IMG/VR virus record: IMGVR_UViG_3300007770_001284
Coordinates: 190,744-254,743 of that record
Reading direction: 5' to 3' (one strand)
Length of the DNA stretch: 64,000 nucleotides
The notes below the pieces were generated by a model. It saw nothing but the letters and a program-made list of their open reading frames with translations, made no database searches and had not been told where the DNA came from. A program made the translations under genes and the position numbers. Of this stretch, positions 1-64,000 are shown piece by piece (within the stretch, counting starts at the first letter, position 1; each line of letters opens with the position of its first letter).

Positions 1-26
1 TCGCGATTGGAGACGGGATATTGACG

Positions 27-33
27 ATACTTA
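27..33 (+). promoter_or_regulatory. Putative late-promoter motif ATACTTA
   Basis: ATA(C/T)TTA 9 nt upstream of ATG 43; the same motif recurs upstream of 10 other genes. Confidence 0.55.
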
Positions 34-42
34 TAGTACGCT

Positions 43-798
43 ATGTCGTCGACTTCCCGTCAAATTCAGAGAAGAGTCCGGATGCTGAAGGCAGAATTGC
101 GAATGTTGCAAAATTATTATGATGAGTCTTCTATTGTTTTAGTTGAGTATGAAGAGGAGTGGACTTCTGATCTCACTTATTTTCTTTTAAAGTACAATAA
201 TGAAAAAAAGTCTCTCGCCAGCTCAGATAACCAGTCTTTTGATATTGGACCCGTAAAGGGAGATGGTTGGGAAGAGAGGAATGCTCGTCGAAAACAACGC
301 GATGATCGTATCAAGGCTCGCCGCGGCAAAAAGTGGGGTAGAGAAGCAAAAGAAAAGAATGCTAATACCCCACTTGAAAAAGACACCACGCCAGAATGGG
401 CAAGAAAACTTTTTCGTGAAATTGCGAAATTAACGCATCCTGACAAAGCGCCAGAAGATTCAAAAGAGAAGTTTTCAAAAATATTTCGGCGGGCATCTGC
501 AGCAATTGATGGCGAAGACTATAAAGAGCTACTATCTCTTGCAATGGATTTAGATTTGTCTTTTGACATGTTAGATCAAGAGTTACGTCCCTTATTAGAA
601 CAACGAGTAGTTGATATGAGGGCTAAAATAAAGGCTCTTGAGGAAAAAGCCTCATGGATTTGGGGTGAGAATTTCGGTATGTCTGCCCTCCGTGCAGAAG
701 TCCTACAGCGGATATTGACACAGTCTGGAATAAGCAGATCGTTAGAAGAGCTAAAAGATGAAATTGAGAAAAGAGAAGAGCAAAGTACAAGAGGGTAA
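43..798 (+). CDS. Protein with an internal J-domain-like region
   Basis: LFREIAKLTHPDK (HPD motif) within a helical protein. Confidence 0.6.
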   Translation: MSSTSRQIQRRVRMLKAELRMLQNYYDESSIVLVEYEEEWTSDLTYFLLKYNNEKKSLASSDNQSFDIGPVKGDGWEERNARRKQRDDRIKARRGKKWGREAKEKNANTPLEKDTTPEWARKLFREIAKLTHPDKAPEDSKEKFSKIFRRASAAIDGEDYKELLSLAMDLDLSFDMLDQELRPLLEQRVVDMRAKIKALEEKASWIWGENFGMSALRAEVLQRILTQSGISRSLEELKDEIEKREEQSTRG

Positions 799-970
799 GA
801 TAGCGCATGTGGTCGATACCCACTGCGGTATCGGTGATGACGGTCTATCTTATATTCTTGAACCTGGAATGAGCGGTCTTGTGGTGTCTATCACACCAGA
901 AATTACGACGTTGCTTATTCATGATAGACTTGTAGACGTTAGAGGATATAGCCTGGAAGCTTTATCATGA
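758..970 (+). CDS. Small hypothetical protein
   Basis: 70 aa ORF; ATGA overlap with the next gene; start uncertain. Confidence 0.5.
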   Translation: MKLRKEKSKVQEGKIAHVVDTHCGIGDDGLSYILEPGMSGLVVSITPEITTLLIHDRLVDVRGYSLEALS

Positions 971-1803
971 AACGTATTTCAAGAAAGTATTTAAGCAAAA
1001 TAATAAAAGAAGAGCTACATCTGCATAATCTCTTGGAATCGAATGTGAAGTCTGCTCGTGGGATGTCCAATCGTGTTACAAGAGCGATTATGGACCTTGT
1101 AAAGGATGGTGCCACAAATAGAGAGCGCTATGTTGTATTAACAATAGATGACTTAATCGATGACGAAGGATATCGGTCGCAAGCCACGACTGCGTATAAT
1201 CTGGATATTGACTTTATTCCCGGAAAAATAAACAGGCAGGCCGCTGATGAGGACTTCGAAGAATCAGACGCTTATTTAAGCGTTTCTCTTTTCGTAAACG
1301 AGGGTTCAGAACTGCATGTTTCGGGAGATGATATTAACAGGACGGGTGACCCTGGAATTCATTTAACGATTATAAAGCCTGTAGAGTTAACAGGTGCAGA
1401 TTTATCGACACTTCGAACAGAAATTTCAAATTCTGTTCGTCATGAAATGGAACATATGACACAAAACCTTCCTCGCTATTATCAAGGGATGGAAAAACCT
1501 GACGGTGGTCGGTATGCATATGACGAATTTGATATTTCTGGAGAGCCAGAATCTGATCGCGCGAAAGACTATTATCTCGATCCGAAGGAAGTGTCCGCTC
1601 ATATTATGGGTTATGCACAGAATACATCATCAATAAGCGATTTAGAAGAAGAAATTCGAGAGATGCTTGATAATTGGGCTAGCCCAGACTGGGAGAAGCG
1701 TAAAAATGTTTTAATAGCTCCTGGTGACGTAGACATAATAGCGAATGCTTGGCTAGATTGGGCAAAGAAGCATCTTCGAGGGAAACGATTTCAAGGGAAA
1801 TAA
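967..1803 (+). CDS. Zincin-like metallopeptidase with MKRISRKYLSKIIKEEL...LLES leader
   Basis: RHEMEH (HExxH) plus downstream YYLDPKEV Glu. Confidence 0.6.
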   Translation: MKRISRKYLSKIIKEELHLHNLLESNVKSARGMSNRVTRAIMDLVKDGATNRERYVVLTIDDLIDDEGYRSQATTAYNLDIDFIPGKINRQAADEDFEESDAYLSVSLFVNEGSELHVSGDDINRTGDPGIHLTIIKPVELTGADLSTLRTEISNSVRHEMEHMTQNLPRYYQGMEKPDGGRYAYDEFDISGEPESDRAKDYYLDPKEVSAHIMGYAQNTSSISDLEEEIREMLDNWASPDWEKRKNVLIAPGDVDIIANAWLDWAKKHLRGKRFQGK

Positions 1804-1848
1804 AAGTGAGTGATCATTCTAAAGGACATATACTGAGGTTAGAATATA

Positions 1849-2772
1849 GTGTTTGAAATTTATATTCCATTTTATAACAGCCCGTTTTGTGCTGAGTATC
1901 AAGCGAAAACGCTGCGAGCATTTATGCGTGACGAAGATGTTACACTAATCTTTGTTGATAACAATATGGGGTATCACCCAGAGGCCTCTTTACGAATTAT
2001 TGAGATTTGCAAAGAGTATGATATAGAGCTTATTGTTAACAATGATCCGCTCTGTGCGAAATTTCAAGAGGGAATAGCGCAAGGTCATGTATCTACTTCC
2101 GATAAGCTGGGCCATACGCTTAATTTGATTTATGGCGTAGTCCAGCAAAGAAAACCTGATTATTTTGGGTTTCTCGATCAGGATTGTTTCGCGTTTAAGC
2201 CCGTTCAGCTTAAAGAATATCTAGATGAGCACGGCGCGTACGGAAAGGTGGTCCCAACACATCCGGACGAAAGTCATGTGACACGATCTGGCGAGCATGT
2301 GTGGAATTTACATGTGATGTGTAATTTTTTTAAGCGAGATTTTCTTTCTAACATGAACGTTAATTTTATGCCAGGGAGCTGGTGCGAGAGGCTTGGTTAT
2401 GGCTATGATGTCATACTAGACACGGGAGGAGTTAATTGGTGGACAATGTATAAAGACATGGATCGATCTCAGTATGTGCTACCAGAAGAACATTTTCTGT
2501 ATTATGATGATATTTCTCTCCTTGACCCCAATAATGATAGTCCTACTAAGACTCTTTATGAAGTGCTTGACAACAAGTGGGTGCATATGGTCCACGCCGC
2601 AAATTCTGGTGCAGCAGCAGACTATCTTAAGCCAAAAACTTCATATATGAAGGGATTCCTTGATTTTGCGTTATTGGATGCGGGTGCCGTTGGTGCCAGC
2701 CCTCGTCCAGAGTCTGACTTCATACCGTCGTACAGAGACCCGAACCGTCATTTTTCTTTTGAGGGTTCCTAA
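1849..2772 (+). CDS. GT-A fold glycosyltransferase-like protein
   Basis: N-terminal IYIPFYN, FVDNN and FLDQD (DxD) motifs. Confidence 0.55.
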   Translation: MFEIYIPFYNSPFCAEYQAKTLRAFMRDEDVTLIFVDNNMGYHPEASLRIIEICKEYDIELIVNNDPLCAKFQEGIAQGHVSTSDKLGHTLNLIYGVVQQRKPDYFGFLDQDCFAFKPVQLKEYLDEHGAYGKVVPTHPDESHVTRSGEHVWNLHVMCNFFKRDFLSNMNVNFMPGSWCERLGYGYDVILDTGGVNWWTMYKDMDRSQYVLPEEHFLYYDDISLLDPNNDSPTKTLYEVLDNKWVHMVHAANSGAAADYLKPKTSYMKGFLDFALLDAGAVGASPRPESDFIPSYRDPNRHFSFEGS

Positions 2773-2797
2773 ACCCACAAGATTAATTTACGTTAAG

Positions 2798-2826
2798 CTG
2801 AAAAAACCTCTCATACCCTCTATAAT
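2798..2826 (+). promoter_or_regulatory. Sigma70-like promoter CTGAAA-N17-TATAAT
   Basis: 17-nt spacing, followed by GGAGG and GTG 2846. Confidence 0.6.
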
Positions 2827-2845
2827 ACATCACATTGGAGGTTTT

Positions 2846-5800
2846 GTGCGTAAGACTAAACTGGTTCCCCCAAATAAGTTCATCTCCCTTCATTCTCATG
2901 ATGGGTTTTCTACTTTTGATGGGCTGGGCTATCCACAAGAGCACATCGACTTTGTCATTGAGAACGGCATGGACGGATGGTGTCTCACAAATCATGGTCA
3001 TATGAATTCATTTGGGCATGCTTTTCTTCATGCGGAAAAGGTCCAGAAGCGTGGGGGTACCTTTAGGTTTGTCCCTGGTTGTGAAATGTACGTTCATCCA
3101 GACCTTGACGCTTGGAAGCTGGATTACGAAATTCGCCAGGCTGCAAAGAAGGGTGATAAAGAAGCGTTGTTCTCATTACGAGAACAGCGGGAAGCAATTA
3201 CGACTCCGCTCACCGCCGTCACAGACCGCGACGATGAAATTATTGATATCGGTAAAGAAGAAGCTGGGCTTACCGTAGAAAATGAAGAGGAAACGAAGTC
3301 TGGAAAGTTTTACGATCCAGTGAAGCGTCGCCATCATTTGGTAGTTTTGCCCAAGACCAGCGAGGGTCTCCAACGTTTGTTCCACCTCGTTAGTAGGGGT
3401 TACAGAGAGGGCTTCTATAGGTTCCCGCGTGTTGACTATAGGATGCTAAGGGAAGCTGCTGAGGGAGGCCATCTAATGGTCTCAACAGCATGTATTGGTG
3501 GCCCAATCGCATACGAGGTCTTTAGGCACGCTCAACAGGTCGAGTTTGATGATTTAAAGCATACGCTGCTTGACGATCCGTCATTTCACCGTAACGTTAT
3601 GACGGGAGTTGGAAATGCGTATCAAGGGCTTGTTGATGCTGTCGGAATTGATGATGTACACCTCGAGCTTCAATTTAACAAACTTCCAGCTCAGCATCTA
3701 GTAAATCGGGCGATCATTGAATTTGCAAATAACCAGGGGCTTCAAGACAAGCTGGTTGTTACAACAGATTCTCATTATGCCCGACCAGAGCATTGGCGTG
3801 AACGTGAGCTTTATAAAAAGCTGGGATGGCTAAACTATCGTGAATTCGATCCATCGAAATTGCCCCAATCAAGAGATGATTTGAAGTGCGAGCTTTATCC
3901 TAAGAACGCTCCTCAGGTTTGGGATACGTATCTAGAGTCAACAGACGGAATGGATTTTTACAATGACCAAGTGGTAAAGGACGCAATCGAGCGTCCGCAT
4001 ACGCTTGTTCACGAGGCTATCCAAGACATCGTTCCCGATCGTACCATGAAGCTTCCTTCTTATGTTGTACCTGAAGGTATGACAGATGATAAGGCTTTGC
4101 TTGAGGCATGTAAGAAGGGTCTTGTTGAGCGAGGGTTGGCAAACGATCCAAAATATATCGAGCGAATAAAGCAAGAACTAAAAATCATCAAAGATAAGAA
4201 TTTTTCTCGATATTTCTTAACAATGGAAGCGATTATTAAGATTGCCAAGAAAGCCATGCTTGTCGGACCAGGACGCGGTTCGGCCGCGGGTAGTCTAGTT
4301 GCCTATGTTCTTAAGTTGACAGACGTTGACCCGTTCGAATACGATCTTATGTTTGGTCGTTTTCTAAACCCAAGTCGTGAGGGTGCCCCAGATATCGATA
4401 CCGATGTTGGTGACCGAGATTTGCTTCTCCAGCTAATGAAAGATGAGTGGGGAGATGAGAATATTATCCCCATCTCGAATTATAATACTTTCAAGCTTAA
4501 GTCCCTTGTGAAGGATATCTCTCGTTTTTATGGAATTCCATTTAACGAGGTAAATAAGGCTCTGTCAACTGTAGATGAAGATGTGAAGCGTGCAGTGTTT
4601 AAGCAGGGGACTGATAAAAACCTGTTCGTTCTACTTTACGAAGATGCTCTAGCTCATTCTAAGAAGTTTAGAGCGTTTATCGAGGCGCATCCAGAGGTCG
4701 CCGCCCCTATCCAGGTTTTGTTTAAACAGAACAAGGCTCTTGGTCGTCATGCAGGAGGTTGCATTGTCGCAGAAGATATAGCTGAAAGAATGCCGCTGAT
4801 CAAAGCTCGAGGTGAGCTCCAGACCCCCTGGGCTGAAGGCATGAACTATAAGCATCTTGAAACATTTGGCTGGATTAAGTTCGATCTTCTCGGTCTTGAA
4901 ACGCTACGGATCATTCAAAGAACGATTGAGCTGATTCTTCAAAGAAAAGAGGGTATTGAGGACCCAACATTCGAGCAGGTCTATGAGTGGTTCAATGCAA
5001 ATATGGATCCCAAGGTTCTTGATATGGATGACCAGCATGTCTATGAGCATGTTTATGCAGGTGGTCGTTGGGCCGGTATCTTTCAGCTAGCGGGAAGAGG
5101 TGCGCAAAACCTCTTTAAGAAAGCCAAGCCCAAGAGCATTATCGATATTGCTACGCTGACCTCTATCTATCGTCCAGGCCCACTCACTGCGAAGGTCGAT
5201 AGATTGTATATCAAGGCCAAGAATAATCCTGAGAAGATTGATTATGGGCATCCACTAATCAAAGAAGTACTAGAAGAAACATACGGCTTGATAGTCTTTC
5301 AAGAGCAGATCATGAAGCTTTGTTCTGTTGTAGCTGGTTTCCCAGAGGAAGAAACAGATACTGTTCGTCGCAGTATTATGAAGCGTAAAGCATCAGAGGC
5401 TGCAGAAAGTCTTGCTAAGGCTCGATCTATTAAGGAGCAGTTTGTTGCTGGCTCTGTTAAGAATGGAGTGGATAGTCAGCTTGCAGATGATTTGTACGAA
5501 AAGATTCTCTTCTTCGCAGGATACGGCTTCAATAAGTCTCATGCAGTTTGTTACGCTATTGACTCTTACTACTGCGCTTGGCTTTTAACATATTTCGAAG
5601 AGGAATGGTTATGCGCTTATCTTGAAGCGATGTCGGGTAATGATAAGAAGCGAGCCAAGGCTTTCGCTGAGGTTAAGACGCTAGGGTATCGAGTTGTGCC
5701 CCTTGATATTAATTACGCGACCAAGGATTGGACAATTCTTGAAGGTAAGAAATTTATGCCTTCTCTTTTGTCTTGTAAGGGTATTGGTGAATCTGCAATC

Positions 5801-6460
5801 GACGAACTTGTGACTAGTCGACCGTATAAGCATATTGACGACTTGTTGTGGGATGATATCGGAAAGTGGAGGCATTCCAAATTTAACAAGCGTGCTTTGG
5901 AGGCGTTAATCAATATTCAAGCATTCGAGTCTATGGATCTTATTGGTGACAACAAGACATTTGAAAGCTACAAACAAATGCATGAAGTGTTGATTGGTAA
6001 AAATTCTGAAATCAAGAAATGGACAAAGAAGGATCCAGAACGTGGTCGTAGAAACTTTAACGAGGCGTTGCTTGATACTCAGGGAGCTGGTGTCTGGACA
6101 CGACGAGAGCGAGTTGAGAATAACGTGCGACATTTCGGTTCATTTAATGCAGCTACACTAGTCCCAAGCGAGGTTCAAGAAAAGCTTGCTAAAATGGACA
6201 TTTTTCCCATTGATGAAATTAATGGTCATGACTTGTATTGGTTCCTCGTGTCAGATGTGAAGCCGAAGCTAACAAAGAACAAGCGGCCCTATCTACTGGT
6301 TACAGCAACTGCATTGTCTGGTCAGACCTATCGGATGTTTTGCTGGAGCTGGGATGGTGAAACCGAACTGCCGCTTTACAGTCTGTGCGTAGCTGAAGTG
6401 AAGAAAAATGATTTTGGATATCAAACTTCTATGAGAAAAATCAAAGTTCTTCAGTTATGA
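2846..6460 (+). CDS. dnaE: DNA polymerase III alpha subunit (C family)
   Basis: PHP motifs LHSHDGFS, TNHGH, TDSHY; GRGSAAGS; PDIDTD; KFDLLGL; YGFNKSHA. GTG start chosen from the GGAGG SD. Confidence 0.95.
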   Translation: MRKTKLVPPNKFISLHSHDGFSTFDGLGYPQEHIDFVIENGMDGWCLTNHGHMNSFGHAFLHAEKVQKRGGTFRFVPGCEMYVHPDLDAWKLDYEIRQAAKKGDKEALFSLREQREAITTPLTAVTDRDDEIIDIGKEEAGLTVENEEETKSGKFYDPVKRRHHLVVLPKTSEGLQRLFHLVSRGYREGFYRFPRVDYRMLREAAEGGHLMVSTACIGGPIAYEVFRHAQQVEFDDLKHTLLDDPSFHRNVMTGVGNAYQGLVDAVGIDDVHLELQFNKLPAQHLVNRAIIEFANNQGLQDKLVVTTDSHYARPEHWRERELYKKLGWLNYREFDPSKLPQSRDDLKCELYPKNAPQVWDTYLESTDGMDFYNDQVVKDAIERPHTLVHEAIQDIVPDRTMKLPSYVVPEGMTDDKALLEACKKGLVERGLANDPKYIERIKQELKIIKDKNFSRYFLTMEAIIKIAKKAMLVGPGRGSAAGSLVAYVLKLTDVDPFEYDLMFGRFLNPSREGAPDIDTDVGDRDLLLQLMKDEWGDENIIPISNYNTFKLKSLVKDISRFYGIPFNEVNKALSTVDEDVKRAVFKQGTDKNLFVLLYEDALAHSKKFRAFIEAHPEVAAPIQVLFKQNKALGRHAGGCIVAEDIAERMPLIKARGELQTPWAEGMNYKHLETFGWIKFDLLGLETLRIIQRTIELILQRKEGIEDPTFEQVYEWFNANMDPKVLDMDDQHVYEHVYAGGRWAGIFQLAGRGAQNLFKKAKPKSIIDIATLTSIYRPGPLTAKVDRLYIKAKNNPEKIDYGHPLIKEVLEETYGLIVFQEQIMKLCSVVAGFPEEETDTVRRSIMKRKASEAAESLAKARSIKEQFVAGSVKNGVDSQLADDLYEKILFFAGYGFNKSHAVCYAIDSYYCAWLLTYFEEEWLCAYLEAMSGNDKKRAKAFAEVKTLGYRVVPLDINYATKDWTILEGKKFMPSLLSCKGIGESAIDELVTSRPYKHIDDLLWDDIGKWRHSKFNKRALEALINIQAFESMDLIGDNKTFESYKQMHEVLIGKNSEIKKWTKKDPERGRRNFNEALLDTQGAGVWTRRERVENNVRHFGSFNAATLVPSEVQEKLAKMDIFPIDEINGHDLYWFLVSDVKPKLTKNKRPYLLVTATALSGQTYRMFCWSWDGETELPLYSLCVAEVKKNDFGYQTSMRKIKVLQL

Positions 6461-6505
6461 TTAAGGACTAAAGGGTATCGCGCTTAAAGATGAACGGGGT
6501 AAAAA

Positions 6506-7537
6506 TTGTTTGCTGGAAAATTTGAAAACTTCACTGAATGTTATCTATCATTGATTGATGATGTCTATAATAATTCGACGTATTTATCTGCACCGAGAGG
6601 TCAGAAAATTAGGGAAAAACTTGGAGTATCTTTTACGATTGAGAATCCTCGTCACCGCATCCCCTACGTTGCGGGAAGAAAGTTTAGTGTGACGTATATG
6701 GTTGCCGAATTGTTGTGGTATCTTTCTGCAAATAATAAAACTGAATGGATCTCGAAGTACTCAGCTTTCTGGAAAGATATTAGTGATGATGGTGTGACAG
6801 CAAACTCTGCTTACGGTGCTCGGCTTTTTGCCCCTAATGAGAAGATTGCCAATGGTAGATTTACGCAATGGCAATATGTCGTAAACGAACTAAGAAGAGA
6901 TCCAGACTCCCGCAGGGCAGTAATGCACTTGAGAATGCCGGCAGACGGAATTGATGCGAAGTTAGATGTACCATGCACACTTACGCTGCAATTTTTTATT
7001 CGAGATAATGAGCTGCATATGATTGTTAACATGCGAAGCTCTGATTTGATTTTTGGAATTGCTTATGACATCCCTGCTTTTACATTTTTTCAAGAAATTT
7101 TAGCTGGACAATTGGGTGTCGAGCTTGGATCTTATACTCACATGAGCAATTCTCTTCACATTTACGAACGTCATTTTGAGATGGTCGAGACGATTTTAAG
7201 CGAAAAATGTCTAGCTAAAACGCGCAAGCTAACTGATATTCATGGTCCAATGCCAGCGATTGACGCTGCTGGGTGCAACCAGCAGGCATTAACATACTGG
7301 ATTAAGAAGCTAATGACATTTGAGAAAGCACTTTCTGATGCTACAACTCCTCGAGATGCCGTTCGTCTGTGGACTGCTTATTTTGCTTATGCTAATAATT
7401 CTGATCAAATATGGGCTGACTGGGCTCGGGTCTTAGCTGCACAAAGAGCAAGAAGACTTGGCGAGCCAGCAGAAGCAAACGAAATTCAAGCTATCACAGA
7501 TTTTAGTGGATATTCATTTAATATCAGGAGTCGTTAA
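6506..7537 (+). CDS. Thymidylate-synthase-family enzyme, probable dCMP hydroxymethylase/hydroxylase (T4 gp42-like)
   Basis: AELLWY, RRAV, DVPCTLTLQFFIR, MRSSDLIFGIAYD (Asp where ThyA has Asn), SLHIYERH. Confidence 0.8.
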   Translation: MFAGKFENFTECYLSLIDDVYNNSTYLSAPRGQKIREKLGVSFTIENPRHRIPYVAGRKFSVTYMVAELLWYLSANNKTEWISKYSAFWKDISDDGVTANSAYGARLFAPNEKIANGRFTQWQYVVNELRRDPDSRRAVMHLRMPADGIDAKLDVPCTLTLQFFIRDNELHMIVNMRSSDLIFGIAYDIPAFTFFQEILAGQLGVELGSYTHMSNSLHIYERHFEMVETILSEKCLAKTRKLTDIHGPMPAIDAAGCNQQALTYWIKKLMTFEKALSDATTPRDAVRLWTAYFAYANNSDQIWADWARVLAAQRARRLGEPAEANEIQAITDFSGYSFNIRSR

Positions 7538-8649
7538 TGACGTATCAGTATGATTATCTTATTGTCGGTGCTGGAATATTCGGCGCGACGTTTGCTAGAG
7601 AAATGACTGACGCGGGCAAAAAGTGCCTTGTCATTGATAAGCGGAAGCACATCGGTGGTAACGTGTATTCTGAAAAGCGAAATGGCATTGACGTACACGT
7701 ATATGGTGCCCATATTTTTCATACAAACAATGATCGAATTTGGGAGTACGTAAATCGATTTACGACATTCAACAATTACATCAATAAACCGAAGGTACGC
7801 TTTGGCGATCGCATTTTTTCGTTTCCCATTAATCTAATGACGCTTCATCAACTATGGGGTGTTATGGACCCCGCTGAAGCGAAAGCAAAGCTTAATGAAG
7901 TGAGGATTCATTGTGAGAATCCTGAAAATTTAGAAGACTGGATCCTTTCCCAGGTTGGGCGAGAAGTATACGAAACGTTCATCCGTGGTTATACAATGAA
8001 GCAATGGCAACGCGACCCGCGGGAACTCCCTTCGTCTATTATCAAGAGACTTCCCATTCGTCTTACATTTGATGAAAATTATTTTTTCGACAAGTACCAA
8101 GGAATTCCTGTTGACGGCTACACTGCAATGGTTGATAATATGCTGGAAGGAATTGAGGTGAAGACAGGTATTGATTATTTTGAAAACAGAGCCGTCTTTA
8201 TTCCTGCTGCAAAGAAGACTGTGTTCACTGGTAAAATTGATGAATTTTTTGGGTTTGTTCATGGTGAGCTTGAGTATCGCACTTTGCGGTTCGAGCATGA
8301 AGAGCTGATGGGTGACTTTCAAGGAAACGCTGTAGTGAACTATACTTCACCAGATGTCCCCTTTACTCGGATTGTAGAACACAAGCATTTTTTGCCTGAA
8401 TCGGCTGGAAAACTGGATAACACGATTATCACAAGAGAGTATTCCGCAGAGTATGACAGGAGCAAAACGCCATATTATCCTATCGGCGATGCGAAGAATA
8501 TAGCAATGTATAAGAAGTATTGCGAGATGGCTGAATCGGCAAAGGATGTCATTTTCGGGGGCCGGCTAGCAGAGTACAAATACTACGATATGCACCAAGT
8601 TATCGGTTCAGCACTTGTAAAAGCGAAAAGAGAACTTGAAAATAAATGA
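7537..8649 (+). CDS. glf: UDP-galactopyranose mutase
   Basis: IVGAGIFG, HIGGN, YGAHIFHT, YQGIP, PYYP, GRLAEYKYYDMHQ. Confidence 0.93.
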   Translation: MTYQYDYLIVGAGIFGATFAREMTDAGKKCLVIDKRKHIGGNVYSEKRNGIDVHVYGAHIFHTNNDRIWEYVNRFTTFNNYINKPKVRFGDRIFSFPINLMTLHQLWGVMDPAEAKAKLNEVRIHCENPENLEDWILSQVGREVYETFIRGYTMKQWQRDPRELPSSIIKRLPIRLTFDENYFFDKYQGIPVDGYTAMVDNMLEGIEVKTGIDYFENRAVFIPAAKKTVFTGKIDEFFGFVHGELEYRTLRFEHEELMGDFQGNAVVNYTSPDVPFTRIVEHKHFLPESAGKLDNTIITREYSAEYDRSKTPYYPIGDAKNIAMYKKYCEMAESAKDVIFGGRLAEYKYYDMHQVIGSALVKAKRELENK

Positions 8650-8687
8650 AGATTTGGCTATAATAAAATAGCAAATTTGGAGAATAG

Positions 8688-9740
8688 ATGAGAGTTTTGT
8701 ATAGTTTTTGGGGGTTTATTACTCCGCTTGAAAAAAATAGTATTGTAAATACACCTGATGGTGAGCGTGGGAACAGGGTGGACTTTGTTACCGAGCTTAT
8801 GAAGCGTGGCCACGTACCGATTCAACTTCAAAAGATGCGGGATATCGAGCGATATCCGGGTGTTGAATATGATGACGTAGGGTTTCCCGATGGTGATATT
8901 CTTTATGTCGAATGGCGTTGGCCCACTTGGAAGAACAGCGGCGATGACATTTTCGAGTCTGATTATACACGCCAGTGTAAGGTTCTTGACTATTATCATG
9001 ATAAAGGAATACCCATCATTATTCATGACGGTGATTTGAAGATGACCCCTGAAGAAGAGCTCCGCTGGCCGAATGCAGTTCTAGCTGATGCGTGCGTGAA
9101 CTCGCGACAGCAAACGAGGGAGCGTATTACCATTCCGTGGTGCAATTATATGAAACGCTATCTTGACCCTGTCGAGTATTCCTACAATTACACGTACGTT
9201 GGGAACAATTATGAGAGAGACGATCAATTTCAGAAGTATTACATAAGTTCAAGTCGCTCGCTTCGAGATCGAGGAATTCAAACGTCTATTTACGGTAATT
9301 GGTTACAAAAGTCTCCAGAGCGAAAAGACCCAAAAGAATTGCTGCAGGGAACTCCCTATGTTGCCTTTGGCCCACGCTTGGCGTACAAAGATATTTTCGG
9401 AGTCTTGAATTCTTCTATCACTGTTACCCATATCACAAAAGACGCGTATACGCCGTATGGTAATATTACGGGGAGATTTTTTGAAGCGATCAAAAGCAAC
9501 GTACCAGCGTTAGTCCCAATAGAATTTAAGCACGCTCTTCCTGTTGGACTAAATGGTCAACTTGTGGTGGAATCAACTCGTGATGTAATAAGCAAAGTAA
9601 ACTGGCTTTCATCGTTGAATGCCGAGCAAAGAAAAGCACTAGTAGACGAGCAGGAAGAGGCTCTTCGAACAGTGATTGATCCCAGACCAGAATACAGGGT
9701 AGATCTTCTTGAGCATATTTTGGGAGATTACCACGGATGA
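8688..9740 (+). CDS. DNA glycosyltransferase, T4 beta-glucosyltransferase-like (GT-B)
   Basis: 350 aa; colinear resemblance to T4 BGT as recalled: DGDLKM, YVGNNYER, SIYGN, NITGRFFEAIKS. Confidence 0.7.
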   Translation: MRVLYSFWGFITPLEKNSIVNTPDGERGNRVDFVTELMKRGHVPIQLQKMRDIERYPGVEYDDVGFPDGDILYVEWRWPTWKNSGDDIFESDYTRQCKVLDYYHDKGIPIIIHDGDLKMTPEEELRWPNAVLADACVNSRQQTRERITIPWCNYMKRYLDPVEYSYNYTYVGNNYERDDQFQKYYISSSRSLRDRGIQTSIYGNWLQKSPERKDPKELLQGTPYVAFGPRLAYKDIFGVLNSSITVTHITKDAYTPYGNITGRFFEAIKSNVPALVPIEFKHALPVGLNGQLVVESTRDVISKVNWLSSLNAEQRKALVDEQEEALRTVIDPRPEYRVDLLEHILGDYHG

Positions 9741-10291
9741 AGGTAGCATTCATTGGACCCGACATGACAGGAAAGTCAAATATTGCTGAAGAACTGTCTC
9801 GTCAGACAGACGTTCCTGTGTTCAAAAATTCCAGTGAATGGAAAACGCAACTTGATAGTCCAGATTATTTTCTTAATCTACTCAAATATGGTGGCCCATT
9901 TTTAATGGACTTTATTCGCCAAACAGGCGTATCAGTTATTTTAGACCGTTTTTATCCGTGTGAGTATGTCTACGCAGAAGCATTCGAGCGAGAGACAGAT
10001 ATGAATGCAATTTTGTGGATGGACGAGAATTTTTCTGAAGTAGGTGGGAAGTTTATCATATGTTTGCGGAAAGACTACTCTGGTCTGGTCGATGATCAAT
10101 ATCCTGACCAATTACCACCTGAAATGTTGAAAAAGTTAGACATTTATTATCGTAAGTTTGCTGAGCGTACAAGTTGTGATTATCTGATTTTAGAGACAGA
10201 TGACATGGACTTGAACAAGCAGGTAAAAGAGATTAAAATATTTTTAGGAATTAGAGAAATGGAAGCGGAGGATTTTTGTGTATACTCGTAA
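9737..10291 (+). CDS. dNMP/thymidylate-kinase-like P-loop kinase
   Basis: GPDMTGKS Walker A; ILDRFY. Confidence 0.8.
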   Translation: MKVAFIGPDMTGKSNIAEELSRQTDVPVFKNSSEWKTQLDSPDYFLNLLKYGGPFLMDFIRQTGVSVILDRFYPCEYVYAEAFERETDMNAILWMDENFSEVGGKFIICLRKDYSGLVDDQYPDQLPPEMLKKLDIYYRKFAERTSCDYLILETDDMDLNKQVKEIKIFLGIREMEAEDFCVYS

Positions 10292-11282
10292 AGCGTTAGT
10301 TACAGGGTGCTGTGGATTTATCGGCGGTCATCTTACGAAGATGTTAGTTGAGCAAGGGTGGGATGTAACTGGTGTCGACGATTTGTCAAATGGCGACCCC
10401 TCTGTATTAGACGGTATAGATATTAGGTGTATCCCACCTGCTCTTTTAGTGGCTTACGAAACACAGGCCGTCGATGCTAGTAAGACGCTGGTTATTACTG
10501 GTGATTTTGCTCATGAATATGTTCTTATGAAAATTGCTGAAGGTGAATTTGATGTAATTTTCCATCTGGCTGCCAATCCGCGTGTGGAGTTTTCTGTTAA
10601 GAATCCCGCATCGACTACCCATACAAACGTTCAAAAAACAATTGAATTAATGACAGCAGCTACCGGAAAAATTGATCGCTTTGTTTTTGCATCATCTTCG
10701 TCCAGCTATGGCAATACCGACCAATTTCCAACAAGAGAATCTTCTCCCACAAATCCAGAGTCACCTTACGGACTACAGAAGCTTGTCGTGGAACAATTTG
10801 GTGAATTGTACAACCGATTGTACAGTATGGATTTTGTTGCACTTCGGTTTTTCAATGTGTACGGCCCTGGCCAGGTGGGAGACTCTCCTTATTCAACTGC
10901 AATCGCTGCGTGGTGTACACGTCTTAAGAAAAATGAGCCCCTTCGAAGTGATGGAGACGGAGAACAACGGCGTGATATGGTGTATGTAAATGATGTTGCA
11001 AGTGCTATGGTGACAGCCGCTGATCACCCCGATTCGTTAGGTTACGCAATGTATAATGTTGCAACAGGCGTAGCTGTTACTAACAATGAAATTCTTAAGA
11101 CACTTAAAGAGTATTTTCCTGAGATGGTTATCAATCATGCTCCCGCTCGCCCAGGCGACGTAAAATTTACCTTGGGTTCTATAGATAAAATTAATGAGGA
11201 GCTCGGATGGATTCCCCGAAAGGAGTTTTGGGCTGGGCTCAGAAGCACGTTAAAGTGGTGGGGCTTATTGGACGATGAATAG
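10278..11282 (+). CDS. NAD-dependent nucleotide-sugar epimerase (extended SDR, GalE-like)
   Basis: VTGCCGFIGG, ASSSSSYG, YGLQK, LRFFNVYGP, GDGEQRRD. Confidence 0.88.
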   Translation: MYTRKALVTGCCGFIGGHLTKMLVEQGWDVTGVDDLSNGDPSVLDGIDIRCIPPALLVAYETQAVDASKTLVITGDFAHEYVLMKIAEGEFDVIFHLAANPRVEFSVKNPASTTHTNVQKTIELMTAATGKIDRFVFASSSSSYGNTDQFPTRESSPTNPESPYGLQKLVVEQFGELYNRLYSMDFVALRFFNVYGPGQVGDSPYSTAIAAWCTRLKKNEPLRSDGDGEQRRDMVYVNDVASAMVTAADHPDSLGYAMYNVATGVAVTNNEILKTLKEYFPEMVINHAPARPGDVKFTLGSIDKINEELGWIPRKEFWAGLRSTLKWWGLLDDE

Positions 11283-11706
11283 AAACGCATGGACCAGCAA
11301 ATCGGTGACAGTAGAAATGCCATGGGGTATAGAGACTCGCTGGAGCGCTGTCCCCACAATTACTGGAAAAAAGCTTGAAATTTATTCTGGTTTATGTACA
11401 AGCTTAAAATTTCATAAACAAAAGAATGAAGTTTTGTTTGTTGCATCTGGGGAAGTGACTGTTATTTTTGCTTGCGAGCGACATTTTGAAGACCCAATTC
11501 AGTATCCATCGTCAAAAGAAGTTTTAGGTCCAGGTGGTATGCTGAATGTCCAAGCAGGGTGCCCTTATCGGGTGTGTGCAAATAAAGATTCTGTAGTATA
11601 TGAAATTTCGGATGGAAGTAGTGAGAACAGTGTCCGGCTTGAGGACGAATATGGAAGAGCAATCGACACAATTGACGAGTTTCAGTTTATTTATCCAAAG
11701 GACTAA
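11275..11706 (+). CDS. Cupin-fold protein (sugar isomerase-like)
   Basis: MPWG, TSLKFHKQKNE; second-motif His appears replaced. Confidence 0.65.
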   Translation: MNRNAWTSKSVTVEMPWGIETRWSAVPTITGKKLEIYSGLCTSLKFHKQKNEVLFVASGEVTVIFACERHFEDPIQYPSSKEVLGPGGMLNVQAGCPYRVCANKDSVVYEISDGSSENSVRLEDEYGRAIDTIDEFQFIYPKD

Positions 11707-11729
11707 GTCCTAATTCTAAGGAGAAGAAA

Positions 11730-12569
11730 ATGAGCTCGATCGACCCAAATTCAGTAGATGTAGTGATTTACCACGCTGATTGCACTGACGGTTACGGGGC
11801 TGCGTATTCAGCATGGAAGCTGTTGGGAAAACGTGCCGAGTTTTATCCGTGTAAGCACGGTAATCCCCCCCCAAAAGTAAAGGGAAAGAACGTTGTTATT
11901 TTAGACTTCTCGTTTACGAATGCAGTTACAAAAAAGATGATAAAGTCTGCAAAAAACCTCATCGTGATTGACCACCATAAATCTGCAATGGTAGAATTAC
12001 ATGATATAACAAATACACATTTTGACATGACTAAGTCGGGTGCAATGCTGGCTTGGGAATTTTTTCATCCTGGAAAAGATGCTCCCAAGTTTATTCAATA
12101 TATTCAAGATCGTGATCTTTGGAAGTGGGAGCTCCCATACTCAAGGGAGTTCGCAGCAGCGTTTGATATGGTCCCCTTTGAGTTTGAGGAATTTGAAAAG
12201 TTTGAAGATGATTCGGTGTTTGATGACGCTGTTAAACGCGGTTCGTATATACTTGCTTATTCTAAGACAGTTGTAAAGAAGGTTTGCGAGAAAGCTGAGC
12301 CAAGAAAGTTTGAAGGGAAGGATGTTCTTGTTGTGAACGCTTCTCACTGGATGTCAGAAATCGGAGCAAGACTTTCACCAGATTGTGATTTTGCATTGAT
12401 TTGGTACTGGGATCATGAAGATAAGGTTACGAAGGTCAGCTTACGTGCATTTCACGATTCTGTTGACGTATCTGAAATTTCGAAAAAGTTTGGTGGCGGT
12501 GGTCACAAAAAAGCAGCAGGATTTACGCTTCCTAAGGAGACTCACATTGAAGAACTCTTTGACACTTGA
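11730..12569 (+). CDS. DHH/DHHA1 phosphoesterase (NrnB-like)
   Basis: YHADCTDG, LDFS, IDHHKS, DRDLW, GGGGHKKAAGF. Confidence 0.88.
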   Translation: MSSIDPNSVDVVIYHADCTDGYGAAYSAWKLLGKRAEFYPCKHGNPPPKVKGKNVVILDFSFTNAVTKKMIKSAKNLIVIDHHKSAMVELHDITNTHFDMTKSGAMLAWEFFHPGKDAPKFIQYIQDRDLWKWELPYSREFAAAFDMVPFEFEEFEKFEDDSVFDDAVKRGSYILAYSKTVVKKVCEKAEPRKFEGKDVLVVNASHWMSEIGARLSPDCDFALIWYWDHEDKVTKVSLRAFHDSVDVSEISKKFGGGGHKKAAGFTLPKETHIEELFDT

Positions 12570-13143
12570 TAGAACGCCAAAGTTTGATATTGTTTATTTA
12601 GATCCGCCATGGGACTACAAAGGCCAGCTACAACATAGTAAACCTGGAATGGGTGATACAGGTGGGGCTCGCAAGCATTATGGTACGCTCAAACTAAAAC
12701 AGCTTAAGCAGTTTCCAATGCAGGAGCTTCTTAACGAAGACTCGCTTGTCTTTATGTGGGTAACAAACCCACACCTCGATCAGGGCATTGAGCTGCTTAA
12801 GAGCTGGGGGCTGAAATATTCTACAGTCGCCTTTGTGTGGAACAAGATGCGGGTTAATCCTGGGTTTTATACCATGTCGCAGTGCGAGCTTTGCCTTGTT
12901 GGAAAAAATGGCAAGATTCCTCGACCTCGAGGTGCCAGAAACGTGCGACAATATCTAGAGCACCTCCGTGAAGAGCATAGCAAAAAGCCGGATGAAGTTA
13001 GGGCTCGCATTGAGCAGATGTTTCCAGACCAGACGAAGGTTGAACTGTTTGCTCGCCACCAGTTACCTGGATGGTCAGTTTGGGGAGATGAAGTCGAAAG
13101 CTGTGACAGTCTTAAAGGGTACTTGAATGAGCTCGGATGGTAG
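12559..13143 (+). CDS. MT-A70 family methyltransferase
   Basis: DPPW, FMWVTN, HSKKP, ELFAR; TTG start approximate. Confidence 0.88.
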   Translation: MTLDRTPKFDIVYLDPPWDYKGQLQHSKPGMGDTGGARKHYGTLKLKQLKQFPMQELLNEDSLVFMWVTNPHLDQGIELLKSWGLKYSTVAFVWNKMRVNPGFYTMSQCELCLVGKNGKIPRPRGARNVRQYLEHLREEHSKKPDEVRARIEQMFPDQTKVELFARHQLPGWSVWGDEVESCDSLKGYLNELGW

Positions 13144-13555
13144 ACCGCCATGGGATGAAATCTGGATGGGGTTTGCTCATTCAATAGCTCGTCGTTCCTA
13201 TGATCCGCGACATCAGGTTGGTGCTGTTGTTGTTACGAAAGAAAATACACAAGTGTTAGCTGTTGGGTATAACGGGAATTATACAGGCGGACCCAATGAG
13301 GCAGAGTCAGAAGTTCCGGGTGAGTCTGGAATGATTCATGCTGAAATTAACGCGCTGCTTAAATGTGATTACAATATTCTTGCGGAAAAGATAATGTACG
13401 TTACACTAAGTCCGTGTCGAATGTGCGCAAAAGCGATGGTAAATGGTGGGATTAGCGAAGTCATTTATAACGAGCAGTATCGTGATATTTCTGGGCTGGA
13501 TCTATTGAGGGCCGCTGGAGTAAAAGTAAGGCGCTATTCCTATAAGAAATACTAG
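13127..13555 (+). CDS. dCMP deaminase (ComEB-like)
   Basis: HAEINAL, SPCRMC, GYNG. Confidence 0.88.
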   Translation: MSSDGRPPWDEIWMGFAHSIARRSYDPRHQVGAVVVTKENTQVLAVGYNGNYTGGPNEAESEVPGESGMIHAEINALLKCDYNILAEKIMYVTLSPCRMCAKAMVNGGISEVIYNEQYRDISGLDLLRAAGVKVRRYSYKKY

Positions 13556-13565
13556 CCGCGCGTAT

Positions 13566-13572
13566 ATATTTA
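13566..13572 (+). promoter_or_regulatory. Putative late-promoter motif ATATTTA
   Basis: Intergenic, at the start of the acidic-protein block. Confidence 0.55.
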
Positions 13573-13603
13573 GTCTAGTGCTTTGTTTGCCGGAGTTGTT
13601 CTT

Positions 13604-14950
13604 ATGCGTAGAGGTCTAGTAGAAAATCTTGCTGAAATTTCTGTTTGTGCAGTTTTTCGAGCATATTCTAGCGAGCTAACTTATCTTGCGTTGCAAGAGG
13701 GCCAAGTCCGTGGAATGCTTCTAGTTGAGGAATTCAGTAGTGAAGATGCCAACAAACTAGACGCAGCAGTAAAAGAAATAAAGGCTTTGGTCGCTGCAGC
13801 AACAGACAAATTTGCAGATGCGGCAGAGGTCTGGTCCAAGCCATTCGGTGAATTTGATACATTCATGACAGACATGCCTGATGCTGCGGAGATCGTTACT
13901 CTGATACAGGGTGGCGACGCAGACAAGCTTGGAAAGATGACAGCGGATTATACAAAAAAATTGCAAACAGTTGCTGGTGATATTGCCGCTTTGATCGCTG
14001 CGGTTGGCGCCGTGCAGAAAGATTTGGCAAATTTTAAAGACGCAGTGGGTGAAAATGGTGCTCAGACCATCGGCGAGTTGGCCGGCCAAGAAGGCGGAGA
14101 GTTCCCGGCGCTCGATAAATTAGATGCAGGGATTCAGCAAGCATATCAAATTCCTGGGTGGTTTGATAAGATTTGGGCCGCTGGCTCGAAAGCAGCAGAA
14201 CAAGAAAGTGAGGGTGGCTTCTTTAAGAAGGCGATGGCGTTCATCGGCGGCTTATTTAAGAGCGATAAAAGTGGACGAGTTGTAGACGCTAGCCTAATCG
14301 CTGACGCCATTAAGCAGACTCCCTATGATGTGTTCATGGGCGTCGATCTTTCTGATGTGCAAACAAGCCTCGAAAGTGCCACCGAAGTCGCCGGTGAAGA
14401 AACGACACAGGCTACATCGGCAGCGCAATCAGCGGCAGGGGGAGCCGATGGCGTAACTGATGCTGGTGAGGGGGACGCCGACCCATCTGATGAGATAGAA
14501 ACAGCAGCTAAGGAGCCAGAGGCTCCCGGGGTGGCTGTTTCTAATGCCCTCGACGCTTGGTATGATGGGTTAGCCGCTGAGTCTCAAAAAACAATAAAGG
14601 CAAACGGTCGATATGACGCACTAAAGACCGGAATTAATGACACGCTTGATGGGCTGTCCAAAGCTGTAGAGAAGGAAGTTGGGAATGCCGTCGGCGCTTG
14701 GCGCAAGGAGCATGAAGAAGCTATGGGAAGAAGATTCTCTAAGAAAAATATGGACGCCCTGCAGGCCATGATTCCTAAATTGGCATCGACAATGATGCAG
14801 AAGAAAGAAGAATCAGTTGGACGATTTACTGTTGGCACAGTCCACAGAGCGGTTTATCGTTATCTTGATGCTTCGCATCGCAGTGATAAAATTTTATTTG
14901 AGTCCACGAGGTGGGGCCAATTAGCGGGTGTTGGAGAAGACAATGAGTAG
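13604..14950 (+). CDS. Ala/acidic-rich hypothetical protein, probably virion-associated
   Basis: Long ORF with LLVEE and LFES motifs; no enzyme motif recognised. Confidence 0.6.
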   Translation: MRRGLVENLAEISVCAVFRAYSSELTYLALQEGQVRGMLLVEEFSSEDANKLDAAVKEIKALVAAATDKFADAAEVWSKPFGEFDTFMTDMPDAAEIVTLIQGGDADKLGKMTADYTKKLQTVAGDIAALIAAVGAVQKDLANFKDAVGENGAQTIGELAGQEGGEFPALDKLDAGIQQAYQIPGWFDKIWAAGSKAAEQESEGGFFKKAMAFIGGLFKSDKSGRVVDASLIADAIKQTPYDVFMGVDLSDVQTSLESATEVAGEETTQATSAAQSAAGGADGVTDAGEGDADPSDEIETAAKEPEAPGVAVSNALDAWYDGLAAESQKTIKANGRYDALKTGINDTLDGLSKAVEKEVGNAVGAWRKEHEEAMGRRFSKKNMDALQAMIPKLASTMMQKKEESVGRFTVGTVHRAVYRYLDASHRSDKILFESTRWGQLAGVGEDNE

Positions 14951-15383
14951 TGTTGATTCGAGATATATTTTAGAGGTGCTGAAATTTGAATATAATCAAA
15001 GATTATCAGAGACCTTACGAGAAGCAGAAATTTTTGATGCTCAAGGAAATATTATCATCAAACCTGATTTGAAAGTACGTCATAAGAAGTCTGGTTATGA
15101 ATATACAGTCGATCGAGTCGAGGGTGATGTACCCGGCAGCGTTAAGATTGTTTTACGAGAACCCGATGAGCCAAGGTTTGAACCCCCTCCAGAGGGTGAA
15201 GAAGTTTTAGGCGGACCCCAGGATGGAGTATTGGCTGAAGATGATTTAACGATTCAGGGTAATGGTGTTGAAGTTGTGGTTCCAGGTGTCGCACCGGTGG
15301 AAGTACCGGAGGAAGAAGCCGAAGATGAAGAATATTTCGTGGTCGATGAAAAAGACTTTGAAGAAGAATACGAGGTAAAGTAA
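14943..15383 (+). CDS. Acidic hypothetical protein
   Basis: RLSETLREAE motif; overlaps the previous stop. Confidence 0.6.
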   Translation: MSSVDSRYILEVLKFEYNQRLSETLREAEIFDAQGNIIIKPDLKVRHKKSGYEYTVDRVEGDVPGSVKIVLREPDEPRFEPPPEGEEVLGGPQDGVLAEDDLTIQGNGVEVVVPGVAPVEVPEEEAEDEEYFVVDEKDFEEEYEVK

Positions 15384-15384
15384 A

Positions 15385-16098
15385 ATGTCATTTGACGATA
15401 AAGAGATTAAGAAAGTTATTCGAGACACGCTTGGGTTAAATGAAGTAAAAGAGCGACTAGACGAAGCCTATGTGCTTCAAGCAAAGAAATACGATCTTAA
15501 GACAGATTTATTGAGCAGGAAAACAATCGATACACATCAGAAATTGTTACAAGGCTATGTTGAGACTGCAAATAATATTTCTGCTAAATTAGATTCTGTT
15601 GATAGAACAGAAGCGAATGCAAATGATTCTGCTTTTCGATCTTTGAAAATTGAGGAATCGTATAATTTAAATGCATCATTTCTTCATGCTTATTATTTCG
15701 ATAATATTGCTGACCCCAACTCAAAGATAACAATGGATTCGCTAGCTTATATGCGACTAGCCAGGGATTTTGGGACATTTGATGACTGGCAACGTGACTT
15801 TGTTGCATGTGCCTTGTCAGCGAGGAACGGTTGGGCAATGACTGTTTATAATTGCTTTTTAGATCGTTTCATGAACGTCGTTGTTGATCTACATAATATC
15901 AATATTCCACTAAATTGCTATCCAGTGATCGTTCTTGATATGTGGGAGCATGCATATTTCAGGGATTATCTCAGTGATAAGCAGAAGTACGTATTTGCTA
16001 TGATGAAGGAACTAAACTGGGATGTTATAGAAGACCGTGTTAGCCGTGCCGATAAGCTTGCAAGGTTGTTTAACAAACCTTCGGAGACGAAGCAATGA
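15385..16098 (+). CDS. Fe/Mn superoxide dismutase family protein with N-terminal leader
   Basis: THQK, FLHAYY, LDMWEHAY (all four metal-ligand positions), LNW. Confidence 0.8.
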   Translation: MSFDDKEIKKVIRDTLGLNEVKERLDEAYVLQAKKYDLKTDLLSRKTIDTHQKLLQGYVETANNISAKLDSVDRTEANANDSAFRSLKIEESYNLNASFLHAYYFDNIADPNSKITMDSLAYMRLARDFGTFDDWQRDFVACALSARNGWAMTVYNCFLDRFMNVVVDLHNINIPLNCYPVIVLDMWEHAYFRDYLSDKQKYVFAMMKELNWDVIEDRVSRADKLARLFNKPSETKQ

Positions 16099-16748
16099 AA
16101 GAAAAAGATATACGAGAATTTTTTAATCGAGCGTATGCTCATCTTTTACGAGAGCAAGACGAAGAAGACCCGTTTGCGACGGACGATGAGGGTGGAGATG
16201 AAGGCGGTGACGAAGAAGCTGGTGACGAAGAAGCCGGTGATGAGACTGCTGAAGGTGAAGAGGGTGAAGAAGCTGAAGGTGAAGAGGAAGAGCCAGAGGT
16301 TGAGGTAGAAGAAGAAGACGAAGTTAGGTTTGGGAAATCGCTGGATGACCAATTACAGGCAATCTTTATTGATATAGAATCTGATTCGCTTAAGAGCGCC
16401 GCGATACAGGAAGAAGGATATTCGCTGTCTAGAATTCTTCTACGAGAGCAAGAAGATGACCCCGAAGCTCCTCCTATTGATATAGATAAATTTGCGAGTG
16501 AGACAGCTCGGCTTGTTAAGAACTTCGACGCCTTTTTTGATATTGAAGAGCTGCTCCAGGCGAAAGCTAGAAGCTTTTTGTTAGACAAGTATGGCGAGGA
16601 AATTGCTGATGAGTTTACTGACTTGCTAAAAGTGCGTCATGGTATCGAAACAAACGAAGAGGAGCGCGCTAAAAGAGAAGACCTCTCAACAGAAATACCA
16701 ATTGCCGTTGGCGCTACTGCCGGTGGAGGTGGTGGTGGAGCTGTATGA
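16095..16748 (+). CDS. Very acidic hypothetical protein
   Basis: LLREQ twice; DEEAG/EEGE low-complexity tract. Confidence 0.65.
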   Translation: MKEKDIREFFNRAYAHLLREQDEEDPFATDDEGGDEGGDEEAGDEEAGDETAEGEEGEEAEGEEEEPEVEVEEEDEVRFGKSLDDQLQAIFIDIESDSLKSAAIQEEGYSLSRILLREQEDDPEAPPIDIDKFASETARLVKNFDAFFDIEELLQAKARSFLLDKYGEEIADEFTDLLKVRHGIETNEEERAKREDLSTEIPIAVGATAGGGGGGAV

Positions 16749-17023
16749 GTGATTTTATTCGCAAGAAATCGGTCCACTTTAACTTGCTTACCGAAACCCA
16801 CGCAGAGTTTCGTGTCTTGGCTTTTCGTAAAAAGCTCTCGATGCAAGAAATTGTTGAGGGTCTTATTTCACGTTTAGCAAATGGTAATCCAACGTTAGTG
16901 AGGATTGTTGATAAGATTGCTGAAGAAAAATATGACTCTGAATTGAGAAAGGTTGTGGGAACAGACGCAGACAGCTTATTCGATGCGATTGAGAAACATG
17001 ACCAATTACGGGGAGACGAATAA
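16745..17023 (+). CDS. Small DNA-binding-like protein (possible ribbon-helix-helix)
   Basis: KSVHFNLLTETHAEFRVLAFRKKLSMQEIVE pattern. Confidence 0.45.
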   Translation: MSDFIRKKSVHFNLLTETHAEFRVLAFRKKLSMQEIVEGLISRLANGNPTLVRIVDKIAEEKYDSELRKVVGTDADSLFDAIEKHDQLRGDE

Positions 17024-17304
17024 TGGGGTGGTTTTTTAGGTCACGGAAAAAAGAACGAGAGCGAGTAAGGGTTTTAGAGCAAAAAGTCTATGAGCTAGAA
17101 AAAACTCTTACTCTGGTGAAAATGACACTGCATAATTTACAAAGTGCGCTACTAGCCATGTCGCGGACACAAGACAGCATAGGAAGAGATATTTCGAATA
17201 TTGGCGAAGTTGTTGAAAATATTGTGGGGGTTTTTGAAGTTGATACTACATCCTCATTTCCTCTACAAACGACGCCCAGTAATGATGATGATTTACCAAA
17301 TTAG
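17023..17304 (+). CDS. Coiled-coil hypothetical protein
   Basis: TAATG overlap; heptad pattern. Confidence 0.55.
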   Translation: MGWFFRSRKKERERVRVLEQKVYELEKTLTLVKMTLHNLQSALLAMSRTQDSIGRDISNIGEVVENIVGVFEVDTTSSFPLQTTPSNDDDLPN

Positions 17305-17316
17305 GGGGAGTTTAAG

Positions 17317-17553
17317 ATGAGTAAAGAAGAGTTACCCGCTGAGGTTTCGGTGTTGGTAGAGCGAGTTGGAATTTTAGACAGGGTTACTTCTAAAATAATA
17401 TCACGTAAATTTTTGGTTTTCGTAACAGCGACAGCTTTGCTAGCGTGGTCTGATTTGGAGAGTGACACTTGGGGAATGATCGCAATGATCTATATCGGCA
17501 GCCAAGCAGTAATTGATGCGGCTCTAGCGTGGAAGCACGGTCCTAACAGATAG
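17317..17553 (+). CDS. Small two-TM protein, holin-like
   Basis: SRKFLVFVTATALL and WGMIAMIYIGSQAVID hydrophobic segments. Confidence 0.5.
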   Translation: MSKEELPAEVSVLVERVGILDRVTSKIISRKFLVFVTATALLAWSDLESDTWGMIAMIYIGSQAVIDAALAWKHGPNR

Positions 17554-17558
17554 GTGGC

Positions 17559-17939
17559 ATGATGGTTTGGGCAAAAATAAAAAATGCAGTTTGCGGTTGG
17601 TGCAAAAAGTATTGGCAGATTTTGGTGGGCTTTTTTGGAGCTTTATTTGCTGTTTTTGCTATATCTGGTGGTAATAAAGAAGCTAGAAAGATTTTAGATG
17701 CAAAAAATGATCTACTACGAAAAGAAGAAGAAGCGATCGCTGAGGCGCGAGATGCAGAAACCGAAGCAATTAAAAATAATATAGAAAAATATTTCGATGT
17801 TGAAGATGAAGCGAGGGAAGCTCTTCAAAAGTGGGTAGACGATTTAGATGAGCAAAAACGTAATCGAGTATTGGAGTTGCTTGAATCAGATACCCCAGAA
17901 GAAGAAATCGCCGCGGGTCTGCGTCGGTTTTTAGAATAG
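17559..17939 (+). CDS. N-terminal TM plus coiled-coil protein (spanin-like)
   Basis: WQILVGFFGALFAVFAI followed by a charged helix. Confidence 0.45.
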   Translation: MMVWAKIKNAVCGWCKKYWQILVGFFGALFAVFAISGGNKEARKILDAKNDLLRKEEEAIAEARDAETEAIKNNIEKYFDVEDEAREALQKWVDDLDEQKRNRVLELLESDTPEEEIAAGLRRFLE

Positions 17940-17959
17940 GAAGTTTGTTATAACACACC

Positions 17960-17966
17960 ATATTTA
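17960..17966 (+). promoter_or_regulatory. Putative late-promoter motif ATATTTA
   Basis: Intergenic, upstream of 17992. Confidence 0.55.
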
Positions 17967-17991
17967 AGTGTAGGTTTTTCGGAGAAACAAG

Positions 17992-19176
17992 ATGGCAAAG
18001 CGAACGTTAGCTGAATTATACGGGTATTCAACCCCCAAGCGTAGGGCGAAAAAGCTCTCTTCTCGTAAATTACGGTCAGTTATTTTGCAAGAAATTCGGG
18101 GCATTCTAAATGAAGCAGGGGAGTCTGACGGTCCGGTCAACGTTGAGGGTGTTCCTGAGGCCTATCAAAAACCTGCGGGTACTGCGATGAAGGGCGGAGA
18201 TAATATCAAGGGAGTCGATGCGACAGAAATAGTCGCACAGCTCGCTAGCGGTGATGTAAAAATGCCCATCTTTGCCGCCATTGGAGAGTATCATAATCCA
18301 CAATTTACCCCAGGGATTCCAAAGGCCGACACACCAGAAGGCGCTGCTGCGATTGCAAATTGGGTGAAGACGAAAGGCCCTGACTTTTTACAACAGAACA
18401 TTATCAATATTCAAGGCAAGCTTCCCTCTAGTGGCAAGCCAAAATCCGATATGCCTGCCCTCGAGCCTATGGATGTTGTCCACGTTAAGGATGCACTAAG
18501 CCCCGGCGGACAGATCAATATCGATATGGACGACCCTTCTGCTGATGATACAGCAGATGTTGAAAAATGGCATAAGGAACATGGCGATGAAGCAGAGTTA
18601 GGCGGAGCTAAAAAAGAATCAAAATATTCGTTAGCGGCGAGTTTGTTAGAAGACAAATTTCCCCAAGGTCATAAGGGCGGTATGCCAGGCGCGCCTGTGA
18701 AAGGTGAAAAAGATGCTGTCGACCTCAACGCGATCAAAGATTTGGCTCTTAGCTTTTTGACAAAAGGGCTTCAGTCATATGACGACGACGGTGGGGATGA
18801 TATGATCGCAGTGCAGGAGAATGAACCGATTAAGGTGGCCGCAATGATCCCGACACAATCAAACGTTCTTCTTGGAAAATCACTCGCATTTGCAATCGGT
18901 GGCGGGTTCGGTGGTCAGGAACTCGGAGCTTATATTACTGGCGGCAATGAGATTTTAGATGGTCACCACCGCTGGGCAGGAACAATGATTGTAGATCCGG
19001 GAGCTGAGATCAAGGGTCACAAGGTTATGGCTCCAGCTGCACAAATTCTCCCTGTTTTAACAACTTTGGGGAATGCATTAGGACGTCAACAGAAGGGGAT
19101 GGAGCACAATGAATCTTTGAGCCCATCTGATAATGTACTTCTAGAGCGCTGGCGCAAGTTAGCAGGTTTACTGTAG
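17992..19176 (+). CDS. Leader-bearing protein with a C-terminal ParB/Srx-like domain
   Basis: PTQS...ILDGHHRWA; N-terminal LRSVILQEIRGILNE; C-terminal VLLERWRKLAGLL. Confidence 0.6.
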   Translation: MAKRTLAELYGYSTPKRRAKKLSSRKLRSVILQEIRGILNEAGESDGPVNVEGVPEAYQKPAGTAMKGGDNIKGVDATEIVAQLASGDVKMPIFAAIGEYHNPQFTPGIPKADTPEGAAAIANWVKTKGPDFLQQNIINIQGKLPSSGKPKSDMPALEPMDVVHVKDALSPGGQINIDMDDPSADDTADVEKWHKEHGDEAELGGAKKESKYSLAASLLEDKFPQGHKGGMPGAPVKGEKDAVDLNAIKDLALSFLTKGLQSYDDDGGDDMIAVQENEPIKVAAMIPTQSNVLLGKSLAFAIGGGFGGQELGAYITGGNEILDGHHRWAGTMIVDPGAEIKGHKVMAPAAQILPVLTTLGNALGRQQKGMEHNESLSPSDNVLLERWRKLAGLL

Positions 19177-19200
19177 ACTTAATCACTCTACTATTTCGGT

Positions 19201-19653
19201 ATGAGAGTTTTTACAAATTTGCTTTGCGCATATATCTGCGCATGGCTTATCATATTCCCAACAATCGCATACGCTGACGATCCCCTTCCAATAAAAGCGG
19301 GCGATCCCGCTCCTCATGATGGAGTATTGTTTACCACCGAGGACGCCGCACGGCTTTTAGCGAATCTTGAGGTACAAGAAGCGACCTGTCAAGCGCAGAT
19401 AGAATATGAGGTGGCAACAGCAGTGAATCAAACGCAGCTATTATTAGATAATTGCCAGTCAGCGCTGGATATTAGAACACAATTATATGATGAAAGATTA
19501 GCTTTCCATACTGATTATAGTGAATATTTAGAGAATAGATTGACAAAGCCAAAAATATCACCAGAGGTTACTTTACTCATTGGAATATTAACTGGTGTGG
19601 GTTTGACAATCGGCGCTGGTGTTGCAATGAACCAAGCAGCAATATCTCCGTGA
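19201..19653 (+). CDS. Exported coiled-coil protein with C-terminal TM
   Basis: Signal peptide ending AYA; C-terminal LLIGILTGVGLTIGAG. Confidence 0.55.
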   Translation: MRVFTNLLCAYICAWLIIFPTIAYADDPLPIKAGDPAPHDGVLFTTEDAARLLANLEVQEATCQAQIEYEVATAVNQTQLLLDNCQSALDIRTQLYDERLAFHTDYSEYLENRLTKPKISPEVTLLIGILTGVGLTIGAGVAMNQAAISP

Positions 19654-19671
19654 AAACCGCTATTCTTGGTG

Positions 19672-19678
19672 ATACTTA
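19672..19678 (+). promoter_or_regulatory. Putative late-promoter motif ATACTTA
   Basis: Upstream of GGTGAGG SD and ATG 19694. Confidence 0.55.
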
Positions 19679-19693
19679 TTGGTGAGGTAGGCC

Positions 19694-20929
19694 ATGAAAC
19701 GAAATTTCGAAAATTTTAGAACACAAGCCAGAAAACTTTTGTTTGAAGACACATATAGCCTTTACAGCGATCAAGATAATCAGAGGGCAGGCACTCAGTT
19801 TGAAGAACCAGAGACCGCAGATCCCTATGAGCCTCCGATCACTGTTAACCCCCAGATGGCCACACAGCTATCAGTGGATGAACCCCCAGTTGACGACCCC
19901 GAATATAAGCCTGTAAGCAGTAAGGAGCTAGCAAAAGCAGTCGCAGTGTTGGCTCAGCGTTTACCTGACGAAGTAGCGGAGCTGACGTATGACAAATTTG
20001 AGAAATATGTTGTTGATAATGAAAGCGCTGGTGTTGAGGTCGTGGGTGAAGAAGAAGCCATGGCGGAAGAAGCTGAAGAGGATTCTGAGGTTAATGAGGT
20101 ACGTAAGCTTGTCCAAACCGCGCTTTGGCGCCATCTAATCGCAGAGGGGGACTGGTCTCAATTTCGACTGGGAAGGCATGATCATGATGATGATGATCTC
20201 GGAGAGGAAGGGTCGTATTCAGAGGTAGAACCCACCGAAGATGACTTAGACACAATTGAGTCTGGTGGTGGTATGTCATTCGAGGATCTTGCTCAAGAAA
20301 TTCCAGGCGTTTCCGGGGCTTCTGGAGCGAAACAAACCGTTAATAGAATCTTAAAAAAGATGGAGACATTGGCAAAACACTTTCCTGGAGATGTGGATGA
20401 AATTCGTCCTATAGCACGAAAAGCTTTTGTAGAAGGTAGCTTAGATCTTGGTCTTTTTGAACAAGAAGACGTTAGTGAAGTTGGTATTGATAATCCTATG
20501 TGGGATAAACTTGATGCGTTTCGGGCGTTTATGGATGCTGGGTTTATTTTACCAGCGCATCAATCGCTACTAAGAGATATGGGAAAAGAGATTCGAAAAG
20601 AGATTTCAGCTTCTGGGCTGGATCCGCTTGTCCATGAAATGGTCTTCAACCAGGCTGTCGGGAATTCCCCAGTGTCACCTCGTAAGATTGGATTGAAGCT
20701 GCAACGAAAAAATCCTGATATGTCCATGGAGGAGAGAGATGCAGAAGTGAAAAAAGCTTCAGGACTGGTGAGGAAGCTTACCACACAGCAGGAAAATTTG
20801 GGGGTTCTCTCTCCTGGACTGGCTGAAAGAGCGATAAGCGCATGGGATGGAAAATCAAATTCTCGTCAATTAAAGATTTTGTCTGATGCGTGGGCAGACG
20901 CAGCAGATTTTCGAGCTGAAGATTCATGA
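19694..20929 (+). CDS. Acidic hypothetical protein
   Basis: ARKLLFED and HLIAE motifs. Confidence 0.65.
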   Translation: MKRNFENFRTQARKLLFEDTYSLYSDQDNQRAGTQFEEPETADPYEPPITVNPQMATQLSVDEPPVDDPEYKPVSSKELAKAVAVLAQRLPDEVAELTYDKFEKYVVDNESAGVEVVGEEEAMAEEAEEDSEVNEVRKLVQTALWRHLIAEGDWSQFRLGRHDHDDDDLGEEGSYSEVEPTEDDLDTIESGGGMSFEDLAQEIPGVSGASGAKQTVNRILKKMETLAKHFPGDVDEIRPIARKAFVEGSLDLGLFEQEDVSEVGIDNPMWDKLDAFRAFMDAGFILPAHQSLLRDMGKEIRKEISASGLDPLVHEMVFNQAVGNSPVSPRKIGLKLQRKNPDMSMEERDAEVKKASGLVRKLTTQQENLGVLSPGLAERAISAWDGKSNSRQLKILSDAWADAADFRAEDS

Positions 20930-20935
20930 TCTTGG

Positions 20936-21340
20936 ATGGGCATTTTTATGAAATTGGATAAATTAATGAGAGAATATTTGGGTGAATCTGTTCCGCAAAG
21001 GAACCCGCTCAAAGATATTATGCCCCCCGATCTAGTGTGCGAAACAACAAGCCTTCCAGTGCAGGCAACTGAGGTTTCATGGGTTGTTGAAGAGGGGCCA
21101 GAAAGGCTTGTCCGGACATTTCATTTTCCAGATTTATCGACCAGAAATTGGTTCGTTTCAGAGATTATGGAAAAAGAAAAAGAAACAGACCATTATGGGA
21201 AGATATTGGTTGAGGGAAATGATGTTAAAATCGAGGTTCAAACTCACGATTTAAATCGAGTTACCGAGTTAGACCAGGAATACGCAGAGTATTGTGATGA
21301 TGTCTTTGGAGACGTTGGGTTTATGAAGGAGCTGTTTTAA
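20936..21340 (+). CDS. Pterin-4-alpha-carbinolamine dehydratase-like protein
   Basis: LVRTFHF, DHY, VQTHDL, VTELD; leader KLMREYLGES. Confidence 0.6.
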   Translation: MGIFMKLDKLMREYLGESVPQRNPLKDIMPPDLVCETTSLPVQATEVSWVVEEGPERLVRTFHFPDLSTRNWFVSEIMEKEKETDHYGKILVEGNDVKIEVQTHDLNRVTELDQEYAEYCDDVFGDVGFMKELF

Positions 21341-21768
21341 TGGCTGACATGAAAGTAACAATGGATTATGAAGAACTTGTAGATACTGACCATATTATCC
21401 TTTCGGAAGAGTTAAAAGATGCTCTTTTTACCGACAAAGACCTGGGTAATATAGAAGCTGCAGATCACAGTAGATTAACAATTACTGTCGGTGATGATGG
21501 AACAACGGCGGTAGTAAATGGTGCGTTGCAATCAATCGTGTCAGGTGCATATTTAACGATAGGATTTATTACGAGGAGTGATTGCAAAGAAATGTTAGGG
21601 GCTTTACAATCATGCGCGGTGAGCGATTCAAAGATCACGATCCGCGTAACGGGTGATTACAGCCTACAGGCATCTAGTGAGTGCTTTAAAAAATGGGATC
21701 TGACCATTCAAGAAGATAGATCGGCGTTATTAACTTTTACCATGGGAACTGAAAATGTCATATTTTGA
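21340..21768 (+). CDS. Hypothetical protein
   Basis: TAATG-coupled ORF. Confidence 0.55.
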   Translation: MADMKVTMDYEELVDTDHIILSEELKDALFTDKDLGNIEAADHSRLTITVGDDGTTAVVNGALQSIVSGAYLTIGFITRSDCKEMLGALQSCAVSDSKITIRVTGDYSLQASSECFKKWDLTIQEDRSALLTFTMGTENVIF

Positions 21769-21931
21769 TAAGTTTATTAAAGATCTAGAAGATCGTCGTC
21801 AACGAAAGAAAGACTCAAAGACGATACTTGAGCAAGAGCAGCAGTACCAAGAGAAAAGAAGGGAGCGAATTCGTCGTTTTCAAGAGCGTTGGCAGAATAC
21901 TGTTGTGTGGAAGCCGGTAAATAAAAAATGA
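21755..21931 (+). CDS. Small charged hypothetical protein (58 aa, not in the ORF track)
   Basis: MSYFDKFIKDLEDRRQ...; fills the gap and overlaps the next ATG as ATGA. Confidence 0.5.
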   Translation: MSYFDKFIKDLEDRRQRKKDSKTILEQEQQYQEKRRERIRRFQERWQNTVVWKPVNKK

Positions 21932-22923
21932 AGCGTTTTGATCCCGAGGCCGTTGGTGCAAAAATAGCAAAGCTATTGCTATTAGAGCAGGTCGCTGCGA
22001 GCGAAGAAGAAAAGCTGCAAGATAAATTATCAAAACAAATTGATAAATTAAAGTTACGCGCTCCTGAAGGCTCTGATGAAGAAAAAATAACAGATGAGCA
22101 GGAAGATGAAGAAGAAGAGGGGGAAGAAAAAGAAGCTAAGCCCGACGCTGAAGATGTAGATATGGACCCAAAGCCTGTTCCTGAAGAGGGCGAAGAAGGA
22201 GGCGAAGACTCAGAGGGTGGTCAGGGCGAAAAATTTAAAGTAACCGCTCCAGCGTATATCCCTACGCAGCTCAGCATTGGTGACATTGAGCGCCAGCTAA
22301 ACAACCTCAGGGCCGGCAAGAGCCTTAAAGATAAGGTAATCGCAAAAGAGCTTGAAACATATTTTGGAGAGCTTGGACAGGGTGAGCAACAAGCTCTCTT
22401 CACCTATCTCGCTTCATTGGCAGCGATAATGACGGGTGGTACATCTGGCGCAGCAGCCCCTCGTCCAGAGAATTTGGATGTTGATATTGATATTGAACCT
22501 AAGGCCGGCTCAGATGTTGCAAGAACAACGCAGTCTCGTCAACGTACATCATCGAGAAAGAAAGCTGCAACGCCTTCTGGAATTCCAGTTGACAGAGCAG
22601 CGCCGATAGTCGTTGGAGAGAGAGCGAATAAGCAGCTTGAACTAATGAGCGTTTTTGAGAATGCATCGTACGGCGATGATCACCGCTGTGTTGGGGGTCG
22701 TGTTGTTCCGTTCGGTTCCTCACGCTGCGTGCAAGATCTAGATATTAGAATTGAAGACCTCGTTCAACAGCGAGATGATTTGACAAGAGGGACTGCTGAT
22801 AGAGCAAGCTTAAACGGAACGCTAAAGTTTATGCGCCAAAAAAGAAGAAAGGCAAATAAGTTTGCTGAGCAACAAAAACAAGAAAAACTCCAAGGCAGGC
22901 TTGACACAGCAGACGAGCTATAG
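21928..22923 (+). CDS. Acidic hypothetical protein
   Basis: KIAKLLLLEQ motif; Glu-rich tract. Confidence 0.65.
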   Translation: MKRFDPEAVGAKIAKLLLLEQVAASEEEKLQDKLSKQIDKLKLRAPEGSDEEKITDEQEDEEEEGEEKEAKPDAEDVDMDPKPVPEEGEEGGEDSEGGQGEKFKVTAPAYIPTQLSIGDIERQLNNLRAGKSLKDKVIAKELETYFGELGQGEQQALFTYLASLAAIMTGGTSGAAAPRPENLDVDIDIEPKAGSDVARTTQSRQRTSSRKKAATPSGIPVDRAAPIVVGERANKQLELMSVFENASYGDDHRCVGGRVVPFGSSRCVQDLDIRIEDLVQQRDDLTRGTADRASLNGTLKFMRQKRRKANKFAEQQKQEKLQGRLDTADEL

Positions 22924-22925
22924 AG

Positions 22926-23810
22926 ATGTTGTTCCACGTCAATCCTTTCTTGTGGTCTGTTGACGACTTAAGCCTCGACGATATACTTGAGATAGCAGAT
23001 GTACTGACTCATCAGACGCCCGCAGTCCGACCAATTTTTGAGTGCGTGAAGGTGTATGCTAAGCTGGATGAGAATGCCAAAGTGAGGTATGCTCGACACA
23101 AGTCAGACTTTCGTGGAGTTTACAAGCAGGACATCATTGATCGAATGAAAGGCTCCGCCGTTTCAGACGCAGTGGCTGAAGCGCTTCAAGAAATTGAAGA
23201 TAACATTATAGATGTATGGCCCTTTCGTCCCGGGTCTGCGACGTGGTGCTTGTTTGAAATACTTGACCCTGCAATATGTATCGCTGGTTGGGAAAATTCC
23301 CAGAGGGTAATCGTAAGAGAAGCAGTTCGGATCGATATTAAGGGTAATAAGACTTCTAGTCCATTGATAGATCGCATGTTCGCAAGAATGAGAGAAGACA
23401 TCAAGCGAAGTGACAGTTCACAGTTTATTTTTGATCCTGTTTTGCATCTTCGAAACATTAGTGGTACTGGAGTATATACTGACTTAAGGGCTGATGTTGC
23501 TGCAATTTCAGCAGCTGAAGGCGGGACACGATTATCAGTGCGTGAATTAAGCGAGCAATCGCAGAATTTCCTTGTGGCTAGTTTAAGGAAGTTTGCTGAT
23601 CGTCTGTTTCTCGCGAATTCTACAAGTTTACTATATGAATCTTTAGAAGAATCAGAAGCTTTGCTTGACCATTTTCCCGGGATAAATGTGAAAATAGACG
23701 GCCTAGCATTTCGATTAAGCGGTTCTTTTCTGAGCAGAAAGGAAGAAATAGTCCTGGAGGGAGAGGCTCAAAAGAGTACACTCCCTCTTCCCCTTCCGTG
23801 GCGGTCGTAA
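22926..23810 (+). CDS. Degenerate paralog of the ligase-like domain of 61846..63756
   Basis: VRYARHKSD ~ VQTARNAGD; FEILDP ~ MEVMYP; PGINV..FRLSGSF ~ EGIVF..KLTGTF; no KxDG. Confidence 0.45.
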   Translation: MLFHVNPFLWSVDDLSLDDILEIADVLTHQTPAVRPIFECVKVYAKLDENAKVRYARHKSDFRGVYKQDIIDRMKGSAVSDAVAEALQEIEDNIIDVWPFRPGSATWCLFEILDPAICIAGWENSQRVIVREAVRIDIKGNKTSSPLIDRMFARMREDIKRSDSSQFIFDPVLHLRNISGTGVYTDLRADVAAISAAEGGTRLSVRELSEQSQNFLVASLRKFADRLFLANSTSLLYESLEESEALLDHFPGINVKIDGLAFRLSGSFLSRKEEIVLEGEAQKSTLPLPLPWRS

Positions 23811-24043
23811 TGACACATAGCGAGATCCTTGAAGAAGCCATTGGTCTCGGGAGCGTTTGCGAGATAAACGAGTGGATGGAATTGAAAAAACTTTTACTAG
23901 TCAGTCTTCCCTCTGATGCTAGGAGAAATTTCTCCACTAGAGACCCAAAAACAAAAAGACAGCACCTAAATGATTTTGAGCATTGGTTGATTGATAATTA
24001 CTTCCGTGCACTTGGCACAAAGCTTGGAGTTGAAGATGAATAG
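23810..24043 (+). CDS. Hypothetical protein
   Basis: Coupled small ORF. Confidence 0.5.
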   Translation: MTHSEILEEAIGLGSVCEINEWMELKKLLLVSLPSDARRNFSTRDPKTKRQHLNDFEHWLIDNYFRALGTKLGVEDE

Positions 24044-25283
24044 AGCGCAGCGAGCCAATGAGCAGTTTATCAGGCAACAAATTAGGAAAATTCTTGCAGA
24101 GTCTTCTCAAGAGCTATTGCTTGAGAATGAGTTCGGAGACTTTGCATCACCTGATGAAGTCTATAAAACTTTCATTGGTCCATTTGTTAACGTGATGAAG
24201 GTTGCCAAAACAGCTTTCAAGGATGTGTCATCCGCCACTCTTATTTCTCTGTCTCATGCATTTTCTTTCAGTGAAAAAAATCGTGAGAAGCTCCGGGCAA
24301 AGTATAAAATAGATCGTGACAAATACCGGCAAGAATATGCTGAAACGATGAAAGAGATTGATGAAACGTTGGCATCTAGCGATGCAAAGTTGATGGCTTT
24401 TATGTTCAACCCTGGTGCATTTTTGGGTGCTCAAATGCTATCTCAAGCCAATGACCTGAATGAGCCGGTTTATGACTATATAAAGATGAGGATGGATTGG
24501 ATCAGTCCAGAGCTAGACGCAGTTTTTCGAGATGTTGACACCAAGAGGGGCGCAGAGGCAGGACCCGCTCGTGGCCTGTTGGGAGACCTCAAGGTGCTAT
24601 TTTTTGGCGAGGGATATCAATCGGTCACGCCCTTGTTAGAAGCAGAAGAAGAAGGAAAGAAGGAAAAGAAGGAAGAAGAGGAAGAGCCTCCAGCTGAATT
24701 ATCTGAAGAAGAAGTGATAGAAAGAATTACTAAAGCTCTTAAGGCTTCGGCTTGGGGTAAGCAATTGCGGAAGGATGCTGAGAATATCGTAAAGATGAAG
24801 ATGGCTGAAATCGAGGAAGTAAAAGGGATGGTTCAGGATCAAATGGCTGCCCTTTCGGAATTAACATCTGCAAAAAGTCTGGAAGAAATAGCACCGGTCG
24901 CTCAAAAACTAAAAACAATGGATGTAGATCTCACCTCCCAACTTCAGGAAGTCGAGAAGGTTGTCACAAAGAAGAAAGAAGAGTTAGCTGGCCCTGACGG
25001 AAAGACAATGATGGATGATCTTCGAAAGTTACCTGATGGGAAGAGTCTTCCGAAAGATGCTGGACCGGAGGATTTTGCACCGCTTCTAGAGAAGGGTATA
25101 CTTGCAAGTATGTTTCAGGGAGCAACCGCGAAAGCTCGTCAAGAATTGCTTCAAGGTGTGATGGACTATGTCGCAGAAGACATGAAGCCAAGCGAAGTAC
25201 AGGAATTCAAAGAAGCTGGTCCATTAGGCGAAAAATATTCTGATGTAATAATGAATTTCTCTAAAGAGCTTGCAAGCCTTTAG
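24036..25283 (+). CDS. Helical hypothetical protein with leader FIRQQIRKILAES..LLLENE
   Basis: Long ORF; internal PLLEAEEE. Confidence 0.65.
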   Translation: MNRAQRANEQFIRQQIRKILAESSQELLLENEFGDFASPDEVYKTFIGPFVNVMKVAKTAFKDVSSATLISLSHAFSFSEKNREKLRAKYKIDRDKYRQEYAETMKEIDETLASSDAKLMAFMFNPGAFLGAQMLSQANDLNEPVYDYIKMRMDWISPELDAVFRDVDTKRGAEAGPARGLLGDLKVLFFGEGYQSVTPLLEAEEEGKKEKKEEEEEPPAELSEEEVIERITKALKASAWGKQLRKDAENIVKMKMAEIEEVKGMVQDQMAALSELTSAKSLEEIAPVAQKLKTMDVDLTSQLQEVEKVVTKKKEELAGPDGKTMMDDLRKLPDGKSLPKDAGPEDFAPLLEKGILASMFQGATAKARQELLQGVMDYVAEDMKPSEVQEFKEAGPLGEKYSDVIMNFSKELASL

Positions 25284-25353
25284 TTCTACTTTCCAGTTTT
25301 CATTTCGCGGTTTATGATTATAATGAAATCGTACATGTCTGGGAGATGATGTT

Positions 25354-25713
25354 ATGAATGATGAGAGATGGATACCAGAAATTTGTTATGAAGAAGTTGA
25401 AGATGGACTGACATCTCATATTCCTTTTGTAGAAGTTCCAATTGGAGCTGAAATGCCGAAGGTTCTTTTCATTTTTGAATCTAGAAACACTGGTGAGACA
25501 GAGCCTGGTCTTGATGGCGAAGAAATGCCGATCGTGGAATTAGATTTGCATCAATATGCTGATATGAATATTTTACGTGATCAATTGAGTACAGCCTTAT
25601 ATGATGAAGTAAGGCAAGCTCTAGGGCTAGAGTCTCTTTCGACGGCGATGCCAGCTGGCACGAAAATTACTGAAAATATTAGAAGTAAGCTGGGTAGTGA
25701 AACTAGTGATTGA
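25354..25713 (+). CDS. Hypothetical protein
   Basis: 119 aa ORF with an upstream TATAAT at 25319. Confidence 0.6.
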   Translation: MNDERWIPEICYEEVEDGLTSHIPFVEVPIGAEMPKVLFIFESRNTGETEPGLDGEEMPIVELDLHQYADMNILRDQLSTALYDEVRQALGLESLSTAMPAGTKITENIRSKLGSETSD

Positions 25714-25714
25714 T

Positions 25715-25743
25715 GTGTAAAATTTGCGGTTTTATGGTAAAAT
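25715..25743 (+). promoter_or_regulatory. Sigma70-like promoter GTGTAA-N17-TAAAAT (extended -10 TG)
   Basis: Followed by GGAGG and a TTG start at 25773. Confidence 0.6.
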
Positions 25744-25772
25744 ATAGCTATATCAAATAATACCGGAGGTTT

Positions 25773-26450
25773 TTGATGTCACACTCTTATCTTTCCCGTG
25801 AGGCAGCGATTGATGCTGTTAACAATATCATGGGATTTGCAGATGATATGACTCGAACATACGCAAAACATGGAATAGATCTCGGTGGTGATGTTGGTAG
25901 ACAAAATATCCTTCTGTCTCCCGCTCAAGAGCATTTTTTTGCTGATGCTATCCGGCAAGCCGTAGGCTCATGTCGTAACGATGGTAGGACTGGTGAACCT
26001 GATATCGTCATTACTGCATTGGGTGATAAAGAGCTTGAGTGTAAGGTTGTCTGCCAAGGAAAGTCCGGCGCATGGTCCCTCCAGGCAGATCGTACGTCAC
26101 TGTCTGACGGTAGAACGTTAGATTTTCTATATCTTATGTTCGATCGCTCATATGAGAATGTAGGCGTTTTCCTTTTTAGTGATTTAGGATATGATGATTT
26201 TAAGGTGGCTAGCCCTGGCTCAAGAGGGAAATCCCGAATGCATAAATCATCGGCATTTCAAAAGTGCATTCCGTTGATTGGCGGTTTTTCTGATAGGAGC
26301 AAAAAATTCATCGCGCAATATACTAAGGCGCTAGAGGAAGCCGTTACACCAGCGCAACGTTCTCATGCTAAGCAAAAATTAGAGCTGTGGAAAACAAAGG
26401 GTCCGCAAATAGCAATTTCACTGGAGCCTATTGATGACATTAGAAAATGA
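25773..26450 (+). CDS. PD-(D/E)xK nuclease-like protein
   Basis: GEPDIV...ELECK motif. Confidence 0.5.
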   Translation: MMSHSYLSREAAIDAVNNIMGFADDMTRTYAKHGIDLGGDVGRQNILLSPAQEHFFADAIRQAVGSCRNDGRTGEPDIVITALGDKELECKVVCQGKSGAWSLQADRTSLSDGRTLDFLYLMFDRSYENVGVFLFSDLGYDDFKVASPGSRGKSRMHKSSAFQKCIPLIGGFSDRSKKFIAQYTKALEEAVTPAQRSHAKQKLELWKTKGPQIAISLEPIDDIRK

Positions 26451-26835
26451 ATCAGATTTTTCGGTTGGTCAAGTTGTTTATTTTATAGCAAACAAAACAG
26501 AGACAGTTATTCCAGCTTTGATTGCTGAAAAGATTGTTCGAACACGCATCGATGGTGAACAGGTTGGGTATATTTTAAGCGTTAGAACCAAGCAGGGCAT
26601 TGAGCGTGCAGAGATTGACCCATCTAAAACTAAGCTTTTTTCCACAACTGTAGATGTTCGAGAGCACATGCTGACCTTGGCGACAGCAGCCATAGATCGA
26701 TTGATCCTGACAGCTGAGAAAGCTGCTGAGGAATTCGGTCCGGCGCAAGAGGCAATCCCAATGAGCGAGACAGCAGGAGAGGAAGCTCAAGTTGTTTTAG
26801 AAGATGGCAAGATCGCAAGAATTAGGATGCCTTGA
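26434..26835 (+). CDS. Hypothetical protein
   Basis: FSVGQVVYF SH3/KOW-like start. Confidence 0.55.
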   Translation: MTLENESDFSVGQVVYFIANKTETVIPALIAEKIVRTRIDGEQVGYILSVRTKQGIERAEIDPSKTKLFSTTVDVREHMLTLATAAIDRLILTAEKAAEEFGPAQEAIPMSETAGEEAQVVLEDGKIARIRMP

Positions 26836-26836
26836 T

Positions 26837-27667
26837 ATGAAACACTTGATTTTAGATGCGAACAACTTGATCTTTCGAGCGCGTCATTCTTGCTATCAGC
26901 GTAATTACGAGAATGTTATTGTCCATACATTCTTTCGGAGTCTGAAACCGATCGTTGAAAAGTTTTCACCTGATTACGTGTATTTTGTGCTTGATGGAAG
27001 ACCGAAAAAAAGGTTAGAGGTTCTTCCCGAGTATAAGGCAAACCGCACTTACCATGATAAAGATGGCTTTAGTCATCAAAGAAAAGAAATTATAAGAATT
27101 GTTAGGGAGAAATTTCCATTTGTGACTTTACGACATCCTGAAGCAGAGGCTGATGATGTAATAGCGCATTTGGCGCTTGAGTCTATTCCTGACGATCATG
27201 AAAAGATTATTGTTTCAAGCGATACAGATTTCATTCAATTGTGCCAAGATGCTCCGCTGACGCAGCTTTACAATCCCATCTCAAAAAGCTTTCGCCCGGC
27301 GCCCGCTTACCCCTACGCTATTTGGAAAGCGTTTCGAGGTGATGGGTCTGATAATATTCCCGGTATTAGGGGGATTGGGAACAAGCGCGCAGCTACTCTG
27401 GCTAGCGATCTTAATGCCAGATCGTTGTTTTTCGAAAGCAGTCCAGAGCATGAAGAGGTTTTTTTGCGAAACGTAGGGTTGATATCGCTGACTGCGCTTG
27501 AGGATATATCAACGCTACAAATTTCTTATAGCGAACAAGAATTTTCTAGTGTGCTGGAAACCTTTACTACACTTGGATTCAAGAGTATGATTAGTCAAAA
27601 TGCATGGCAAAAATATTCTAAGCCATTTGAGGACTTGAAAGATGGAACAAGGTACATTACCTCCTGA
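26837..27667 (+). CDS. 5'-3' exonuclease / flap endonuclease (T4 RNase H-like)
   Basis: LILDANNLIFR, LDG, YKANR, EADDVI, SSDTDF, GDGSDNIPGIRGIG. Confidence 0.9.
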   Translation: MKHLILDANNLIFRARHSCYQRNYENVIVHTFFRSLKPIVEKFSPDYVYFVLDGRPKKRLEVLPEYKANRTYHDKDGFSHQRKEIIRIVREKFPFVTLRHPEAEADDVIAHLALESIPDDHEKIIVSSDTDFIQLCQDAPLTQLYNPISKSFRPAPAYPYAIWKAFRGDGSDNIPGIRGIGNKRAATLASDLNARSLFFESSPEHEEVFLRNVGLISLTALEDISTLQISYSEQEFSSVLETFTTLGFKSMISQNAWQKYSKPFEDLKDGTRYITS

Positions 27668-27836
27668 GATTTTGGTAGAAATGCGCGCAAAAGGATTGAT
27701 ATCTGAGACTGAGATTGTCTATAAAGAGGGTGATCTTTATGTCGCAAAGGATGTTGTGACAAATTCAAAAAGAATTATTGAGTATGGAGGCCCAGTCCGT
27801 GAGGGCCGCGGCGGTAAGAGGCTGCTCAAAGGATGA
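27642..27836 (+). CDS. Small hypothetical protein
   Basis: Coupled ORF. Confidence 0.55.
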   Translation: MEQGTLPPEILVEMRAKGLISETEIVYKEGDLYVAKDVVTNSKRIIEYGGPVREGRGGKRLLKG

Positions 27837-29416
27837 TTGATGAGTCTCCAAAATTAATCAGCTTTTCCGATGACGCCCGCGAAAAAGTAAAAGTGGGAGT
27901 TGATACCCTCAACTCTGCTGTCGAGGTTACAATGGGCCCAAGCGGAAAAAACGTCCTAATTGAAAGAGACGGTATGTCTCCTATTTTAACAAAGGATGGG
28001 GTCACCGTAGCAAGAGCAGTTCATCTTCGCGATCGATTTGCCAATATGGGTGTACATCTTGTACGAGAAGCAGCTCAAAGAACTGCTGAAGAGGCAGGAG
28101 ATGGCACTACAACAGCCACTATTTTGGCATCTGCAATCTTCCACGAAGGGCTAAAGGCCCTTAATGCTGGTCATGAATTAAACGATATTAGAAGCGGTAT
28201 CAGGTCTGCGACGTTAACGCTTATCGAGAAGCTCCAAAGCAAGTCAAGTCCCGTAAAGTCTGATAAAGATCTGTTAAGAGTCGCAAATATATCTGTTAAT
28301 GGAGAAGAGGACCTTGCTGAATTGATCGTAGACGCGTTGAAAGCTGTCGGTGAAACAGGTAGCGTGACAGTCGATGAAGCAAAAGGCTTTGAGTCGTCTT
28401 TGGAGGTTGTTGATGGGTGTGAAATTGATCGTGGTTATGTGTCACCATACTTTATAAACCGACCAGCGAGAATGTGTTGTGAACTTGAGAATCCTGCAAT
28501 TTTAATTACAACACAAAAAGTCCACCTGTTGAGTCATATTATGCATTTTTTAGAAGAATCGGCTTCAACAGGTAGACCGCTTGTATTAATATCACCAGAA
28601 GTAACTGGCGAAGCGCTTCAAGCATTAATTCTAAATCATTCAAAAAACTTAATCAAGACATGCGTTCTTGCTGCTCCTGAATTTGGAGATGCAAGGATAG
28701 AGGCATTGAGAGATTTAGCGGTTTTATTTGGCTGCGAGATGTTAACAGACGAACCATCGACTTGGACGAACTATGGTTTAGGGGACATGGGTCGGTGTGA
28801 TAGGTTGTTGGCGTATAGGTTTCGAAGCATTTTTATCGGAGCAGCAGGTGATGAGACAACTCGCTCTGAAAGAATTGACGATATTGTGGCTGCAAAAGAA
28901 AGCCAGCAAGAAAGCAATGAAATATACGCAGTTCTCGATCGTCGAATTCGGAGGATGAGTAGCGGTATCGGAATTTTACGAGTTGGCGGCGCGACAGAAG
29001 CAGAAATTCGTGAACGTAAAGACAGGGTTGACGATGCCATTTACGCGACTAGAGCAGCGATAGAGGAAGGAATTATCCCAGGTGGTGGAGCAGTTTTAGC
29101 AAGGATTGCTTCAGATATTTTAGAGCCTGAATCGGGGATAGGCGAGAAAATTTTATACAAGTCTGCAACGGCGCCGCTTAAACAAATTGCGAAGAATTGT
29201 GGTGCTGTGCCTGAGGTAATTTTAGAGAAAATGCTTGAAAAACCCTCATCTTTTGGCTACAATGGTATATCTAATGAGGTGTGTAACCTTATGAAGGTAG
29301 GAATTGTGGATCCTGTGAAGGTTACTCGTTTGGCTCTTACAAATGCGTCCAGTGTTGCGATTAACCTGTTATCAATTGGTTGTGCAATGGTAAACGAAGA
29401 GGATAACAACGATTGA
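27833..29416 (+). CDS. groEL: Chaperonin GroEL homolog
   Basis: TMGPSGKNV, TKDGVTVA, AGDGTTT, RGYVSPYF, VGGATE, GIIPGGG; no GGM tail. Confidence 0.93.
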   Translation: MIDESPKLISFSDDAREKVKVGVDTLNSAVEVTMGPSGKNVLIERDGMSPILTKDGVTVARAVHLRDRFANMGVHLVREAAQRTAEEAGDGTTTATILASAIFHEGLKALNAGHELNDIRSGIRSATLTLIEKLQSKSSPVKSDKDLLRVANISVNGEEDLAELIVDALKAVGETGSVTVDEAKGFESSLEVVDGCEIDRGYVSPYFINRPARMCCELENPAILITTQKVHLLSHIMHFLEESASTGRPLVLISPEVTGEALQALILNHSKNLIKTCVLAAPEFGDARIEALRDLAVLFGCEMLTDEPSTWTNYGLGDMGRCDRLLAYRFRSIFIGAAGDETTRSERIDDIVAAKESQQESNEIYAVLDRRIRRMSSGIGILRVGGATEAEIRERKDRVDDAIYATRAAIEEGIIPGGGAVLARIASDILEPESGIGEKILYKSATAPLKQIAKNCGAVPEVILEKMLEKPSSFGYNGISNEVCNLMKVGIVDPVKVTRLALTNASSVAINLLSIGCAMVNEEDNND

Positions 29417-29667
29417 TGGCTCAAAGAAGACAAACACGTCAGCCCTTTAGGAAAGTAGATATGCAAAATATCCAATATATGTCCGACTCTAAAGTCGAAA
29501 TGTTACTGGAGCGATACAGACAAAAGAGGCGGTATAGTCCTCCTGAATTTTATAAGAGCTATGAAGAAGAAATATGTTATTTATTTCGAGAAGCGGAGTG
29601 TCGAAAAAATAGGAAAATTGCTCATCAAAATTATTTGAGAAAAAAGACAAGATATCGTGCAAAGTAA
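29413..29667 (+). CDS. Basic hypothetical protein
   Basis: Coupled ORF. Confidence 0.5.
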   Translation: MMAQRRQTRQPFRKVDMQNIQYMSDSKVEMLLERYRQKRRYSPPEFYKSYEEEICYLFREAECRKNRKIAHQNYLRKKTRYRAK

Positions 29668-29686
29668 CGTACATATGGTGTATAAT
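29657..29686 (+). promoter_or_regulatory. Sigma70-like promoter GTGCAA-N18-TATAAT
   Basis: Upstream of the sigma-factor gene. Confidence 0.5.
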
Positions 29687-29752
29687 ATTAATGATGGATG
29701 GGGAAATACCTCTATCTGTGACTAACCTAATTTACTCGGGGCTATAAAACAT

Positions 29753-30508
29753 ATGATGCTAGACCATTACTTTAAGGATGTGGGAAGCCATGATCTTCTC
29801 ACGAGAGAAGAAGAAGTAGAGCTTGCAAAAGCAATTGAACTGGGTGACCAGTCTGCTAGAGAAAAGATGATTCAGTCGAATCTTCGTCTTGCGATCTCTA
29901 TTGCAAAGAAATTCCGTGACCGCGGATGTTCGTTTGAAGACTTGATTCAAGAATCGAATATTGGCTTGATTAGAGCGGTCGATCGTTTTGACTGGCGTAG
30001 GGGTTTCAAGTTCAGTACATATGCTGTGTGGTGGATTCGTCAAGCCGTGCAATCTCACGTTGCTGGCCAGTCTGGCGCAATTAAGATGCCAACTTCTGCT
30101 CGAGCGCTAATGTACAGAGCGTACAAATTCACGGAAGAATATACCGAAGAGTTTAAATGCGAGCCCTCTCCTGAAGAAGTCGCCGCGGCAGTTGGTGTTC
30201 CGGTTCAGACTCTAAAGGCAATCAGAAAGTCAGGAGCACCTCAACTATCACTGGACGCCCCGGTAGGGAAAAACGATTCGGGGAGTCGAACATTCGCTGA
30301 GCTTGTTGGAGGCACGGACGATCGTGATCCGGGCGATAGTCTGGATCGTATTGTTCTTCGGGGTGCTCTAGTTGGCGCTCTTAAGAAGCTATCTTCTCGA
30401 GAAGAAAAGATTATTCGTCTTCGATTTGGGTTGTCTGAAGATGACCATGATTCTGAGAATTTTCCAATTTCAAAAGCTGATTTTTTGAAGCTACAAGGGA
30501 GTAAGTAA
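29753..30508 (+). CDS. RpoD/RpoS-like sigma70 factor lacking region 4.2
   Basis: [56 protein letters not shown], then stop 24 aa later. Confidence 0.9.
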
Positions 30509-30786
30509 TGAGTATGCCAAAGGGATTCAAAGCCACACACGGCTACGCAACAGTAACTGAGCGGGGTGGCAAGGGCTATCGTGAAATTGCTGAAATTATG
30601 ACAGAGCATGGCGATTCCATGAAGCACTCTGCTGCTAGAAACTATTTCTTAAGCGGAATGCGAAAGGTTGCGTCTGTCGTATGCGAGCTTTACGAAATGC
30701 CAAATGACGAGATTGAGCGGATCGCTCTTGATCCAAGGTTCCAGGAAAGCGTAGCAGACATTATGTCAGAGGGAATTGATTTGTGA
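30508..30786 (+). CDS. Small HTH-like protein, possible detached sigma region 4.2
   Basis: GYREIAEIM...SAARNYFLSGMRKV; TAATG coupling with its own AGGGAG SD. Confidence 0.5.
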   Translation: MSMPKGFKATHGYATVTERGGKGYREIAEIMTEHGDSMKHSAARNYFLSGMRKVASVVCELYEMPNDEIERIALDPRFQESVADIMSEGIDL

Positions 30787-31109
30787 GCCTGCGTTTATTC
30801 ATAGAGCAATTTCAGTCCTTGAGAGAAAGGACTGAATTGCTTGAAGCGCTTGAGTGGGATGAAGAGCTATTAAACGAATTTTTAAATGAGCTAAGAGCAA
30901 TGTTGTCCGCAGCCCCACCAGATCTAGGGAAAGCTTTGTTTTGGCTTAAGAACACTGGGTGGGAATGCTTCGATGGGAATCTAATGCCCGAAAACGTTTT
31001 TCGTACTGTTGAAATACTTATTTGTAATGCAAGAGATAGAATGCTAGCTGAAGAAGCTGCCAGAAAACGATATTATAGTTCAGGTAATGATGATGACAAA
31101 TGGAATTAG
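30783..31109 (+). CDS. Hypothetical protein
   Basis: Coupled ORF. Confidence 0.55.
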   Translation: MSLRLFIEQFQSLRERTELLEALEWDEELLNEFLNELRAMLSAAPPDLGKALFWLKNTGWECFDGNLMPENVFRTVEILICNARDRMLAEEAARKRYYSSGNDDDKWN

Positions 31110-31455
31110 AAAACGCTCATTTGAAAGCTGGATCCACCGCCGACAGATAAATTTAGGCGAATGGTTAAAAAACAAACAGATTACTAGCTTGAGCCATCTC
31201 AAAAAGTGGTGCAATGAGAATAATCTGGTTCCCCCCAAGACCTCAGACGTATCTTCATTGTTTATAGACACCTCTATAGCAGAAAAAGAACACACCGCTC
31301 CCGACAAGCCTGTACCCTCGTTGTCTTCTGAAGAAGTAAAGTCAAAACAAGCAGAGAAGACTTCTTCTAAGAAAGAAGCGTGGCATACTCCTGCCGCCGA
31401 GCGCCCACGTCGAGCGAAGAAAAAGAGAGTAACCAATGATTCCAAAAAGCGTTAG
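31087..31455 (+). CDS. Hypothetical protein with basic C-terminus
   Basis: Coupled ORF. Confidence 0.55.
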   Translation: MMMTNGIRKRSFESWIHRRQINLGEWLKNKQITSLSHLKKWCNENNLVPPKTSDVSSLFIDTSIAEKEHTAPDKPVPSLSSEEVKSKQAEKTSSKKEAWHTPAAERPRRAKKKRVTNDSKKR

Positions 31456-31612
31456 AGGACGTATATTTGTTGTATTGACGTTTTTAAATTTTGGAATTGC
31501 TGCATTTTTTGCTGCGCTAGGAGAAGCGCAACAAACGCTGTTCAGCGGTGTTACTGCAACTTTGTGCTTTTTTGTTTGGTGGGCTGAAATTATTAGGCAA
31601 GATAGGGACTAA
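31436..31612 (+). CDS. Small two-TM protein (58 aa, not in the ORF track)
   Basis: MIPKSVRGRIFVVLTFLNFGIAAFF...; fills the gap before def. Confidence 0.5.
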   Translation: MIPKSVRGRIFVVLTFLNFGIAAFFAALGEAQQTLFSGVTATLCFFVWWAEIIRQDRD

Positions 31613-31614
31613 CG

Positions 31615-32262
31615 ATGTATAAAAGTATTGTTACATGGCCGAATAAGACGTTGTCTAAAGTGTGTTCACCAATTACAACGGGAGAAGATTCATATCAATT
31701 CCTTGATGATCTAAAAGACACATTTCGAGTGCTCCAGGGATACGGTCTTGCAGCGCCCCAAATTGGATATTCGGTAAGCGCATTTGTTATAAACCCACAA
31801 TTGCTTGAAATAGAGGACCATGAAGAAGAAGTTTTGGAAGTGATTAATCCCTCCATATCATGTAGCGGTGAGATTGTTCGCGTTGAAGAATCGTGTTTCT
31901 CTATTCCAGAAATTTCTGCTTACGTTCCTCGTTATGAAAAATGTGTATTAACTTTTTGTGATCGTGAGGGAAACCCTAGAGAATTAAATTTGTTTGGGTT
32001 CCCAGCAGCATGTGTTCAGCATGAATTTGATCACCTGACAGGCCAGGTTTTTTTAAATCGACTTTCTAGATTAAAGCGATCAATGCTCATTAAGAAGGTA
32101 AAGAAGACTAGAAAGCGTGATAGGGAGCTCGCGGCGCTGGTGAAAGCGCAGTTTGAGCAAGACAGCGAGCTTTATAACGGCAAATCAAGCAAGTCCTCAC
32201 CGCAAAAAACAGGACGTAGTCGTAAGAAAAAAATACGCAAGAAGCGAAATAAACGAAAGTAA
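31615..32262 (+). CDS. def: Peptide deformylase with K/R-rich tail
   Basis: GLAAPQIG, EESCFS, QHEFDHL. Confidence 0.9.
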   Translation: MYKSIVTWPNKTLSKVCSPITTGEDSYQFLDDLKDTFRVLQGYGLAAPQIGYSVSAFVINPQLLEIEDHEEEVLEVINPSISCSGEIVRVEESCFSIPEISAYVPRYEKCVLTFCDREGNPRELNLFGFPAACVQHEFDHLTGQVFLNRLSRLKRSMLIKKVKKTRKRDRELAALVKAQFEQDSELYNGKSSKSSPQKTGRSRKKKIRKKRNKRK

Positions 32263-32338
32263 TTCCGAGTGTGTGAGTACACCAGCGGGCTTGTTTTTAT
32301 ATTTACTTGATGTAACAAAAAAGGTGTTGGGAGAAAAA

Positions 32339-32578
32339 ATGCCAAGCATTAAACTACGAAAAGGTCAATCAGTTATTCGTTCTGTTAAGGGAGCCCGCGG
32401 TTTCTGTTATCCCGCTAGTTCTGTCGATGGTAAGCTTATTGTCGAAAAAAATTGCACTGCCGAAAAAATGATGTGGAAGGATCACCTTGGTCTGAATGCA
32501 TATGCTGTCACCACATCAGCTTTCAGGATGGAAGATCGCTATCCAGGTCACGCTTCGAAGATGGTTGTCTGGAAGTGA
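32339..32578 (+). CDS. Hypothetical protein
   Basis: GGGAG SD then MPSIKLRKG. Confidence 0.55.
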   Translation: MPSIKLRKGQSVIRSVKGARGFCYPASSVDGKLIVEKNCTAEKMMWKDHLGLNAYAVTTSAFRMEDRYPGHASKMVVWK

Positions 32579-32603
32579 AAAGCTGCTGAGTTTTTGGTAT
32601 AAT
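32575..32603 (+). promoter_or_regulatory. Sigma70-like promoter GTGAAA-N17-TATAAT (extended -10 TG)
   Basis: Upstream of 32622. Confidence 0.6.
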
Positions 32604-32621
32604 ATATCAAAAGGATTTTAA

Positions 32622-32966
32622 GTGGCAAAGAAAGTAAAAAGGCGCTCTAGAACCAGAAAAGGTGTTTCGAAAAGCTGGGGTCGTACAGCTGATGCACAGA
32701 TAAATTACACACCAATGAAGTTAGCGATTCCTTCTGGAAAGTGTCCGATTGTTTTAGCTGATACAAGCTACGAAGCAGTTCGGGAGTGGGTCATTGCGAT
32801 AACGTCAAGTAAGCCTGAACCTCACACATACCAGCTTAGCGTTTACAGGTACTGGGTCAGGGATTTCTATGATATTTTCTCTGAAGAGTATAAGACAGTT
32901 GTCTCTGAATTAGAGAAAATAGTAACTCGTGATATAAAGACTGTCGATGATTTGGGAGGGCAATAA
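32622..32966 (+). CDS. Hypothetical protein
   Basis: Basic N-terminus. Confidence 0.6.
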   Translation: MAKKVKRRSRTRKGVSKSWGRTADAQINYTPMKLAIPSGKCPIVLADTSYEAVREWVIAITSSKPEPHTYQLSVYRYWVRDFYDIFSEEYKTVVSELEKIVTRDIKTVDDLGGQ

Positions 32967-32974
32967 AATGCCGA

Positions 32975-33331
32975 GTGTATTATCGAGCTAAGGAATTGGC
33001 TGTGGCGAATGGACGATCTTATCATTTGGCTGCAATTCTTCGCCGGAACGGTAGGGTCGTTCGCATTGGGGAGAACACCGACAAGACACATCCTCGTTTT
33101 AAGAGGCAATACGCTGACGGAACTTGGGCTTCTCACATGCATGCGGAAATGAACGTTCTTCGTTTTGCCGAGCCTGGTGACGAGCTGGAAGTGATGCGCT
33201 TTAAGAAGTGTGACCACGGTCGGACAATGGCAAAGCCTTGTCAGCTCTGTGTTTCTGAGATTCAAAAAGCTGGTATTAAAAAGGTGAAGTTTACCAATTG
33301 GGACGGTGAGTGGGAGGAACTTGAGTTGTGA
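32975..33331 (+). CDS. Zn-dependent deaminase-fold protein
   Basis: HAEMNVL and KPCQLC. Confidence 0.8.
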   Translation: MYYRAKELAVANGRSYHLAAILRRNGRVVRIGENTDKTHPRFKRQYADGTWASHMHAEMNVLRFAEPGDELEVMRFKKCDHGRTMAKPCQLCVSEIQKAGIKKVKFTNWDGEWEELEL

Positions 33332-33615
33332 TAAAAAAAGGTTCATTAGTTTCTCGAAAGCCCGATGGTTATTGCGCACATCTTCGTGGAGATATTTTTA
33401 AAAATGATTATCCGCCCGCTGGAGAAGTGTGTATTGTGGTTTCGACGCCCAAAGAGAAAGACCTTTCATATCAGTTGCGACGAGTCAGCGAAGATTATAT
33501 TGCTCTGAAAAAAGCTATTGATGTTATTTATTGTGGAGCACTTTTTGAATTGTGTGACATGGCACTCTTTGAAGAAGTTAAGCCTCCCCGTAGCGATGGA
33601 GCGGCTATAGAGTGA
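33328..33615 (+). CDS. Small hypothetical protein
   Basis: Coupled ORF; IKKGSLV start. Confidence 0.55.
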   Translation: MIKKGSLVSRKPDGYCAHLRGDIFKNDYPPAGEVCIVVSTPKEKDLSYQLRRVSEDYIALKKAIDVIYCGALFELCDMALFEEVKPPRSDGAAIE

Positions 33616-33815
33616 AGGGTCGTGTTTTGGAAATTCTAGACGTATTAAGTCAGCTACCGCTACCCAGCCTTTATCCCCCTCCAGGAGCTCGTGTTTTATG
33701 TATAAAAGAAGACCCTGGTTTAGATGTTGGAGAACCGTGGTACGAAGTGCTGTATGAAAACAAAGTTTATAAAGTTGACAAATATATGGTCGCAGAATGC
33801 AAGCACCGAAAATAG
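33612..33815 (+). CDS. Small hypothetical protein
   Basis: Coupled ORF. Confidence 0.5.
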   Translation: MKGRVLEILDVLSQLPLPSLYPPPGARVLCIKEDPGLDVGEPWYEVLYENKVYKVDKYMVAECKHRK

Positions 33816-33985
33816 AAGTAGGGGACTTAGTTCTTCTTAAAAATGGACTAACTGCGATGATTTTAGAAGAGCACCTGGGCCCGCCTGCTCTTGGGGTATT
33901 TTATACTATTCTTGTAGATTCGCAAAAGAAAGAGATACCAGGCTTTGAAATAAAGCGGGTTGTTGTTCAAAATGAGGAAAAATGA
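33797..33985 (+). CDS. Small hypothetical protein
   Basis: IEVGDLVLL start. Confidence 0.55.
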   Translation: MQAPKIEVGDLVLLKNGLTAMILEEHLGPPALGVFYTILVDSQKKEIPGFEIKRVVVQNEEK

Positions 33986-34323
33986 AGATTATCTACGCTG
34001 CAGCCATGTTCACTCTTCTCCACACGCTTGTATGGTTTGCGGCAAATACACAGTTTATTTCACCTGAGTGGAAAGAAAAATCTCTTCAGATAGCGATTTT
34101 AACAGCGGTTCCCGCATCGCTATGTGCTTATTACGGGGCGCGGTTTGCGTATACTGCGCTAAATGATAGCGTTTGGGCATCCAGGTTCTTGGCTTTTGGG
34201 ATTTCATATCTTGTGTTCCCCATCTTGACATACGCCCTTTTGGGGGAATCGATGCTTACTATGAAAACGATGCTTTGTGTTGGACTTTCTTTTACTATAA
34301 TCTTTATTCAAGTTTTTTTGTAA
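33982..34323 (+). CDS. Four-TM membrane protein
   Basis: Four hydrophobic segments. Confidence 0.6.
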   Translation: MKIIYAAAMFTLLHTLVWFAANTQFISPEWKEKSLQIAILTAVPASLCAYYGARFAYTALNDSVWASRFLAFGISYLVFPILTYALLGESMLTMKTMLCVGLSFTIIFIQVFL

Positions 34324-34347
34324 TAAGCTAATTTGCTATGTTGCACG

Positions 34348-34354
34348 ATATTTA
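34348..34354 (+). promoter_or_regulatory. Putative late-promoter motif ATATTTA
   Basis: 5 nt upstream of ATG 34360. Confidence 0.5.
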
Positions 34355-34359
34355 GTAAT

Positions 34360-34959
34360 ATGGAACAAGCGTTTTCGAGAGAAGATTACGAAGATGTTTA
34401 TGCGACTGCGAGGATGGCCCACATGGGTCAGAAGCGTCGCTCTGGAGCCCCGGGATTTTCTCACCCGAGCGCTGTACGTAATTTAGCAAGAAAATATTAC
34501 CCTAATGATAAGCAAGCACAGTTTGTTGCCTTGTTACACGATACGCTGGAAGACGCTCCGAAGGAAGGCACTGTCGGCTCTGAGGAAGAAATGAAGTCCT
34601 GGATTAGGGGAGCGTTCGGTGATCCAAGCGCTGCCGAAAAAATTCTTGCGACTGTGGAGGCTCTGACGCACTCGGCGGGAGTACGCTACGACGTTTATAT
34701 TTCCTCACTTTTGGGTGATGAACTGGCGCTTCGAGTTAAGCTTGTGGATATGCTTCATAATCTACGCACAAGCCCATCACCAAAGCAAGCACAGAAATAC
34801 AAGAATGCGCTAGAGGTTTTAACTGATCTTGCTGGTGGAAAACCTACCGGAATAAGCCGTGAACACTGGGGCGCTCTGCAAACTGCCCTGACCGCGGTGA
34901 CAGAAAGCAGAAAGAGGCAGATCGAAATTTCGTGCAAAATTCGATATGGTGTGGTATAA
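34360..34959 (+). CDS. HD-domain hydrolase, SpoT/Mesh1 (small alarmone hydrolase)-like
   Basis: AHMGQKRRSG, HP, ALLHDTLED, VEALTH, VKLVDMLHNL. Confidence 0.8.
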   Translation: MEQAFSREDYEDVYATARMAHMGQKRRSGAPGFSHPSAVRNLARKYYPNDKQAQFVALLHDTLEDAPKEGTVGSEEEMKSWIRGAFGDPSAAEKILATVEALTHSAGVRYDVYISSLLGDELALRVKLVDMLHNLRTSPSPKQAQKYKNALEVLTDLAGGKPTGISREHWGALQTALTAVTESRKRQIEISCKIRYGVV

Positions 34960-34960
34960 T
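34932..34960 (+). promoter_or_regulatory. Sigma70-like promoter GTGCAA-N17-TATAAT (extended -10 TG)
   Basis: Upstream of AAGGAG SD and ATG 34982. Confidence 0.6.
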
Positions 34961-34981
34961 AATAATGTAAAAGGAGCTGGG

Positions 34982-35167
34982 ATGCTTTGGAAGTTTACGA
35001 AGGGTCCACATAAGGGATCGACTGCTTTGGCGGTCGAAACATCGAAGCTAAAGACTGCTTCTCACTCTGAAGATAAAGACTTCGTTACTTTGTATGTTGA
35101 TGGAAAGATGATCTCATTCCTGAGAGAAGCACTGGAACAAATTGCTGTTTATGTCGATGAGCAATAG
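34982..35167 (+). CDS. Small hypothetical protein
   Basis: SD and promoter present. Confidence 0.55.
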   Translation: MLWKFTKGPHKGSTALAVETSKLKTASHSEDKDFVTLYVDGKMISFLREALEQIAVYVDEQ

Positions 35168-35168
35168 A

Positions 35169-36050
35169 TTATTTTTTGCTTCTTCCAAATAAGCGGCCTC
35201 TTTCTTTTTTCGTTCCACCACCACGTTGTTCCAGTTCCGTTTCGATCCATTTTTTACCAATCGGATTTTTAATAGGTCGATTGACAAATCCACCCACCGC
35301 TTTCTGTACTGCTTCGTCGACAGGGCCGTACACTGTGTTGTCAACAATCGAAATGTTTCCCTGTCCAAATAATCCTTGGAATGCGCCAAGGTTTGCTTGA
35401 ACGTCTGTCCAGATTTCTTCAACTTTTTTCGGCGGCAGCTTTCTTGGTCGGTTCATATTTCTTTCTTGCGCAACCTCAAGCGTTGTGTTGACAAAAATCA
35501 TGTAGGTATCATAGCCAAGTTTTTCCATGGCCTCTTTTTTCTTTTCAATTTTGGCTAGATCATCACCGGTTCCATCGATAATAACACCGAGCCGTGCCGT
35601 TGACTTTGTGTATTGCTGCGTAGCTGCTGTCTTGTATTGTTTTGCTTTCCCTCGAGGTGAGCTGGCAGGTACACCACGTTCATCGTCAAGTCCTAGCTCA
35701 TAAGCTTTTTCGGGATCTTCTCTTGCAATTCTTGCAAGATCGCCTGGGTCGACACCTGCTTCTTCAAGATATTTTTCAAAAGCTGGATCAGAGTTAATAA
35801 TTTTAAGTCCCATGGCCGTCGAAGCCGACAATTCATTTGCGAGGCTTCCGCCAAAGAGCACTTTTGCCGTAAAGCTTTTTCCGCTTCCTGGACCGCCAGC
35901 CATAAAGACAGCTTTAAGAATTCCAGGATCGTAGATACCTTCGCTTAATAATTCTCTGATCGCTTCTCGGAGCGTGATCAGTTCATGCTTTGAAAGCTCT
36001 TCTCTAATAATATACTGTAATTGCTGTTTAGAGACATTTAGCTTTTTCAT
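35169..36050 (-). CDS. Zeta-toxin/AAA_33-like P-loop kinase with leader
   Basis: MAGGPGSGKS, INSD, IIDGTG, EVAQERN; leader KQQLQYIIREEL..LREAIRELLSE. Confidence 0.8.
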   Translation of the reverse strand: MKKLNVSKQQLQYIIREELSKHELITLREAIRELLSEGIYDPGILKAVFMAGGPGSGKSFTAKVLFGGSLANELSASTAMGLKIINSDPAFEKYLEEAGVDPGDLARIAREDPEKAYELGLDDERGVPASSPRGKAKQYKTAATQQYTKSTARLGVIIDGTGDDLAKIEKKKEAMEKLGYDTYMIFVNTTLEVAQERNMNRPRKLPPKKVEEIWTDVQANLGAFQGLFGQGNISIVDNTVYGPVDEAVQKAVGGFVNRPIKNPIGKKWIETELEQRGGGTKKERGRLFGRSKK

Positions 36051-36080
36051 TGCTATTCCATCGCACACATACGCTTTTCA

Positions 36081-36087
36081 TAAATAT
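36081..36087 (-). promoter_or_regulatory. Putative late-promoter motif ATATTTA
   Basis: TAAATAT on the + strand, upstream of the kinase gene. Confidence 0.55.
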
Positions 36088-36116
36088 GCGGTCCGGCCAG
36101 ATAAAAATGCTTAAGC

Positions 36117-37349
36117 TTATAGTCCACCAAGTAATGTAATAGCAATCAACCCTGGAATTCCTTCTTTTACATAGATGCCAGAGAAAACAGTATTTGCTCG
36201 ACCACCGACGTATGAGAATGCTGACTCAAGTCGTCTTCCGACTTCGGGGTCCGAAGCCATGTTATTGTCCACCACCAGCAGCAGTGCACCTGTTTCTGTG
36301 TTTCCGCTTGGTGTAGGACAAGGAGATGAACGCAAGCACCCCTGATAGACAAGAGAACCAAGGTCGTTCCTATTAACATCTCTAACAACTGTGCTTCCGA
36401 TAACCATACGACCTGCTGTGCTCAAGCAGCGCTCCAAGTCCTTTGTATCAAATGTCTGGATTTCTGTATGCTCTGACGCAAGCTTAAAGACTTGCCACAA
36501 AAGCTTAGCAAAGTTTTTATTGGCTACTGGCATCATGTTGAGAAGACCAGTCCTACCACGGAGCAACTGTAATTGTCTCTCGTTGTCTATTACAATATGG
36601 GGGCTAGTGCCTACATCACTCATAAGTGATTGATAATTCGACTTGATAGTGGGGTTGAGAAGCTCTTGAGCTGTTGGTTTCGTTACGATATAGACAACAC
36701 GACCTGCTGCTTCAATTGACTGTAGGTAGCGGCTTAATGAAGAATCTAATTCGTGGCACGCGCTACCGGTTCCTCCACCACCACCGGCGATAACGAATAA
36801 CCAATCGACCTGTCCGATTCGTGTTCGAGCAGCATCTTCAACAAATGCGCTGTTTTCTGCTAACACTTTTTTTCCAAGTGTGATATCTTTTCCAACACCA
36901 TCCGCTCCGGGAACAAGAACAAAATGTTGCGGATCAACTCCGCCCGGCTGGTCCTTTTCAGTTGTGTTAACAAGTATTGTCTTACTGAATCCGAGATCGA
37001 GAAATGCTTTTGCAATTTTCCCTCCCCCTCCGCCAACGCCTATGAATCCACAATTAATAGCTGAAACAGCTGTGTTGTCGGGGAGTAGTCTTTCGTCTGT
37101 GGCCGCGGGATCATCATCGTAGGCCATTACGAAATCAAAATCATCTCCCGCATCTGGGATGTTGATATGTGCATCGTCCGTAGGATTATCGCTTGTTTGC
37201 GCTTGCTCTTCGATAGCTTTGTCATTGTCGGGCATAATTTTTTTTAACCTCTCAGAAATAATAGTGTCTGGGTGTGGCTTTATTTTCTTGTTCTCTTCTA
37301 TGTTGGTGGGTTGTTCTAGTCCAACGCGGTTCCAAGATGTAGAAGCCAT
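36117..37349 (-). CDS. Tubulin/FtsZ-family GTPase (PhuZ/TubZ-like)
   Basis: IGVGGGGGKI, VNT, GVGKD, IAGGGGGTGS; about 95-aa N-terminal extension. Confidence 0.88.
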   Translation of the reverse strand: MASTSWNRVGLEQPTNIEENKKIKPHPDTIISERLKKIMPDNDKAIEEQAQTSDNPTDDAHINIPDAGDDFDFVMAYDDDPAATDERLLPDNTAVSAINCGFIGVGGGGGKIAKAFLDLGFSKTILVNTTEKDQPGGVDPQHFVLVPGADGVGKDITLGKKVLAENSAFVEDAARTRIGQVDWLFVIAGGGGGTGSACHELDSSLSRYLQSIEAAGRVVYIVTKPTAQELLNPTIKSNYQSLMSDVGTSPHIVIDNERQLQLLRGRTGLLNMMPVANKNFAKLLWQVFKLASEHTEIQTFDTKDLERCLSTAGRMVIGSTVVRDVNRNDLGSLVYQGCLRSSPCPTPSGNTETGALLLVVDNNMASDPEVGRRLESAFSYVGGRANTVFSGIYVKEGIPGLIAITLLGGL

Positions 37350-37387
37350 ACCTCGTTCCTAAAATTATAATCGTATCCATGATGATA

Positions 37388-37394
37388 TAAATAT
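37388..37394 (-). promoter_or_regulatory. Putative late-promoter motif ATATTTA
   Basis: Upstream of the tubulin gene. Confidence 0.5.
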
Positions 37395-37421
37395 GTTGTT
37401 TTAGTACAATTGTACAAAGAA

Positions 37422-37766
37422 TGGTGGAGGCGGCGGGAGTCGAACCCGCGTCCAAAGCAGTTTAGGGATCAAGTCATTCACAGGTTTAGACAGTTTTTCT
37501 AAACTGACAAATCTTCCGCTGGTGAAACCCCCCTGCTCGCGGATACAAGGTTCGAGCATTATTTTATTTCAGTGATGCTACTTCACTTAGCCTAAATTGG
37601 ATAGATGGTTTTAGGCAACCACCCGATTACGCAGCTAGGGCGTATTCGAAGTGATTGTTGTTATTGGCAACTATCTTTTTTGAAACCGCGATTTAGGTCT
37701 GCTGTTTCCTGAGACCACCTGCACTCTTATACTCCTTTGCTACCCTGTCGAAGCCATATCGCCCCC
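37422..37766 (-). ncRNA. ssrA: tmRNA; tag (A)ANNNNHFEYALAA encoded at 37627..37668
   Basis: 5' GGGGGCG...TTCGACAGG; 3' GGGTTCGACTCCCGCCGCCTCCACCA; G3-U70 pair; tag ends ALAA-stop. Confidence 0.95.
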
Positions 37767-37796
37767 AGGATGAAAATTTTAACTATGTCTTTTATT

Positions 37797-37803
37797 ATAT
37801 TTA
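37797..37803 (+). promoter_or_regulatory. Putative late-promoter motif ATATTTA at the head of the effector array
   Basis: Upstream of GAGGG SD and ATG 37820. Confidence 0.55.
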
Positions 37804-37819
37804 AGATTGAGGGAATTTC

Positions 37820-38575
37820 ATGCCTATACGAAAAATAGTTGCATTTGATTTTGATGACACGCTGGCGGTTACTGAATCGCGAATCGGTGTTCAGCGCCCA
37901 GAGGCAGCTGGAACGTCCTCTCCCACGTTAGAAGACTGGTTGCTAGACCACAATATTCAATATATGGATGTAACGGGTACGGGTGGTAATGAGTTTTATT
38001 GGTTAGATTCTGCAAATTTTGCATTGTATGAAGAGCATGCTGAAGGATTTGAGGATGTGATTGATTACGTTGGGACATCTTCATTTGATGTGAGCAAAGC
38101 TCAAGTGATTACCCCAATGTTAAAAAAGCTGGTTGAAGCAGAATCAGATCCTGATACGCTAGCATTAATCATAACGGCGAGAGCAGGGAAGAAGCAGATG
38201 TACAGTCCGTCTCAGGGAACGTCAGTAAAGCCCTTAAACCGCTCCCAGATCCTTCAGTTCTTAAAAGATAATGGAATCAGCTTTGATGACAGCAGATTAC
38301 ATACAGTGGGTGACCAGGGCTCTAATAGCGCTGCACACAAGGTCAACGTATTGACTGGATATCTAAACAAGTATAAACCAGATGAGTTAATTTTTTATGA
38401 TGATAACGAAAATAATGTAAGGGCAGTTGCTGCATTGTGTAAGCAATTTGCTCCGTCAGTGAAGATATCAGCTTTCCGCGTGGCAGCGGGGTGGATTTCT
38501 TCGGAATCTGGGTGCAATGAAACGGTTAATTTACGCTTGAAAAAGATACTTAGTCGTACAGGCCGCGCTCGTTAG
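37820..38575 (+). CDS. HAD-superfamily phosphatase
   Basis: FDFDDTL, ITAR, K, FYDDNENN. Confidence 0.8.
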   Translation: MPIRKIVAFDFDDTLAVTESRIGVQRPEAAGTSSPTLEDWLLDHNIQYMDVTGTGGNEFYWLDSANFALYEEHAEGFEDVIDYVGTSSFDVSKAQVITPMLKKLVEAESDPDTLALIITARAGKKQMYSPSQGTSVKPLNRSQILQFLKDNGISFDDSRLHTVGDQGSNSAAHKVNVLTGYLNKYKPDELIFYDDNENNVRAVAALCKQFAPSVKISAFRVAAGWISSESGCNETVNLRLKKILSRTGRAR

Positions 38576-38605
38576 ACGTTGGCCGCCCTAATAGGACGTG
38601 CCGGA

Positions 38606-39145
38606 ATGTCATTATTGCGAGAATATATCAAAGAAATTCTTAATGAAAGCATTGAGTTTCGGACGCTTGATTCTCCCCTTAAGTACAGTCGCGCTTCAGA
38701 TATAAAAAGAATAGCACTTTGCGATACATCGGTAGAAGAACCCCACATGGGCCCTACTGGCAAGCCCAAAATAGATGCATACTTCAACCAAAGACAAGAG
38801 ATGGAATATTATGGCGCTTCGGGTCGACGATTAAAGAAACCGAGAAAGGGCCAGCTGGTTCCCGGGGTTTCTGATGCTTGCGTTATTGGATTTTTAGACT
38901 ACCACAAAGAAGGTGTTTCGTCAGGCGGAAATGATATGTGGTACATTGACTATATGAAGACTCGTGGTGATAAAGGTGGCCAAGGGACTGCCAGCATGCT
39001 GATTGATGAATTTTATAACACTGTTGCCAAACCTGGTGACAACGTTAGTTTTGGTAAGATGATGCGGAAAGAGATCGGTCACCTCAAAGATAAGATGGTA
39101 GACAAGTATCCAGAAGTTAGCACTAGAGGAGCAGTGAATTTCTAA
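38606..39145 (+). CDS. Leader-bearing GNAT-like protein
   Basis: MSLLREYIKEILNES; YIDYMKT...GGQGTASML. Confidence 0.6.
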   Translation: MSLLREYIKEILNESIEFRTLDSPLKYSRASDIKRIALCDTSVEEPHMGPTGKPKIDAYFNQRQEMEYYGASGRRLKKPRKGQLVPGVSDACVIGFLDYHKEGVSSGGNDMWYIDYMKTRGDKGGQGTASMLIDEFYNTVAKPGDNVSFGKMMRKEIGHLKDKMVDKYPEVSTRGAVNF

Positions 39146-39405
39146 TGAAAATCACAAGACGACAGATTAGACAGATCATTGCTGAAGAGCTTGCGCTCGA
39201 TCTTGAGGTTGGAGACATCATACTAACCGGTCGCTTCAAGAACAAGCGAACGGTGGTCAAGAAACTTGGTACCGATGACCTGGGCCAACCGACTGTGAAT
39301 GGCATGAAAGTGTTAGCGTTCAGGATTGAAAAATTGATGCCGAAAGAGAAGTGGAGCAAGAAGACAATCGCCGAACTTGAGAAGGAAGAGGAAGATAAGA
39401 AATGA
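39145..39405 (+). CDS. Leader-bearing small protein
   Basis: MKITRRQIRQIIAEE; LEVGDIILTGRFKNK. Confidence 0.65.
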   Translation: MKITRRQIRQIIAEELALDLEVGDIILTGRFKNKRTVVKKLGTDDLGQPTVNGMKVLAFRIEKLMPKEKWSKKTIAELEKEEEDKK

Positions 39406-40082
39406 GGTTAACTGAATCTGCTTTACGACATTTGATACGCAGAACGTTGTTGGAAAAGAGCTGGGCTGATTTCCAGGCACCCAAGGGAAAGACCATCCCT
39501 ATCGATCCTGCAGATTTTGCAACCAATACTCCGAACGTGCGTGACTTGGATGAAGAAATATTTGACCTGATACAAGTTGCATATCAAGATGTCGAGCTAA
39601 CGCCGGCGTCGGAAGAGGGCCCAGCGACATTTGGCAACATCAAAATTCAAAGTCCAGGGGATCTACCCTATAAATACACTATCATGAAGGGAGCCGACAT
39701 AGACGAAGATCCTGACCCCGATTATTTTCGCGGCGGAAAGATGGTCAAGGGCCGATTCAAGCTGGGCATCGTCGGCCATGATGGAACTCGTGCTGCAATC
39801 GATCGCTATCTCGAAGAGACAGCAGCAGATCTAAGAGCTGGTGCAATTGCAGAGATGTCAGGGAAGATTGCACATATCATGATCACTCGACATGGAGTCC
39901 CTGCAGTTCAGACAGAGGAGGCTGTGGAAGCGATGCTAGGTAAAGAGGTGGACTGGACAGGCCGACATCCTAACGAGAAATATGCGAATAGGTACGGGCC
40001 TGATTATGAGGCTTGGTATTGTCGTGGTATCTCGGGGGCATGCGCCGGAGACCACATGAAGATTCTACTGGGCGGCGGATGA
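39402..40082 (+). CDS. Leader-bearing hypothetical protein
   Basis: MRLTESALRHLIRRTLLEK; DIDEDPDPD, GHDGT. Confidence 0.65.
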   Translation: MRLTESALRHLIRRTLLEKSWADFQAPKGKTIPIDPADFATNTPNVRDLDEEIFDLIQVAYQDVELTPASEEGPATFGNIKIQSPGDLPYKYTIMKGADIDEDPDPDYFRGGKMVKGRFKLGIVGHDGTRAAIDRYLEETAADLRAGAIAEMSGKIAHIMITRHGVPAVQTEEAVEAMLGKEVDWTGRHPNEKYANRYGPDYEAWYCRGISGACAGDHMKILLGGG

Positions 40083-40549
40083 TGCAATTATTGAACGAAT
40101 ATGCAAGAGAGATTATGACATCGCAGGTTGACTCCGGATGTATTGATCTACGTGTACGTGGCTTTAAAGTTAACGCTGAGCTGGCAACAACGACAGAAGC
40201 AAGAAATCGAGGCTTGATGCATAGACAATCGATGAATGAGGATGATGGTATGTTGTTCGTTTTCCCTGACACCGACTATCGTTCATTTTGGATGGAGAAT
40301 ACCTTCATCCCGTTGTCGATTGCTTATCTAACAGAAGCTGGAAAAATTATTAATATAGAGCGGATGCATCCTTTTAACCGAACTTCTGTAAGGTCAACAG
40401 AGCCAGCAAAGTATGCGCTAGAAATGAATGCTGGCTGGTTTAAGAAGCGAGGCGTTCAAGTTGGTGATGTTGTAAGTGGTATTTCTTCCATGAACGAGTC
40501 TATGCTCCGCGAGTACGTAAGAACTTTGCTAATAGAACAGAGCGGGTAA
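40079..40549 (+). CDS. DUF192-family protein with leader-like motifs at both ends
   Basis: RNRGLMHR, GMLFVF, FWMENTFIPLSIAY, YALEMNAGWF. Confidence 0.85.
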   Translation: MMQLLNEYAREIMTSQVDSGCIDLRVRGFKVNAELATTTEARNRGLMHRQSMNEDDGMLFVFPDTDYRSFWMENTFIPLSIAYLTEAGKIINIERMHPFNRTSVRSTEPAKYALEMNAGWFKKRGVQVGDVVSGISSMNESMLREYVRTLLIEQSG

Positions 40550-40552
40550 TTC

Positions 40553-42190
40553 ATGACTCTCCTCCGCGAATGCGTAAAAGAAATGCTTGTAGAAAGTAAT
40601 GTACTTGCTACAGGAATGTGTTTTCCTTTCGCATACCAGAAAGCTGAAGAGTGGTTTAACGATCACTTTACGAAGGCTAAGCCGGGCCGCGGCCCAAAGA
40701 GGCACCCGAACTTAAATGACAAGAGTAAGTTCAAAGTTGTTCATGGTACAGTAACAGATAAGTGGAAGAAGCCGCCGAAGCCAGTTGTTCATGGGTGGGT
40801 TGAAATGGGAGATCTAGTCTTTGATGATCAGACCAGAATAACAAAACCAAATGGTATTGAAAAAGAATTCTATTACGATATGTATCAGCCTGAGGTGTAC
40901 AAGGAGTTCACTGCTGAAGAGGCTATACTCAATTGTGCGATGAAGGGTGGTGAAGGGCCTTGGGATGATGATCTCTATGTGATGATGCAGGACCGTGATG
41001 CATGGATGAATGAAGCGCTACTTCGAGAAGCTACCGCGATTCGTGAGCCGTTAAATCTCTCTGTACCAGAAGACTTGAAAGATATCCACCGTCGTATGCA
41101 GCAAGCGGGAAAAGAATTATATGTCGTTGGAGGTGCTGTTCGTGATGCGTTGATGGGGAAGACTCCCAAAGATTACGATGTCGCTACGAATGCAACTCCA
41201 GACCAGGTGATTCGAATTTTACAGAGCCATGGCAGACTCAGGCTTGACTTAACAGGAAAAGCTTTTGGTGTGGTGAGAGTGAAGACCCCCGACAAAAATG
41301 AATACGAGATTGCAACATTTAGAGAAGATATAGGCCCCGGTCGTCGACCTGAGGGCGTGGCATTCACCAGTATAGAGGGTGATGTAAAAAGACGCGATCT
41401 GACAGTGAACGCGTTGTTCTATGATATGAATACAGGCGAGGTCGTTGATTACGTTGGTGGAATAAAAGACATTGAAGACGGCGTAATTCGAGCCGTTGGA
41501 GATCCAGCCCAACGTTTTGATGAAGACAGGCTACGTATTTTACGTACTATTCGATTCGCAGGCCGAATGGGCGCAGAGCTGGATCCTGCTACAAAGGCTG
41601 CAATTCTTAAAGACAATAGTTTGACTGATGTTAGCCCAGAGCGTATAAGGGAAGAATTTTTGAACGGTGTTAGTTCTGCTGCTAACCTTGATCACTTTAT
41701 AAACCTGATAACAGAACTGGGATTGTTTGAGCAGATATTCCCGGGTCTTCAAATTACACCGCTTTCTGGTACAGCCAGCAATCCGTATGTACAGGTTGCA
41801 GCATTGCTGGGTGATAATGCATCACAAGATACGCAGCAGGTGCTGGAAGAAATGCGTTATTCTCGTAAGCAGATTATTCTTATTAATTTTTTGATTCGAT
41901 TGAAAAGCATCACAAAAGAAACTGCGCCCCAATTAAAGAAGGACTTCATTCGACACAAGATTTCTATTAATGATATTGAGGATTTCGCAGCTGTCACCCC
42001 TCAGCTTTCTGATCGTGTTGTTCAGGGCTTTTTGAAATTTGTTTCAAATCCGCCAGCCAGCAATCCACAAGAGCTAATGGCTCAAGGCCTTGCAGGTGAA
42101 GCAATAGGACAAGCTATGAAGGCAGCTGAGGTTGATGCATATTCGAGTTTGGTTGGCGAGTTAAGGTCGTACATACGGGAGCTATTATGA
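40553..42190 (+). CDS. Fusion: Cys-His-Asp domain plus CCA-adding/poly(A) polymerase family nucleotidyltransferase
   Basis: VGGAVRD, KDYDVAT, RRDLTVNA, EDRLRILRTIRF; N-domain GMCF/HGWVE/FDD. Confidence 0.88.
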   Translation: MTLLRECVKEMLVESNVLATGMCFPFAYQKAEEWFNDHFTKAKPGRGPKRHPNLNDKSKFKVVHGTVTDKWKKPPKPVVHGWVEMGDLVFDDQTRITKPNGIEKEFYYDMYQPEVYKEFTAEEAILNCAMKGGEGPWDDDLYVMMQDRDAWMNEALLREATAIREPLNLSVPEDLKDIHRRMQQAGKELYVVGGAVRDALMGKTPKDYDVATNATPDQVIRILQSHGRLRLDLTGKAFGVVRVKTPDKNEYEIATFREDIGPGRRPEGVAFTSIEGDVKRRDLTVNALFYDMNTGEVVDYVGGIKDIEDGVIRAVGDPAQRFDEDRLRILRTIRFAGRMGAELDPATKAAILKDNSLTDVSPERIREEFLNGVSSAANLDHFINLITELGLFEQIFPGLQITPLSGTASNPYVQVAALLGDNASQDTQQVLEEMRYSRKQIILINFLIRLKSITKETAPQLKKDFIRHKISINDIEDFAAVTPQLSDRVVQGFLKFVSNPPASNPQELMAQGLAGEAIGQAMKAAEVDAYSSLVGELRSYIRELL

Positions 42191-43806
42191 AGATGTATCA
42201 TGCAACCACTCCAGCAAATGCTCGTGATATATTAGCGAACGGTCTTGAGGTTGATGCTACCGGCGAAGCGGGCTATACCCAGGTGCACGCTCAATGGGCA
42301 GACCAGCTTTATGGTATGCGGCCTGTTTTTCTATCTGTTAAAAAGGGAAAATTCGCCGGGATTCCCTTGTTGGTCGACACAGAGGGATTATCCCTTGTAG
42401 CGGATTTAGCAGCTGTCGCAGACCTGGGAGACGAGCCCCCCAGCTTGGATGGAGATGAACTTATTTGGTGGGATGGAATCGGTCCAGAAGAATTATCCCC
42501 TATAGCAAGTGACGGCGCGGTCAATATAGAAAATTTGCTTGTTCCCGGAAGTAGGGAAGCCAAGTTAGCAATTGCAGTTACGGGAACAGCGGCAGTGTTG
42601 GAAGATATTCCGCCTGATAGAATCAAGATTGCTTCATATAATGAAGCTTTCCTACGCGAGTATGTAAGAGAGGTGTTGAGCGAAGAAGTGGAACGCCAAA
42701 CGGTGGGAAGCGTTTTAGACGCTTTAGGAGCGATAAAGGGCGTCGATGATGAAGCCCAGCGCAAAGAGCGTATGAAAAAGCTTGCTAAGAAAATTGGTTG
42801 GGAAATGGTCAAATTCATTCCTGTGGTTGGAAAAGGAATCAAGATGGCCAAGACAATCGGTGATATTTACAAATTAGCAAAAGACACTCCCGATGATCTG
42901 GCCACGAAAGACAACGTCGTTCTAGACATGCTGGATGTTGATGATAAGTATCAGCAAATGTTGGATGATCGGCTTGAAGCTGCATTCGATGAGGTCGTGA
43001 TTCCTTGGCTCGAAAGCCTTCCACCAGATGCTCCACTCCCTGACATGAATAATAAATTGGAGGCTTGGGTTAATCAAAATTTCGATGAGCGAGGAATCCA
43101 CGGCGCAGCCGGGGGTGTACCAGCTAGTTCATCTCCTGTAATGAAGCAAGAAAATGTCGAGTTATCGTTGCGTCAGTACGTAAGGACAATGTTGGAGGCC
43201 GGTGAACTTGGTCGGCAAATATTTTCTGATAGGGCTCCGCTGGGACGTCATATGGGATCCGAAAGAGACACAGAGCTAGAGGGAGAAATTTGGACGGCAT
43301 TATGGGGTCACCTGCAAGGCCTTAGTTCAAAAGTGCCTACAAACTTGCTAGATGCGATGGTAAGTTTTTCCAAAGATCCAGCTTATAACGACGTTTTCAT
43401 ACTACATACGAGTGGCGACGCCTACCGCGGCATGGAAGTTTCACAAGAATACTTGGATGAACACGCGCCTGGCTGGAAAGAAGCAACATGGCCAACATCG
43501 AAACTTCACTGGCAGTGGTCTGATGTTATCCCGGTTGATTTCGAATATCAAAACCGGAATGAATCAAGAACAGTGTCTTCATGGACTCCATCAAGAGACG
43601 TGGCCGAGCAATTCGGTCGAGCCGGACACGGTATGGTGGGAGTAGTTTTAATCGCAGATTCGGCAACGAATACGTTTCTTGACTTGAAGGAATTGTACAG
43701 ATTCGATCGTCTAGACGACTTTCATTGGGAAGAGGAGATCGTCGGATTTGGTTCCGTTCGAGTTAAGGGAATTAAAATCTTGAAGAAACTCGGGGGGCTC
43801 GGATGA
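42187..43806 (+). CDS. Multidomain protein: H-type ART-like, helical module and R-S-E ADP-ribosyltransferase
   Basis: MYHAT/VFLS; AYRG, SSWT, EEE; two internal LREYVRE-type linkers. Confidence 0.7.
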   Translation: MKMYHATTPANARDILANGLEVDATGEAGYTQVHAQWADQLYGMRPVFLSVKKGKFAGIPLLVDTEGLSLVADLAAVADLGDEPPSLDGDELIWWDGIGPEELSPIASDGAVNIENLLVPGSREAKLAIAVTGTAAVLEDIPPDRIKIASYNEAFLREYVREVLSEEVERQTVGSVLDALGAIKGVDDEAQRKERMKKLAKKIGWEMVKFIPVVGKGIKMAKTIGDIYKLAKDTPDDLATKDNVVLDMLDVDDKYQQMLDDRLEAAFDEVVIPWLESLPPDAPLPDMNNKLEAWVNQNFDERGIHGAAGGVPASSSPVMKQENVELSLRQYVRTMLEAGELGRQIFSDRAPLGRHMGSERDTELEGEIWTALWGHLQGLSSKVPTNLLDAMVSFSKDPAYNDVFILHTSGDAYRGMEVSQEYLDEHAPGWKEATWPTSKLHWQWSDVIPVDFEYQNRNESRTVSSWTPSRDVAEQFGRAGHGMVGVVLIADSATNTFLDLKELYRFDRLDDFHWEEEIVGFGSVRVKGIKILKKLGGLG

Positions 43807-45611
43807 GCTTGCTTCGAGAATATGTTAACGTCCCTCCAGAGGAAGAACTCCACCCAAGTCAGATGAAGACTGTCGGTGAGATCTTGGATCTTATCGAACG
43901 TATCCAAGAAGAAACAGACGAAGCCGGCCGTCGGGTGCGTAGTGCAAATGTCGGGATTGAATTCATAAAGATCGCCATGGGGGAGATACCACTCGTTGGT
44001 GGTGCGCTTGGTGCCGCAGATGGATTATTTGCCATGTACCAAGCGGGGAAGAATGAGGAACACACCTGGGCCGAGCTGGAAGAGTATCCCATTCTGGCTC
44101 GGATGAAGATGCACCCTTCTTTGGCCAAACACCTCGATCCTGTAACACTGAAAGAAATTGATAAAGCATATCAGGGCTATCTTCAGGGTCTTGGTCGCGA
44201 GACGCTAGTCAGCGAAATCACAGATATCGATAATTTTACGCATGATTGGATTATGGGTGATACAGACAGCAAGCTTAGCGTGGAGCTCCTACGTGAGTAC
44301 GTAAGAGAACAATTTCTACTTGAAAGAGAGGAAGCAGAAGCGTCCCTGCTTTCAGGGGTGAGTGACTTTATAGAGACTCGTCATTATGATGACGTGTTAG
44401 ATGCTGCGTTTAAACGCATAGCCCCTGGTTTAGTTCGTCATGTCATGGAGCAAGAAATCAACGAGGATGTTGCTGAATTTCTTGATGGCGCAATAGAGGG
44501 TCGGTGGGAGAAACAAAAAGGGTGGTCTTTTGAAGATCCAAGTCCAAAACAGTTGGGTCACTCTGAGGATTCTGCCGATTACATATTGGGGTACTCATGG
44601 GGCTGGAATAATGCAGACTCGTGGGAAGGTAATCGATTGCCGACCCAAGCCAGGAAAGAAGCAGTTGAGGCGCAGATCGCAGAATTTGAAGATCAAATAT
44701 CTGAGCAGATGGTCATTGCGGCGCTGGAAACTGCCAATGAAAAGGTTAACCCCGTTAAGCTCATCAAAAAGGCAATTGGTGCAATTCGTAGTGCAGTTCG
44801 GGAAGAGGGTCTTTCTGGTGGCCTCAAAAAGGGCTTGCCTATCGCGATAGGAATTATTGTAGGGGAGGCACTCGATAATTTTATTATACCCATGGCATTC
44901 TTTTCGATGACCGGCATTCCCATCCCTCCGCTTCCGATTGGAGTGGGGGAAATCATTAATCCCGTAGTGATCAGTATGGTCGGTGCCGATATAGAGTCAG
45001 ACGAACTAGTTGATGAGCTAGGGTGGTACGAGGAAGAGTACGGAGAGGCATCTTCGCTGGGTCCTCGAGAGACGAACGAGTTACGTGCGTATATACGAGA
45101 AGCGTTACTTACAGAGTATTGGCCTGCCCGTACAGAGGGCAAGAAAAATGTCTGGCGTGGCATGAAGATCAAGATGTCACCAGCTATTTTGGCTTCAAAG
45201 GTCCGTCAGTACATTAAGACTGGCGAAGAGAAAGGAATTACGCAGCAAGAATTGATAAGATTTTTGCTTGGCCGTCTTGAGGGCGAAAGTACGGGTGCAT
45301 CATGGTCGCTCAGCTTTGATGTTGCTGTTAGTTTTGCAGATGCCTGGGGAGCAACAAACCGTGGCGCCGAACTCCACGTCATATTTCAAGCCACGGTCGA
45401 TGAAGAAGCTGGATACGATCCTCAGGCTGCAGGCGAAGAGCCCGGCTTGTTTTACGATGAGGCAGAAGTAAGGTTTAAGCCTGGCGCTGAGATACCTCTC
45501 ACTGGAATTTACGTCTTTATCAAGTCTAAGGATCAGTGGGCCAAGCAAAGGACTCAGTTCCGGCCTCTAATGATAAAGGCAGAAGACAATCCGATGATGG
45601 TAAAGGCATGA
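43803..45611 (+). CDS. Multidomain protein: helical module, unknown module and R-S-E ADP-ribosyltransferase
   Basis: VWRG, ASWSLSFDVAVSF, EAE; three leader motifs. Confidence 0.7.
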   Translation: MSLLREYVNVPPEEELHPSQMKTVGEILDLIERIQEETDEAGRRVRSANVGIEFIKIAMGEIPLVGGALGAADGLFAMYQAGKNEEHTWAELEEYPILARMKMHPSLAKHLDPVTLKEIDKAYQGYLQGLGRETLVSEITDIDNFTHDWIMGDTDSKLSVELLREYVREQFLLEREEAEASLLSGVSDFIETRHYDDVLDAAFKRIAPGLVRHVMEQEINEDVAEFLDGAIEGRWEKQKGWSFEDPSPKQLGHSEDSADYILGYSWGWNNADSWEGNRLPTQARKEAVEAQIAEFEDQISEQMVIAALETANEKVNPVKLIKKAIGAIRSAVREEGLSGGLKKGLPIAIGIIVGEALDNFIIPMAFFSMTGIPIPPLPIGVGEIINPVVISMVGADIESDELVDELGWYEEEYGEASSLGPRETNELRAYIREALLTEYWPARTEGKKNVWRGMKIKMSPAILASKVRQYIKTGEEKGITQQELIRFLLGRLEGESTGASWSLSFDVAVSFADAWGATNRGAELHVIFQATVDEEAGYDPQAAGEEPGLFYDEAEVRFKPGAEIPLTGIYVFIKSKDQWAKQRTQFRPLMIKAEDNPMMVKA

Positions 45612-46159
45612 ACCTCCTCCGTGAATGCATAGAAGAGCTGCTCCGTGAGTCTCATTTTCCATTGACAGGTGGAGAGAAGGTGCGCATCCACCACAGCCGA
45701 CAAGACACTAGAGACGGTAAAGAACCACAGATCAGTGGTTTTTCACAGAGGGTTGGCTACAAGCCCAGTGGTCTGTGGTATGAATGCAAAGACGGTAGCT
45801 CGATAGACTGGCTGGAATTTTGTAGGACGGGCCTAACGGACGGTGCAAGTAGATATGATAGCGCATATAACGTTGTCTTGAATGATTATGAAATCTTGTT
45901 CATAACAGATAATCATGATTTTAAGAAATTTGAGAAGATGTACGGCGTTCCCAATAGCTACGGGGACATCAAGATTGACTGGCCAAAGGTCGCAAGTCAT
46001 TATGACGGTATTGAGATCTGTCCCTATCTATGGAAAATGCGACCGGACTCGGACTGGTATTACGGGTGGGACGTAGCGTCAGGGTGCGTGTGGAACGCGT
46101 CTGGAATAAAAGAACTTATAAGTGCAGAGGAGGGTTGTGAAGATGAATCCGCTGCGTGA
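45608..46159 (+). CDS. Leader-bearing protein, possible ART-like fold
   Basis: MNLLRECIEELLRES; IHHS, KPSGLWY, WDVASGCVW. Confidence 0.55.
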   Translation: MNLLRECIEELLRESHFPLTGGEKVRIHHSRQDTRDGKEPQISGFSQRVGYKPSGLWYECKDGSSIDWLEFCRTGLTDGASRYDSAYNVVLNDYEILFITDNHDFKKFEKMYGVPNSYGDIKIDWPKVASHYDGIEICPYLWKMRPDSDWYYGWDVASGCVWNASGIKELISAEEGCEDESAA

Positions 46160-46625
46160 GTATATAAGAGAGATCTTGACCGAAGACGCTGACTCTTCTG
46201 GAGTCACTATCAGAGTACAAAATTATGGAAATGGAGTCGCAGCTGCTATAATGATGAGCGGAATGAGAATAGGCTCAGCTACAGCTCGCGAAGTTCTTAA
46301 GTACGAGCACTGTACAGAAGATGTAGAGAAACTCAAAGCTCAGGGTTATGATTACGATAATCCGAAATTTCCGACCCTGGGGCCGACGCTATATGCGATA
46401 GGAGAATCTCATGTGGATGAAGCTTTTAGGGGATTTGGATACGGTAAGAAGTTATACAAGGCAATAATTGAAGAGATTGGTAAGCATGTTGGTAATCGTG
46501 GTGCCTTTGTCGGCGCTGATGAGTGTGCAGCGGGTTCTACTTCCGGCACCGCGCAGCGAGTCTGGAAGTCGGTGGGTCGTGATTACCCATCATCTGGTAA
46601 TGTAGTTTATGTGGGACCAAAATGA
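46143..46625 (+). CDS. Leader-bearing GNAT acetyltransferase
   Basis: MNPLREYIREILTED; VDEAFRGFGYGKKLY. Confidence 0.75.
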   Translation: MNPLREYIREILTEDADSSGVTIRVQNYGNGVAAAIMMSGMRIGSATAREVLKYEHCTEDVEKLKAQGYDYDNPKFPTLGPTLYAIGESHVDEAFRGFGYGKKLYKAIIEEIGKHVGNRGAFVGADECAAGSTSGTAQRVWKSVGRDYPSSGNVVYVGPK

Positions 46626-47266
46626 ACCTGCTTCGCGAATATATCCGAGCTCTGCTCACCGAAGCTGCCAAGACCGTGGAAGATCTTCCTGAGGGTGCTT
46701 TCGTGACAATACTAAAAAGGTACGGCGGTTCATCAGTGTTCGTATACATCGGCGATGAGAAGGGAAATCGGTGGAGGACTAGAGAGGAGCACGGGGAGAG
46801 GTATGATAATTCCATACACGCAGGAATAGAAATTGCCAAGCCAAGACCGTCAGAGACCGGACCTTGTGGCGATGCATTCGTGGTGGAAGGTTCTGGAGCA
46901 ACTCACGGTTGGGGTCCGTTAGTATATGATGTTGCAATTGAGTACGCATCGCTTGACGGATCTGGCGGCTTAATTTCAGATAGAAGTTCGGTTTCTCCTT
47001 ATGCTCGACGTGTATGGGAATACTATATGAACAACCGACCGGACGTCACAGCGCATCAATTAGATGACATGAAAGATACGCTAACTCCAGAATGGGAAGA
47101 TAACTGCCAGCAGTGGATAGCCATGAAGACAACGGTACCAGCATTCACCGCAGAAAAATCTGATGATACTCGCTGGGTTGATTCACCGCTCAGTAAGAGA
47201 TACACGGCACCTCCCAAAACCATCGATGCGCTTCGTGCAGCTGGAAAACTGGTGGAGATTGAATAA
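46622..47266 (+). CDS. Leader-bearing GNAT-like protein
   Basis: MNLLREYIRALLTEA; GWGPLVY, SPYARRVW. Confidence 0.6.
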   Translation: MNLLREYIRALLTEAAKTVEDLPEGAFVTILKRYGGSSVFVYIGDEKGNRWRTREEHGERYDNSIHAGIEIAKPRPSETGPCGDAFVVEGSGATHGWGPLVYDVAIEYASLDGSGGLISDRSSVSPYARRVWEYYMNNRPDVTAHQLDDMKDTLTPEWEDNCQQWIAMKTTVPAFTAEKSDDTRWVDSPLSKRYTAPPKTIDALRAAGKLVEIE

Positions 47267-47730
47267 TGAACCTTCTCCGTGAATACATAAGCGAGCTTTT
47301 GACAGAGATAAATCTTGGTCAGGGCTATGGGATAGAATATACAGCATTTGTTCTGGACGACGCGTCACATCAGAAGCTAGCCGCTTTTGCTCCCGAAGGC
47401 TGGAAAGTCTTTGCTCATCACATGACGATTATTAATCCACCCAACCAGAAATTACGGTTACCGTCGCAATGGCTTGACCAAGACCTTTGCGTGAGAGTCG
47501 TGGGAATTGCACAATCGGCTCAGGTCATGACTGCGCTAGTTGATCTGGAAGGATTACCTCTTCCGATGAAGGGACCAGAATATCCTCACATCACTATTGC
47601 TACGAATCCAGCAGAGGGTGGCAAGCCTGCGATGTCTAATTGGAAGTTTAAGCCAGTTATCGATAAGCATAATTTTGAGGCTATTACCTCAATCGTTGTG
47701 TGCGGCAGAATAGAGGAAATATTAAGGTGA
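47266..47730 (+). CDS. Leader-bearing 2H phosphoesterase
   Basis: MNLLREYISELLTE; HHMTI and PHITI (two HxT motifs). Confidence 0.75.
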   Translation: MNLLREYISELLTEINLGQGYGIEYTAFVLDDASHQKLAAFAPEGWKVFAHHMTIINPPNQKLRLPSQWLDQDLCVRVVGIAQSAQVMTALVDLEGLPLPMKGPEYPHITIATNPAEGGKPAMSNWKFKPVIDKHNFEAITSIVVCGRIEEILR

Positions 47731-48401
47731 GCTTACTTCGCGAATACATCAGTGAGGTGCTGCAAGTGACTGCTCGAGTGCAACCCGAGTCCCAGATATT
47801 CTGTGACATGGACGGCGTTTTGGTAAATTTTGAAGATATGATTGTGAGATTTATCAACGGTCTTTTGGGCGGTGGCATCTCTCCAGGGATTGAAATTACG
47901 AAGGGTTACGAGAAGAGGCTAGCAAAAGTACGCGGAGAGCTCGGTCCAGATTGGCGCGCAAAGGGTCGTCCTGATTTAGATATTAAGTCGGTTCGAAATT
48001 TTATGATGGGTGCTGTTGGAGCAAATCCTGGTCCTATATTTGCTGAGATGAAGCCACATGCTGACGCTCTGGAAAAACTTTGGCCATTTCTGACGGGGAC
48101 TGGTCGGACTGTGAATATACTGACTGCTGAAATTAGGGCGAGAGAGGGAGCTGTTATGACAACGGCCGAAGGGAAGGAATTGTGGATACACAGGTGGCTT
48201 AAGCCTCAACCTTCTCAAATTATTATGTCACCAGCCAAACAGAAAGCCAGGTATGCAACGACCAACGGCATTCCCAACATACTTATTGATGATAAACTTA
48301 CGACCGTCGACAGCTGGAATGCCGCCGGCGGAATTGGTATCTGGCATCTGCCGGGCGGAAGCGTAGACACTGTGGAACAGCTAAAGGAATTGGGCGTATG
48401 A
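47727..48401 (+). CDS. Leader-bearing HAD 5'(3')-nucleotidase-like protein
   Basis: GTG-SLLREYISEVL; FCDMDGVL, ILT, K, LIDDK. Confidence 0.8.
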   Translation: MSLLREYISEVLQVTARVQPESQIFCDMDGVLVNFEDMIVRFINGLLGGGISPGIEITKGYEKRLAKVRGELGPDWRAKGRPDLDIKSVRNFMMGAVGANPGPIFAEMKPHADALEKLWPFLTGTGRTVNILTAEIRAREGAVMTTAEGKELWIHRWLKPQPSQIIMSPAKQKARYATTNGIPNILIDDKLTTVDSWNAAGGIGIWHLPGGSVDTVEQLKELGV

Positions 48402-50521
48402 AAACTCAGTTGCACATATACGATTTTGATGCAACTCTTTTCATGAGCCCGATGCATCCCGACGATTGGGAAGGTCACATCGGTCATTGGTACGATACGC
48501 TACAATCGTTGTCACCGCCCTGTGTAATCGATCCTCCCAATGATTTGTGGATAGGCAGCACAGTGTCTAGTGCACATAGCAGTATAGCCGACCCCAATGT
48601 ATATGCGATTTTAATGACAGGTCGCACAAGAAAACCTGAATTAGTTGGTCGGATAGCAGAGCTTCTTGCTATGGGAGGGCTAACGTTTGAAGAGATCTTG
48701 CTTAAGCCCACTGGAGATGTTAGGACTCTGCCGTGGAAATCTTCAATGATTGAAAAGCTAGCTGAAAAATTGCCTGACTTACAAGAAGTACATATCTGGG
48801 AAGATAGAGCAGACCATCTACAGGCTTTTGTTAAGCTTGTAGAATCTATGGGACTCACAGCGGTACCGCACTTTGTTAATGTTGTGCTCAATGCGCCCTG
48901 CGATTTAGGGAGTGTACAGCCCGACGTCGACCCTGGCGCTGTGATGGATCTCCCAGTGTTGAGTAAGCAGAATGAAAATTTAGTAAGACGATACATCAAG
49001 CTTTGTTTGGAAAAAACCGTCCGAAGCCAGAAAGACAAACGTGTCCTGTATCACATTAATCGCTTTCGTCCCGCTCGTCCCCAGCCGAAAATGTCGTATT
49101 TTCAAGAGTGGGACCCGGATGCAATTGACCCGGACACGCATGAAAGAACAGGCGACTATGTAGACGTTCCAGGAACCGACAACTGGCAACGACACTGGCT
49201 TGATAGTCCAGTTAAGTCCGGCGTTTTCTTAACCCCCAACCCAATTGATATAGCGATCAATCACGGTAGATCTGGTCACGTATACGCCTATAAAGTACCA
49301 CAGTGGGTTATAGCTAAATCAGGTGGTTTACATCGATATGATCATGGTTCCGAAGTACTAGTTCCTGAAGATGTCTGGAACGAGGCGGGTAAAGAGATCG
49401 AGTTCATGGGTAAGAGTATGGACAAGGAAGAGTTGTGGGATGAGATGATGCCTTCCCTGTATGGACGTGGCCACCACCGGCCAGCAACAAAACCATCCTG
49501 GATGTCCGGTGAAGAATTAAAGCAATGGAAAAAGGGTCAAAGTAAATTTAATCTCTCTGGCTTAAGAGCAACACGACATCCCGAAGATGTAATCAAAATG
49601 CTTACGTCAGATGAACAGCGAAAGGCGATTGAAGCGATTGAAGCGAAGAAAGAGGATATTCCTGGCTTTATTGAAAAAGGCCCAAGAGACAAAAAGGGAA
49701 TTGTGGTTCCGCCATTTGGACAACTATTAGACAAGAAAGACGAAGAGCTCTTGGCTTTGCTGAACAAACACCTGAACGAAGATATATTACGTGGGTACGT
49801 GAGGGCTCTATTGATCGAAAAATCATTAACTGGCCGGAAGCTTGAGAAGGTCGCAACATTGATAGCTGATGAAGTTATCGAATATCTTTTAGATGAAGAC
49901 CTCAGGGGTGCGTTTGCGGCACAGGGTCCGCTTGGGTTTCAAGTAGAAGTTGAGTTACCAGAAGCAGTGTTGTGGCTGCGAAATGTGTATGTGAAAATGG
50001 AGCCAGCAGATATTTTTAACAGCGATGCAAGCTATGAATTTGATCTAGATGCGACTGATGAGCAGCGAGAAGAATCAGATATTCGAATTAATCTTCAAAT
50101 GCCAACAGACTACTCAGACGAAGAAGTAGAAAAGCTTAAAGTAGAAATTGAAGCTGATATTCGCCACGAGCTAGAACATTCAGGACAGTCCACAGATGTC
50201 CTAATGGATGTACAGAGGAACGTCCCGGATTCTGAGATATGGAAATCCTTAGATCGTGCTGATTATTACTACACAAGTGAGGCTGAGGTGCCCTCATACG
50301 TGTCCAGCCTTGTTCTTAAATCTAAGAGGCATGAGTCGCATGCAGCGGATGAAATTGATGAAGACCTCAATAAGATCTACGCTACAGGACTAAGCAAGGG
50401 CTACTCTGAAGAAGAGTTGTCCCCCCTGATGACAAAGATTAGAGACACTTGGCAGTATTATTTAATGTCTCGGTGGCCTGAGCAAGAATGGCCGATTGAA
50501 TTTAGGCCAGAAAATGGGTAA
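48398..50521 (+). CDS. Multidomain protein: HAD phosphatase, ART-like domain and zincin metallopeptidase
   Basis: YDFDATL/WEDR; LYH/VFLT; RHELEH; linkers NENLVRRYIKLCLE and NEDILRGYVRALLIE. Confidence 0.72.
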   Translation: MKTQLHIYDFDATLFMSPMHPDDWEGHIGHWYDTLQSLSPPCVIDPPNDLWIGSTVSSAHSSIADPNVYAILMTGRTRKPELVGRIAELLAMGGLTFEEILLKPTGDVRTLPWKSSMIEKLAEKLPDLQEVHIWEDRADHLQAFVKLVESMGLTAVPHFVNVVLNAPCDLGSVQPDVDPGAVMDLPVLSKQNENLVRRYIKLCLEKTVRSQKDKRVLYHINRFRPARPQPKMSYFQEWDPDAIDPDTHERTGDYVDVPGTDNWQRHWLDSPVKSGVFLTPNPIDIAINHGRSGHVYAYKVPQWVIAKSGGLHRYDHGSEVLVPEDVWNEAGKEIEFMGKSMDKEELWDEMMPSLYGRGHHRPATKPSWMSGEELKQWKKGQSKFNLSGLRATRHPEDVIKMLTSDEQRKAIEAIEAKKEDIPGFIEKGPRDKKGIVVPPFGQLLDKKDEELLALLNKHLNEDILRGYVRALLIEKSLTGRKLEKVATLIADEVIEYLLDEDLRGAFAAQGPLGFQVEVELPEAVLWLRNVYVKMEPADIFNSDASYEFDLDATDEQREESDIRINLQMPTDYSDEEVEKLKVEIEADIRHELEHSGQSTDVLMDVQRNVPDSEIWKSLDRADYYYTSEAEVPSYVSSLVLKSKRHESHAADEIDEDLNKIYATGLSKGYSEEELSPLMTKIRDTWQYYLMSRWPEQEWPIEFRPENG

Positions 50522-51332
50522 CTTCGAAAAATTTAAGGTGCTTGGGTATATCCGTCCAGCTGAGGTATTTTTTACGTTAGGCGAATGGCGTACCGTTGTG
50601 GAAGAATTAATAGAGCTTCAGTCCCGTGGATTCGACACGAGGTCAGGTAAAATCAGCTGTAAACATATGTCTTTTTGCACACAAGAAGATATGGATCGAT
50701 TCGTACAACTTATTGCAAAATTCTGGGGCTATCAGCTCACAGTAGAGGTGGATAGATATGACCTCCTGACAAGCAAAAATGTTCTTGATTTCATAGAGGA
50801 CTTCGTGAACCATCGCTTTTGGGGGTTCGAGAATGAATTTAGCCATTACTTCCCAGACGTCTCTAAATTGAAGTTTGCATACTTTTATTCTCGTGGGGAT
50901 ATCGAACCATATGTGATGTTGGACGATGAATACACGACGCAGCTTTATGGTACCCTGGAAAATCCAGCAGATCTATGGCACTTTACAAGCCCGGATGGGT
51001 TAGATCGTTTGTCCCGCGCGATAGAAGCTGGAGAGCAATTTGATATTTCAACTTTCACTGTAGCTGAGCGGATGTTTTTCAGAAAGACTTCCACTCTTAC
51101 TGTTAGGTTAGTAGGAAATGTAAGGGCTGCGTTCCGTAGCGATATAAAGTCTTTGGCTCTGGATAACGGCAGACGAGCGTGCAACATGTATCGCCTTGAG
51201 TATCCCGGTAGGGCAGCGAATAATATTTGCTATGATTTAGACAAGTGCTTAGATCCAGAGGGCGTACAGACTGGATTATGGAATGAGTATATTGCAACGC
51301 CGCTCGAGATTATAAGCGTCGAATCATCTTAA
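50514..51332 (+). CDS. Hypothetical protein
   Basis: 272 aa ORF; LWHFT motif of unclear meaning. Confidence 0.6.
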   Translation: MGNFEKFKVLGYIRPAEVFFTLGEWRTVVEELIELQSRGFDTRSGKISCKHMSFCTQEDMDRFVQLIAKFWGYQLTVEVDRYDLLTSKNVLDFIEDFVNHRFWGFENEFSHYFPDVSKLKFAYFYSRGDIEPYVMLDDEYTTQLYGTLENPADLWHFTSPDGLDRLSRAIEAGEQFDISTFTVAERMFFRKTSTLTVRLVGNVRAAFRSDIKSLALDNGRRACNMYRLEYPGRAANNICYDLDKCLDPEGVQTGLWNEYIATPLEIISVESS

Positions 51333-52052
51333 GGCATGTCGGATTCTGGCAACGTGATCAGCGCTCAGTTCATGCATATAAACAAGGTCTTCTAGTACCT
51401 GCCTCGTTTCATCGTATTCCTGTACACCGACCGCAACGACTATACCCACGATGTCTCCTTGAGCATTGAACACGCCGCTACCAGAGTAGCCGAACCAAAT
51501 AAACCCATGCAGCAGAACAGCCCTATATCCGTCTTCATAACCTGTAACATATGCTCTTGTTGTTAACATGTCGTAGCTAGCCGGATAACCGCTGTATACC
51601 ACTTCGTCTCCGACGCTTAATTGACGATTATGCCTGGAAACATTAACTGCTTTTCTAGAGTTCAATCTCGGTATTTTCAACAATGCGATGTCATGAGTTT
51701 CTGATTTCCATATTACTTGACCAACGACTTTCTCTGCTCCGGTTGAAACATAAAAAATATTAGAATCATCGACAACATGTCGAGCAGTTAGAACAGCGTA
51801 GTGGTCGTTGTGCTTGATATACGTTCCCGATCCATGTCCGCCGCTTAAGCCTTGAACAGCTACAGAGCTGTGACGGCTTGTTCTTTCGTTCATTCGAGTT
51901 GAGGACACCGTCTGGATAATTGCGGGACGGGGAGATGTTGTGTTTGCGATTACTTTTGGTGCTTCTGCGTGCACTTTCGGTGTGTTGAAAAATGTAATGC
52001 AAAAAACTGCAGATACAGACAGAAAAATTGCTATGAAAAATGTTCTTGTCAT
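51324..52052 (-). CDS. Trypsin-like serine protease with signal peptide
   Basis: LTARHVV, DIALL, GYSGSGVF. Confidence 0.85.
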   Translation of the reverse strand: MTRTFFIAIFLSVSAVFCITFFNTPKVHAEAPKVIANTTSPRPAIIQTVSSTRMNERTSRHSSVAVQGLSGGHGSGTYIKHNDHYAVLTARHVVDDSNIFYVSTGAEKVVGQVIWKSETHDIALLKIPRLNSRKAVNVSRHNRQLSVGDEVVYSGYPASYDMLTTRAYVTGYEDGYRAVLLHGFIWFGYSGSGVFNAQGDIVGIVVAVGVQEYDETRQVLEDLVYMHELSADHVARIRHALR

Positions 52053-52116
52053 AATTGCCCTGTTAATAACTATAGATTTGGGGGGTATATTTACAGTTGG
52101 TTGAAAGGGTAGTATT

Positions 52117-52527
52117 ATGACAACTTCTGGTAAGAGCTGTGGCCCAATTTTTATTGAAAATTCTAGGGTGCCAGTGTGTCTTTCTGCTTTTTCTCCAATC
52201 GATATTCACGCTATCAACTTAGTTTTTTTTGTATTTTGTAGAACCGAGATGAGCGACCAAACAAAGCAACACGAAACGATCCATTTCAAGCAGTGGCTAG
52301 AATTATTGATCGTTGGATTCGGTGTTCTTTACGTCGCTTTCTATCTTTGGTTTCGTCTGGTTAAACGATTAGATGGACCCGCTGCATATCGCGCTATTCC
52401 GTTCGAACGCGAAGCGTATGCACATCAAGGGACTGTCTCGTATCTTTCTGAAAGAAAAATGTACGCATGGACGAAATATATTCGTTCGAATTTACCAGGA
52501 GATACCGGAGATGCTCAAGAAACATGA
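52117..52527 (+). CDS. Hypothetical protein with HExxH-like motif and TM
   Basis: QHETIH, PFEREAY; start uncertain. Confidence 0.55.
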   Translation: MTTSGKSCGPIFIENSRVPVCLSAFSPIDIHAINLVFFVFCRTEMSDQTKQHETIHFKQWLELLIVGFGVLYVAFYLWFRLVKRLDGPAAYRAIPFEREAYAHQGTVSYLSERKMYAWTKYIRSNLPGDTGDAQET

Positions 52528-52696
52528 TCTTGTGATATGTCTAGAGACGGGTGAGATGGGGGAAATATTAGCTGTTTTTTCGATTTCACGAATTCGTGTG
52601 AGGTTCCCCTCGGGCGAGTGTATTCTATGTACAGAAGATGTAATGACAGTTGAAGGAGAAAATGATGATACCGTGCCACCACCTTACGAAAAGTAA
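52511..52696 (+). CDS. Small hypothetical protein
   Basis: GGAG SD. Confidence 0.5.
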   Translation: MLKKHDLVICLETGEMGEILAVFSISRIRVRFPSGECILCTEDVMTVEGENDDTVPPPYEK

Positions 52697-52697
52697 C

Positions 52698-52892
52698 ATG
52701 ACGTATTCTCAGCATTTTAAGAGAGCTGGCTCCTTTGCTGTGTCGTGTATGTTGATGTCAGTTGTCTGCGGCATCCATGCAGTTTTGCCGTGGTTTTTTA
52801 CCGAAACTTTCTCTGATTTTGTTATAAAATTAGCACGTAAGTTTAACGAAGAGAGAGTTCAACATAATGAAAAATTTGAAGGTTGGTTCTAA
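52698..52892 (+). CDS. Small membrane protein
   Basis: MTYSQHF...IHAVLPWFF. Confidence 0.55.
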   Translation: MTYSQHFKRAGSFAVSCMLMSVVCGIHAVLPWFFTETFSDFVIKLARKFNEERVQHNEKFEGWF

Positions 52893-53070
52893 AGTATACC
52901 ACTTTATGCAGATGAGCAGGGTCGGCACTGTTATTCGTATTGAGAAAGTACCGATGCCGTTTATGACAACAGAGGGATCGATGTCTGGTCTTACAAAGAT
53001 TATCGTGAAATTTGATGATAATACTGAAGAGTCATTTTCTCCCGAAGATTTGATGCGAGCAGATATCTGA
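52867..53070 (+). CDS. Small hypothetical protein
   Basis: LKVGSKV start. Confidence 0.55.
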   Translation: MKNLKVGSKVYHFMQMSRVGTVIRIEKVPMPFMTTEGSMSGLTKIIVKFDDNTEESFSPEDLMRADI

Positions 53071-53073
53071 TTA

Positions 53074-53102
53074 GTGTAAATTCACTCCCTACCTGGTATA
53101 AT
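53074..53102 (+). promoter_or_regulatory. Sigma70-like promoter GTGTAA-N17-TATAAT (extended -10 TG)
   Basis: Upstream of AGGAGG SD and ATG 53123. Confidence 0.65.
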
Positions 53103-53122
53103 AAAATTAATAGGAGGGTGAA

Positions 53123-53284
53123 ATGCTGCTTTTTCTGATCTTTCTCATTGGTCTGTTTACCGGTGATTTTGCTTGGGCTTTTAAGGTTGCAGGAGCGTAT
53201 ATTCTTGCCCTTCTGATTGTAGAACTATTCTTTTGGATGATGGTTTTTGGTATATTTGGAATGCTGTACGTGGTGTTTTTATAG
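53123..53284 (+). CDS. Small hydrophobic protein (53 aa, not in the ORF track)
   Basis: Strong promoter and SD; MLLFLIFLIGLFTG... Confidence 0.6.
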   Translation: MLLFLIFLIGLFTGDFAWAFKVAGAYILALLIVELFFWMMVFGIFGMLYVVFL

Positions 53285-53292
53285 GGTGCTGG

Positions 53293-53607
53293 ATGTATGT
53301 AAGAGATGCAAACGTTGGTGATGTGATTCGTGTTGTCGGTGATAATAAGGGTGTTCGACAAAGCATTTTTCGTATATCACAAGAAGAAAGAGACGAAGCG
53401 CGTAAGCATGGTTTTATGATTGGATTTGTTCGTCATTTCTGGAAAGGTAATCCTGACAAGCCATATGACATGGTATATCTTGGTCCAGTAAGCACAAGGA
53501 TTCCCGTGGCTGGCCTTTTTAAACATCATTTATTTTTGACTCCAGATGGTACGTACGGGATAGAGGGATATGACTTTCGATATTTGGAGAAAATTACAGG
53601 GCGATAG
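53293..53607 (+). CDS. Hypothetical protein
   Basis: MYVRDANVGD...; its stop codon lies inside the tRNA. Confidence 0.55.
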   Translation: MYVRDANVGDVIRVVGDNKGVRQSIFRISQEERDEARKHGFMIGFVRHFWKGNPDKPYDMVYLGPVSTRIPVAGLFKHHLFLTPDGTYGIEGYDFRYLEKITGR

Positions 53608-53675
53608 CTCAATTTGGTCAGAGCAACGGTCTCATAAACCGTGGGTTCCGGGTTCAAGTCCCGGTCGCCCTACCA
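53598..53675 (+). tRNA. tRNA with CAT anticodon (probable Ile2, alternatively Met)
   Basis: Full cloverleaf, ACGGT-CTCATAA-ACCGT, encoded CCA; adjacent to tilS. Confidence 0.9.
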
Positions 53676-53682
53676 CTTAAAA

Positions 53683-54306
53683 ATGATTAGACTATCAACG
53701 AAATTACCACGCAGGCTAGCGATTGCTGTCTCGGGTGGACCTGATTCAATGGCAGCTCTAGATTTTCTTTCACGAAGCAACAAAGAAATTCTGGTGTTGC
53801 ACTTTAATCACAACACCCACCATGCGCAAAGTGCTGAAAATGTAGTATCTGATTATTGCGGCTCTAAAAGCATTCCCCATATAATTGGTGGCCTCAAAGA
53901 GGCCGTTCCTCCCGGCATGTCTAAAGAAGACTTTTGGCGGAAGGCTCGCTACGATTTTTTTGAGCGTGAGGCGGGTGATTTGCCTGTTGTTACGTGTCAC
54001 CACCTTGATGATGTTGTAGAAACCTGGCTGTTTACGGCTTTCCATGGAGAGGCTAGATTAATCCCATCGAAGCGCGGAAGGTATCTGAGGCCGTTTCTAG
54101 AGACGAGAAAGGCAGTGTTTGAGGACTGGTGTGACCGAAAGGATGTGCCATACGTAATAGATTCAAGTAATTTCGATATTTCTTTTATGAGAAATTATAT
54201 TAGACATGAAGTCGTACCGAAAGCCCTTATGGTTAATCCAGGGTTGCCAAAGGTCCTACGAAAAAAGATTGTGAATAATCCTGTAATATTTACAGAAGCT
54301 GTTTAG
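53683..54306 (+). CDS. tilS: tRNA(Ile)-lysidine synthase, PP-loop domain only
   Basis: AVSGGPDS, HFNH, ARY, HHLDDVVET, RPFL, DSSN, RNYIRH. Confidence 0.88.
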   Translation: MIRLSTKLPRRLAIAVSGGPDSMAALDFLSRSNKEILVLHFNHNTHHAQSAENVVSDYCGSKSIPHIIGGLKEAVPPGMSKEDFWRKARYDFFEREAGDLPVVTCHHLDDVVETWLFTAFHGEARLIPSKRGRYLRPFLETRKAVFEDWCDRKDVPYVIDSSNFDISFMRNYIRHEVVPKALMVNPGLPKVLRKKIVNNPVIFTEAV

Positions 54307-54328
54307 ATTTATCTTCAAGGGAGAAACA

Positions 54329-54520
54329 GTGGGTTCAAAAACGGAGCGTCAAAATCAGCACATTAAGCGGATTGAAAAGAAGATTAGAAAGTTTACAAAA
54401 AGGGGTAAGTCCACAGAGAGGCTCACAAAAGAACTTGGTTATATGATGGGTGAAGACAGGCCTGAGTTTAAGACAGGCCGCGATGTCGATCCCAGACTAA
54501 AGAAGACATGGCAAAATTAG
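54329..54520 (+). CDS. Small basic protein
   Basis: GGGAG SD, GTG start. Confidence 0.55.
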   Translation: MGSKTERQNQHIKRIEKKIRKFTKRGKSTERLTKELGYMMGEDRPEFKTGRDVDPRLKKTWQN

Positions 54521-54532
54521 GAGTGAAGAAAA

Positions 54533-54679
54533 ATGGCAACAAATAGAATTACAAATGTAGCACAATCGTTATCTAGCGTGCGTGATGACGCTAGTAAACT
54601 TAAACGGCTTGTTTATGTGGTGTGCTTAATTGAATTACTGCATGTCGGCTGGTCTGTTTTTACTTACTTTTCCAGCTGA
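54533..54679 (+). CDS. Small TM protein (48 aa, not in the ORF track)
   Basis: AGGAG SD; C-terminal hydrophobic segment. Confidence 0.45.
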   Translation: MATNRITNVAQSLSSVRDDASKLKRLVYVVCLIELLHVGWSVFTYFSS

Positions 54680-54691
54680 TTGCCTAATTTG

Positions 54692-54767
54692 GGGCCGTTA
54701 GCTCAACAGGTAGAGCAAAAGACTTTTAATCTTTAGGTTCAGGGTTCGAGTCCCTGGCGGCTCACCA
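54692..54767 (+). tRNA. tRNA-Lys(TTT)
   Basis: Cloverleaf, anticodon loop CTTTTAA, encoded CCA. Confidence 0.92.
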
Positions 54768-54809
54768 CTACTAATTTTTTGTAGCATAATTATGACTAGA
54801 ACACAAAGA

Positions 54810-54882
54810 TGGGGTGTAGCATAATTGGCAGTGCACCGGGTTGTTACCCCGGAGGTTGGTGGTTCGAATCCACCCGCCCCAG
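54810..54882 (+). tRNA. tRNA-Asn(GTT), no encoded CCA
   Basis: CCGGG-TTGTTAC-CCCGG; U1-A72; discriminator G followed by CCT. Confidence 0.88.
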
Positions 54883-54891
54883 CCTTGGTAC

Positions 54892-55080
54892 ATGGAATAT
54901 AAGATGAGTGGATTTTTACTATTTTTGACAGGCTGTTATCTTGGTTTGGATGCTTTAAATAATGAGTGTCCGGGTGGCTCTAATTGCTGGTGCCCGTGGG
55001 ACACTGCTCATGAATATTTTCCACCCCTTGATGAACATAATAACATCATTTGTGATGATTCTGGTGAAGGGAACCAATAA
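54892..55080 (+). CDS. Small Cys-containing exported peptide
   Basis: Hydrophobic N-terminus; ECPGGSNCWCPW. Confidence 0.45.
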   Translation: MEYKMSGFLLFLTGCYLGLDALNNECPGGSNCWCPWDTAHEYFPPLDEHNNIICDDSGEGNQ

Positions 55081-55082
55081 GA

Positions 55083-55487
55083 ATGCAGACGTCTAATTCG
55101 ATTACAGGGTACTATTGTCGAACGTGTAATAATACAATTTTTTCTAGGACTCGTCACGATTTTCGAACGTGTATGTGTTGGCGAGACAAGTCTAAGCGCA
55201 CAGGCGTCGCCGTTGACGGCGGTCGGGACTATTTTAGAGTTTCGCTTGAGAAGCACTTCAAGGGTGAAAAGGTTGAGATTGAAGTACGTCTTTTGGCTCA
55301 TGAATTATACGATGATTGGAACCATCGTCATGACCGCTGGGGCATGCATAGCGGAAAAATAGAAATGATTCCTATTCCAATAAGCACTAGTCGTAAGTCT
55401 TGTAGGCCGCTAGACAAAGCGATTAAGGGTCAAGAAGAAGAATATGAAGATGAGATTGAGCTTTATAAGACCTACGGTGGAGATTGA
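55083..55487 (+). CDS. Zn-finger-like hypothetical protein
   Basis: CRTC...HDFRTCMC...VDGG. Confidence 0.65.
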   Translation: MQTSNSITGYYCRTCNNTIFSRTRHDFRTCMCWRDKSKRTGVAVDGGRDYFRVSLEKHFKGEKVEIEVRLLAHELYDDWNHRHDRWGMHSGKIEMIPIPISTSRKSCRPLDKAIKGQEEEYEDEIELYKTYGGD

Positions 55488-55491
55488 CTGT

Positions 55492-55698
55492 TCACCAGCT
55501 TTTTTCGATACATGAGCTATTGATGAATATCATTTCGTCTAATTCGGTCAGCACCCAAAAATCGAAAGTAGTCCATCCGTTTTCTCGTAAAACTTCTGTT
55601 TTGTGAATTTTTACGATGATTGCTAACTTGCCATGTCCACGATATCTCTGCTTTAGGCGTATCAAGTCCCCTACGCTGTATTTTGAGTCAGCTGTCAT
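55492..55698 (-). CDS. Small hypothetical protein
   Basis: YSVGDLIRL start. Confidence 0.55.
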   Translation of the reverse strand: MTADSKYSVGDLIRLKQRYRGHGKLAIIVKIHKTEVLRENGWTTFDFWVLTELDEMIFINSSCIEKSW

Positions 55699-55749
55699 TA
55701 TAAAGTAAGCATTGCCCCCTGGAATATAAGTAGTATTAGGGGTCGAGAA

Positions 55750-56250
55750 TTGCGCATACGCTTGCCAAAGATATCAAACGCTATGCTACTGTGGTGGCTC
55801 TGCTTCTGCACGATGCTTGTGGGAGCTGAGCTGGCGTATGTTTACGGGCTTCTCCAGGAAATTATGATGAATGATGTAACAAGGATTACATTCATCGTCG
55901 CTGCGATTCTTGTGTGGCAATCGATCGCTTGTGGGATTGAAATCGGGAAGACAAGGTTTTCATGGGACCTCGGAAAACCAAATCCCACTTTAGAGCGCGG
56001 GTGGTTTTTTAGTGACATCGTACTTTCTCTTGGAATGATAGGCACCGTTGTTGGGTTCATGATGATGCTGGCTGGTTTTGCGACATTAGACTTTTCTGAT
56101 ATTGAAGCTGCACAAGAGATGGTCGCTCGTTTGGGCGCCGGGATGGCAACTGCGCTGTCTACAACTCTCACTGGGCTAATAGCAAGTGTTCTTTTAAAGC
56201 TTCAATTTTTTATGCTTGAGCGAACACTGGAGCGTGAGGAGCACGGGTGA
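55750..56250 (+). CDS. MotA/TolQ/ExbB proton-channel family protein
   Basis: SLGMIGTVVGFM, GMATALSTTLTGL. Confidence 0.85.
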   Translation: MRIRLPKISNAMLLWWLCFCTMLVGAELAYVYGLLQEIMMNDVTRITFIVAAILVWQSIACGIEIGKTRFSWDLGKPNPTLERGWFFSDIVLSLGMIGTVVGFMMMLAGFATLDFSDIEAAQEMVARLGAGMATALSTTLTGLIASVLLKLQFFMLERTLEREEHG

Positions 56251-56858
56251 GACGCTCGTATCATTCTAACCTGGCATTTTTAGACGTACTTTTTAACACG
56301 CTTCTATGCTTTGTTGTATTTTTTGTTATTGCGTTGATCTTCATGCAAAGGGAAGATACCTCAGAGGCCGATGTTGAGCTGTCTGCTTATGTCATTATTG
56401 TTGCCAGTTGGCCAGGTGAATATGATGATGATGTAGATTTGTACGTTCGTGATCCTCGGGGCGAAGTTGTTTTCTTCCGTCAGATGAATAATTCTGTGAT
56501 GCATTTAGATCGTGATGATCTGGGCACTCACTATGATAATCCAAATTACGACACAGTCGATACAGCTGCTGAACCAGAAAATCGAGAGATTGTAATGATT
56601 AGAAGAAAGATTCCTGGCGAGTTTATTGTTAATGCGCACATGTACAATAAAGTGACAGATGACCCAATCCCTGTCCGCGTAACTGTTTATCGTATCTCTC
56701 CACGTAAGGAGATTGCTGATACTATTTTAATGTTTACGTATCGTGGACAAGAAGAAACGGTCTGCAGGTTTACCATAGATTCTGGCGGAAAGATTTTAGA
56801 CATCAATGACCTGCCCCATGTGATTGCAGGAGAAATCCTTCATGGCGGATATTATTAA
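56247..56858 (+). CDS. Single-TM partner (MotB/ExbD-like anchor) with extracytoplasmic domain
   Basis: LAFLDVLFNTL (TM Asp); DVDLYVRDP, LDRDDLG. Confidence 0.65.
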   Translation: MRRSYHSNLAFLDVLFNTLLCFVVFFVIALIFMQREDTSEADVELSAYVIIVASWPGEYDDDVDLYVRDPRGEVVFFRQMNNSVMHLDRDDLGTHYDNPNYDTVDTAAEPENREIVMIRRKIPGEFIVNAHMYNKVTDDPIPVRVTVYRISPRKEIADTILMFTYRGQEETVCRFTIDSGGKILDINDLPHVIAGEILHGGYY

Positions 56859-57376
56859 TGAGTTTCTTAGTTTATCTAACCATCGTATCTATTTGCGTCG
56901 CGGTTTGTTTGGTACAGTCAAATTTGCACCAAGCGTTGAAGGTAATGCTTGTTGTTGTATTAATGCACGGTTACCTGACAGCTTTTTCTACGTTTAGGGA
57001 CGTGAGCGGCTATCCAACACAGGCTGATTTACCTGAAGAATTTGAAGTGGTGTGGGCTCGAGCAGTTGAAATACCTCAGAACGATGTTAAGTTTATAGAG
57101 CTGTGGGTGGCTTATGATTTTTCTTTTACTGAGGTGTGGATAAGTCGATTTTCTCTGGCACACAGAAAAGATTCACTATCAAGAGTTTATAGACTTCCTT
57201 ATTCACAAGAGAATCATGAGTTTGTTCTTGAGATGCAGCAAGCAATTCAATTGGGCAAGCAGATGAAGCTATCTTTTCAAAATATTTCAATGGATGAGAA
57301 AATCGATTTACGAGAAGCAGCACAGAATTACGCGATTAACCACGAAGAGTGGGTCATTAGTAAACAATCCAAATAA
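56858..57376 (+). CDS. Membrane protein, third gene of the cassette
   Basis: Two N-terminal TMs; TAATG coupling. Confidence 0.6.
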   Translation: MSFLVYLTIVSICVAVCLVQSNLHQALKVMLVVVLMHGYLTAFSTFRDVSGYPTQADLPEEFEVVWARAVEIPQNDVKFIELWVAYDFSFTEVWISRFSLAHRKDSLSRVYRLPYSQENHEFVLEMQQAIQLGKQMKLSFQNISMDEKIDLREAAQNYAINHEEWVISKQSK

Positions 57377-57437
57377 TATGTACAAGCATAGTAAACCTAT
57401 TATTTATTAATTGGTTGATAAAACCAAGGAGCGAAAC

Positions 57438-57746
57438 ATGTTTACTATATTGGCTGCATTTTGTCTGGGGTGTGCAACACACGCACATACACACCACAGG
57501 ACCCCCCCTCCACCGACTCCGAAACCGTCAGTTTCGGTATCTGTGAATTGGGCATGGGTCGATGCACACTGGTCTCACGGCGTTCGAGTTAAGTCTCACT
57601 GGGCTCATCCCCACTATGGGAAGTCCTATCGTTCACGGACTGTAGGTCCACCCCCACCTCGTCCCCACATGGGGGCCCATTGGGAACCTGGACATTGGGA
57701 AAGACGCGGCCACCGTAGAGTATGGGTGGCAGGCCACTGGTCGTAA
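57438..57746 (+). CDS. Putative lipoprotein with WxxGHW repeats
   Basis: LAAFCLGC lipobox-like; WVDAHW, WEPGHW, WVAGHW. Confidence 0.65.
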   Translation: MFTILAAFCLGCATHAHTHHRTPPPPTPKPSVSVSVNWAWVDAHWSHGVRVKSHWAHPHYGKSYRSRTVGPPPPRPHMGAHWEPGHWERRGHRRVWVAGHWS

Positions 57747-57852
57747 AATGAGTGATGGCGCGGTGTTGCTCGTGCAGCGATGCACAAATTTATAAAGTAA
57801 AAGGTGAACGACGTCCGCGCGCGTCAAGTAACCACCATTTTTTTAGCAAAAA

Positions 57853-57881
57853 TTGTACATTTGTGAAAAAAGGCTTATACT
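57853..57881 (+). promoter_or_regulatory. Sigma70-like promoter TTGTAC-N17-TATACT
   Basis: Upstream of AAGGAG SD and ATG 57935. Confidence 0.5.
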
Positions 57882-57934
57882 TTCTGGAGTTTAGAGTATA
57901 AATAAAGGTCTCACCCACAAAGGAGAGAATACAA

Positions 57935-58066
57935 ATGTGGAAGTACGGAGCAGTTGCCTTCATGGCAGCTATTTTTTTTGGGTCGTTAATTGCATGTAGC
58001 GATGACGGCGATGATACAGCAGTTGAAGATACAGCAGTTGAAGATACGGCGCAGGAGTCAGAGTAA
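57935..58066 (+). CDS. Small acidic lipoprotein (43 aa, not in the ORF track)
   Basis: MWKYGAVAFMAAIFFGSLIA-C-SDDGDDTAVEDTAVEDTAQESE. Confidence 0.7.
   Translation: MWKYGAVAFMAAIFFGSLIACSDDGDDTAVEDTAVEDTAQESE
58013..58050 (+). repeat. 15-bp tandem repeat GATACAGCAGTTGAA, about 2.5 copies
   Basis: Direct reading; encodes DTAVE repeats. Confidence 0.9.
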
Positions 58067-58351
58067 ATGATCAATCATCTTAAGAATCTATGGGCAAAGT
58101 GGAAGGTACAGATTTCCGTTGTTGGTGGTGCTATAATCATAGCAACAGCATGGGGAACTTGTACAGTCCAACCAGCCCAAGTTGAGGAAGCTGAGGAGTC
58201 ATCCGAAGGTAGTGAAGAAGCAGTTGAAGAGGTGTCAAATTCTAGTGTAGCCCCCACTGAAAATGAGACAATATCAGCAGCCGATGAAAATGGTGAGGCT
58301 AGCACTACCAACGTAACGAACACAACCGTTACGAATAAGGGTGATAACTAG
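58067..58351 (+). CDS. Membrane-anchored acidic protein (possible lipoprotein)
   Basis: TM then AWGTC, then E/S/T-rich tail. Confidence 0.6.
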   Translation: MINHLKNLWAKWKVQISVVGGAIIIATAWGTCTVQPAQVEEAEESSEGSEEAVEEVSNSSVAPTENETISAADENGEASTTNVTNTTVTNKGDN

Positions 58352-58401
58352 AGATTTTCTCTCCGCAGGGAGGCACGGGATTATAGGTGTCTCATATCCG
58401 T

Positions 58402-58439
58402 AAAGAGGACCATTAATTTGGTCCTCTTTTTTATTTTTT
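58402..58439 (+). terminator. Rho-independent terminator
   Basis: AAAGAGGACCA-loop-TGGTCCTCTTT plus T tract. Confidence 0.85.
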
Positions 58440-58552
58440 ATTTCGTGTATAAGGAGATAACATGTCTGTTTATTTTGCTGTCGGTATAATGAGCGCCCTA
58501 TGGGGTGTTGCCGGTGTTGGAATGGCTTTCGAAACATTTCGAGATTAATACA

Positions 58553-58581
58553 TTGAACTTTTCGAGGTAAGGAGCTATAAT
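58553..58581 (+). promoter_or_regulatory. Sigma70-like promoter TTGAAC-N17-TATAAT
   Basis: 8 nt upstream of tRNA-Arg. Confidence 0.6.
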
Positions 58582-58589
58582 GAATTTGA

Positions 58590-58665
58590 GCCTCCTTAGC
58601 TCAGTGGATAGAGCACCGGCCTTCTAAGCCGTAGGTCGCAGGTTCGAATCCTGCAGGGGGTGCCA
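58590..58665 (+). tRNA. tRNA-Arg(TCT)
   Basis: Cloverleaf, loop CTTCTAA, encoded CCA. Confidence 0.92.
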
Positions 58666-58684
58666 TTACAGGAGAAGTGTTATT

Positions 58685-58843
58685 ATGGCAAGGAATTTTT
58701 TAAGCTCAAGTAGGTTTAGCTTGTTTTGTGCGGTCTTGAATGTCGCATTTGCCCTACAGGCGTTTTCACACGGTAGCTGGATATTTGGAGCGATTTGCAC
58801 AGTTTTTGCATGCCTTTGCTTTAGCAATTACAAGCGTGCATAA
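58685..58843 (+). CDS. Small two-TM protein (52 aa, not in the ORF track)
   Basis: TAATG overlap with tdk. Confidence 0.5.
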   Translation: MARNFLSSSRFSLFCAVLNVAFALQAFSHGSWIFGAICTVFACLCFSNYKRA

Positions 58844-59397
58844 TGAAAAATAGGTTCGTCATTTTCTGTGGTCCGATGTTCGGCGGAAAGACGTCGAAGT
58901 TGCTCAGCGCGATCGATCGATACAGTTATCAAAAAAGAACAATCCTCGCGTTTAAGCCCTGCGTTGATGATCGGTATGACAATAATTCCATTGTTACTCA
59001 CACTGGCGGAAATGTCGCAGCAGCTGTCGTTGACAATGGTGAAGACATCCTTGCTAGCGTAGAGATCTTTACTTCCCCCATCGTGATTGCGGTTGATGAA
59101 GCTTTCATGATACCCGGCTCGGGAAAAGCTTTGGTTGAGCTCTACAACCGCGGTCACACTATACTAATTTCGAGCCTCCAGCTTTCTTCTAGCGGTGAGG
59201 CCTATGGTGAAATTGCGCAGATGATGCCATACGCAACAAAGATCGAAATATGTCCCGCTGTGTGTACCATTTGCGCTGCTGATGCCTATTACACACAGAA
59301 GGTTGGGGGACGACAAGACCATGAAATAGAAGTGGGCGGCGCTGATTTGTATCAGCCCCGTTGTTTTAATCATTTCAACATTAACGAATTTAAGTAG
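58843..59397 (+). CDS. tdk: Thymidine kinase
   Basis: GPMFGGKT, KP..DDRY, VDEAF, CTIC, VGGADLYQPRCFNHF. Confidence 0.92.
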   Translation: MKNRFVIFCGPMFGGKTSKLLSAIDRYSYQKRTILAFKPCVDDRYDNNSIVTHTGGNVAAAVVDNGEDILASVEIFTSPIVIAVDEAFMIPGSGKALVELYNRGHTILISSLQLSSSGEAYGEIAQMMPYATKIEICPAVCTICAADAYYTQKVGGRQDHEIEVGGADLYQPRCFNHFNINEFK

Positions 59398-59406
59398 GGA
59401 GTAATT

Positions 59407-59844
59407 GTGATTGGGCGAAATAAGACGATTGGAATAATAGCTGGAAATTTTGATGTAATTCATCCAGGATATATTCGATATTTTCGTGATGCAAAAGAAA
59501 ATGCCTGTGAACACTTGATTATTGCACTTCACGTTGACCCCACTGTTGAAAACACTGATAAGTTTCCACCTGTTTTAACTGTTGAGGAAAGAACAGAGAT
59601 CTTGATGGCGATCAAGTATGTTGACGAAGTTGTGTGTTACGATACAGAAGCAGACTTACTTAACACTCTAAAGATAGTCAAACCCAGCGTCCGTGTTCTT
59701 GGGTCAGATTATCAGGGCAAGCGATATACGGGTGACGATCTTGGAATTCCCGTTTATTATCACGTTCGTGACCACGATTGGTCAACGACAAAATTTAAGA
59801 ATGAGATAGCAGATCAGGTCATAAAACAAAAAAAGTTATGGTGA
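59407..59844 (+). CDS. Cytidylyltransferase (TagD/RfaE-like)
   Basis: GNFDVIHPGY, ERTEIL..IKYVDEV, GSDY, STT. Confidence 0.85.
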   Translation: MIGRNKTIGIIAGNFDVIHPGYIRYFRDAKENACEHLIIALHVDPTVENTDKFPPVLTVEERTEILMAIKYVDEVVCYDTEADLLNTLKIVKPSVRVLGSDYQGKRYTGDDLGIPVYYHVRDHDWSTTKFKNEIADQVIKQKKLW

Positions 59845-60152
59845 GATTATCACCCAGGTCAATGGTTCCAGAGCACTTCAGCCTATTTTTGCTTTTGAAC
59901 CTTGTGGATTATTGTACCACTGCGTGTATTATTCTTGAGGGCGGAGTGGAGGTTATGCCAGTTGCTCGAGGCCTTATTGAGCTCTATGGTATCGCTGGAT
60001 TGTTTTTTCATAAATTGTTTGTTGCAATCGGTGTCAGTTATCTGTGTCGTAATATGTCAGATAAAGCGTGGAACATCTTAAATTGGTTGTTCACAATAAT
60101 TGTGGCGTGGAATTCCCTGCAGCTTACTATGGTATTATTCGGTAAGGTGTAA
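59838..60152 (+). CDS. Membrane protein
   Basis: LNLVDYCTT...GGVEVMP; three TMs. Confidence 0.6.
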   Translation: MVRLSPRSMVPEHFSLFLLLNLVDYCTTACIILEGGVEVMPVARGLIELYGIAGLFFHKLFVAIGVSYLCRNMSDKAWNILNWLFTIIVAWNSLQLTMVLFGKV

Positions 60153-60506
60153 TGGACGATGAGCAAGTGGAATTAGGTGACATCGAAAAGCTTGGCAAAC
60201 TTTATCGTTAATTAGAATTTCGTAGACATCATAAATCGCACCTTCTGGCCCGCTACAGATTTGTAAGGGCCGGCCCATCTTCTCTACTATAATTGCGATA
60301 TCACCTTCTTGGACTTGGACGGTGCTACCAAAAAAATCATTCCATCCAGGCCATGAGCTCAGCCTAATCTTTTCGTAAAAGATATCGTAATTTTCTCGTT
60401 TACCCGCTGTTGCAAACCCTACGTTAGAAAGCAATTCTTTGTTGAACGTAATGGAAACAAGCTGACCGCTCACTAGTGGTGTGTACGTTGTGGGCCCCTG
60501 TTCCAT
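60135..60506 (-). CDS. Hypothetical protein
   Basis: 123 aa ORF with upstream late motif. Confidence 0.55.
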   Translation of the reverse strand: MEQGPTTYTPLVSGQLVSITFNKELLSNVGFATAGKRENYDIFYEKIRLSSWPGWNDFFGSTVQVQEGDIAIIVEKMGRPLQICSGPEGAIYDVYEILINDKVCQAFRCHLIPLAHRPLHLTE

Positions 60507-60513
60507 CTACGTA

Positions 60514-60520
60514 TAAATAT
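60514..60520 (-). promoter_or_regulatory. Putative late-promoter motif ATATTTA
   Basis: 7 nt upstream of ATG 60506. Confidence 0.5.
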
Positions 60521-60591
60521 GATATTTTGCTAAACTATCTCATCCCTGAATTGACTGCACCCCAACTATGTCTGTTCGCTGCTGGCTTATT

Positions 60592-61755
60592 TTAGGGATT
60601 GCGAATCTCGCCGACGATCCACCATACTGAACCATCACACTGAACAGATAACACATCATATTTTTTGACAAGTTCGAGTTCAGCATCCACCTGCCCATCA
60701 ATCTCTTCACCGGATGCTGCATGTACGAAACAGTCACATGAATCTCTACCAATTTTCTTGAATGTATATATTCTTCCCTGGATACCAGATGATACAGAGG
60801 GAAGCGTGCAGGTAGTGTCAACATCACCATTACCCATTAAGACAGTGTGATGAGTATGATCAATCGTTACGTTCCCAGTCACCGAATCAATACGAGTACT
60901 TCTTGAGCCGTTAACGTCAAGCGTAGAATTGGGGGTCGTGGTTCCGACGCCCACTGCTCCATTACTGTCTATTGTAAGCCTCGAGTTTGTATCAGGAGTC
61001 GCTGTACCGAACTTAAGTTTGTCGGCATCGCTGTCATCTACTCCTATCGACCACGGTATGGAAGAACCGCCATCAACGCTAAACGAGAGAATCGCGTCTG
61101 AATCCCCGACATCAGCTGATTGAATCACTATCGAAGAATTTGAGTCTGATATAAATTTAGTATGTCCGTTGGCATTTGATGGCTTGATCCAGAGGTCACC
61201 CGCCGGTGTCGCTTTGAAGTCCACGTACTTTGAACCATCAGTATGCGTAAGCCTAAGTTGTGGGTTTGACGCGTCTAGCACATCTAACTTTCTATCAGGA
61301 CCAGTGGTTCCCACGCCAAAGTTTCCCTCACTTTCATCAAAATAGAAGCCTGTGGTGGTGTTAGTTCCATAGATGTGAAAATCTCGTGTCACGGTGTCGA
61401 GTTTATTTAGTCCAGCATGGGCCATTAAGGTCATATAGGCATCACTGTTCGTGGTAGTACCCATCATTAATTTAAGACCTCCTGCCACTTCTAGATCTAT
61501 CCGATAGTTACTAGTTGTATCATCAAGGCGTATGACAGAGTCTGCGCCCTCTATGTGTAGAACCGTATCAGGCGTAGAAATCCCGATACCTACTCTCCCA
61601 GCTTCTGTGATGATTGCTCGCTCTACACCAGCAGTATCAAAACGAATCTTGTCTTCATCTGCAGATTCTTCTACCTGAACTAGAGTATCGCCATCCGCAT
61701 CTTCTAGTCTGTCTTCATTTACCTGCCCGGCACTCATCACAGATTTTCTAGCCAT
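60592..61755 (-). CDS. Tail-fibre-like structural protein
   Basis: Three GxxG(I/V)G(T/I)xxP...L(H/D)(I/V) repeats. Confidence 0.65.
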   Translation of the reverse strand: MARKSVMSAGQVNEDRLEDADGDTLVQVEESADEDKIRFDTAGVERAIITEAGRVGIGISTPDTVLHIEGADSVIRLDDTTSNYRIDLEVAGGLKLMMGTTTNSDAYMTLMAHAGLNKLDTVTRDFHIYGTNTTTGFYFDESEGNFGVGTTGPDRKLDVLDASNPQLRLTHTDGSKYVDFKATPAGDLWIKPSNANGHTKFISDSNSSIVIQSADVGDSDAILSFSVDGGSSIPWSIGVDDSDADKLKFGTATPDTNSRLTIDSNGAVGVGTTTPNSTLDVNGSRSTRIDSVTGNVTIDHTHHTVLMGNGDVDTTCTLPSVSSGIQGRIYTFKKIGRDSCDCFVHAASGEEIDGQVDAELELVKKYDVLSVQCDGSVWWIVGEIRNP

Positions 61756-61799
61756 TTCTTTCTCCCGTACGTGTGTATATGCGCTCTTTGGAGCATATA

Positions 61800-61821
61800 A
61801 TACTTATCAAACCATAAATAT
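61800..61821. promoter_or_regulatory. Pair of late motifs: ATACTTA (+, 61800-61806) and ATATTTA (-, 61815-61821)
   Basis: In the 90-bp gap between divergent genes. Confidence 0.55.
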
Positions 61822-61845
61822 CCTATAGGGACGGAGTTTAGAAAT

Positions 61846-63756
61846 ATGGGTGCTCTCGGTGGACATATGGCTCATCTTCATGAGTCGCTAGAATTAACAT
61901 TTAGTGAGCTTTCAGATATCCTTGCTCGCGTCGCTGATGCTGATATAGAGGCAACTGAAAAGGTAGACGGTCAGAACCTCTTCTTGACAGTCAATCAAGC
62001 TGGTGACGTTCAAACAGCTCGTAACGCTGGAGACCTTAAAAAGGGTGGTATGACGCCAGAAGAATTTGCAAGCAAGTGGGCAGGCCATCCTGCAGAGGGT
62101 GCTTTCACAAAGGGGTTCGAAGCGATTAAGCAGGCTATTTCTACCCTGGGTCCTACTGCACAAGTACTTTTTGCGGACGGCGCAAGATATGTCAATATGG
62201 AAGTGATGTATCCAGGTAACCCTAATTTAATTGTATACGATGCGGGAAGTGTGGTACTGCACAACTTCAACACCTTCGACCCGGCTGGTGAGCCTGTGGA
62301 CGACCCTGATGCCAGGGCAGCATTTCAAGAATTCTCCACAGCGTTAGATGCGGCAGAAATAGACGTTGACGGTGAAACATGGACTGTGTGGGGGCCAGTT
62401 GCAGTTCAATTAGAACAACTTGCTTCAGGTGAGCCGCTGGCAGAAGTGCAGGAAGCTATAGCTCGAATTGCTTCTCCTGTAGGGATGGATGCTACCCTGG
62501 AGGATTTAGCGGAGCTCCGCTTGAGGGCAACTGCAGAACGTGGAGGTATTCCCGAAGACAGAATTCAAGATGTTCTCGATGCTGCTTTTCAACGTCCGGG
62601 TGCTAAAAAAATAATTGCGATTAAGAAGGGCTTGCCCAAAGACCAGCAAAAGCTTGTTTCAAAGCTCGGCGCAAAGGCAAATGCATACTCTGCTATTTCT
62701 GCTACATTACGTCCTCTTGAGCTGGCGATTAACGATTTTGCCATTGAAGTTCTCAGGGGAATGGAAAGCTTTTTTGTTTCGGACACTGATACAGAGCTAC
62801 AGCGACAGAGGGCTGAACTCCAGGGTGCGATTGATTTTCTTGAAGGGCTAGCTGGATCCGGTGACGAAAAAATTGGTGCGCTGGTAGATAAGCAGCTTGA
62901 GAAACTTAAGAACATTGAAGATGTTGCTTCGACTATGGAGGGGATTGTTTTCGAGCACCCCCCGGGTAGTGGTAATTTAAAAAAGCTGACAGGCACATTC
63001 GCTATGGCAAACCAGCTTGTTGGGGGAGCTAGAAGAAAAGGGTGGACCCCAGAAGAACCACAGGAAGAATCTTTGTTACGTGGTTACGTAAGAGACCTGA
63101 TTTATGAAGCTATTTCGAGCGAGCAGCCTCACGGCTCTGATCATCGGGTAGGCTTGATTCCAGTTTCTGGCAAGCCGTACCACGCGGGGCACCACTATCT
63201 TGTGGAAAGAGCAGCTAGAGAGAACGATGAAGTAGTTCTTTTTGTGTCTACATCAAACAGACTAAGGAAGGGTCAATTTCCAATTTATGGCGCTGACATG
63301 AAGCGAGTGTGGCAGGAAGAGCTCGAACGAATTATGCCATCGAATGTTACTGTTGAATATGGCGGAAGCCCAGTGAGGAAGGTATACGACTTGATTGGAG
63401 ATGCATGTCAGGTCGGAGAGGGTCTAGAAACGTATGTTGTTTATTCAGACCCTACTGATACAAGCTTAAATTACCCTCCCGAAAGTCGAGACAAGTATAT
63501 GCAACCGCTGTGTGATGAAGGGCGAGTTATTTTCGCGGCAGAAGAAAACCCTGAGGCCTTCAGTCGTGGACAGGGTTCTCCCGATGTAAGTGGAACAGCG
63601 ATGAGGCAAGCCCTTCAGGACGGTAACTTTAAGGAGTTTGCGGTATCAATGCCAGCTGGGGTGAATGCTCAGAATATATGGAATATTCTTACAAAGGTTA
63701 ACGAGAGCCACAAGAGGGTTTCTTTGAGCGAAGCTATCTTTGGTGGAACGTTCTGA
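61846..63756 (+). CDS. ATP-dependent (RNA) ligase-like domain fused to a HIGH-family nucleotidyltransferase
   Basis: TEKVDGQN, MEV, EGIVF, KLTG; linker EESLLRGYVRDLIYE; KPYHAGH, SGTAMR. Confidence 0.65.
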   Translation: MGALGGHMAHLHESLELTFSELSDILARVADADIEATEKVDGQNLFLTVNQAGDVQTARNAGDLKKGGMTPEEFASKWAGHPAEGAFTKGFEAIKQAISTLGPTAQVLFADGARYVNMEVMYPGNPNLIVYDAGSVVLHNFNTFDPAGEPVDDPDARAAFQEFSTALDAAEIDVDGETWTVWGPVAVQLEQLASGEPLAEVQEAIARIASPVGMDATLEDLAELRLRATAERGGIPEDRIQDVLDAAFQRPGAKKIIAIKKGLPKDQQKLVSKLGAKANAYSAISATLRPLELAINDFAIEVLRGMESFFVSDTDTELQRQRAELQGAIDFLEGLAGSGDEKIGALVDKQLEKLKNIEDVASTMEGIVFEHPPGSGNLKKLTGTFAMANQLVGGARRKGWTPEEPQEESLLRGYVRDLIYEAISSEQPHGSDHRVGLIPVSGKPYHAGHHYLVERAARENDEVVLFVSTSNRLRKGQFPIYGADMKRVWQEELERIMPSNVTVEYGGSPVRKVYDLIGDACQVGEGLETYVVYSDPTDTSLNYPPESRDKYMQPLCDEGRVIFAAEENPEAFSRGQGSPDVSGTAMRQALQDGNFKEFAVSMPAGVNAQNIWNILTKVNESHKRVSLSEAIFGGTF

Positions 63757-63761
63757 AATCT

Positions 63762-63790
63762 ATGTAAAAACGCCATTTTACCACTACAAT
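63762..63790 (+). promoter_or_regulatory. Sigma70-like promoter ATGTAA-N17-TACAAT
   Basis: Upstream of the tRNA remnant and tRNA-Leu. Confidence 0.5.
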
Positions 63791-63799
63791 CTCATAGAT

Positions 63800-63835
63800 G
63801 GCTGAGTGGTGGAGCTGGTAGACACAAGAGATTTT
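63800..63835 (+). pseudogene. 5' fragment of a Leu-type tRNA
   Basis: GGCTGAGTGGTGGAGCTGGTAGACACAAGAG D-arm pattern; no T-arm or 3' stem. Confidence 0.55.
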
Positions 63836-63889
63836 ATTTATAAGGCGTTATACAAAGTCTAACATTGAAATATAGCATAAGTGATTTAT

Positions 63890-63977
63890 GCGGGTATGGT
63901 GAAATTTGGTAAACACAAGGGGCTTAAAACCCCTCGACCATTAGGTCTTGCCGGTTCAAGTCCGGCTACCCGTACCA
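63890..63977 (+). tRNA. tRNA-Leu(TAA)
   Basis: Long variable arm, loop CTTAAAA, encoded CCA. Confidence 0.92.
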
Positions 63978-64000
63978 TATATTAAGGTGAGTTGTGACAT

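Follow-up and report, generated by a model that had tools for sequence, protein, structure and literature searches.

The closest described counterparts of the locus are the internal proteins (IPs) and Alt of bacteriophage T4. In T4 the capsid-targeting propeptide (CTS) directs diverse proteins into the head, gp21 cleaves after Glu, and Alt, an ADP-ribosyltransferase (ART), is packaged, cleaved at its two ends and then injected (PMC9026906, PMC5694885, PMC3012670). In the T4 record the IPs have a common short N-terminal tag ending I-A-E. Polyvalent proteins, known from phages and conjugative elements, and the ejection proteins of giant phages of the phiKZ/SPN3US type likewise bring many enzymatic domains (ART, GNAT, peptidases) in with the DNA, and prohead protease processing again takes place after Glu (PMC7824862, PMC5694885). 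The common repertoire of jumbo phages includes a standalone SAK-type HAD, a 2H phosphoesterase, a polynucleotide kinase and a CCA-adding enzyme, together with numerous tRNAs and RNA ligases of the ATP-grasp type (Iyer et al. 2021, PMC7824862). What, then, is to be made of a phage locus in which enzymes of both kinds carry the same short peptide?

The phage carrying the window (the whole stretch of 64,000 nucleotides analysed here) is a T4-like, Kyanoviridae-related marine jumbo phage with a genome of 255 kb, in a record whose completeness is estimated at only 75%. Its head module, ordered terminase-portal-protease-scaffold-capsid, encodes a prohead protease of the T4 gp21 type (Peptidase_S77, 2.3e-25) and a gp23-type capsid protein (Gp23, 1.4e-66); it is thus T4-type and not, as in giant phages of the phiKZ/SPN3US type, phiKZ-type. 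The N-terminus of the small protein adjoining the protease is similar to the leader of the window. Five tRNA genes lie in the window and four of them, like the tmRNA gene, already encode CCA, which favours a repair role for the CCA-adding enzyme over one in maturation.

The leader itself is real and non-random: 22 PSSM matches of at least 11 bits occur genome-wide, against 2.05 in shuffles, and the strong matches all fall inside the window, at 35.9-63.1 kb. It is 14-16 residues long, amphipathic with a heptad-like pattern, and comes in a type A form, starting M-K-I-T-K-R-Q-L-R, and a type B form approximating L-L-R-E-Y-I-R-E-x-L-x-E. About 14 of 17 copies terminate in [L/I/M]-x-E, an end that fits a T4-like capsid-targeting propeptide, and two copies (47727 and 43803) are missing the terminal Glu. 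The copies have a mean residue identity of 54% and a third-codon-position identity of 35%, with the same codon at only 36% of identical residues; residues are kept while codons have diverged, and therefore selection acts on the peptide and not on the DNA. Copies are found at N-termini, between domains inside ORFs and at the C-termini of two proteins (DUF192 40079 and CCA 40553), and they tag some 20 cassettes at 38.6-50.5 kb. The leader is specific neither to repair enzymes nor to N-termini: the earlier note had described a repair kit as nearly all leader-tagged, and the leader does stand on several repair-type enzymes, but also on ART-like, GNAT-like, DUF192 and uncharacterised domains.

Positions 38606-50521 form a single tightly coupled operon (~13 kb) with ATGA or GTGA overlaps at most junctions. 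Its cassettes, each a leader and then an enzyme domain, are separate ORFs or in-frame fusions and are shuffled among related phages (Table 1). The tRNA-end enzymes of the array are the CCA-adding enzyme, the 2H phosphoesterase and two HAD phosphatases, and its further members include two ART-like domains. The ART, GNAT and Cys-His assignments, drawn from motifs and faint matches, are weak ones. For instance, ORF 42187-43806, which had no match in the Pfam search, ends in a domain with ADP-ribosyltransferase-type motifs (R / S-x-S / E-x-E), and its Atlas model gives weak ART structure matches. The C-terminal cassette of 43803, also ART-like, has R28, S76-W-S78 and E129-x-E131 as invariant residues; its homologues are stand-alone ORFs in 11 of 12 aligned cases (177-179 aa, leader at the start), whereas in this phage it is fused. 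In a syntenic locus, L012, both an ART cassette and the 38606-type domain are placed behind other domains with the leader between, and a type-A leader stands at the start of each of six successive small ORFs in the array there. The DUF192 protein has a weak N-terminal leader and a strong C-terminal copy (nt 40496-40540), and the CCA ORF runs from leader through a Cys...His...Asp domain (residues ~18-150) and the CCA enzyme to a shortened copy (nt 42155-42187), the next ORF beginning via an ATGA overlap. These C-terminal copies do not fit an N-terminal propeptide and may be shuffling scars or Alt-like C-terminal processing sites.

Table 1. Features of the window discussed in the text.
Feature	Position	Strand	Remarks
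P-loop kinase	35169..36068	-	Pfam Zeta_toxin/AAA_33; resembles T4 Pnk kinase domain
HAD phosphatase, SAK/PNKP type	37820..38575	+	DxDxT at residue 10; without leader
First array cassette	38606..39145	+	Leader + weakly GNAT-like domain
Two small/medium ORFs (39145-39405, 39402-40082)	39145..40082	+	Type-A-like leaders; uncharacterised domains
DUF192 protein	40079..40549	+	Pfam DUF192 1.4e-32
CCA-adding enzyme, class II	40553..42190	+	PolyA_pol head 9e-37 + RNA-binding domain
Three-domain ORF	42187..43806	+	Internal leaders nt 42646 and 43162
Three-domain ORF	43803..45611	+	Degenerate N-terminal leader; internal leaders nt 44280 and 45075
Leader-tagged single-domain ORF	45608-46159	+	Uncharacterised domain
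Leader-tagged single-domain ORF	46143-46625	+	GNAT, weak
Leader-tagged single-domain ORF	46622-47266	+	Uncharacterised domain
2H phosphoesterase	47266..47730	+	Leader + two H-x-T motifs
HAD phosphatase, NT5C type	47727..48401	+	Leader minus final Glu; phrog_2643 6.4e-16
HAD_SAK_1 phosphatase ORF	48398..50521	+	HAD_SAK_1 1.7e-15
tRNA-Lys(UUU) gene	54692..54767	+	Phage-encoded; context only
Ligase-like covalent nucleotidyltransferase + NadD/PPAT/NMNAT-like NTase	61846..63756	+	KxDG motif; weak RNA-ligase fold signals

Seven of these genes had been read as a complete-looking and nearly all leader-tagged tRNA repair kit. Each of the seven reading frames is open at the coordinates of Table 1, their families hold, with uneven support, and the kit is complete-looking only in the sense that each activity has a candidate. 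The leader is N-terminal in four of the seven (kinase, CCA enzyme, 2H protein, HAD 47727), internal only in 48398 (nt 49781) and 61846 (nt 63061), and absent from HAD 37820. In hhalign (E 8.5e-5, probability 60%) the family profile of the kinase aligns with residues 3-165 of T4 PseT, and the P-loop, IN-x-D and RN-xx-R motifs fall in register. The gene sits 2.5 kb upstream of the array, its tandem leaders, type A then type B (nt 35972), abut the conserved core, and the leader recurs in nearly all of the top 120 of more than 6000 marine homologues. HAD 37820 has weak HAD_SAK_1/DUF2608 matches, a match to the PHROG 'polynucleotide kinase' family (2.7e-9) and an orthologue of 68% identity in L012. 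For HAD 47727, as for its relatives, the match is to the family of NT5C deoxyribonucleotidases. ORF 48398 consists of a HAD domain (residues 1-170), an uncharacterised middle domain, the leader and a C-terminal viral domain with H-E-x-x-H, and its Atlas structure matches the HAD_SAK_1 cluster at TM 0.92 and the HAD_PNKP cluster at TM 0.82. The only Pfam signal of the 2H protein is a sub-threshold tRNA_lig_CPD (E 0.012), and a comparison with T4 57B gave no similarity.

Gene 61846 joins a ligase-like domain (residues 1-400; invariant K39-x-D-G-x-N, E119, E365-G-x-V-F-E and K380) to a HIGH nucleotidyltransferase (NTase; residues 432-618) that is NadD/NMNAT/PPAT-like (Z 12.6). A leader-like helix (nt 63061-63110, residues 406-423) lies within the inter-domain linker, which has low confidence in the AF2 model. 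The ligase-like half gives weak RNA-ligase signals in fold and profile; it was not detected as an Rnl1 or Rnl2 Pfam member, and hhalign against T4 RnlA was not significant. The rest of the record, rated 75% complete, yielded no canonical ligase for DNA or RNA, and so the domain could be a replicative DNA ligase.

Set beside T4 Pnkp (PseT) and Rnl1, the phage has the same kinase motifs, DxDxT HAD phosphatases of the PNKP/SAK type and a KxDG ligase-like domain; it differs in that kinase and phosphatase are separate genes, that the whole set is dispersed, that 2H and CCA enzymes are added, and that the ligase-like domain is fused to an NTase. The three chemistries of fungal and plant Trl1 (ligase, P-loop kinase and 2H CPDase) also recur, tRNA_lig_CPD included, and the model of the ligase domain gives a weak alignment to Trl1 LIG structures in which the lysine region of motif I is in register. 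However, the proteins here are separate, every match is weak (E 0.012; Z 5-6), and no Tpt1 was identified in this phage. The enzyme types are those of jumbo-phage RNA repair sets, although neither a shared leader nor an ART/GNAT effector array is described in that survey (Iyer et al. 2021, PMC7824862). Among relatives, L004 and L005 encode the 2H domain (the orthologue of 47266), a leader-like linker and the CCA enzyme as one protein ending in a leader-like peptide, and one Atlas match has tRNA_lig_CPD fused to HAD_SAK_1. HAD 47727 homologues adjoin the kinase in Melnitz and in Pelagibacter phage HTVC008M, where ligase-like gene, kinase, NTase and HAD are clustered and the ORF between ligase-like gene and kinase matches the core of 39145. 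Such fusion or adjacency supports the view that several RNA-end-healing-type enzymes are functionally tied together.

The reading preferred here, at even odds (a probability of about 0.5), is that the leader-tagged array encodes capsid-targeted modules, cleaved by the gp21-type protease and injected with the DNA, tRNA-end enzymes among them. The leader would do here what the capsid-targeting propeptide does for the T4 IPs and Alt and carry each module into the prohead core, where cleavage after its terminal Glu would strip the tag and split fused modules, the mature enzymes then passing into the host together with the DNA. The tRNA-end subset would remove 3'-phosphates or 2',3'-cyclic phosphates, add phosphate to 5'-OH ends and restore CCA, and the 61846 ligase-NTase may be a candidate for sealing breaks in RNA or DNA. 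We infer packaging, cleavage and the RNA substrates of the tagged enzymes from likeness to T4: in both cases diverse, fast-evolving proteins have as sole common part a short tag ending hydrophobic-x-Glu, ART-type enzymes are among them, and the loci are hyperplastic, varying between relatives (PMC9026906, PMC3012670). The leader end is moreover of the L-x-E type cut by gp21 in T4 head proteins (PMC9026906), and gp21- and gp23-family proteins are present in this phage. In contrast to T4, there are about 20 cassettes and not 3-4, the cargo is mostly large enzymes, including the tRNA-end ones, and the tag is also C-terminal or, like a polyprotein linker, inside multidomain proteins; the T4 proteins are packaged, whereas those of this array are predicted to be. 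From polyvalent and ejection proteins it differs in that its domains are divided among numerous coupled ORFs bearing one common tag, instead of being parts of a single giant protein.

Several observations speak against packaging. The leader differs from the T4 CTS in sequence and in length (10 residues in T4), two copies end without Glu, and the array lies ~85 kb from the head module. Enrichment of the T4 late-promoter consensus was looked for and none was seen, and HTVC008M has the gp21-type protease but almost no leader motif. Neither HAD 37820 nor the ligase gene has an N-terminal tag.

How do other explanations fare? The earlier note had proposed a single, complete pathway of healing and sealing, made up of the seven enzymes and virion-delivered against anticodon nucleases such as PrrC. 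This stands in part, given the repair-type enzymes, the protease, the capsid protein and the leader end, as well as the tag on kinase, 2H protein, CCA enzyme and one HAD. The window also encodes tRNA-Lys(UUU), the species cleaved by PrrC, and T4 PseT and RnlA are annotated as a tRNA repair pair for prr hosts. As a whole it is nevertheless unlikely: the tag is not kit-specific, being borne by many unrelated domains, the sealing enzyme and HAD 37820 have no N-terminal copy, the genes are scattered across 28 kb, and the ligase-like domain, which gave no significant hhalign alignment to T4 RnlA, may act on RNA or on DNA. The T4 pseT and rnlA products, moreover, are made after infection, and to our knowledge T4 has no packaged RNA repair enzyme. 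Equally doubtful is the proposal that the enzymes have free nucleotides, NAD+ or nucleotides of immune signalling as substrates and not broken RNA. The 2H protein would then degrade cyclic oligonucleotides like T4 Acb1, the NT5C-type HAD would be a nucleotidase, the kinase would phosphorylate nucleosides or small molecules, and the HIGH NTase would serve as an NMN adenylyltransferase. The NT5C and NadD/NMNAT/PPAT matches fit this, small-molecule kinases do occur in the Zeta_toxin family, and in jumbo phages 2H and NAD+ salvage systems are known that counter host signalling (PMC7824862). It sits poorly with the fusion of 2H to the CCA enzyme in relatives, the alignment of the kinase to T4 polynucleotide kinase, the HAD_SAK_1 and HAD_PNKP structural matches and the dissimilarity between the 2H protein and T4 57B.

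Other explanations concern the leader alone. It might serve as a flexible linker, or as a helix for docking or oligomerisation, that assembles a cytoplasmic multi-enzyme complex or recruits the enzymes to a common hub after infection; the amphipathic pattern, the internal and C-terminal copies and its conservation directly ahead of the kinase core in thousands of homologues are in keeping with this. Yet it is improbable in that it leaves the conserved [L/I/M]-x-E, the similar leader on the head-module protein and the likeness to the T4 hyperplastic IP loci unexplained, and has no candidate hub protein. That the leader is a functionless trace of recent duplication or recombination among neighbours is already disfavoured and highly improbable. 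Its copies are clustered, and the shortened ones at ORF ends resemble recombination scars, but residues are kept while synonymous positions have become close to random, the domains that follow the leaders are mutually unrelated, and the leader is conserved in homologues down to ~50% identity.

If the capsid-targeting reading is true, this phage may inject ready-made enzymes alongside its DNA, and the internal-protein strategy of T4 would be extended to enzymes of the RNA-repair type.

The operon between 38606 and 50521 is a hyperplastic array of cassettes, each of which consists of a leader peptide of 14-16 residues and a domain, present either as a separate open reading frame (ORF) or fused in frame to its neighbours, with ATGA or GTGA overlaps joining the cassettes. 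The leader occurs in two forms. Type B, close to L-L-R-E-Y-I-R-E-x-L-x-E, starts the ORFs at 38606, 40553, 43803, 45608, 46143, 46622, 47266 and 47727, with a much weaker copy at the start of ORF 40079, and type A, beginning M-K-I-T-K-R-Q-L-R, heads those at 39145 and 39402 as well as a number of small proteins from other parts of the genome; the two forms stand in tandem, type A plus type B, before the core of the kinase at 35169. A PSSM scan of the genome finds 22 leader sites against 2.05 in shuffled sequence, with all of the strong sites lying within 35.9-63.1 kb of the window, and (L/I/M)-x-E closes about 14 of 17 copies. Between copies 54% of residues are identical as against 35% of third codon positions, and the leader is therefore conserved as a peptide. 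An account at the level of the DNA, as a repeat or a recombination signal, is ruled out by this scrambling of synonymous positions.

The leader is also found inside proteins, where its copies mark the borders between domains: in ORF 42187 (nt 42646 and 43162), ORF 43803 (nt 44280 and 45075), ORF 48398 (nt 49781) and ORF 61846 (nt 63061). The DUF192 protein and the CCA enzyme each carry a further copy at the C-terminus. In relatives the same cassettes are found alone or in another order. For instance, the domain behind nt 45075 occurs elsewhere as a stand-alone protein of 177-179 residues beginning with the leader, and in a syntenic 290-kb ENA contig (L012) both the 38606 domain and this 45075 domain, which is ADP-ribosyltransferase (ART)-like, sit behind other domains with the leader in between, and six neighbouring small ORFs all begin with the type A form. 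Since the leader lies at domain borders and the cassettes are stand-alone or re-ordered in relatives, the unit of evolution is the leader together with its domain.

What does this peptide label? The earlier note had described an RNA repair kit that is nearly all leader-tagged, yet the tag is no label of such a kit, because the cargo of the array mixes unrelated domains under the same tag: DUF192 (1.4e-32), weakly GNAT-like and ART-like domains, a Cys...His...Asp domain that precedes the CCA enzyme within ORF 40553, and, within ORF 48398, a widespread viral domain with H-E-x-x-H, besides several domains that have no family assignment. The two ART-like domains carry, in order, the R, S-x-S and E-x-E motifs of the ADP-ribosyltransferase type, which are invariant in 13 aligned sequences of the 45075 cassette family; BLASTP of the two against each other aligns only the S-x-S region, and the paralogous domain gives weak Atlas structure matches. 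There is no Pfam match to the ART-like domain and none in the PDB to the ART-like cassette profile, Pfam scans of the excised ART-like, Cys-His and 48398 middle domains are likewise without a match, and the remaining tagged proteins fall into no named family in PHROG scans.

The seven genes that had been proposed to heal and seal tRNA are all ORFs at their positions. The kinase at 35169, a putative polynucleotide 5'-kinase that would act on 5'-OH ends of RNA or DNA, carries the motifs of the T4 Pnk clade, namely a P-loop, a catalytic Asp after it and RxxxR. A family profile of 20 sequences aligns to residues 3-165 of T4 PseT (hhalign E 8.5e-5, at a probability of only 60%), with the P-loop, the catalytic Asp of IN-x-D and RN-xx-R in register, and the invariant columns are G58-K64 in the P-loop, N92-S93-D94 and R203/R207/R209. 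The corresponding kinases of the phages Melnitz and HTVC008M begin with 9-residue peptides that end in L-x-E-G and recall the T4 capsid-targeting sequence in both length and style. With respect to the HAD phosphatases, DxDxT and the family profiles point most clearly to 48398 as a predicted PNKP/SAK-type enzyme: the ORF begins with DxDxT, matches HAD_SAK_1 at 1.7e-15 and superposes with Atlas models of HAD_SAK_1 (TM 0.92) and HAD_PNKP (TM 0.82). The 37820 protein is a weaker member of this kind, with DxDxT present and weak profile matches, and by both profile and relatives 47727 fits the NT5C nucleotidases better than the PNKP/SAK type. The putative 2H phosphoesterase matches the CPD domain of fungal tRNA ligase (Pfam tRNA_lig_CPD) at E 0.012, weaker than the cut-off; its similarity to T4 57B is not significant, and a sequence search found no match in cultured phages. 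Single-sequence PDB searches gave no match for the 2H protein and nothing useful for the kinase, the ligase-like protein or the 707-residue protein.

The CCA enzyme at 40553 is of class II, with a PolyA_pol head (9.2e-37), an RNA-binding domain (1.6e-7) and a match to the PHROG tRNA nucleotidyltransferase at 5.8e-57. As CCA is already encoded by four of the five tRNA genes of the window and by the tmRNA gene, it is more plausibly a repair than a maturation enzyme. The end of its ORF looks like a one-time in-frame fusion that has been split by a change of frame. Among the RNA genes, a CAT-anticodon tRNA and the TilS-like ATPase beside it may be a tRNA-Ile2/lysidine synthetase pair, and the true start of the TilS-like ORF is probably farther downstream, because the called start overlaps the tRNA.

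Marine homologues of the ligase-like gene at 61846 number more than 550. Even in homologues only 41% identical, residues 1-400 keep invariant K39-x-D41-G42-x-N44, E119 in a motif III-like position, E365-G366-x-V368-F369-E and the motif V K380, so that motifs I (KxDG), III, IV and V of covalent nucleotidyltransferases are recognisable in the sequence. The fold was modelled at pLDDT 74, and the model aligns weakly to the nucleotidyltransferase domain of the DNA ligase of ASFV (Z 6.2) and to three structures of the Trl1 tRNA ligase LIG domain (Z 5.0-5.7), alignments in which residue 40 of the model sits opposite chain residues 149-152. About 15 of the top 50 BFVD matches are named RNA ligase (E 0.007-0.2), and 8 of 18 homologues touch Pfam RNA_ligase (PF09414) weakly. 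PF09414, PF09511 and PF01068 have no match anywhere in the genome record, nor do the canonical Rnl1, Rnl2, RtcB and ATP-dependent DNA ligase profiles. Given these weak fold and profile matches and the lack of a canonical ligase profile in the record, RNA and DNA are both candidate substrates. Kinship of the family with T4 RnlA was not significant by hhalign, and the only PDB profile matches of the domain, to helicases, proved spurious, being confined to a helical insert. The C-terminal half is a HIGH nucleotidyltransferase resembling NadD, PPAT and NMNAT (Z 12.6), and in the structural model the leader motif forms a helix inside the disordered linker that joins the two folded halves.

Several links in relatives bring these enzymes together. 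In two IMG/VR relatives a 2H domain of 69% identity forms the N-terminal part of a fusion with the CCA enzyme; an NT5C-type HAD directly follows the kinase in Melnitz; and HTVC008M has a string made up of the KxDG protein DUF6267, a small protein akin to that of ORF 39145, the kinase and a cytidylyltransferase-like protein, with a HAD slightly beyond. Atlas structure searches tie DUF6267, and fusions of DUF6267 with a cytidylyltransferase, to the 61846 ligase-like domain, and there are viral clusters in which tRNA_lig_CPD is fused to HAD_SAK_1. Such links support, but do not prove, that the kinase, HADs, 2H protein and CCA enzyme would act at the ends of RNA, especially tRNA. Jumbo phages commonly carry RNA repair gene sets of this sort (PMC7824862, section 3.4.9).

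The source record, a single IMG/VR virus sequence of 254,743 bp that is rated 75% complete and of which the window is the final 64 kb, includes a head module of T4 type, which runs terminase, portal, gp21-family protease (nt 144949-145575 of the record; PF03420, 2.3e-25), scaffold-like protein (nt 148008-149774) and gp23-family capsid protein (PF07068, 1.4e-66). A 143-residue protein adjoining the protease begins with a related form of the type A leader. A search with the kinase identifies two members of the Kyanoviridae, Methylophilales phage Melnitz and Pelagibacter phage HTVC008M, as the closest cultured relatives of the phage, with more remote kinase matches in the jumbo phages Atu_ph07 and RsoM2USA; megablast, blastn and tblastn found no match in cultured phages for the region, the protease or the tubulin-like gene. 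The L012 contig has the chaperonin, sigma factor, deformylase, kinase and tubulin-like gene in common with the window. A tubulin-like gene is unusual for a T4-type phage, as opposed to a phiKZ-type one.

Features of the window and of related phage loci
Feature	Position	Strand	Remarks
GroEL-like chaperonin, sigma-70 family factor, peptide deformylase	27833-32262 and 34333-34959		Assigned through Pfam matches of L012 orthologues; also a weak HD_4 (RelA/SpoT-type hydrolase) match
P-loop kinase	35169-36068	-	Zeta_toxin and AAA_33 matches
Tubulin-like gene	36117-37349	-	410 residues; Tubulin/FtsZ GTPase match below threshold (7.3e-5); adjoins the kinase in L012 too (conserved)
Phage tmRNA	37422-37766	-	Rfam 124 bits; between tubulin-like gene and untagged HAD 37820; tag peptide of 13 residues ending ALAA; gene ends in encoded CCA
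End of CCA enzyme	42155-42190		Terminates within a leader copy, just short of its final x-E; next ORF (42187) lacks a leader of its own and overlaps by ATGA
Putative 2H phosphoesterase	47266		154 residues; two H-x-T motifs
Trypsin-like serine peptidase	51324-52052	-	Trypsin_2 9e-18; signal-like hydrophobic N-terminus; directly after the array, on the opposite strand
PP-loop ATPase, TilS-like	53598-54306	+	ATP_bind_3 1.8e-33; begins within or just 3' of the CAT-anticodon tRNA
tRNA-Lys(UUU), Asn(GUU), Arg(UCU), Leu(UAA)	54692-54884, 58590-58665, 63890-63977		CCA encoded in each but tRNA-Asn, where CCT follows
Thymidine kinase, then small cytidylyltransferase-like protein	58843-59844	+	7.8e-31 and 5.4e-12; the latter a second HIGH nucleotidyltransferase besides the 61846 fusion
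Conserved pelagiphage-type myovirus string	HTVC008M 104818-111718; Melnitz 65855-67154		DUF6267, Pnk-like kinase, cytidylyltransferase-like protein, NT5C HAD; all annotated hypothetical

The system that the array most resembles is that of the T4 internal proteins, which, as read in the T4 record, have in common a 10-residue capsid-targeting sequence ending in I-A-E. In T4 this sequence places the internal proteins on the scaffolding core, and the gp21 protease cleaves behind Glu; the internal proteins are injected, as is the ADP-ribosyltransferase Alt, which loses a piece from either end, and the internal-protein loci differ between relatives (PMC9026906, PMC5694885, PMC3012670). The likeness extends to the gp21-type protease of this phage, to a common short N-terminal peptide ending in hydrophobic-x-Glu on unrelated proteins, and to the composition and plasticity of the array. 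By analogy, the leader would bring each module into the prohead as a loading tag and would double as a cleavable linker, with a cut by the gp21-type protease separating the fused modules. To this inferred reading of the leader we give a probability of about one half. Matches to the T4 late promoter TATAAATA number 5 in the window, where 2.7 would be expected, and 7 in the whole genome, none of them preceding a called gene; the promoter therefore provides no evidence on timing.

More tentative is the wider proposition that, in a marine T4-like jumbo-phage lineage, this one peptide of 14-16 residues as both capsid-loading tag and protease-cleavable linker has turned an operon of about 20 shuffled enzyme cassettes into a toolkit that is made beforehand and injected, which would include Alt-like ARTs and the first packaged tRNA-end repair enzymes (CCA, 2H, HADs and Pnk-like kinase). 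The complete, virion-delivered pathway against PrrC that the earlier note envisaged, after the precedent of T4 Pnkp and Rnl1, is unlikely, though partly supported: its seven genes are real and links in relatives support a role at RNA ends for the kinase, HADs, 2H protein and CCA enzyme, but the tag is not specific to repair enzymes. The array is better viewed as a probable variant of the T4 internal-protein strategy, one that overlaps the known RNA repair repertoire of jumbo phages.

If the loading-tag reading is true, abundant ocean phages have enlarged the capsid-targeting strategy of T4 into a modular system that delivers whole enzymes, and RNA repair could start at injection, ahead of any phage gene expression. 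The tag would also be a simple sequence handle with which to predict, across thousands of contigs from uncultured marine phages, the proteins that are injected; more than 6000 relatives belong to the kinase family alone, with the leader seen in nearly all of the top 120. It is also a candidate for a natural tag by which cargo could be loaded into phage capsids. Finally, the conserved pairings of 2H with CCA enzyme, kinase with HAD and ligase-like domain with nucleotidyltransferase point to unstudied pathways of tRNA 3'-end and break repair in pelagiphage-like viruses.

Follow-up and report, generated by a model that had tools for sequence, protein, structure and literature searches.

The point of comparison for the peptide studied here is the capsid-targeting sequence (CTS) of the internal proteins (IPs) of phage T4, which are synthesised with propeptides of 10-20 residues that end in L/I-x-E (PMC9026906, PMC5694885). 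Cleavage after (L/I)-x-E is performed in T4 by gp21, whose family is documented to have this specificity; Asp at the P1 position stops this processing, but leaves targeting intact (PMC9026906). We analysed a 64 kb window of DNA, corresponding to the final positions (190,744-254,743) of a 254,743-bp phage contig, in which a 14-residue peptide with the consensus M-(N/K/S)-L-L-R-E-Y-I-R-E-L-L-x-E (the class-1 tag) recurs on many mutually unrelated enzymes and on multi-domain polyproteins. By analogy with T4, we favour, with a probability of roughly 60%, the interpretation that this tag is a CTS-like prohead-targeting propeptide. The source is probably a distant-T4 ('far-T4') jumbo marine phage, in which the tag would be the functional counterpart of the CTS that T4's internal proteins carry. 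The motif was absent from the literature that we searched.

Distribution of the tag within the window

A 14-column HMM was built from the window copies and used in a six-frame scan of the 64 kb. This identified 17 class-1 sites with scores of 12.1-23.7 bits, all of them on the plus strand and in the coding frame, starting at 38606, 40082, 40496, 40553, 42152, 42643, 43159, 43803, 44280, 45072, 45608, 46143, 46622, 47266, 47727, 49778 and 63067. Sixteen are located within 38606-49819, with the copy at 63067 standing apart. The next-best six-frame match scored 5.8 bits, and the HMM produced one spurious 12.5-bit match in 100 kb from an unrelated AT-rich phage. Two degenerate copies lie below the HMM threshold (41015-41047, NEALLREATAIRE; 48977-49012, NENLVRRYIKLCLE) and two variant tags fall in the same range, in agreement with the approximately 20 copies reported in the first-pass annotation; the nine N-terminal positions listed there were all correct, the ORF at 40079 beginning MMQLL. 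The tag also occurs in related marine contigs. While the T4 CTS is exclusively N-terminal, six of the strong copies here fall inside proteins, where domains meet, and two (40496 and 42152) are C-terminal.

Proteins carrying the tag

The genes of the main array are all encoded on the plus strand. The first (37820..38575) is HAD-like (DUF2608, 2e-5; weak HAD_SAK_1 match) and untagged, and a related HAD protein carries the tag in other contigs (L008:597-1142). The second, a 179-aa ORF (38606..39145) with an N-terminal tag (38606..38647, MSLLREYIKEILNE, 22.0 bits), has no Pfam or PHROG match, and its orthologues are tagged in four related contigs. The DUF192 protein (40079..40549; PF02643, E 1.4e-32) bears tags at both ends, one N-terminal (40082..40123, MQLLNEYAREIMTS, 19.4 bits) and one an orphan C-terminal copy (40496..40537, ESMLREYVRTLLIE, 18.6 bits) followed by QSG and the stop. 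In the 545-aa protein (40553..42190; PolyA_pol 9.2e-37, PolyA_pol_RNAbd 1.6e-7), an N-terminal tag (40553..40594, MTLLRECVKEMLVE, 17.8 bits) and N-domain precede the degenerate tag of 41015..41047, located at aa 155 directly before a CCA/poly(A)-polymerase-type nucleotidyltransferase domain, which is followed by a C-terminal tag (42152..42187, GELRSYIRELL, 12.1 bits) shortened by a stop that overlaps the start of the next ORF (ATGA).

Two proteins consist of three modules each. The 539-aa protein (42187..43806) contains internal tags at aa 153 (42643..42684, EAFLREYVREVLSE, 16.6 bits) and aa 325 (43159..43200, ELSLRQYVRTMLEA, 13.3 bits), and the 602-aa protein (43803..45611) contains tags at aa 1 (43803..43844, MSLLREYVNVPPEE, 15.2 bits, degenerate in its second half), aa 160 (44280..44321, VELLREYVREQFLL, 14.9 bits) and aa 424 (45072..45113, TNELRAYIREALLT, 13.8 bits). 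The nearest named Atlas clusters to residues 438-602 of the latter are DRAT, ADPrib_exo_Tox, Mod_ADP_RT and NarE, a lead that the C-terminal module may be ADP-ribosyltransferase-like.

Further N-terminal tags were found on a series of shorter ORFs. The 183-aa product (45608..46159; tag 45608..45649, MNLLRECIEELLRE, 16.9 bits) has actinophage homologues of its cargo (aa 45-173) that do not have the tag region. The 160-aa product (46143..46625; tag 46143..46184, MNPLREYIREILTE, 23.7 bits) gives a weak GNAT signal under the Pfam cut-off (Acetyltransf_1, E 6e-4), and the 214-aa product (46622..47266; tag 46622..46663, 22.4 bits) weak fold matches to GNAT; at least 500 metagenomic homologues belong to the latter family, with MNLLREYIRELLTE nearly invariant at about 48% overall identity. 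The 154-aa, 2H-phosphoesterase-like product (47266..47730; tag 47266..47307, MNLLREYISELLTE, 22.4 bits) contains two HxTx motifs (aa 52 and 108), and a tagged protein of a different family from a related contig has a faint 2_5_RNA_ligase2 match. The 224-aa product (47727..48401; GTG start; tag 47727..47768, (V/M)SLLREYISEVLQV, 17.2 bits) is HAD 5'-nucleotidase-like (phrog_2643 5'-3' deoxyribonucleotidase, 6.4e-16). Finally, the 707-aa protein (48398..50521; HAD_SAK_1 1.7e-15) comprises, in order, HAD_SAK_1, the degenerate tag of 48977..49012 (aa 194), a middle module, a strong tag (49778..49819, EDILRGYVRALLIE, 13.1 bits) and an HExxH module (HELEH at aa 590), for which Atlas leads to zincin families are weak. 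Beyond the 37820-50521 range, a 636-aa plus-strand protein (61846..63756; Citrate_ly_lig and Pantoate_ligase matches, aa 431-471) contains an internal tag (63067..63108, ESLLRGYVRDLIYE, 14.7 bits) preceding a cytidylyltransferase-like domain.

We additionally identified a class-2 tag, MK..(R)QL..II.EEL, which had been described as a variant at four positions; the pattern holds at 967, 36050 (minus strand) and 39145, is looser at 39402, and recurs at N-termini in three related contigs (twice in one of them). It opens a 278-aa ORF (967..1803, plus strand; MKRISRKYLSKIIKEEL at 967-1017), an 86-aa ORF (39145..39405, plus strand; MKITRRQIRQIIAEEL at 39145-39192) and a Zeta-toxin/AAA_33-type P-loop kinase (35169..36068, minus strand; Zeta_toxin 1.6e-8; MKKLNVSKQQLQYIIREEL at 36050-35994), in which it is followed by a weak class-1 copy (ITLREAIRELLSE, 35978-35940, 5.8 bits). 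The N-terminus of the 226-aa ORF (39402..40082, plus strand; MRLTESALRHLIRRTLLEKS at 39402-39458) is weakly similar to it by eye. Across both classes, the cargo domains previously proposed are solid for DUF192, the CCA/poly(A) polymerase head, HAD (two types) and the minus-strand Zeta/AAA_33 kinase, and weak or by eye for 2H (two HxTx motifs), GNAT (sub-threshold), ADP-ribosyltransferase (Atlas lead) and zincin (HELEH, weak lead).

Anatomy and codon usage of the tag

About 86-90% of the tags in the related marine contigs start at Met1; the first set of relatives provided 89 non-redundant N-terminal tags, and in the second the first tag is at a Met in 336/392. Positions 3-12 and E14 are highly conserved, with an abrupt fall to background level from position 15. 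The tag contains three in-phase (L/I)-x-E sites, LRE6, IRE10 and LxE14. Nucleotide identity between copies is 53% on average, the invariant Leu is encoded by all six codons, and 66% of same-residue codon pairs between copies use different codons. Synonymous codons therefore vary freely, indicating that selection acts on the tag peptide, as the first-pass annotation had argued.

The tag is predicted to be an amphipathic 12-residue helix. In an AlphaFold2 model of the 214-aa protein (46622), the tag helix spans residues 3-12, with pLDDT below 50 for residues 1-11, and is not packed against the confidently modelled domain (pTM 0.81). The tag profile detected no sequence similarity to the T4 CTS; thus, the analogy between the two rests on function and context, and not on homology.

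A T4-type head module in the same genome

We identified a T4-type head module approximately 45-51 kb upstream of the window in the same genome, joined to it by an overlap walk at 99.98-100% identity. The module includes the portal gp20, an S77 prohead protease of the gp21 family, a protein resembling a scaffold and the capsid protein gp23, with the gp21 homologue lying within 138,955-151,572 of the 254,743-bp contig. The genes run in the order terminase, Portal_T4, a 284-aa protein, Peptidase_S77, five small proteins, an acidic scaffold-like protein of 582 aa, Gp23, gp13, two sheaths and gp19. The protease shares 28% identity with T4 gp21 (E 4e-21), with GE(L/C)(N/D)HP and SSRG(L/V)GS blocks aligned between them, and is encoded in 11 tag-bearing IMG/VR contigs. 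Its N-terminus, MAELKLLTE9, parallels MNEPQLLIE9 of T4, which contains the 'LIE-9' site (PMC9026906, PMC9958956), but the parallel is weaker than it appears, because more distant relatives have LLT(D/N/S) in place of LLTE.

Across 48 relatives, the propeptide of the capsid protein contains conserved LTE12, LxE28, LLE52 and (V/I)L(R/K)E61 sites followed by a variable Gly-rich linker, and the tripeptides LRE and LTE are common to these sites and the tag. None of the head-module proteins bears the tag, the tag arrays are situated among metabolic genes and not head genes, and a search for a shared late-promoter signal found none.

Avoidance of (L/I)-x-E in the cargo

In a pre-specified test, we compared 34 cargo families with 104 control families encoded at the same loci, with the tags excluded. 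In this first set, the observed/expected ratio of (L/I)-x-E was 0.74 in cargo and 1.17 in controls (ratio 0.63, CI 0.48-0.79), while (L/I)-x-D was enriched in cargo (ratio 1.26), and V.E, [LI].Q, [LI].K, E.[LI] and [FYW].E were unchanged. The depletion was confined to the i+2 spacing, and among 276 a.b pairs L.E was the most depleted, I.E the third, and L.D the most enriched. Combining this set with the metagenome (58 cargo versus 183 control families), the (L/I)-x-E ratio of tagged proteins to their untagged neighbours was 0.73 (CI 0.59-0.88), with I.E ranking second, L.E fifth and L.D last, at the enriched end, of 284. The window alone gave 0.86. In the families new to the second set the ratio was 0.83 (CI 0.64-1.05), which is not significant, and L-x-D was not enriched. 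The cargo therefore avoids (L/I)-x-E to a modest degree; T4's own packaged IPs and Alt have an observed/expected ratio of 0.70, compared to 1.33 in non-virion T4 enzymes.

Shuffling of tagged cassettes

Homologues of the 539-aa protein retain the tag on the C-terminal module, fused to differing upstream modules, and their breakpoints coincide with tags. More generally, the tags are the points at which tag-plus-domain cassettes have been shuffled, fused and split, a pattern resembling that of the hypervariable IP loci with CTSs in T-even phages (PMC3012670, PMC9026906). By capsid protein, the nearest isolate is Flavobacterium phage immuto (47%), in which no tag was present in the 100 kb that we scanned, and no cultured tag-bearing member is known.

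Proposed mechanism and alternative explanations

We propose that the amphipathic helix would dock each enzyme onto the scaffold or core during prohead assembly, and that the S77 protease would cut after one or more of LRE6, IRE10 and LxE14, freeing the mature enzyme within the head. The internal tags of fusions would be cleaved linkers, such that polyproteins become single domains inside the head. The load, which may comprise the CCA-adding enzyme, HAD phosphatases or nucleotidases, 2H, DUF192, ART-like and zincin-like modules and many proteins without assigned function, would be ejected alongside the DNA and act as infection begins, possibly in host takeover and anti-defence. We infer each of these steps, from docking and cleavage through virion presence and injection to enzyme action in the host. 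The original proposal of a T4-CTS-like tag was indirectly strengthened, along three independent lines, by the T4-type head module and gp21-family protease, by the exact 14-residue length, LxE end and in-phase sites shared in part with the capsid propeptide, and by the cargo composition, weaker in unseen families; sequence similarity to the T4 CTS was not detectable. An ordinary cytoplasmic role would suit the CCA-adding enzyme and nucleotidases among the cargoes equally well, which counts against the head reading. So do the internal and C-terminal copies, the untagged head-module proteins, the setting of the arrays among metabolic genes and the negative search for a late-promoter signal.

Less probably, the tag could be a peptide that docks onto a cytoplasmic partner and not onto the prohead, with cleavage unnecessary, either in a cellulosome- or AKAP-like scaffold gathering RNA-repair and nucleotide enzymes, or for delivery to phage GroEL, ClpP or tubulin-like systems. 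An amphipathic helix unpacked on its domain, cargo enzymes with plausible cytoplasmic roles, and the fusion and splitting of the same modules, suggesting joint working, would all fit, as would the GroEL, ClpP, tubulin-like protein and tmRNA encoded by the phage; T4 offers a precedent of an N-terminus directing proteins to GroEL (cited in PMC10052503). However, neither the sharp conservation edge at Glu14 nor the cargo (L/I)-x-E deficit at i+2 and L-x-D excess is predicted by such docking, and no candidate receptor was identified.

It is unlikely that the tag is a polyprotein processing signal for a non-prohead protease, without a link to the capsid. Six strong copies do lie between domains, processing by zincins has been proposed as a theme among the polyvalent proteins of phages (PMC5512222), and candidate enzymes are encoded within or adjoining the array (the 707-aa protein's HExxH module; a trypsin-like protease at 51324-52052); moreover, any protease of this specificity would predict motif avoidance in the cargo. 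Against this, most tags begin single-domain proteins at Met1, with nothing to separate; the trypsin-like protein begins with an apparent signal peptide (by eye), and trypsin-fold enzymes typically do not cut after Glu at L-x-E; the (L/I)-x-E specificity is that of the gp21 family (PMC9026906), of which this genome has a member.

In T4-type phages, short regulatory cassettes are known sites of gene shuffling. A nucleic-acid element (a cassette for recombination, or a translation-initiation or mRNA structure) or a chance or low-complexity feature, with the peptide incidental, would suit the location at gene starts and the module breaks at tags, but is very improbable, being contradicted by the codon divergence described above, by internal and C-terminal copies away from translation starts, by the gap between the 17 copies, which reach 12 bits or more, and the next-best match at 5.8, and by a peptide that stays nearly invariant across otherwise divergent proteins.

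A peptide tag repeated along one gene array

We searched the window for the 14-residue leader M-x-LLREYIRELLxE (the class-1 tag) with a regular-expression scan first, and then with a 14-column HMM made from the copies found. The HMM returned 17 sites in the 64 kb, scoring 12.1-23.7 bits, all on the + strand and all in coding frame; 16 of these fall within 38606-49819, in a closely packed run of + strand genes (37820-51332), and the remaining one is at 63067. The next-best six-frame match in the 64 kb scored 5.8 bits. A single spurious match of 12.5 bits appeared in 100 kb of unrelated AT-rich phage, so the weakest copies need their context as support. Nine copies begin with an initiator Met (a GTG at 47727), six stand between domains of larger proteins and two are C-terminal (40496 and 42152, both +); two degenerate internal tags occur at 41015 and 48977.

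We additionally identified a second N-terminal tag, the class-2 tag, at 967 (MKRISRKYLSKIIKEEL), 36050 on the - strand (MKKLNVSKQQLQYIIREEL) and 39145 (MKITRRQIRQIIAEEL), which was found again in related contigs as MKIT(K/R)RQLR(R/K)II(K/R)EE(L/I). The first-pass annotation had listed these sites as a variant, MK(I/L)T...L..II.EE, and had counted about 20 copies of the main motif. The variant is real, the three sites forming one tag class, and the 17 HMM sites, the two degenerate copies and the class-2 tags together come near the earlier count.

The same annotation held that selection acts on the peptide, which the codon table bears out. The invariant Leu is written with all six codons and the two Arg positions with both CGN and AGR; tag copies share on average 53% nucleotide identity, and where two copies have the same residue the codons differ in 66% of pairs.

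The two C-terminal tags look like products of recent gene fission or deletion at tag boundaries. At 40496-40594, only 15 nt separate the C-terminal tag of one ORF from the N-terminal tag of the next gene, and at 42152-42190 the C-terminal tag is shortened by a stop codon overlapping the next start (ATGA), the next gene having no tag of its own.

Distribution and anatomy of the tag

A scan of related phages had been suggested at the outset, and the tag recurs widely in IMG/VR and JGI metagenome contigs. The back-translated DNA pattern for LLREYIRExL matched 32 stretches in IMG/VR, on contigs of up to 293 kb, usually with several stretches per contig spaced at about gene length. In JGI metagenomes the same pattern gave at least 120 matches, with at least 394 tag copies in the 622 kb listed. 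The 214-aa protein (46622-47266) has at least 500 metagenomic homologues, many of them marine, in which the first 14 residues are almost invariant and overall identity is about 48%. Among GenBank phages, no near relative came up by megablast with the region or by tblastn with the 602-aa protein (43803-45611), the 214-aa protein and a 24-aa tag peptide, and the first 100 kb of Flavobacterium phage immuto contained no tag. Within the incomplete coverage of our literature search, the motif is not described, matches to the motif string being unrelated, and we found no paper tying a capsid-targeting sequence (CTS) to marine metagenomes.

The first set of tagged proteins comprised 108 non-redundant sequences, 89 with an N-terminal (Met1) tag; in the second, metagenomic set the first tag falls at a Met in 336 of 392. 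The logo of the 89 N-terminal tags reads M1, N/K/S2, L3, L4, R5, E6, Y7, I8, R9, E10, L11, L12, x13, E14, and information content is back to background at position 15, conservation stopping after E14. The sets were gathered with the motif itself, and conservation at positions 3-12 is thus inflated; E14 lies outside the DNA pattern. L12-x-E14 is present in 72 of the 89 tags, besides L4-R5-E6 and I8-R9-E10, and the tag may be written L-[L-R-E]-Y-[I-R-E]-L-[L-x-E], with three L/I-x-E sites in phase. A short N-terminal propeptide common to otherwise unrelated proteins is the mark of a T4-type CTS, and the 14-aa tag has this form.

An AlphaFold2 model of the 214-aa family gave a confident domain (pTM 0.81) with the tag as a helix (residues 3-12), residues 1-11 having pLDDT below 50; in the model the tag thus does not pack on the domain. 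Actinophage homologues of the 183-aa protein (45608-46159) align from residue 45 on, so that this cargo domain also occurs without the tag in unrelated phages. Among the 11 homologues found of the 539-aa protein (42187-43806), one C-terminal module, always with its own tag, is joined to differing upstream modules, with breakpoints coinciding with tags. Thus, the evolutionary unit is tag plus domain.

Proteins that carry the tag

The earlier cargo assignments stand in part. DUF192, a CCA/poly(A)-polymerase-type nucleotidyltransferase, HAD_SAK_1 (1.7e-15), a 5'-nucleotidase-type HAD and, on the opposite strand, a Zeta/AAA_33 kinase are firm; 2H, ART, zincin and GNAT are leads at most. For 2H phosphoesterases the lead consists of two HxTx motifs in the 154-aa protein (47266-47730). 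In the protein Atlas, the 602-aa protein's C-terminal module is similar to ADP-ribosyltransferases, and phmmer of two ART-like modules against PDB sequences gave no match. The C-terminal module of the 707-aa protein (48398-50521) contains HELEH and has weak Atlas leads to SprT, M48 and LPD23, and a relative has a sub-threshold SprT-like match. GNAT calls were likewise sub-threshold, a fold search with the 214-aa cargo returning only weak GNAT-like matches (E of 0.3 or more). Most tagged proteins had no family match.

Most tagged proteins are single-domain; the 539-, 545- (40553-42190), 602-, 636- (61846-63756) and 707-aa proteins contain two or three modules each. HAD_SAK_1, the CCA-type nucleotidyltransferase, the 2H-like module and the P-loop kinase share one neighbourhood near tRNA and tmRNA genes. 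The tmRNA gene (37422-37766, -; Rfam 124 bits; ARAGORN tag peptide ANNNNHFEYALAA) sits immediately upstream of the array, from which it is transcribed divergently, and five tRNA genes (Met, Lys, Asn, Arg, Leu) are spread over 53598-63977. In related contigs, the neighbours of the array are metabolic rather than structural genes.

The set of enzymes bearing the tag appears to vary between genomes. At loci in other genomes of the clade (L008:8237-9304 and L035:800-2677), DUF192 and CCA-type enzymes had no detected N-terminal tag, and DUF192 is fused to a further module. Just past the array in the window lies a trypsin-like serine protease (51324-52052, -; Trypsin_2, 9e-18), with an N-terminus that is signal-peptide-like by eye.

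A T4-type head module in the same genome

The window matches the final 64 kb of JGI Ga0105015_1000011, which is IMGVR_UViG_3300007770_001284 (254,743 bp), at 100% identity. Exact protein look-ups took us upstream from one overlapping contig to the next, with 99.98-100% identity in the overlaps. The first stretch contains a replication module with ClpP, RNR, DnaB, RecA-like, gp32-like and PolA genes; the next contains three very large ORFs, a T4-type baseplate protein, a gp19 tube protein and two sheath paralogues. The head module follows about 45-51 kb upstream of the window, in the order terminase, Portal_T4, a 284-aa protein, Peptidase_S77, five small proteins, a 582-aa acidic scaffold-like protein and Gp23, with the Pfam families PF03420, PF07230 and PF07068 all present. 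An independent scan located the prohead protease on the contig of the window itself, within 138,955-151,572 (L054). A gp21-family protease in a gp20/gp22/gp23-type head module, as expected for a T4-type CTS, is thus found on the same contig as the array.

By BLASTP, the protease (L049:5154-5774) is 28% identical to T4 gp21 (E 4e-21), with conserved His and Ser blocks aligned, and the capsid protein matches T4 gp23 (E 9e-30). By capsid protein, the nearest isolated phages are remote T4-like ones: Flavobacterium phage immuto (47%), Microcystis phage Mel-JY01, RM378 and XacN1. Eleven tag-bearing IMG/VR contigs are also among the carriers of this Peptidase_S77 protease.

The head-module proteins themselves have no tag. 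N-terminal stretches of two of them, the 284-aa protein (L049:4307-5161, QLSEYISSALVE) and a 143-aa protein (L049:6321-6752, TLVKECLFEILLE), are tag-like by eye, and were dropped because both have noise-level HMM scores (-0.5 to 1.4 bits). As a marker of late expression we tried the T4 late promoter TATAAATA, which is missing from the head module and hence uninformative, and a scan for sigma-70 promoters and terminators stayed at background level.

Predicted cleavage sites and their avoidance in cargo

T4 gp21 cleaves after L/I-x-E, itself carries LIE-9, and removes a CTS that in IPIII is the first 10 residues; Glu to Asp at P1 blocks processing and keeps targeting, and in T-even phages the CTS is the sole common part of diverse internal proteins (PMC9026906, PMC3012670, PMC9958956, PMC5694885). 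The protease N-terminus in our genome, MAELKLLTE9, parallels T4 MNEPQLLIE9, but is given little weight because in more distant relatives the Glu is replaced by D, N or S, which also weakens LLTE as a strict match to the end of the tag. More informative on a link between tag and protease is the propeptide of the capsid protein, in which 48 relatives keep LTE12, LxE28, LLE52 and (V/I)L(R/K)E61, the last of which directly precedes a variable Gly-rich linker and stands at the T4 gp23 cut-site distance from the conserved IVRR block.

Tagged proteins that share a compartment with such a protease should have few (L/I)-x-E in their mature parts, a test that we set beforehand. Tags were masked, observed counts were compared with those expected from composition, and each family was weighted once. 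In the first set, observed/expected (L/I)-x-E was 0.74 in 34 cargo families vs 1.17 in 104 control families, made up of untagged ORFs at the same loci; the ratio is 0.63 (bootstrap CI 0.48-0.79), and (L/I)-x-D was commoner in tagged cargo (ratio 1.26, CI 1.10-1.45). For V.E, [LI].Q, [LI].K, E.[LI] and [FYW].E, the same set gave no difference between cargo and control. The depletion is confined to spacing i+2, and among 276 ranked residue pairs L.E was the most depleted, I.E third and L.D the most enriched. In T4, the internal proteins together with Alt gave 0.70 vs 1.33 for non-virion T4 enzymes, on small numbers.

The effect was weaker on replication: the whole metagenome set gave a ratio of 0.75 (CI 0.61-0.90), with 0.83 in the families new to the test (CI 0.64-1.05, not significant) and no L.D excess there; the window by itself gave 0.86. 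With both sets combined (58 vs 183 families) the ratio was 0.73 (CI 0.59-0.88), and of 284 pairs I.E ranked 2, L.E 5 and L.D last. On the combined sets, the cargo thus has the paucity of L/I-x-E sites expected of proteins that survive the protease. This avoidance lends moderate, yet specific, support to a link between tag and protease.

Interpretation of the tag

The best-supported reading of these sequences is that the tag is a CTS-like prohead-targeting propeptide, predicted to be removed by the gp21-family protease; internal copies would then be cleavable linkers of polyproteins. In its full form, we would give a little under one chance in two to a universal 14-residue address label, shared across the clade, that loads dozens of enzymes into the capsid, tRNA- and RNA-repair and ADP-ribosylating modules among them, many as polyproteins cut by the prohead protease at internal labels, so that the phage arrives with an enzyme toolkit. 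The first-pass annotation had proposed a T4-like head-loading tag cut after (I/L)xE. The cleavage motif, the S77 protease and the avoidance speak in favour of this; the tag is not homologous in sequence to the T4 CTS.

Several observations weigh against a CTS-like function: that lack of homology, untagged head proteins, internal or C-terminal copies, arrays among metabolic genes and uninformative promoter scans. A docking peptide acting in the cytoplasm explains less of the data, leaving both the boundary at Glu14 and the avoidance of the motif unexplained. A polyprotein signal for some other protease also explains less, since single-domain proteins bear most of the tags. The codon data contradict a nucleic-acid element.

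The principle of a head-targeting propeptide is known from T4. New here are the tag sequence, its three-site design, the existence of a second class, the cargoes in their number and enzymatic character, the tag's position between domains, and its presence in a clade of far-T4 jumbo phages that is uncultured and abundant. Phage-injected head proteins are known for only a handful of laboratory phages, and finding them normally needs virion proteomics. Should the tag prove to be a head-loading label, the proteins injected by uncultured, widespread marine jumbo phages could be read from sequence, and the label would yield a metagenome catalogue of injected effectors, so far of about 58 protein families, most without assigned function, which would be leading candidates for functions in early host takeover, RNA repair and counter-defence. 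The T4 CTS principle would then be older and more general than the T-even phages, scaling from a handful to dozens of proteins and to polyproteins processed in the head, and a short, transferable, cleavable packaging tag would be of practical use for loading proteins into phage capsids.

Comparison with known systems

The nearest known system is the T4 CTS of IPI, IPII, IPIII and Alt, which later accounts describe as removed by the prohead protease gp21 (Mullaney and Black 1996, via PMC9026906, PMC3012670, PMC9958956). The likeness, known here from sequence, lies in a short N-terminal propeptide on unrelated proteins that ends in L/I-x-E, a gp20/gp21/gp23-type head module, cargo genes in variable arrays outside that module (in T4 also next to tRNA genes), ART-like cargo paralleling Alt, and under-representation of the cleavage motif in mature cargo. 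The tag is not a homologue, however: MKTYQEFIAE scored at noise level with the tag HMM, which did not pick out the ipI, ipII, ipIII and alt N-termini in six frames of 68 kb of T4. It has 14 residues and three in-phase sites against 10 residues and one site; its copies number at least 17 in the window and its cargo families about 58 in the clade, compared with a handful in T4. Its cargoes are mostly enzymes rather than small basic proteins, it also stands between polyprotein domains and at two C-termini, and there is a second tag class.

Ejection or inner-body proteins of phiKZ, 201phi2-1 and SPN3US are processed by gp21-homologous proteases (PMC5694885, PMC10052503, PMC9026906). Common to that group and our phage are a jumbo genome, many non-structural proteins proposed as head-loaded, a T4-gp21-homologous protease cutting after Glu (predicted here), several sites per propeptide and paralogues with conserved N-termini. 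The motif of the phiKZ group is (S/A/G)-x-E, whereas that of the tag is L/I-x-E, as in the capsid-propeptide sites of our phage, and phiKZ-group propeptides mostly exceed 100 residues, with no single shared short tag. Our head genes, unlike theirs, match T4 directly (Pfam Gp23, Portal_T4, Peptidase_S77). With a short L/I-x-E tag and T4-family head genes, the array does not belong to the phiKZ-like inner-body class.

Polyvalent proteins are multi-domain proteins with ART, zincin-like and phosphoesterase modules besides unknown ones; packaging, delivery and release of the domains by built-in zincins have been proposed for them (Iyer et al. 2017, PMC5512222). The array likewise has multi-domain proteins with putative modules of these kinds, and the Atlas lead to LPD23 is to a domain associated with polyvalent proteins. 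Defined as one polypeptide with two to fifteen effector domains from a phage or conjugative element, they include the 539-, 545-, 602-, 636- and 707-aa proteins. We found no shared inter-domain tag, CTS or linker motif described in that paper (PMC5512222), and most modules of the array, unlike polyvalent ones, are separate small genes, each with its own tag.

HAD_SAK_1, the CCA-type nucleotidyltransferase, the 2H-like module and the P-loop kinase are common to the array's neighbourhood and the RNA-repair domain set of Burroughs and Aravind. That name denotes a domain set and not a tag, and we saw no RNA ligase in the array.

The encapsulin comparison is an analogy only. Encapsulin cargo-loading peptides are short, occur on diverse enzymes and direct them into an HK97-fold shell; they are usually C-terminal, uncleaved and of other sequence, and the shell is not a virus.

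Other features of the genome

The window encodes a DnaE-type polymerase, thymidylate synthase, GroEL and a tubulin-like protein, besides the tmRNA and five tRNAs. The DnaE-type Pol III alpha subunit is at 2660-6460; a short family-A polymerase gene (407 aa; L044:2538-3761) lies upstream of the window beside an RNase T-like exonuclease, and the genome also has gp32-like and RecA/UvsX-like genes. The tubulin/FtsZ-like gene (36117-37349, -) matches Pfam Tubulin below cut-off (E 7e-5), with GGGGGK and GGGGGTGS seen by eye; the genome parts examined contained no chimallin-like gene and no virion RNA polymerase. GroEL is at 27833-29416 (+; phrog_5725, 1e-132), and the cultured relative immuto also encodes GroES and GroEL.

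About 4.7 kb upstream of the window start is a full-length ClpP-family protease (L042:4312-4914), with NifU/Fe-S assembly, thioesterase, amidase and glutamine-synthetase-like genes around it. Given its distance from the head module, it is unlikely to be the prohead protease. The two tandem tail-sheath paralogues (L047:6824-13084) are unusually long, at 1047 and 1027 aa, and past the tube and baseplate genes that follow them are the three very large ORFs (1552, 1132 and 1011 aa), which have no family match. The window additionally encodes an MT-A70 methyltransferase (12415-13143), an Fe/Mn superoxide dismutase (15385-16098) and a MotA/ExbB-like protein (55750-56250), the last from a precomputed Pfam assignment in L036.

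What the first reader, a model, noticed from the sequence alone, without database searches (positions are those of the whole stretch)
61846..63756. Ligase-like domain fused via the leader to an NMNAT/HIGH-type nucleotidyltransferase
Seen: covalent-NTase motifs I (TEKVDG), III (E), IV (EGIV) and V (K), then EESLLRGYVRDLIYE, then KPYHAGH..SGT.MR. Known: phages encode NAD-rebuilding enzymes against NAD-depleting defences. Inference: an RNA ligase plus an NAD- or cofactor-synthesising enzyme, co-packaged to support the ARTs or counter NADases.
Basis: partly seen in the sequence, partly recalled or inferred. Interest (0 to 1): 0.6.

Follow-up and report, generated by a model that had tools for sequence, protein, structure and literature searches.

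The report
Phage RNA-ligase-like enzyme fused to nucleotidyltransferase
A marine jumbo-phage gene joins a very divergent RNA-ligase-type enzyme to a second nucleotide-transferring enzyme, a pairing kept in hundreds of uncultured phages and tied by a shared peptide tag to a neighbouring set of RNA-end-repair and ADP-ribosyltransferase genes; nobody has studied it, but it is a new variant of known enzyme kinds, not a new principle.

Summary
Residues 1-402 fold (pLDDT 89.6) as a covalent nucleotidyltransferase. In an unbiased scan of 48,161 PDB chains the six best matches are all ATP-dependent RNA ligases (Z 6.5-7.6). A ~165-residue helical insert splits the core, and no Pfam, PHROG or NCBIfam model detects it. 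Residues 428-636 fold as a NadD/PPAT-type HxGH nucleotidyltransferase (Z 12.4). Superfamily membership is met; NMNAT-specific models fail by a wide margin, and no NAMPT partner is in the record. The pairing is real biology: ligase→HIGH in 63 of the 148 best-scoring family clusters, the reverse order in others (including Microcystis phage Mel-JY01), and separate nearby genes in four phages. The "leader" is a position-independent amphipathic tag (LLREYIRxLLxE). It has 15 copies, all in this window and none in shuffles. It marks a P-loop kinase, a 2H-like phosphoesterase, HAD phosphatases, a CCA/poly(A)-type enzyme and ART-like modules. Here it is the ligase module's own C-terminal tail. Best reading: the sealing enzyme of a tagged RNA-repair kit, with the second domain's substrate unknown. 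NAD synthesis and capsid co-packaging remain untested.

The parts
61846..63756 (+). Single ORF of 636 aa (stop included): ligase-like domain, tag, HIGH nucleotidyltransferase domain
   Evidence: GGAG lies 10 nt upstream of the ATG. The N-terminus MGxxGGHM is conserved in homologues.
61846..63051 (+). Domain 1 (aa 1-402): divergent ATP-dependent RNA-ligase-type covalent nucleotidyltransferase
   Evidence: AF2 pLDDT 89.6, pTM 0.86. Best PDB matches: NgrRnl Z 7.6-7.8, T4 Rnl2 Z 7.4-7.5, TbREL1 Z 7.3, Trl1 Z 6.8. No Pfam, PHROG or NCBIfam hit.
61954..61977 (+). Motif I, TEKVDGQN (aa 37-44); Lys39 is the predicted nucleotidyl acceptor
   Evidence: Invariant. hhalign places it on T4 Rnl2 EKIHGTN (K35), with Asn at +5 and Arg at +20 in both proteins.
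62020..62022 (+). Arg59, candidate motif Ia
   Evidence: Invariant. Aligned to the Arg of T4 Rnl2 AKRTG.
62191..62211 (+). Motif III region, VNMEVMY (aa 116-122, Glu119)
   Evidence: E119 is invariant. It lies in strand 114-121 of the model. A local hhalign places it on T4 Rnl1 ANFEF (not significant on its own).
62431..62925 (+). All-helical insertion (aa ~196-360) inside the nucleotidyltransferase core
   Evidence: Secondary structure of the model. Only about 190 of 402 residues align to ligases, spanning residues 2..393.
62938..62955 (+). Motif IV, EGIVFE (aa 365-370)
   Evidence: E365 and G366 are invariant, also in diverse relatives. Strand 366-370.
62977..62994 (+). Motif V, LKKLTG (aa 378-383, Lys380)
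   Evidence: K380, T382 and G383 are invariant. Strand 378-381.
63064..63108 (+).
   Evidence: PSSM score 37.0 bits, but this copy was one of the ten seeds of the matrix. It is one of 15 copies in the genome; shuffles give 0. Homologous to the C-terminal tail of stand-alone ligases in L027, L029, L030 and L034.
63127..63753 (+). Domain 2 (aa 428-636): HxGH (HIGH) nucleotidyltransferase with a NadD/PPAT fold
   Evidence: AF2 pLDDT 89.5. NadD Z 12.4, PPAT Z 12.2. TIGR00125 scores 31.9 bits against a cut-off of 27.7.
63172..63192 (+). KPYHAGH (aa 443-449): the HxGH motif
   Evidence: H446, G448 and H449 are invariant.
63589..63606 (+). SGTAMR (aa 582-587): the SxTxxR motif of the superfamily
   Evidence: R587 is invariant; S582 and T584 are at least 90% conserved.
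63700..63753 (+). C-terminal tail NESHKRVSLSEAIFGGTF: a degenerate copy of the tag carried by stand-alone HIGH proteins
   Evidence: Stand-alone HIGH proteins of L026, L029, L030 and L034 end in tails such as NERYLRTYVRAIIAG. A SLxEALFGG tail is conserved in close homologues.
35169..36068 (-). Tag-bearing P-loop kinase (Zeta_toxin/AAA_33 type; Walker A GGPGSGKS)
   Evidence: Tag copy at 35981.
40553..42190 (+). Tag-bearing PolyA_pol-head nucleotidyltransferase (CCA-adding / poly(A) polymerase type)
   Evidence: PF01743 at 9e-37. N-terminal tag MTLLRECVKEMLVES and a C-terminal ELRSYIRELL.
47266..47730 (+). Tag-bearing 2H-like phosphoesterase candidate (two HxT motifs)
   Evidence: HMTI and HITI. 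Weak tRNA_lig_CPD hit, E 0.012, below the cut-off. Tag at the N-terminus.
48398..50521 (+). Three-module protein with a HAD_SAK_1 phosphatase domain and internal tag copies
   Evidence: PF10307 at 1.7e-15. Tags at aa ~196 and ~464.
42187..45611 (+). Two multi-module proteins with internal tags and ART-like C-terminal modules (R..S..E pattern read by eye)
   Evidence: Sequence inspection and tags. No Pfam or PHROG hit, so the ART assignment is an inference.

Best explanation
The gene encodes a bifunctional enzyme that is conserved in many uncultured, mostly marine, tailed phages.

Domain 1 (aa 1-402) is a very divergent member of the covalent nucleotidyltransferase superfamily, closest in shape and motif pattern to ATP-dependent RNA ligases of the Rnl2/Rnl5/REL1 type. 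By analogy, Lys39 would take AMP from ATP, pass it to a 5'-phosphate polynucleotide end, and the enzyme would then seal that end to a 3'-OH. A ~165-residue helical insert replaces the accessory domains of known ligases and probably binds the substrate.

Domain 2 (aa 428-636) is an HxGH/SxTxxR nucleotidyltransferase with the NadD/PPAT fold. It uses an NTP to nucleotidylate a phosphate- or carboxylate-bearing substrate that works in the same pathway as the ligase. The substrate is not known.

The peptide between the two domains is the ligase module's own C-terminal copy of a short amphipathic tag (LLREYIRxLLxE). The same tag marks a nearby set of genes: a P-loop kinase, a 2H-like and several HAD phosphoesterases, a CCA/poly(A)-type nucleotidyltransferase and ART-like modules. 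I therefore read the protein as the sealing component of a tag-linked RNA (probably tRNA) end-healing and sealing kit that protects translation from host ribonuclease defences. The tag would gather these proteins either into the prohead (T4 CTS-like) or into one complex.

Shown: the ORF, the motifs and their conservation, both folds, the domain coupling, and the tag's distribution.
Inferred: ligase chemistry, RNA as substrate, the repair role, and the tag's function.
For: Domain 1
- Confident model.
- In an unbiased scan of 48,161 PDB representatives the six best chains are RNA ligases (NgrRnl 7.6, T4 Rnl2 7.4, TbREL1 7.3, T4 Rnl2 full length 6.9, Trl1 6.8 and 6.5). DNA ligases come next and capping enzymes score lower (4.9).
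- The EKxDGxN motif, with Asn at +5 and Arg at +20, matches the T4 Rnl2 spacing.
- Catalytic-type residues are invariant in 36, 62 and 40 relatives.
- 3 of 40 relatives weakly hit Pfam RNA_ligase. hhalign against T4 Rnl2 gives E 0.0018 over 149 columns.

Domain 2
- TIGR00125 above its cut-off; NadD and PPAT at Z ~12; HxGH and R587 invariant, with S582 and T584 at least 90% conserved.

Coupling of the two domains
- 557 or more homologues, the top 120 mostly with near-full coverage.
- 1786 family clusters.
- Among the best 148: 63 ligase→HIGH, at least 2 HIGH→ligase, 40 ligase alone.
- Reverse order in Mel-JY01 and in L043.
- Separate ligase and HIGH genes lie 1.6-7 kb apart in L026, L029, L030 and L034.

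Context
- 15 tag copies, all in window 35.9-49.8 kb plus this gene; 0 in shuffles.
- Tagged genes include PolyA_pol, HAD_SAK_1, DUF192, a Zeta/AAA_33 kinase and a 2H-like protein.
- No other ligase (PF01068, PF01653, PF09414, PF09511, RtcB) in the record.
- Five tRNA genes and a tmRNA gene nearby.
Against: - Fold Z-scores of 7-8 are middling by the tool's own calibration.
- No sequence model of any ligase family reaches significance on this protein.
- RNA versus DNA substrate is not resolved by any test here.
- In the other 40 loci the conserved neighbours are not RNA-repair genes: a trypsin-like peptidase, PhoH/PIN, PMM and a small cytidylyltransferase. The repair context therefore rests mainly on this window and on L029.
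- The 2H, ART and kinase-substrate assignments are weak or made by eye.
- Nothing shows what the HIGH domain acts on.
- The record is only about 75% complete, so absences are soft.
Confidence: 0.5

Rival explanations
1. The protein is an RNA ligase plus a true NMN/NaMN adenylyltransferase that rebuilds NAD+. Both are packaged in the capsid to feed the phage ADP-ribosyltransferases or to counter host NADase defences.
For: - The nearest profile and fold matches include archaeal NMNAT (8.7e-7) and NadD (Z 12.4), and phrog_3462 NMNAT at 1.7e-4.
- ART-like modules carry the same tag.
- HIGH-type NMNATs are known in jumbo phages (PMC7824862).
- The genome has a gp21-type prohead protease, and most tag copies end in (L/I)xE.
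Against: - NMNAT equivalog models are far below their cut-offs: 23.9 vs 341, 21.9 vs 127, 16.9 vs 181.
- PPAT ties with NadD.
- No NAMPT/NAPRTase is in the record, and the protein has no fused Nudix or kinase partner of the kind phage NMNATs carry.
- The persistent coupling to the ligase domain, in both orders and as neighbouring genes, is unexplained by NAD salvage.
Confidence: 0.17
2. Domain 1 is the phage's DNA ligase, sealing nicks in replication or repair, and has nothing to do with RNA repair. The HIGH domain supplies or recycles its nucleotide cofactor.
For: - No ATP- or NAD-dependent DNA ligase model matches anywhere in the 254-kb record, although the phage has its own DNA polymerase.
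- DNA ligases also appear among the fold matches at Z 5-6.8.
Against: - RNA ligases outrank DNA ligases in both fold searches.
- There is no OB domain after the nucleotidyltransferase core.
- Motif I is of the EKxxGxN, Rnl2-like form.
- The tag links the gene to CCA/poly(A)-type, HAD_SAK and 2H-like genes.
- The record is about 75% complete, so a DNA ligase may simply lie in the missing part, or the host LigA may be used.
Confidence: 0.13
3. The two domains form a two-enzyme end-activation pathway. The HIGH domain treats an RNA 5' end as its nucleotide substrate. One possibility is 5'-P RNA + ATP -> AppRNA, the NMNAT reaction with the RNA end in place of NMN. The other is pppA-RNA + NMN -> NAD-capped RNA. 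The ligase-like domain then carries out the joining step.
For: - HIGH nucleotidyltransferases nucleotidylate phosphates of nucleotide-like substrates (established chemistry of NMNAT and PPAT).
- The obligate, order-independent coupling with a polynucleotide-end enzyme is most simply explained by a shared substrate.
- ART-like modules in the same tagged set would fit a use of NAD-linked RNA.
Against: - No HIGH-family enzyme is known to act on polynucleotide 5' ends in this way.
- Lys39 and all ligase step-1 residues are retained, so the ligase needs no pre-adenylylated donor.
- There is no direct evidence of any kind.
Confidence: 0.08
4. The HIGH domain is a carboxylate-adenylating enzyme (CitC, PanC or TmcAL-like) that modifies RNA, for example at a tRNA anticodon-loop base, or modifies a cofactor. 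The ligase-fold domain is a binding or transfer module rather than a sealing enzyme.
For: - The best Pfam hits are Citrate_ly_lig (4.7e-5, above its cut-off) and Pantoate_ligase.
- TmcAL is among the Foldseek matches at 9e-4.
- Relatives are auto-named 'citrate lyase ligase family protein'.
Against: - These hits cover only the roughly 30-40 residues around HxGH.
- The whole-domain fold matches are NadD and PPAT.
- The ligase-type catalytic residues are under strict conservation, which argues for an active nucleotidyltransferase rather than a binding module.
Confidence: 0.07

Closest known systems
T4 Rnl2 / Naegleria NgrRnl (Rnl5) / trypanosome REL1 ATP-dependent RNA ligases
   Same: - Nucleotidyltransferase fold (Z 7.3-7.8 over about 190 residues).
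- Motif I EKxxGxN, with Arg at +20.
- Motifs III, IV and V in the same order.
   Different: - No significant sequence-profile match.
- A ~165-aa helical insert between motifs IIIa and IV.
- No Rnl2 C-terminal domain and no Rnl5 N-terminal domain.
- Only one conserved lysine in motif V.
- Fused or paired with a HIGH nucleotidyltransferase.
T4 Pnkp + Rnl1 and fungal/plant Trl1 (ligase-kinase-CPD) tRNA healing-and-sealing systems
   Same: The tagged gene set offers the same list of activities: a P-loop kinase, 2H-like and HAD phosphoesterases, and a ligase-type enzyme. Trl1-LIG is among the fold matches, Z 6.5-6.8.
   Different: - The components are separate, tag-bearing genes spread over about 28 kb.
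- No Pnkp, Rnl1, RtcB or Tpt1 model matches in the record.
- The kit has an extra HIGH nucleotidyltransferase and a CCA/poly(A)-type enzyme.
- No activity has been shown.
NadD / NMNAT / PPAT (HxGH nucleotidyltransferase superfamily; TIGR00125, PF01467)
   Same: The fold (Z 11.3-12.4), the HxGH and SxTxxR motifs, and a TIGR00125 score above its cut-off.
   Different: - It belongs to a virus-only clade.
- Every substrate-specific equivalog model fails.
- It is coupled to a ligase-fold domain instead of a Nudix, kinase or NAMPT partner.
'Cytidylyltransferase-like/DUF6267 domain-containing protein' (automatic database name); Microcystis phage Mel-JY01 WWT39297 'cytidylyltransferase like protein'
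   Same: - The same two-domain family. Atlas clusters that are nearest by shape (TM 0.85-0.86) carry PF01467 and PF19782.
- The Mel-JY01 C-terminal half is a full-length homologue of domain 1 (hhalign E 5e-36).
   Different: - The Pfam DUF6267 model itself does not match this window. It was also not among the families hit by 102 scanned relatives.
- Mel-JY01 has the domains in the reverse order and an altered HxGH.
- No function or paper is attached to these names.
T4 capsid targeting sequences and gp21 processing (IP proteins, Alt)
   Same: - A short terminal amphipathic peptide shared by unrelated enzymes, ART-like ones included.
- Most copies end in (L/I)xE.
- The genome has a gp21-type protease.
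- T4 Alt is processed at both ends, and T4 CTS are 10-20 residues long (PMC9026906, PMC5694885).
   Different: - The tag here is longer and has a different sequence.
- It occurs at N-termini, at C-termini and between modules.
- C-terminal copies in relatives end in ...AG/...VG without a Glu.
- There are no virion data.

Membership tests
Covalent nucleotidyltransferase superfamily (ATP/NAD ligases, capping enzymes) | Motif I KxDG with the nucleophilic lysine | tested here: met
   K39-V-D41-G42 is invariant in 20, 36 and 40 relatives and at least 90% conserved in 62 diverse ones.
Covalent nucleotidyltransferase superfamily (ATP/NAD ligases, capping enzymes) | Motifs III, IIIa, IV and V, collinear, on the strands of the nucleotidyltransferase fold | tested here: met
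   E119 (strand 114-121), H139 (strand 134-144), E365-G366 (strand 366-370) and K380 (strand 378-381) are all invariant. The assignment of each residue to a named motif is by analogy.
Covalent nucleotidyltransferase superfamily (ATP/NAD ligases, capping enzymes) | Nucleotidyltransferase fold | tested here: met
   In the scan of 48,161 chains, the six best matches, and every match in the top 50 that spans the whole domain, are ligases or capping enzymes (Z 7.6 to 4.7, 160-207 residues aligned). The Z values are middling.
Covalent nucleotidyltransferase superfamily (ATP/NAD ligases, capping enzymes) | Formation of a covalent enzyme-NMP adduct | not testable with these tools
   Needs a biochemical assay.
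Pfam RNA_ligase (PF09414, Rnl2 type) / RNA_lig_T4_1 (PF09511) | Significant match to the family profile | tested here: not met
   No hit at E <= 10 on the protein or the genome. 3 of 40 relatives reach E 0.004. hhalign against T4 Rnl2 gives E 0.0018, probability 14.6%.
ATP-dependent DNA ligases / mRNA capping enzymes | OB-fold domain following the nucleotidyltransferase domain | tested here: not met
   The model shows only helices after motif V (385-397), then the tag, then the Rossmann-like domain. PF01068 and PF01653 are absent.
HxGH (HIGH) nucleotidyltransferase superfamily (TIGR00125 / PF01467) | HxGH motif after strand 1, SxTxxR motif, Rossmann-like fold, and profile score above the cut-off | tested here: met
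   H446-A-G448-H449; S582-G-T584-x-x-R587. Z 12.4 to NadD and 12.2 to PPAT. TIGR00125 31.9 vs 27.7. PF01467 is below its cut-off on this protein (14.9 vs 21) but is matched by relatives.
NMN adenylyltransferase (NadR / NadM / archaeal NMNAT) | Score above the equivalog cut-off | tested here: not met
   TIGR01526 23.9 vs 341.15; NF002243 21.9 vs 127; TIGR01527 16.9 vs 181.2. The matches cover about 30-40 residues around HxGH.
NMN adenylyltransferase (NadR / NadM / archaeal NMNAT) | Genomic partner that makes NMN (NAMPT/NAPRTase), or a fused Nudix or ribosylnicotinamide kinase | tested here: not met
   No PF04095 match in the 254-kb record. No such domain in the protein. The record is about 75% complete.
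NMN adenylyltransferase (NadR / NadM / archaeal NMNAT) | NMN + ATP -> NAD+ activity | not testable with these tools
   Needs an enzyme assay.
T4-type capsid targeting sequence | Short terminal propeptide ending in a protease site after Glu, with a gp21-type protease encoded by the phage | tested here: inconclusive
   PF03420 protease at G000:145039-145461, 86.4 bits. Most tag copies end in (L/I)xE, by my reading. In this protein the tag is internal, and in relatives it is a C-terminal tail without Glu.
T4-type capsid targeting sequence | Presence of the protein in virions and observed cleavage | not testable with these tools
   Needs virion mass spectrometry of a cultured relative.

The most novel reading that the evidence does not exclude
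The LLREYIRxLLxE peptide may be a portable address code. With it, a group of marine phages would gather an arsenal into the capsid or into one complex: an RNA end-healing kinase and phosphoesterases, a CCA-type enzyme, ART-like effectors, and this ligase. Within that arsenal, the HIGH domain would act directly on RNA 5' ends, making AppRNA or an NAD-type cap, and would hand them to a new, sixth-type RNA ligase. That would be a two-enzyme end-activation and ligation pathway with no known precedent.
Probability: 0.1. Interest if true: 0.85.

Novelty: new variant of a known kind. Interest (0 to 1): 0.6.

Why it matters
If domain 1 is an active RNA ligase, it defines a large family that current sequence models cannot see. 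The family has at least 1786 clusters at 50% identity, and the phages carrying it are almost entirely uncultured. It would extend phage RNA-repair counter-defence well beyond T4-type Rnl1, Rnl2 and RtcB.

Its near-obligatory partnership with a HIGH nucleotidyltransferase has no counterpart in known repair systems, so it points to an unknown step in end processing or cofactor supply.

The shared peptide tag gives a simple handle for predicting which phage proteins act, or travel, together. It is directly testable by virion proteomics in Microcystis phage Mel-JY01, if that phage's proteins also carry the tag. New RNA ligases are also of practical use as molecular-biology reagents.

Tried and rejected
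- Complex prediction on the naturally separate ligase and HIGH proteins of L029 returned 'no answer' (score 0.00). It counts neither for nor against binding.
- Sequence-only searches of domain 1 against PDB gave only spurious hits: SUB2/DDX39 helicases, WD40 and designed repeats.
- hhalign of the shallow alignment A2 against T4 Rnl2 and Rnl1 was not significant (E 0.19 and 0.21). It did place motifs I and III correctly.
- The Pfam DUF6267 and RNA_ligase models do not match the genome.
- The genome-contig scan found a single MAG contig, so I cannot speak to cellular hosts. The scan used narrow peptide patterns.
- Conserved neighbours in 40 viral loci did not reveal a repair operon.
- A T4 late-promoter consensus is not enriched: 5 found against 2.7 expected. 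The promoter/terminator scan near the gene was at chance level.
- Nucleotide alignment of six tag copies shows no DNA-level conservation. I therefore rejected a recombination site or a repeat as the explanation for the tag.
- The paper that defined the SAK RNA-repair domains (Burroughs & Aravind 2016) is not held. What I say of it rests on the Pfam family title and on memory.
- No paper mentions DUF6267 or DUF5661.
- The reads tools were not used.
Full report
**Where it lies.** The window is the last 64 kb of a 254,743-bp IMG/VR virus record, estimated about 75% complete. GC is about 44%. The phage encodes its own DNA polymerase and a GroEL, and most of its proteins match no family.

**The observation.** Window 61846..63756 (+) is one uninterrupted ORF of 636 aa. 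A GGAG lies 10 nt upstream of the ATG.
- TEKVDGQN at aa 37-44
- Glu119 in VNMEVMY
- EGIVFE at aa 365-370
- LKKLTG at aa 378-383
- EESLLRGYVRDLIYE at aa 407-421
- KPYHAGH at aa 443-449
- SGTAMR at aa 582-587

The word search returned 557 homologues. The top 120 mostly cover nearly the full length at 41-89% identity, come largely from marine metagenomes, and sit on contigs of up to 300 kb. In 20 of them E38, K39, D41, G42, N44, R59, E119, H139, E365, G366, K380, H446, G448, H449 and R587 are invariant.

**Domain 1 (aa 1-402).** No Pfam, PHROG or NCBIfam model matches it, even at E <= 10.

An AlphaFold2 model built from a 36-sequence alignment is confident (pLDDT 89.6, pTM 0.86).
- Foldseek finds nothing below E 1e-3, but 20 of its top 20 rows are ATP-dependent RNA ligases.
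- VIA-align gives Z 7.8 to Naegleria NgrRnl, 7.5 to T4 Rnl2, 7.3 to TbREL1, 7.0 to T4 Rnl1 and 6.8 to Trl1.
- The independent scan of 48,161 PDB representatives gives RNA ligases as its six best chains. DNA ligases follow, and capping enzymes score lower (4.9).

The Z values are middling by the tool's own note. The coherence of the hit list, and the match of invariant residues to the ligase motifs, carry the argument.

Only about 190 residues align, spanning residues 2..393. Residues ~196-360 form a helical insert inside the core.

hhalign is not significant with the shallow alignment (E 0.19). It nevertheless puts EKVDGQN on T4 Rnl2 EKIHGTN, with the Asn at +5 and the Arg at +20 in register. 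It puts VNME on T4 Rnl1 ANFE. With a more diverse alignment the match to Rnl2 reaches E 0.0018 over 149 columns, and 3 of 40 relatives weakly hit Pfam RNA_ligase.

There is no OB domain. I conclude that domain 1 is a divergent RNA-ligase-type covalent nucleotidyltransferase. Its chemistry and its substrate are inferred.

**Domain 2 (aa 428-636).** The model is confident (pLDDT 89.5).
- Foldseek gives NadD, NMNAT, ATP sulfurylase, PPAT and TmcAL at E 8e-6 to 1e-3.
- VIA-align gives NadD at Z 12.4 and PPAT at Z 12.2, a tie.
- TIGR00125, the superfamily domain model, passes its cut-off (31.9 vs 27.7). All substrate-specific models fail by a wide margin: NMNAT 23.9 vs 341, 21.9 vs 127 and 16.9 vs 181; PanC, CitC and PPAT likewise.
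- The nearest Atlas clusters are virus-only 'cytidylyltransferase-like' or 'citrate lyase ligase family' proteins.

Membership in the HxGH superfamily is therefore met. NMNAT identity is not. The record also lacks a NAMPT/NAPRTase gene.

**The pairing of the two domains is selected.** An exhaustive profile search with domain 1 finds 1786 clusters at 50% identity (802 at E <= 1e-30). Of the best 148:

| Architecture | Clusters |
|---|---|
| Ligase followed by this HIGH domain | 63 |
| Reverse order | at least 2 |
| Ligase alone | 40 |
| Ligase with other or undetected partners | 35 |
| Fragments | 8 |

CTP_transf_like and Citrate_ly_lig are the only recurrent Pfam partners.

Microcystis phage Mel-JY01 protein WWT39297 has the HIGH-like half first and a full-length homologue of domain 1 second (hhalign E 5e-36). 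Its HIGH half matches only weakly.

In four phage loci (L026, L029, L030, L034) the ligase and a close homologue of this particular HIGH domain (E 1e-33 to 1e-73) are separate genes 1.6-7 kb apart on opposite strands.

Fusion in both orders, together with fission, is the classical sign of a shared pathway. A complex prediction for the L029 pair gave no verdict.

**The 'leader'.** A position matrix built from ten copies finds 15 sites at 14 bits or more in the 254-kb genome, against none in five codon-shuffled genomes. All 15 lie in window 35.9-49.8 kb or in this gene. Ten of the 15 are the seeds themselves.

The copies differ freely at synonymous positions, so selection acts on the peptide and not on the DNA.

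The tag sits in three kinds of place:
- at N-termini: ORFs starting at 38606, 40553, 45608, 46143, 46622, 47266 and 47727, and the kinase at 35169..36068(-)
- at C-termini: ORF 40013..40549, and a shortened copy at the end of 40553..42190
- between modules of multi-module proteins: 42187.., 43803.., 48398.., and the target

The stand-alone ligases of L027, L029, L030 and L034, and the stand-alone HIGH proteins of L026, L029, L030 and L034, all end in the same motif, for example ...EALLRTYIKSMILAG and ...ERYLRTYVRAIIAG. In the target, therefore, the junction peptide is the ligase module's C-terminal tail. The protein's own C-terminus (SLSEAIFGGTF) is a decayed copy of the HIGH module's tail.

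The hydrophobic pattern i, i+1, i+4, i+5, i+8, i+9 suggests a three-turn amphipathic helix (inference).

**What the tag marks.** The tagged genes include:
- a PolyA_pol-head (CCA-adding / poly(A) polymerase type) enzyme, 9e-37
- a HAD_SAK_1 'Swiss Army Knife RNA repair' phosphatase, 1.7e-15
- DUF192
- a Zeta_toxin/AAA_33 P-loop kinase with GGPGSGKS
- a 154-aa protein with two HxT motifs and a weak fungal tRNA-ligase CPD hit, a 2H candidate
- further HAD-like and GNAT-like proteins
- two large proteins whose C-terminal modules show an R..S..E pattern that I read by eye as ART-like

Kinase, phosphoesterases, an end-adding nucleotidyltransferase and a ligase together make up the activity list of RNA healing-and-sealing systems. 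Examples are T4 Pnkp with Rnl1, and Trl1 (established knowledge; see also PMC7824862).

The record has no other ligase of any known family. tRNA-Met, Lys(UUU), Asn, Arg(UCU) and Leu(UAA) genes and a tmRNA gene lie nearby. This is the basis for reading the protein as the sealing enzyme of a tagged RNA-repair kit.

The weak points are these:
- In other phages the conserved neighbours are not repair genes.
- Several of the assignments above are weak or made by eye.
- The HIGH domain's substrate is unknown.

**What the tag does.** Two readings survive.

1. A T4-like capsid targeting and processing signal.
   - The genome encodes a gp21-type prohead protease (PF03420, 86.4 bits).
   - Such proteases cut after Glu, and T4 CTS are 10-20-residue propeptides (PMC5694885).
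   - T4 Alt, an ART, is packaged and trimmed at both ends (PMC9026906).
   - Most copies here end in (L/I)xE.
2. A docking helix that gathers the enzymes into one complex.

The C-terminal copies that lack Glu argue against cleavage being universal. A trypsin-like peptidase recurs within 10 kb of the gene in 12 loci and in this window. Its role is unknown. I put packaging at roughly one in three.

**Comparison with what is known, and novelty.** Databases hold relatives only under automatic names, 'cytidyltransferase-like protein' and 'Cytidylyltransferase-like/DUF6267 domain-containing protein'. No paper mentions DUF6267. The DUF6267 model itself does not match this protein. I found no description of a ligase-fold/HIGH fusion in the jumbo-phage or polyvalent-protein surveys I read.

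The thing is therefore a new variant of known kinds. It is a new RNA-ligase-like family with a helical insert and a fixed HIGH-nucleotidyltransferase partner, and it carries a shared terminal tag.

**Confidence.**

| Claim | Confidence |
|---|---|
| Domain folds and superfamilies | ~0.9 |
| Functional coupling of the two domains | ~0.85 |
| RNA sealing / repair role | ~0.5 |
| DNA ligase | ~0.13 |

Noticed in passing
window 37422..37766 (-): A phage-encoded tmRNA gene, with tag peptide ANNNNHFEYALAA. It lies at the edge of the tagged gene cluster.
   Followed up: no
window 53598..53675, 54692..54767, 54810..54884, 58590..58665, 63890..63977 (+): tRNA genes for Met, Lys(UUU), Asn(GUU), Arg(UCU) and Leu(UAA). 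The last lies 134 nt after the target's stop. Several of these isoacceptors are, from memory, classic anticodon-nuclease targets.
   Followed up: no
window 35937..49822, 15 sites (e.g. 38606, 40553, 46622, 47266, 49778) and 63067: The peptide tag LLREYIRxLLxE occurs at N-termini, at C-termini and at module boundaries of about 13 genes. Related tags (ERLLREWVRRLLVEF, HKLIREYVREMLTEA, MKLLLENWREYINES) occur in other phage loci: L026, L029, L034, L016, L020, L031, L032.
   Followed up: partly
window 42187..43806 and 43803..45611 (+): Two multi-module proteins with internal tags. Their C-terminal modules show an R..S..E ART-like pattern (YRG..SSWT..EEE; WRG..SWS..EAE). The first also starts with a YHAT motif reminiscent of H-Y-E ART folds. 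They have no family hits.
   Followed up: partly
window 36117..37349 (-): A 410-aa protein with a weak Tubulin/FtsZ GTPase-domain match (E 7e-5, below the cut-off). It may be a phage tubulin.
   Followed up: no
window 51324..52052 (-); L007, L011, L014, L017, L020, L022, L028, L031, L036 and others: A trypsin-like serine peptidase (Trypsin_2, 9e-18) recurs within about 10 kb of the ligase-HIGH gene in 12 other phage loci. It could be a processing enzyme for tagged proteins; this was not tested.
   Followed up: partly
window 59407..59844 (+); 17 other loci: A second, small (145-aa) cytidylyltransferase-like protein (PF01467, 5e-12) is kept within about 8 kb of the ligase-HIGH gene in 17 loci. 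Thymidine kinase (58843..59397) lies next to it here and in L004-L006.
   Followed up: partly
G000:C1:145039-145461 (+), outside the window: A T4 gp21-type prohead protease (Peptidase_S77, 86.4 bits) in a phage whose other proteins are mostly unlike T4's.
   Followed up: partly
window 62010..62273, 62589..62996, 61912..62163 (-): Antisense ORFs inside the target are 'conserved' in 11-25 loci. They are shadows of the conserved sense gene, not genes.
   Followed up: yes
L003 (CAYQOJ010000100.1, MAG labelled uncultured Methylococcus sp.): This is the only hit in 185,579 species genomes: an 11-kb MAG contig carrying a ligase-HIGH gene. It is probably a binned phage or prophage fragment.
   Followed up: no
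window 27833..29416 (+) and 2660..6460 (+): A phage-encoded GroEL (phrog_5725, 1e-132) and a 1266-aa DNA polymerase (phrog_405, 2e-221).
   Followed up: no
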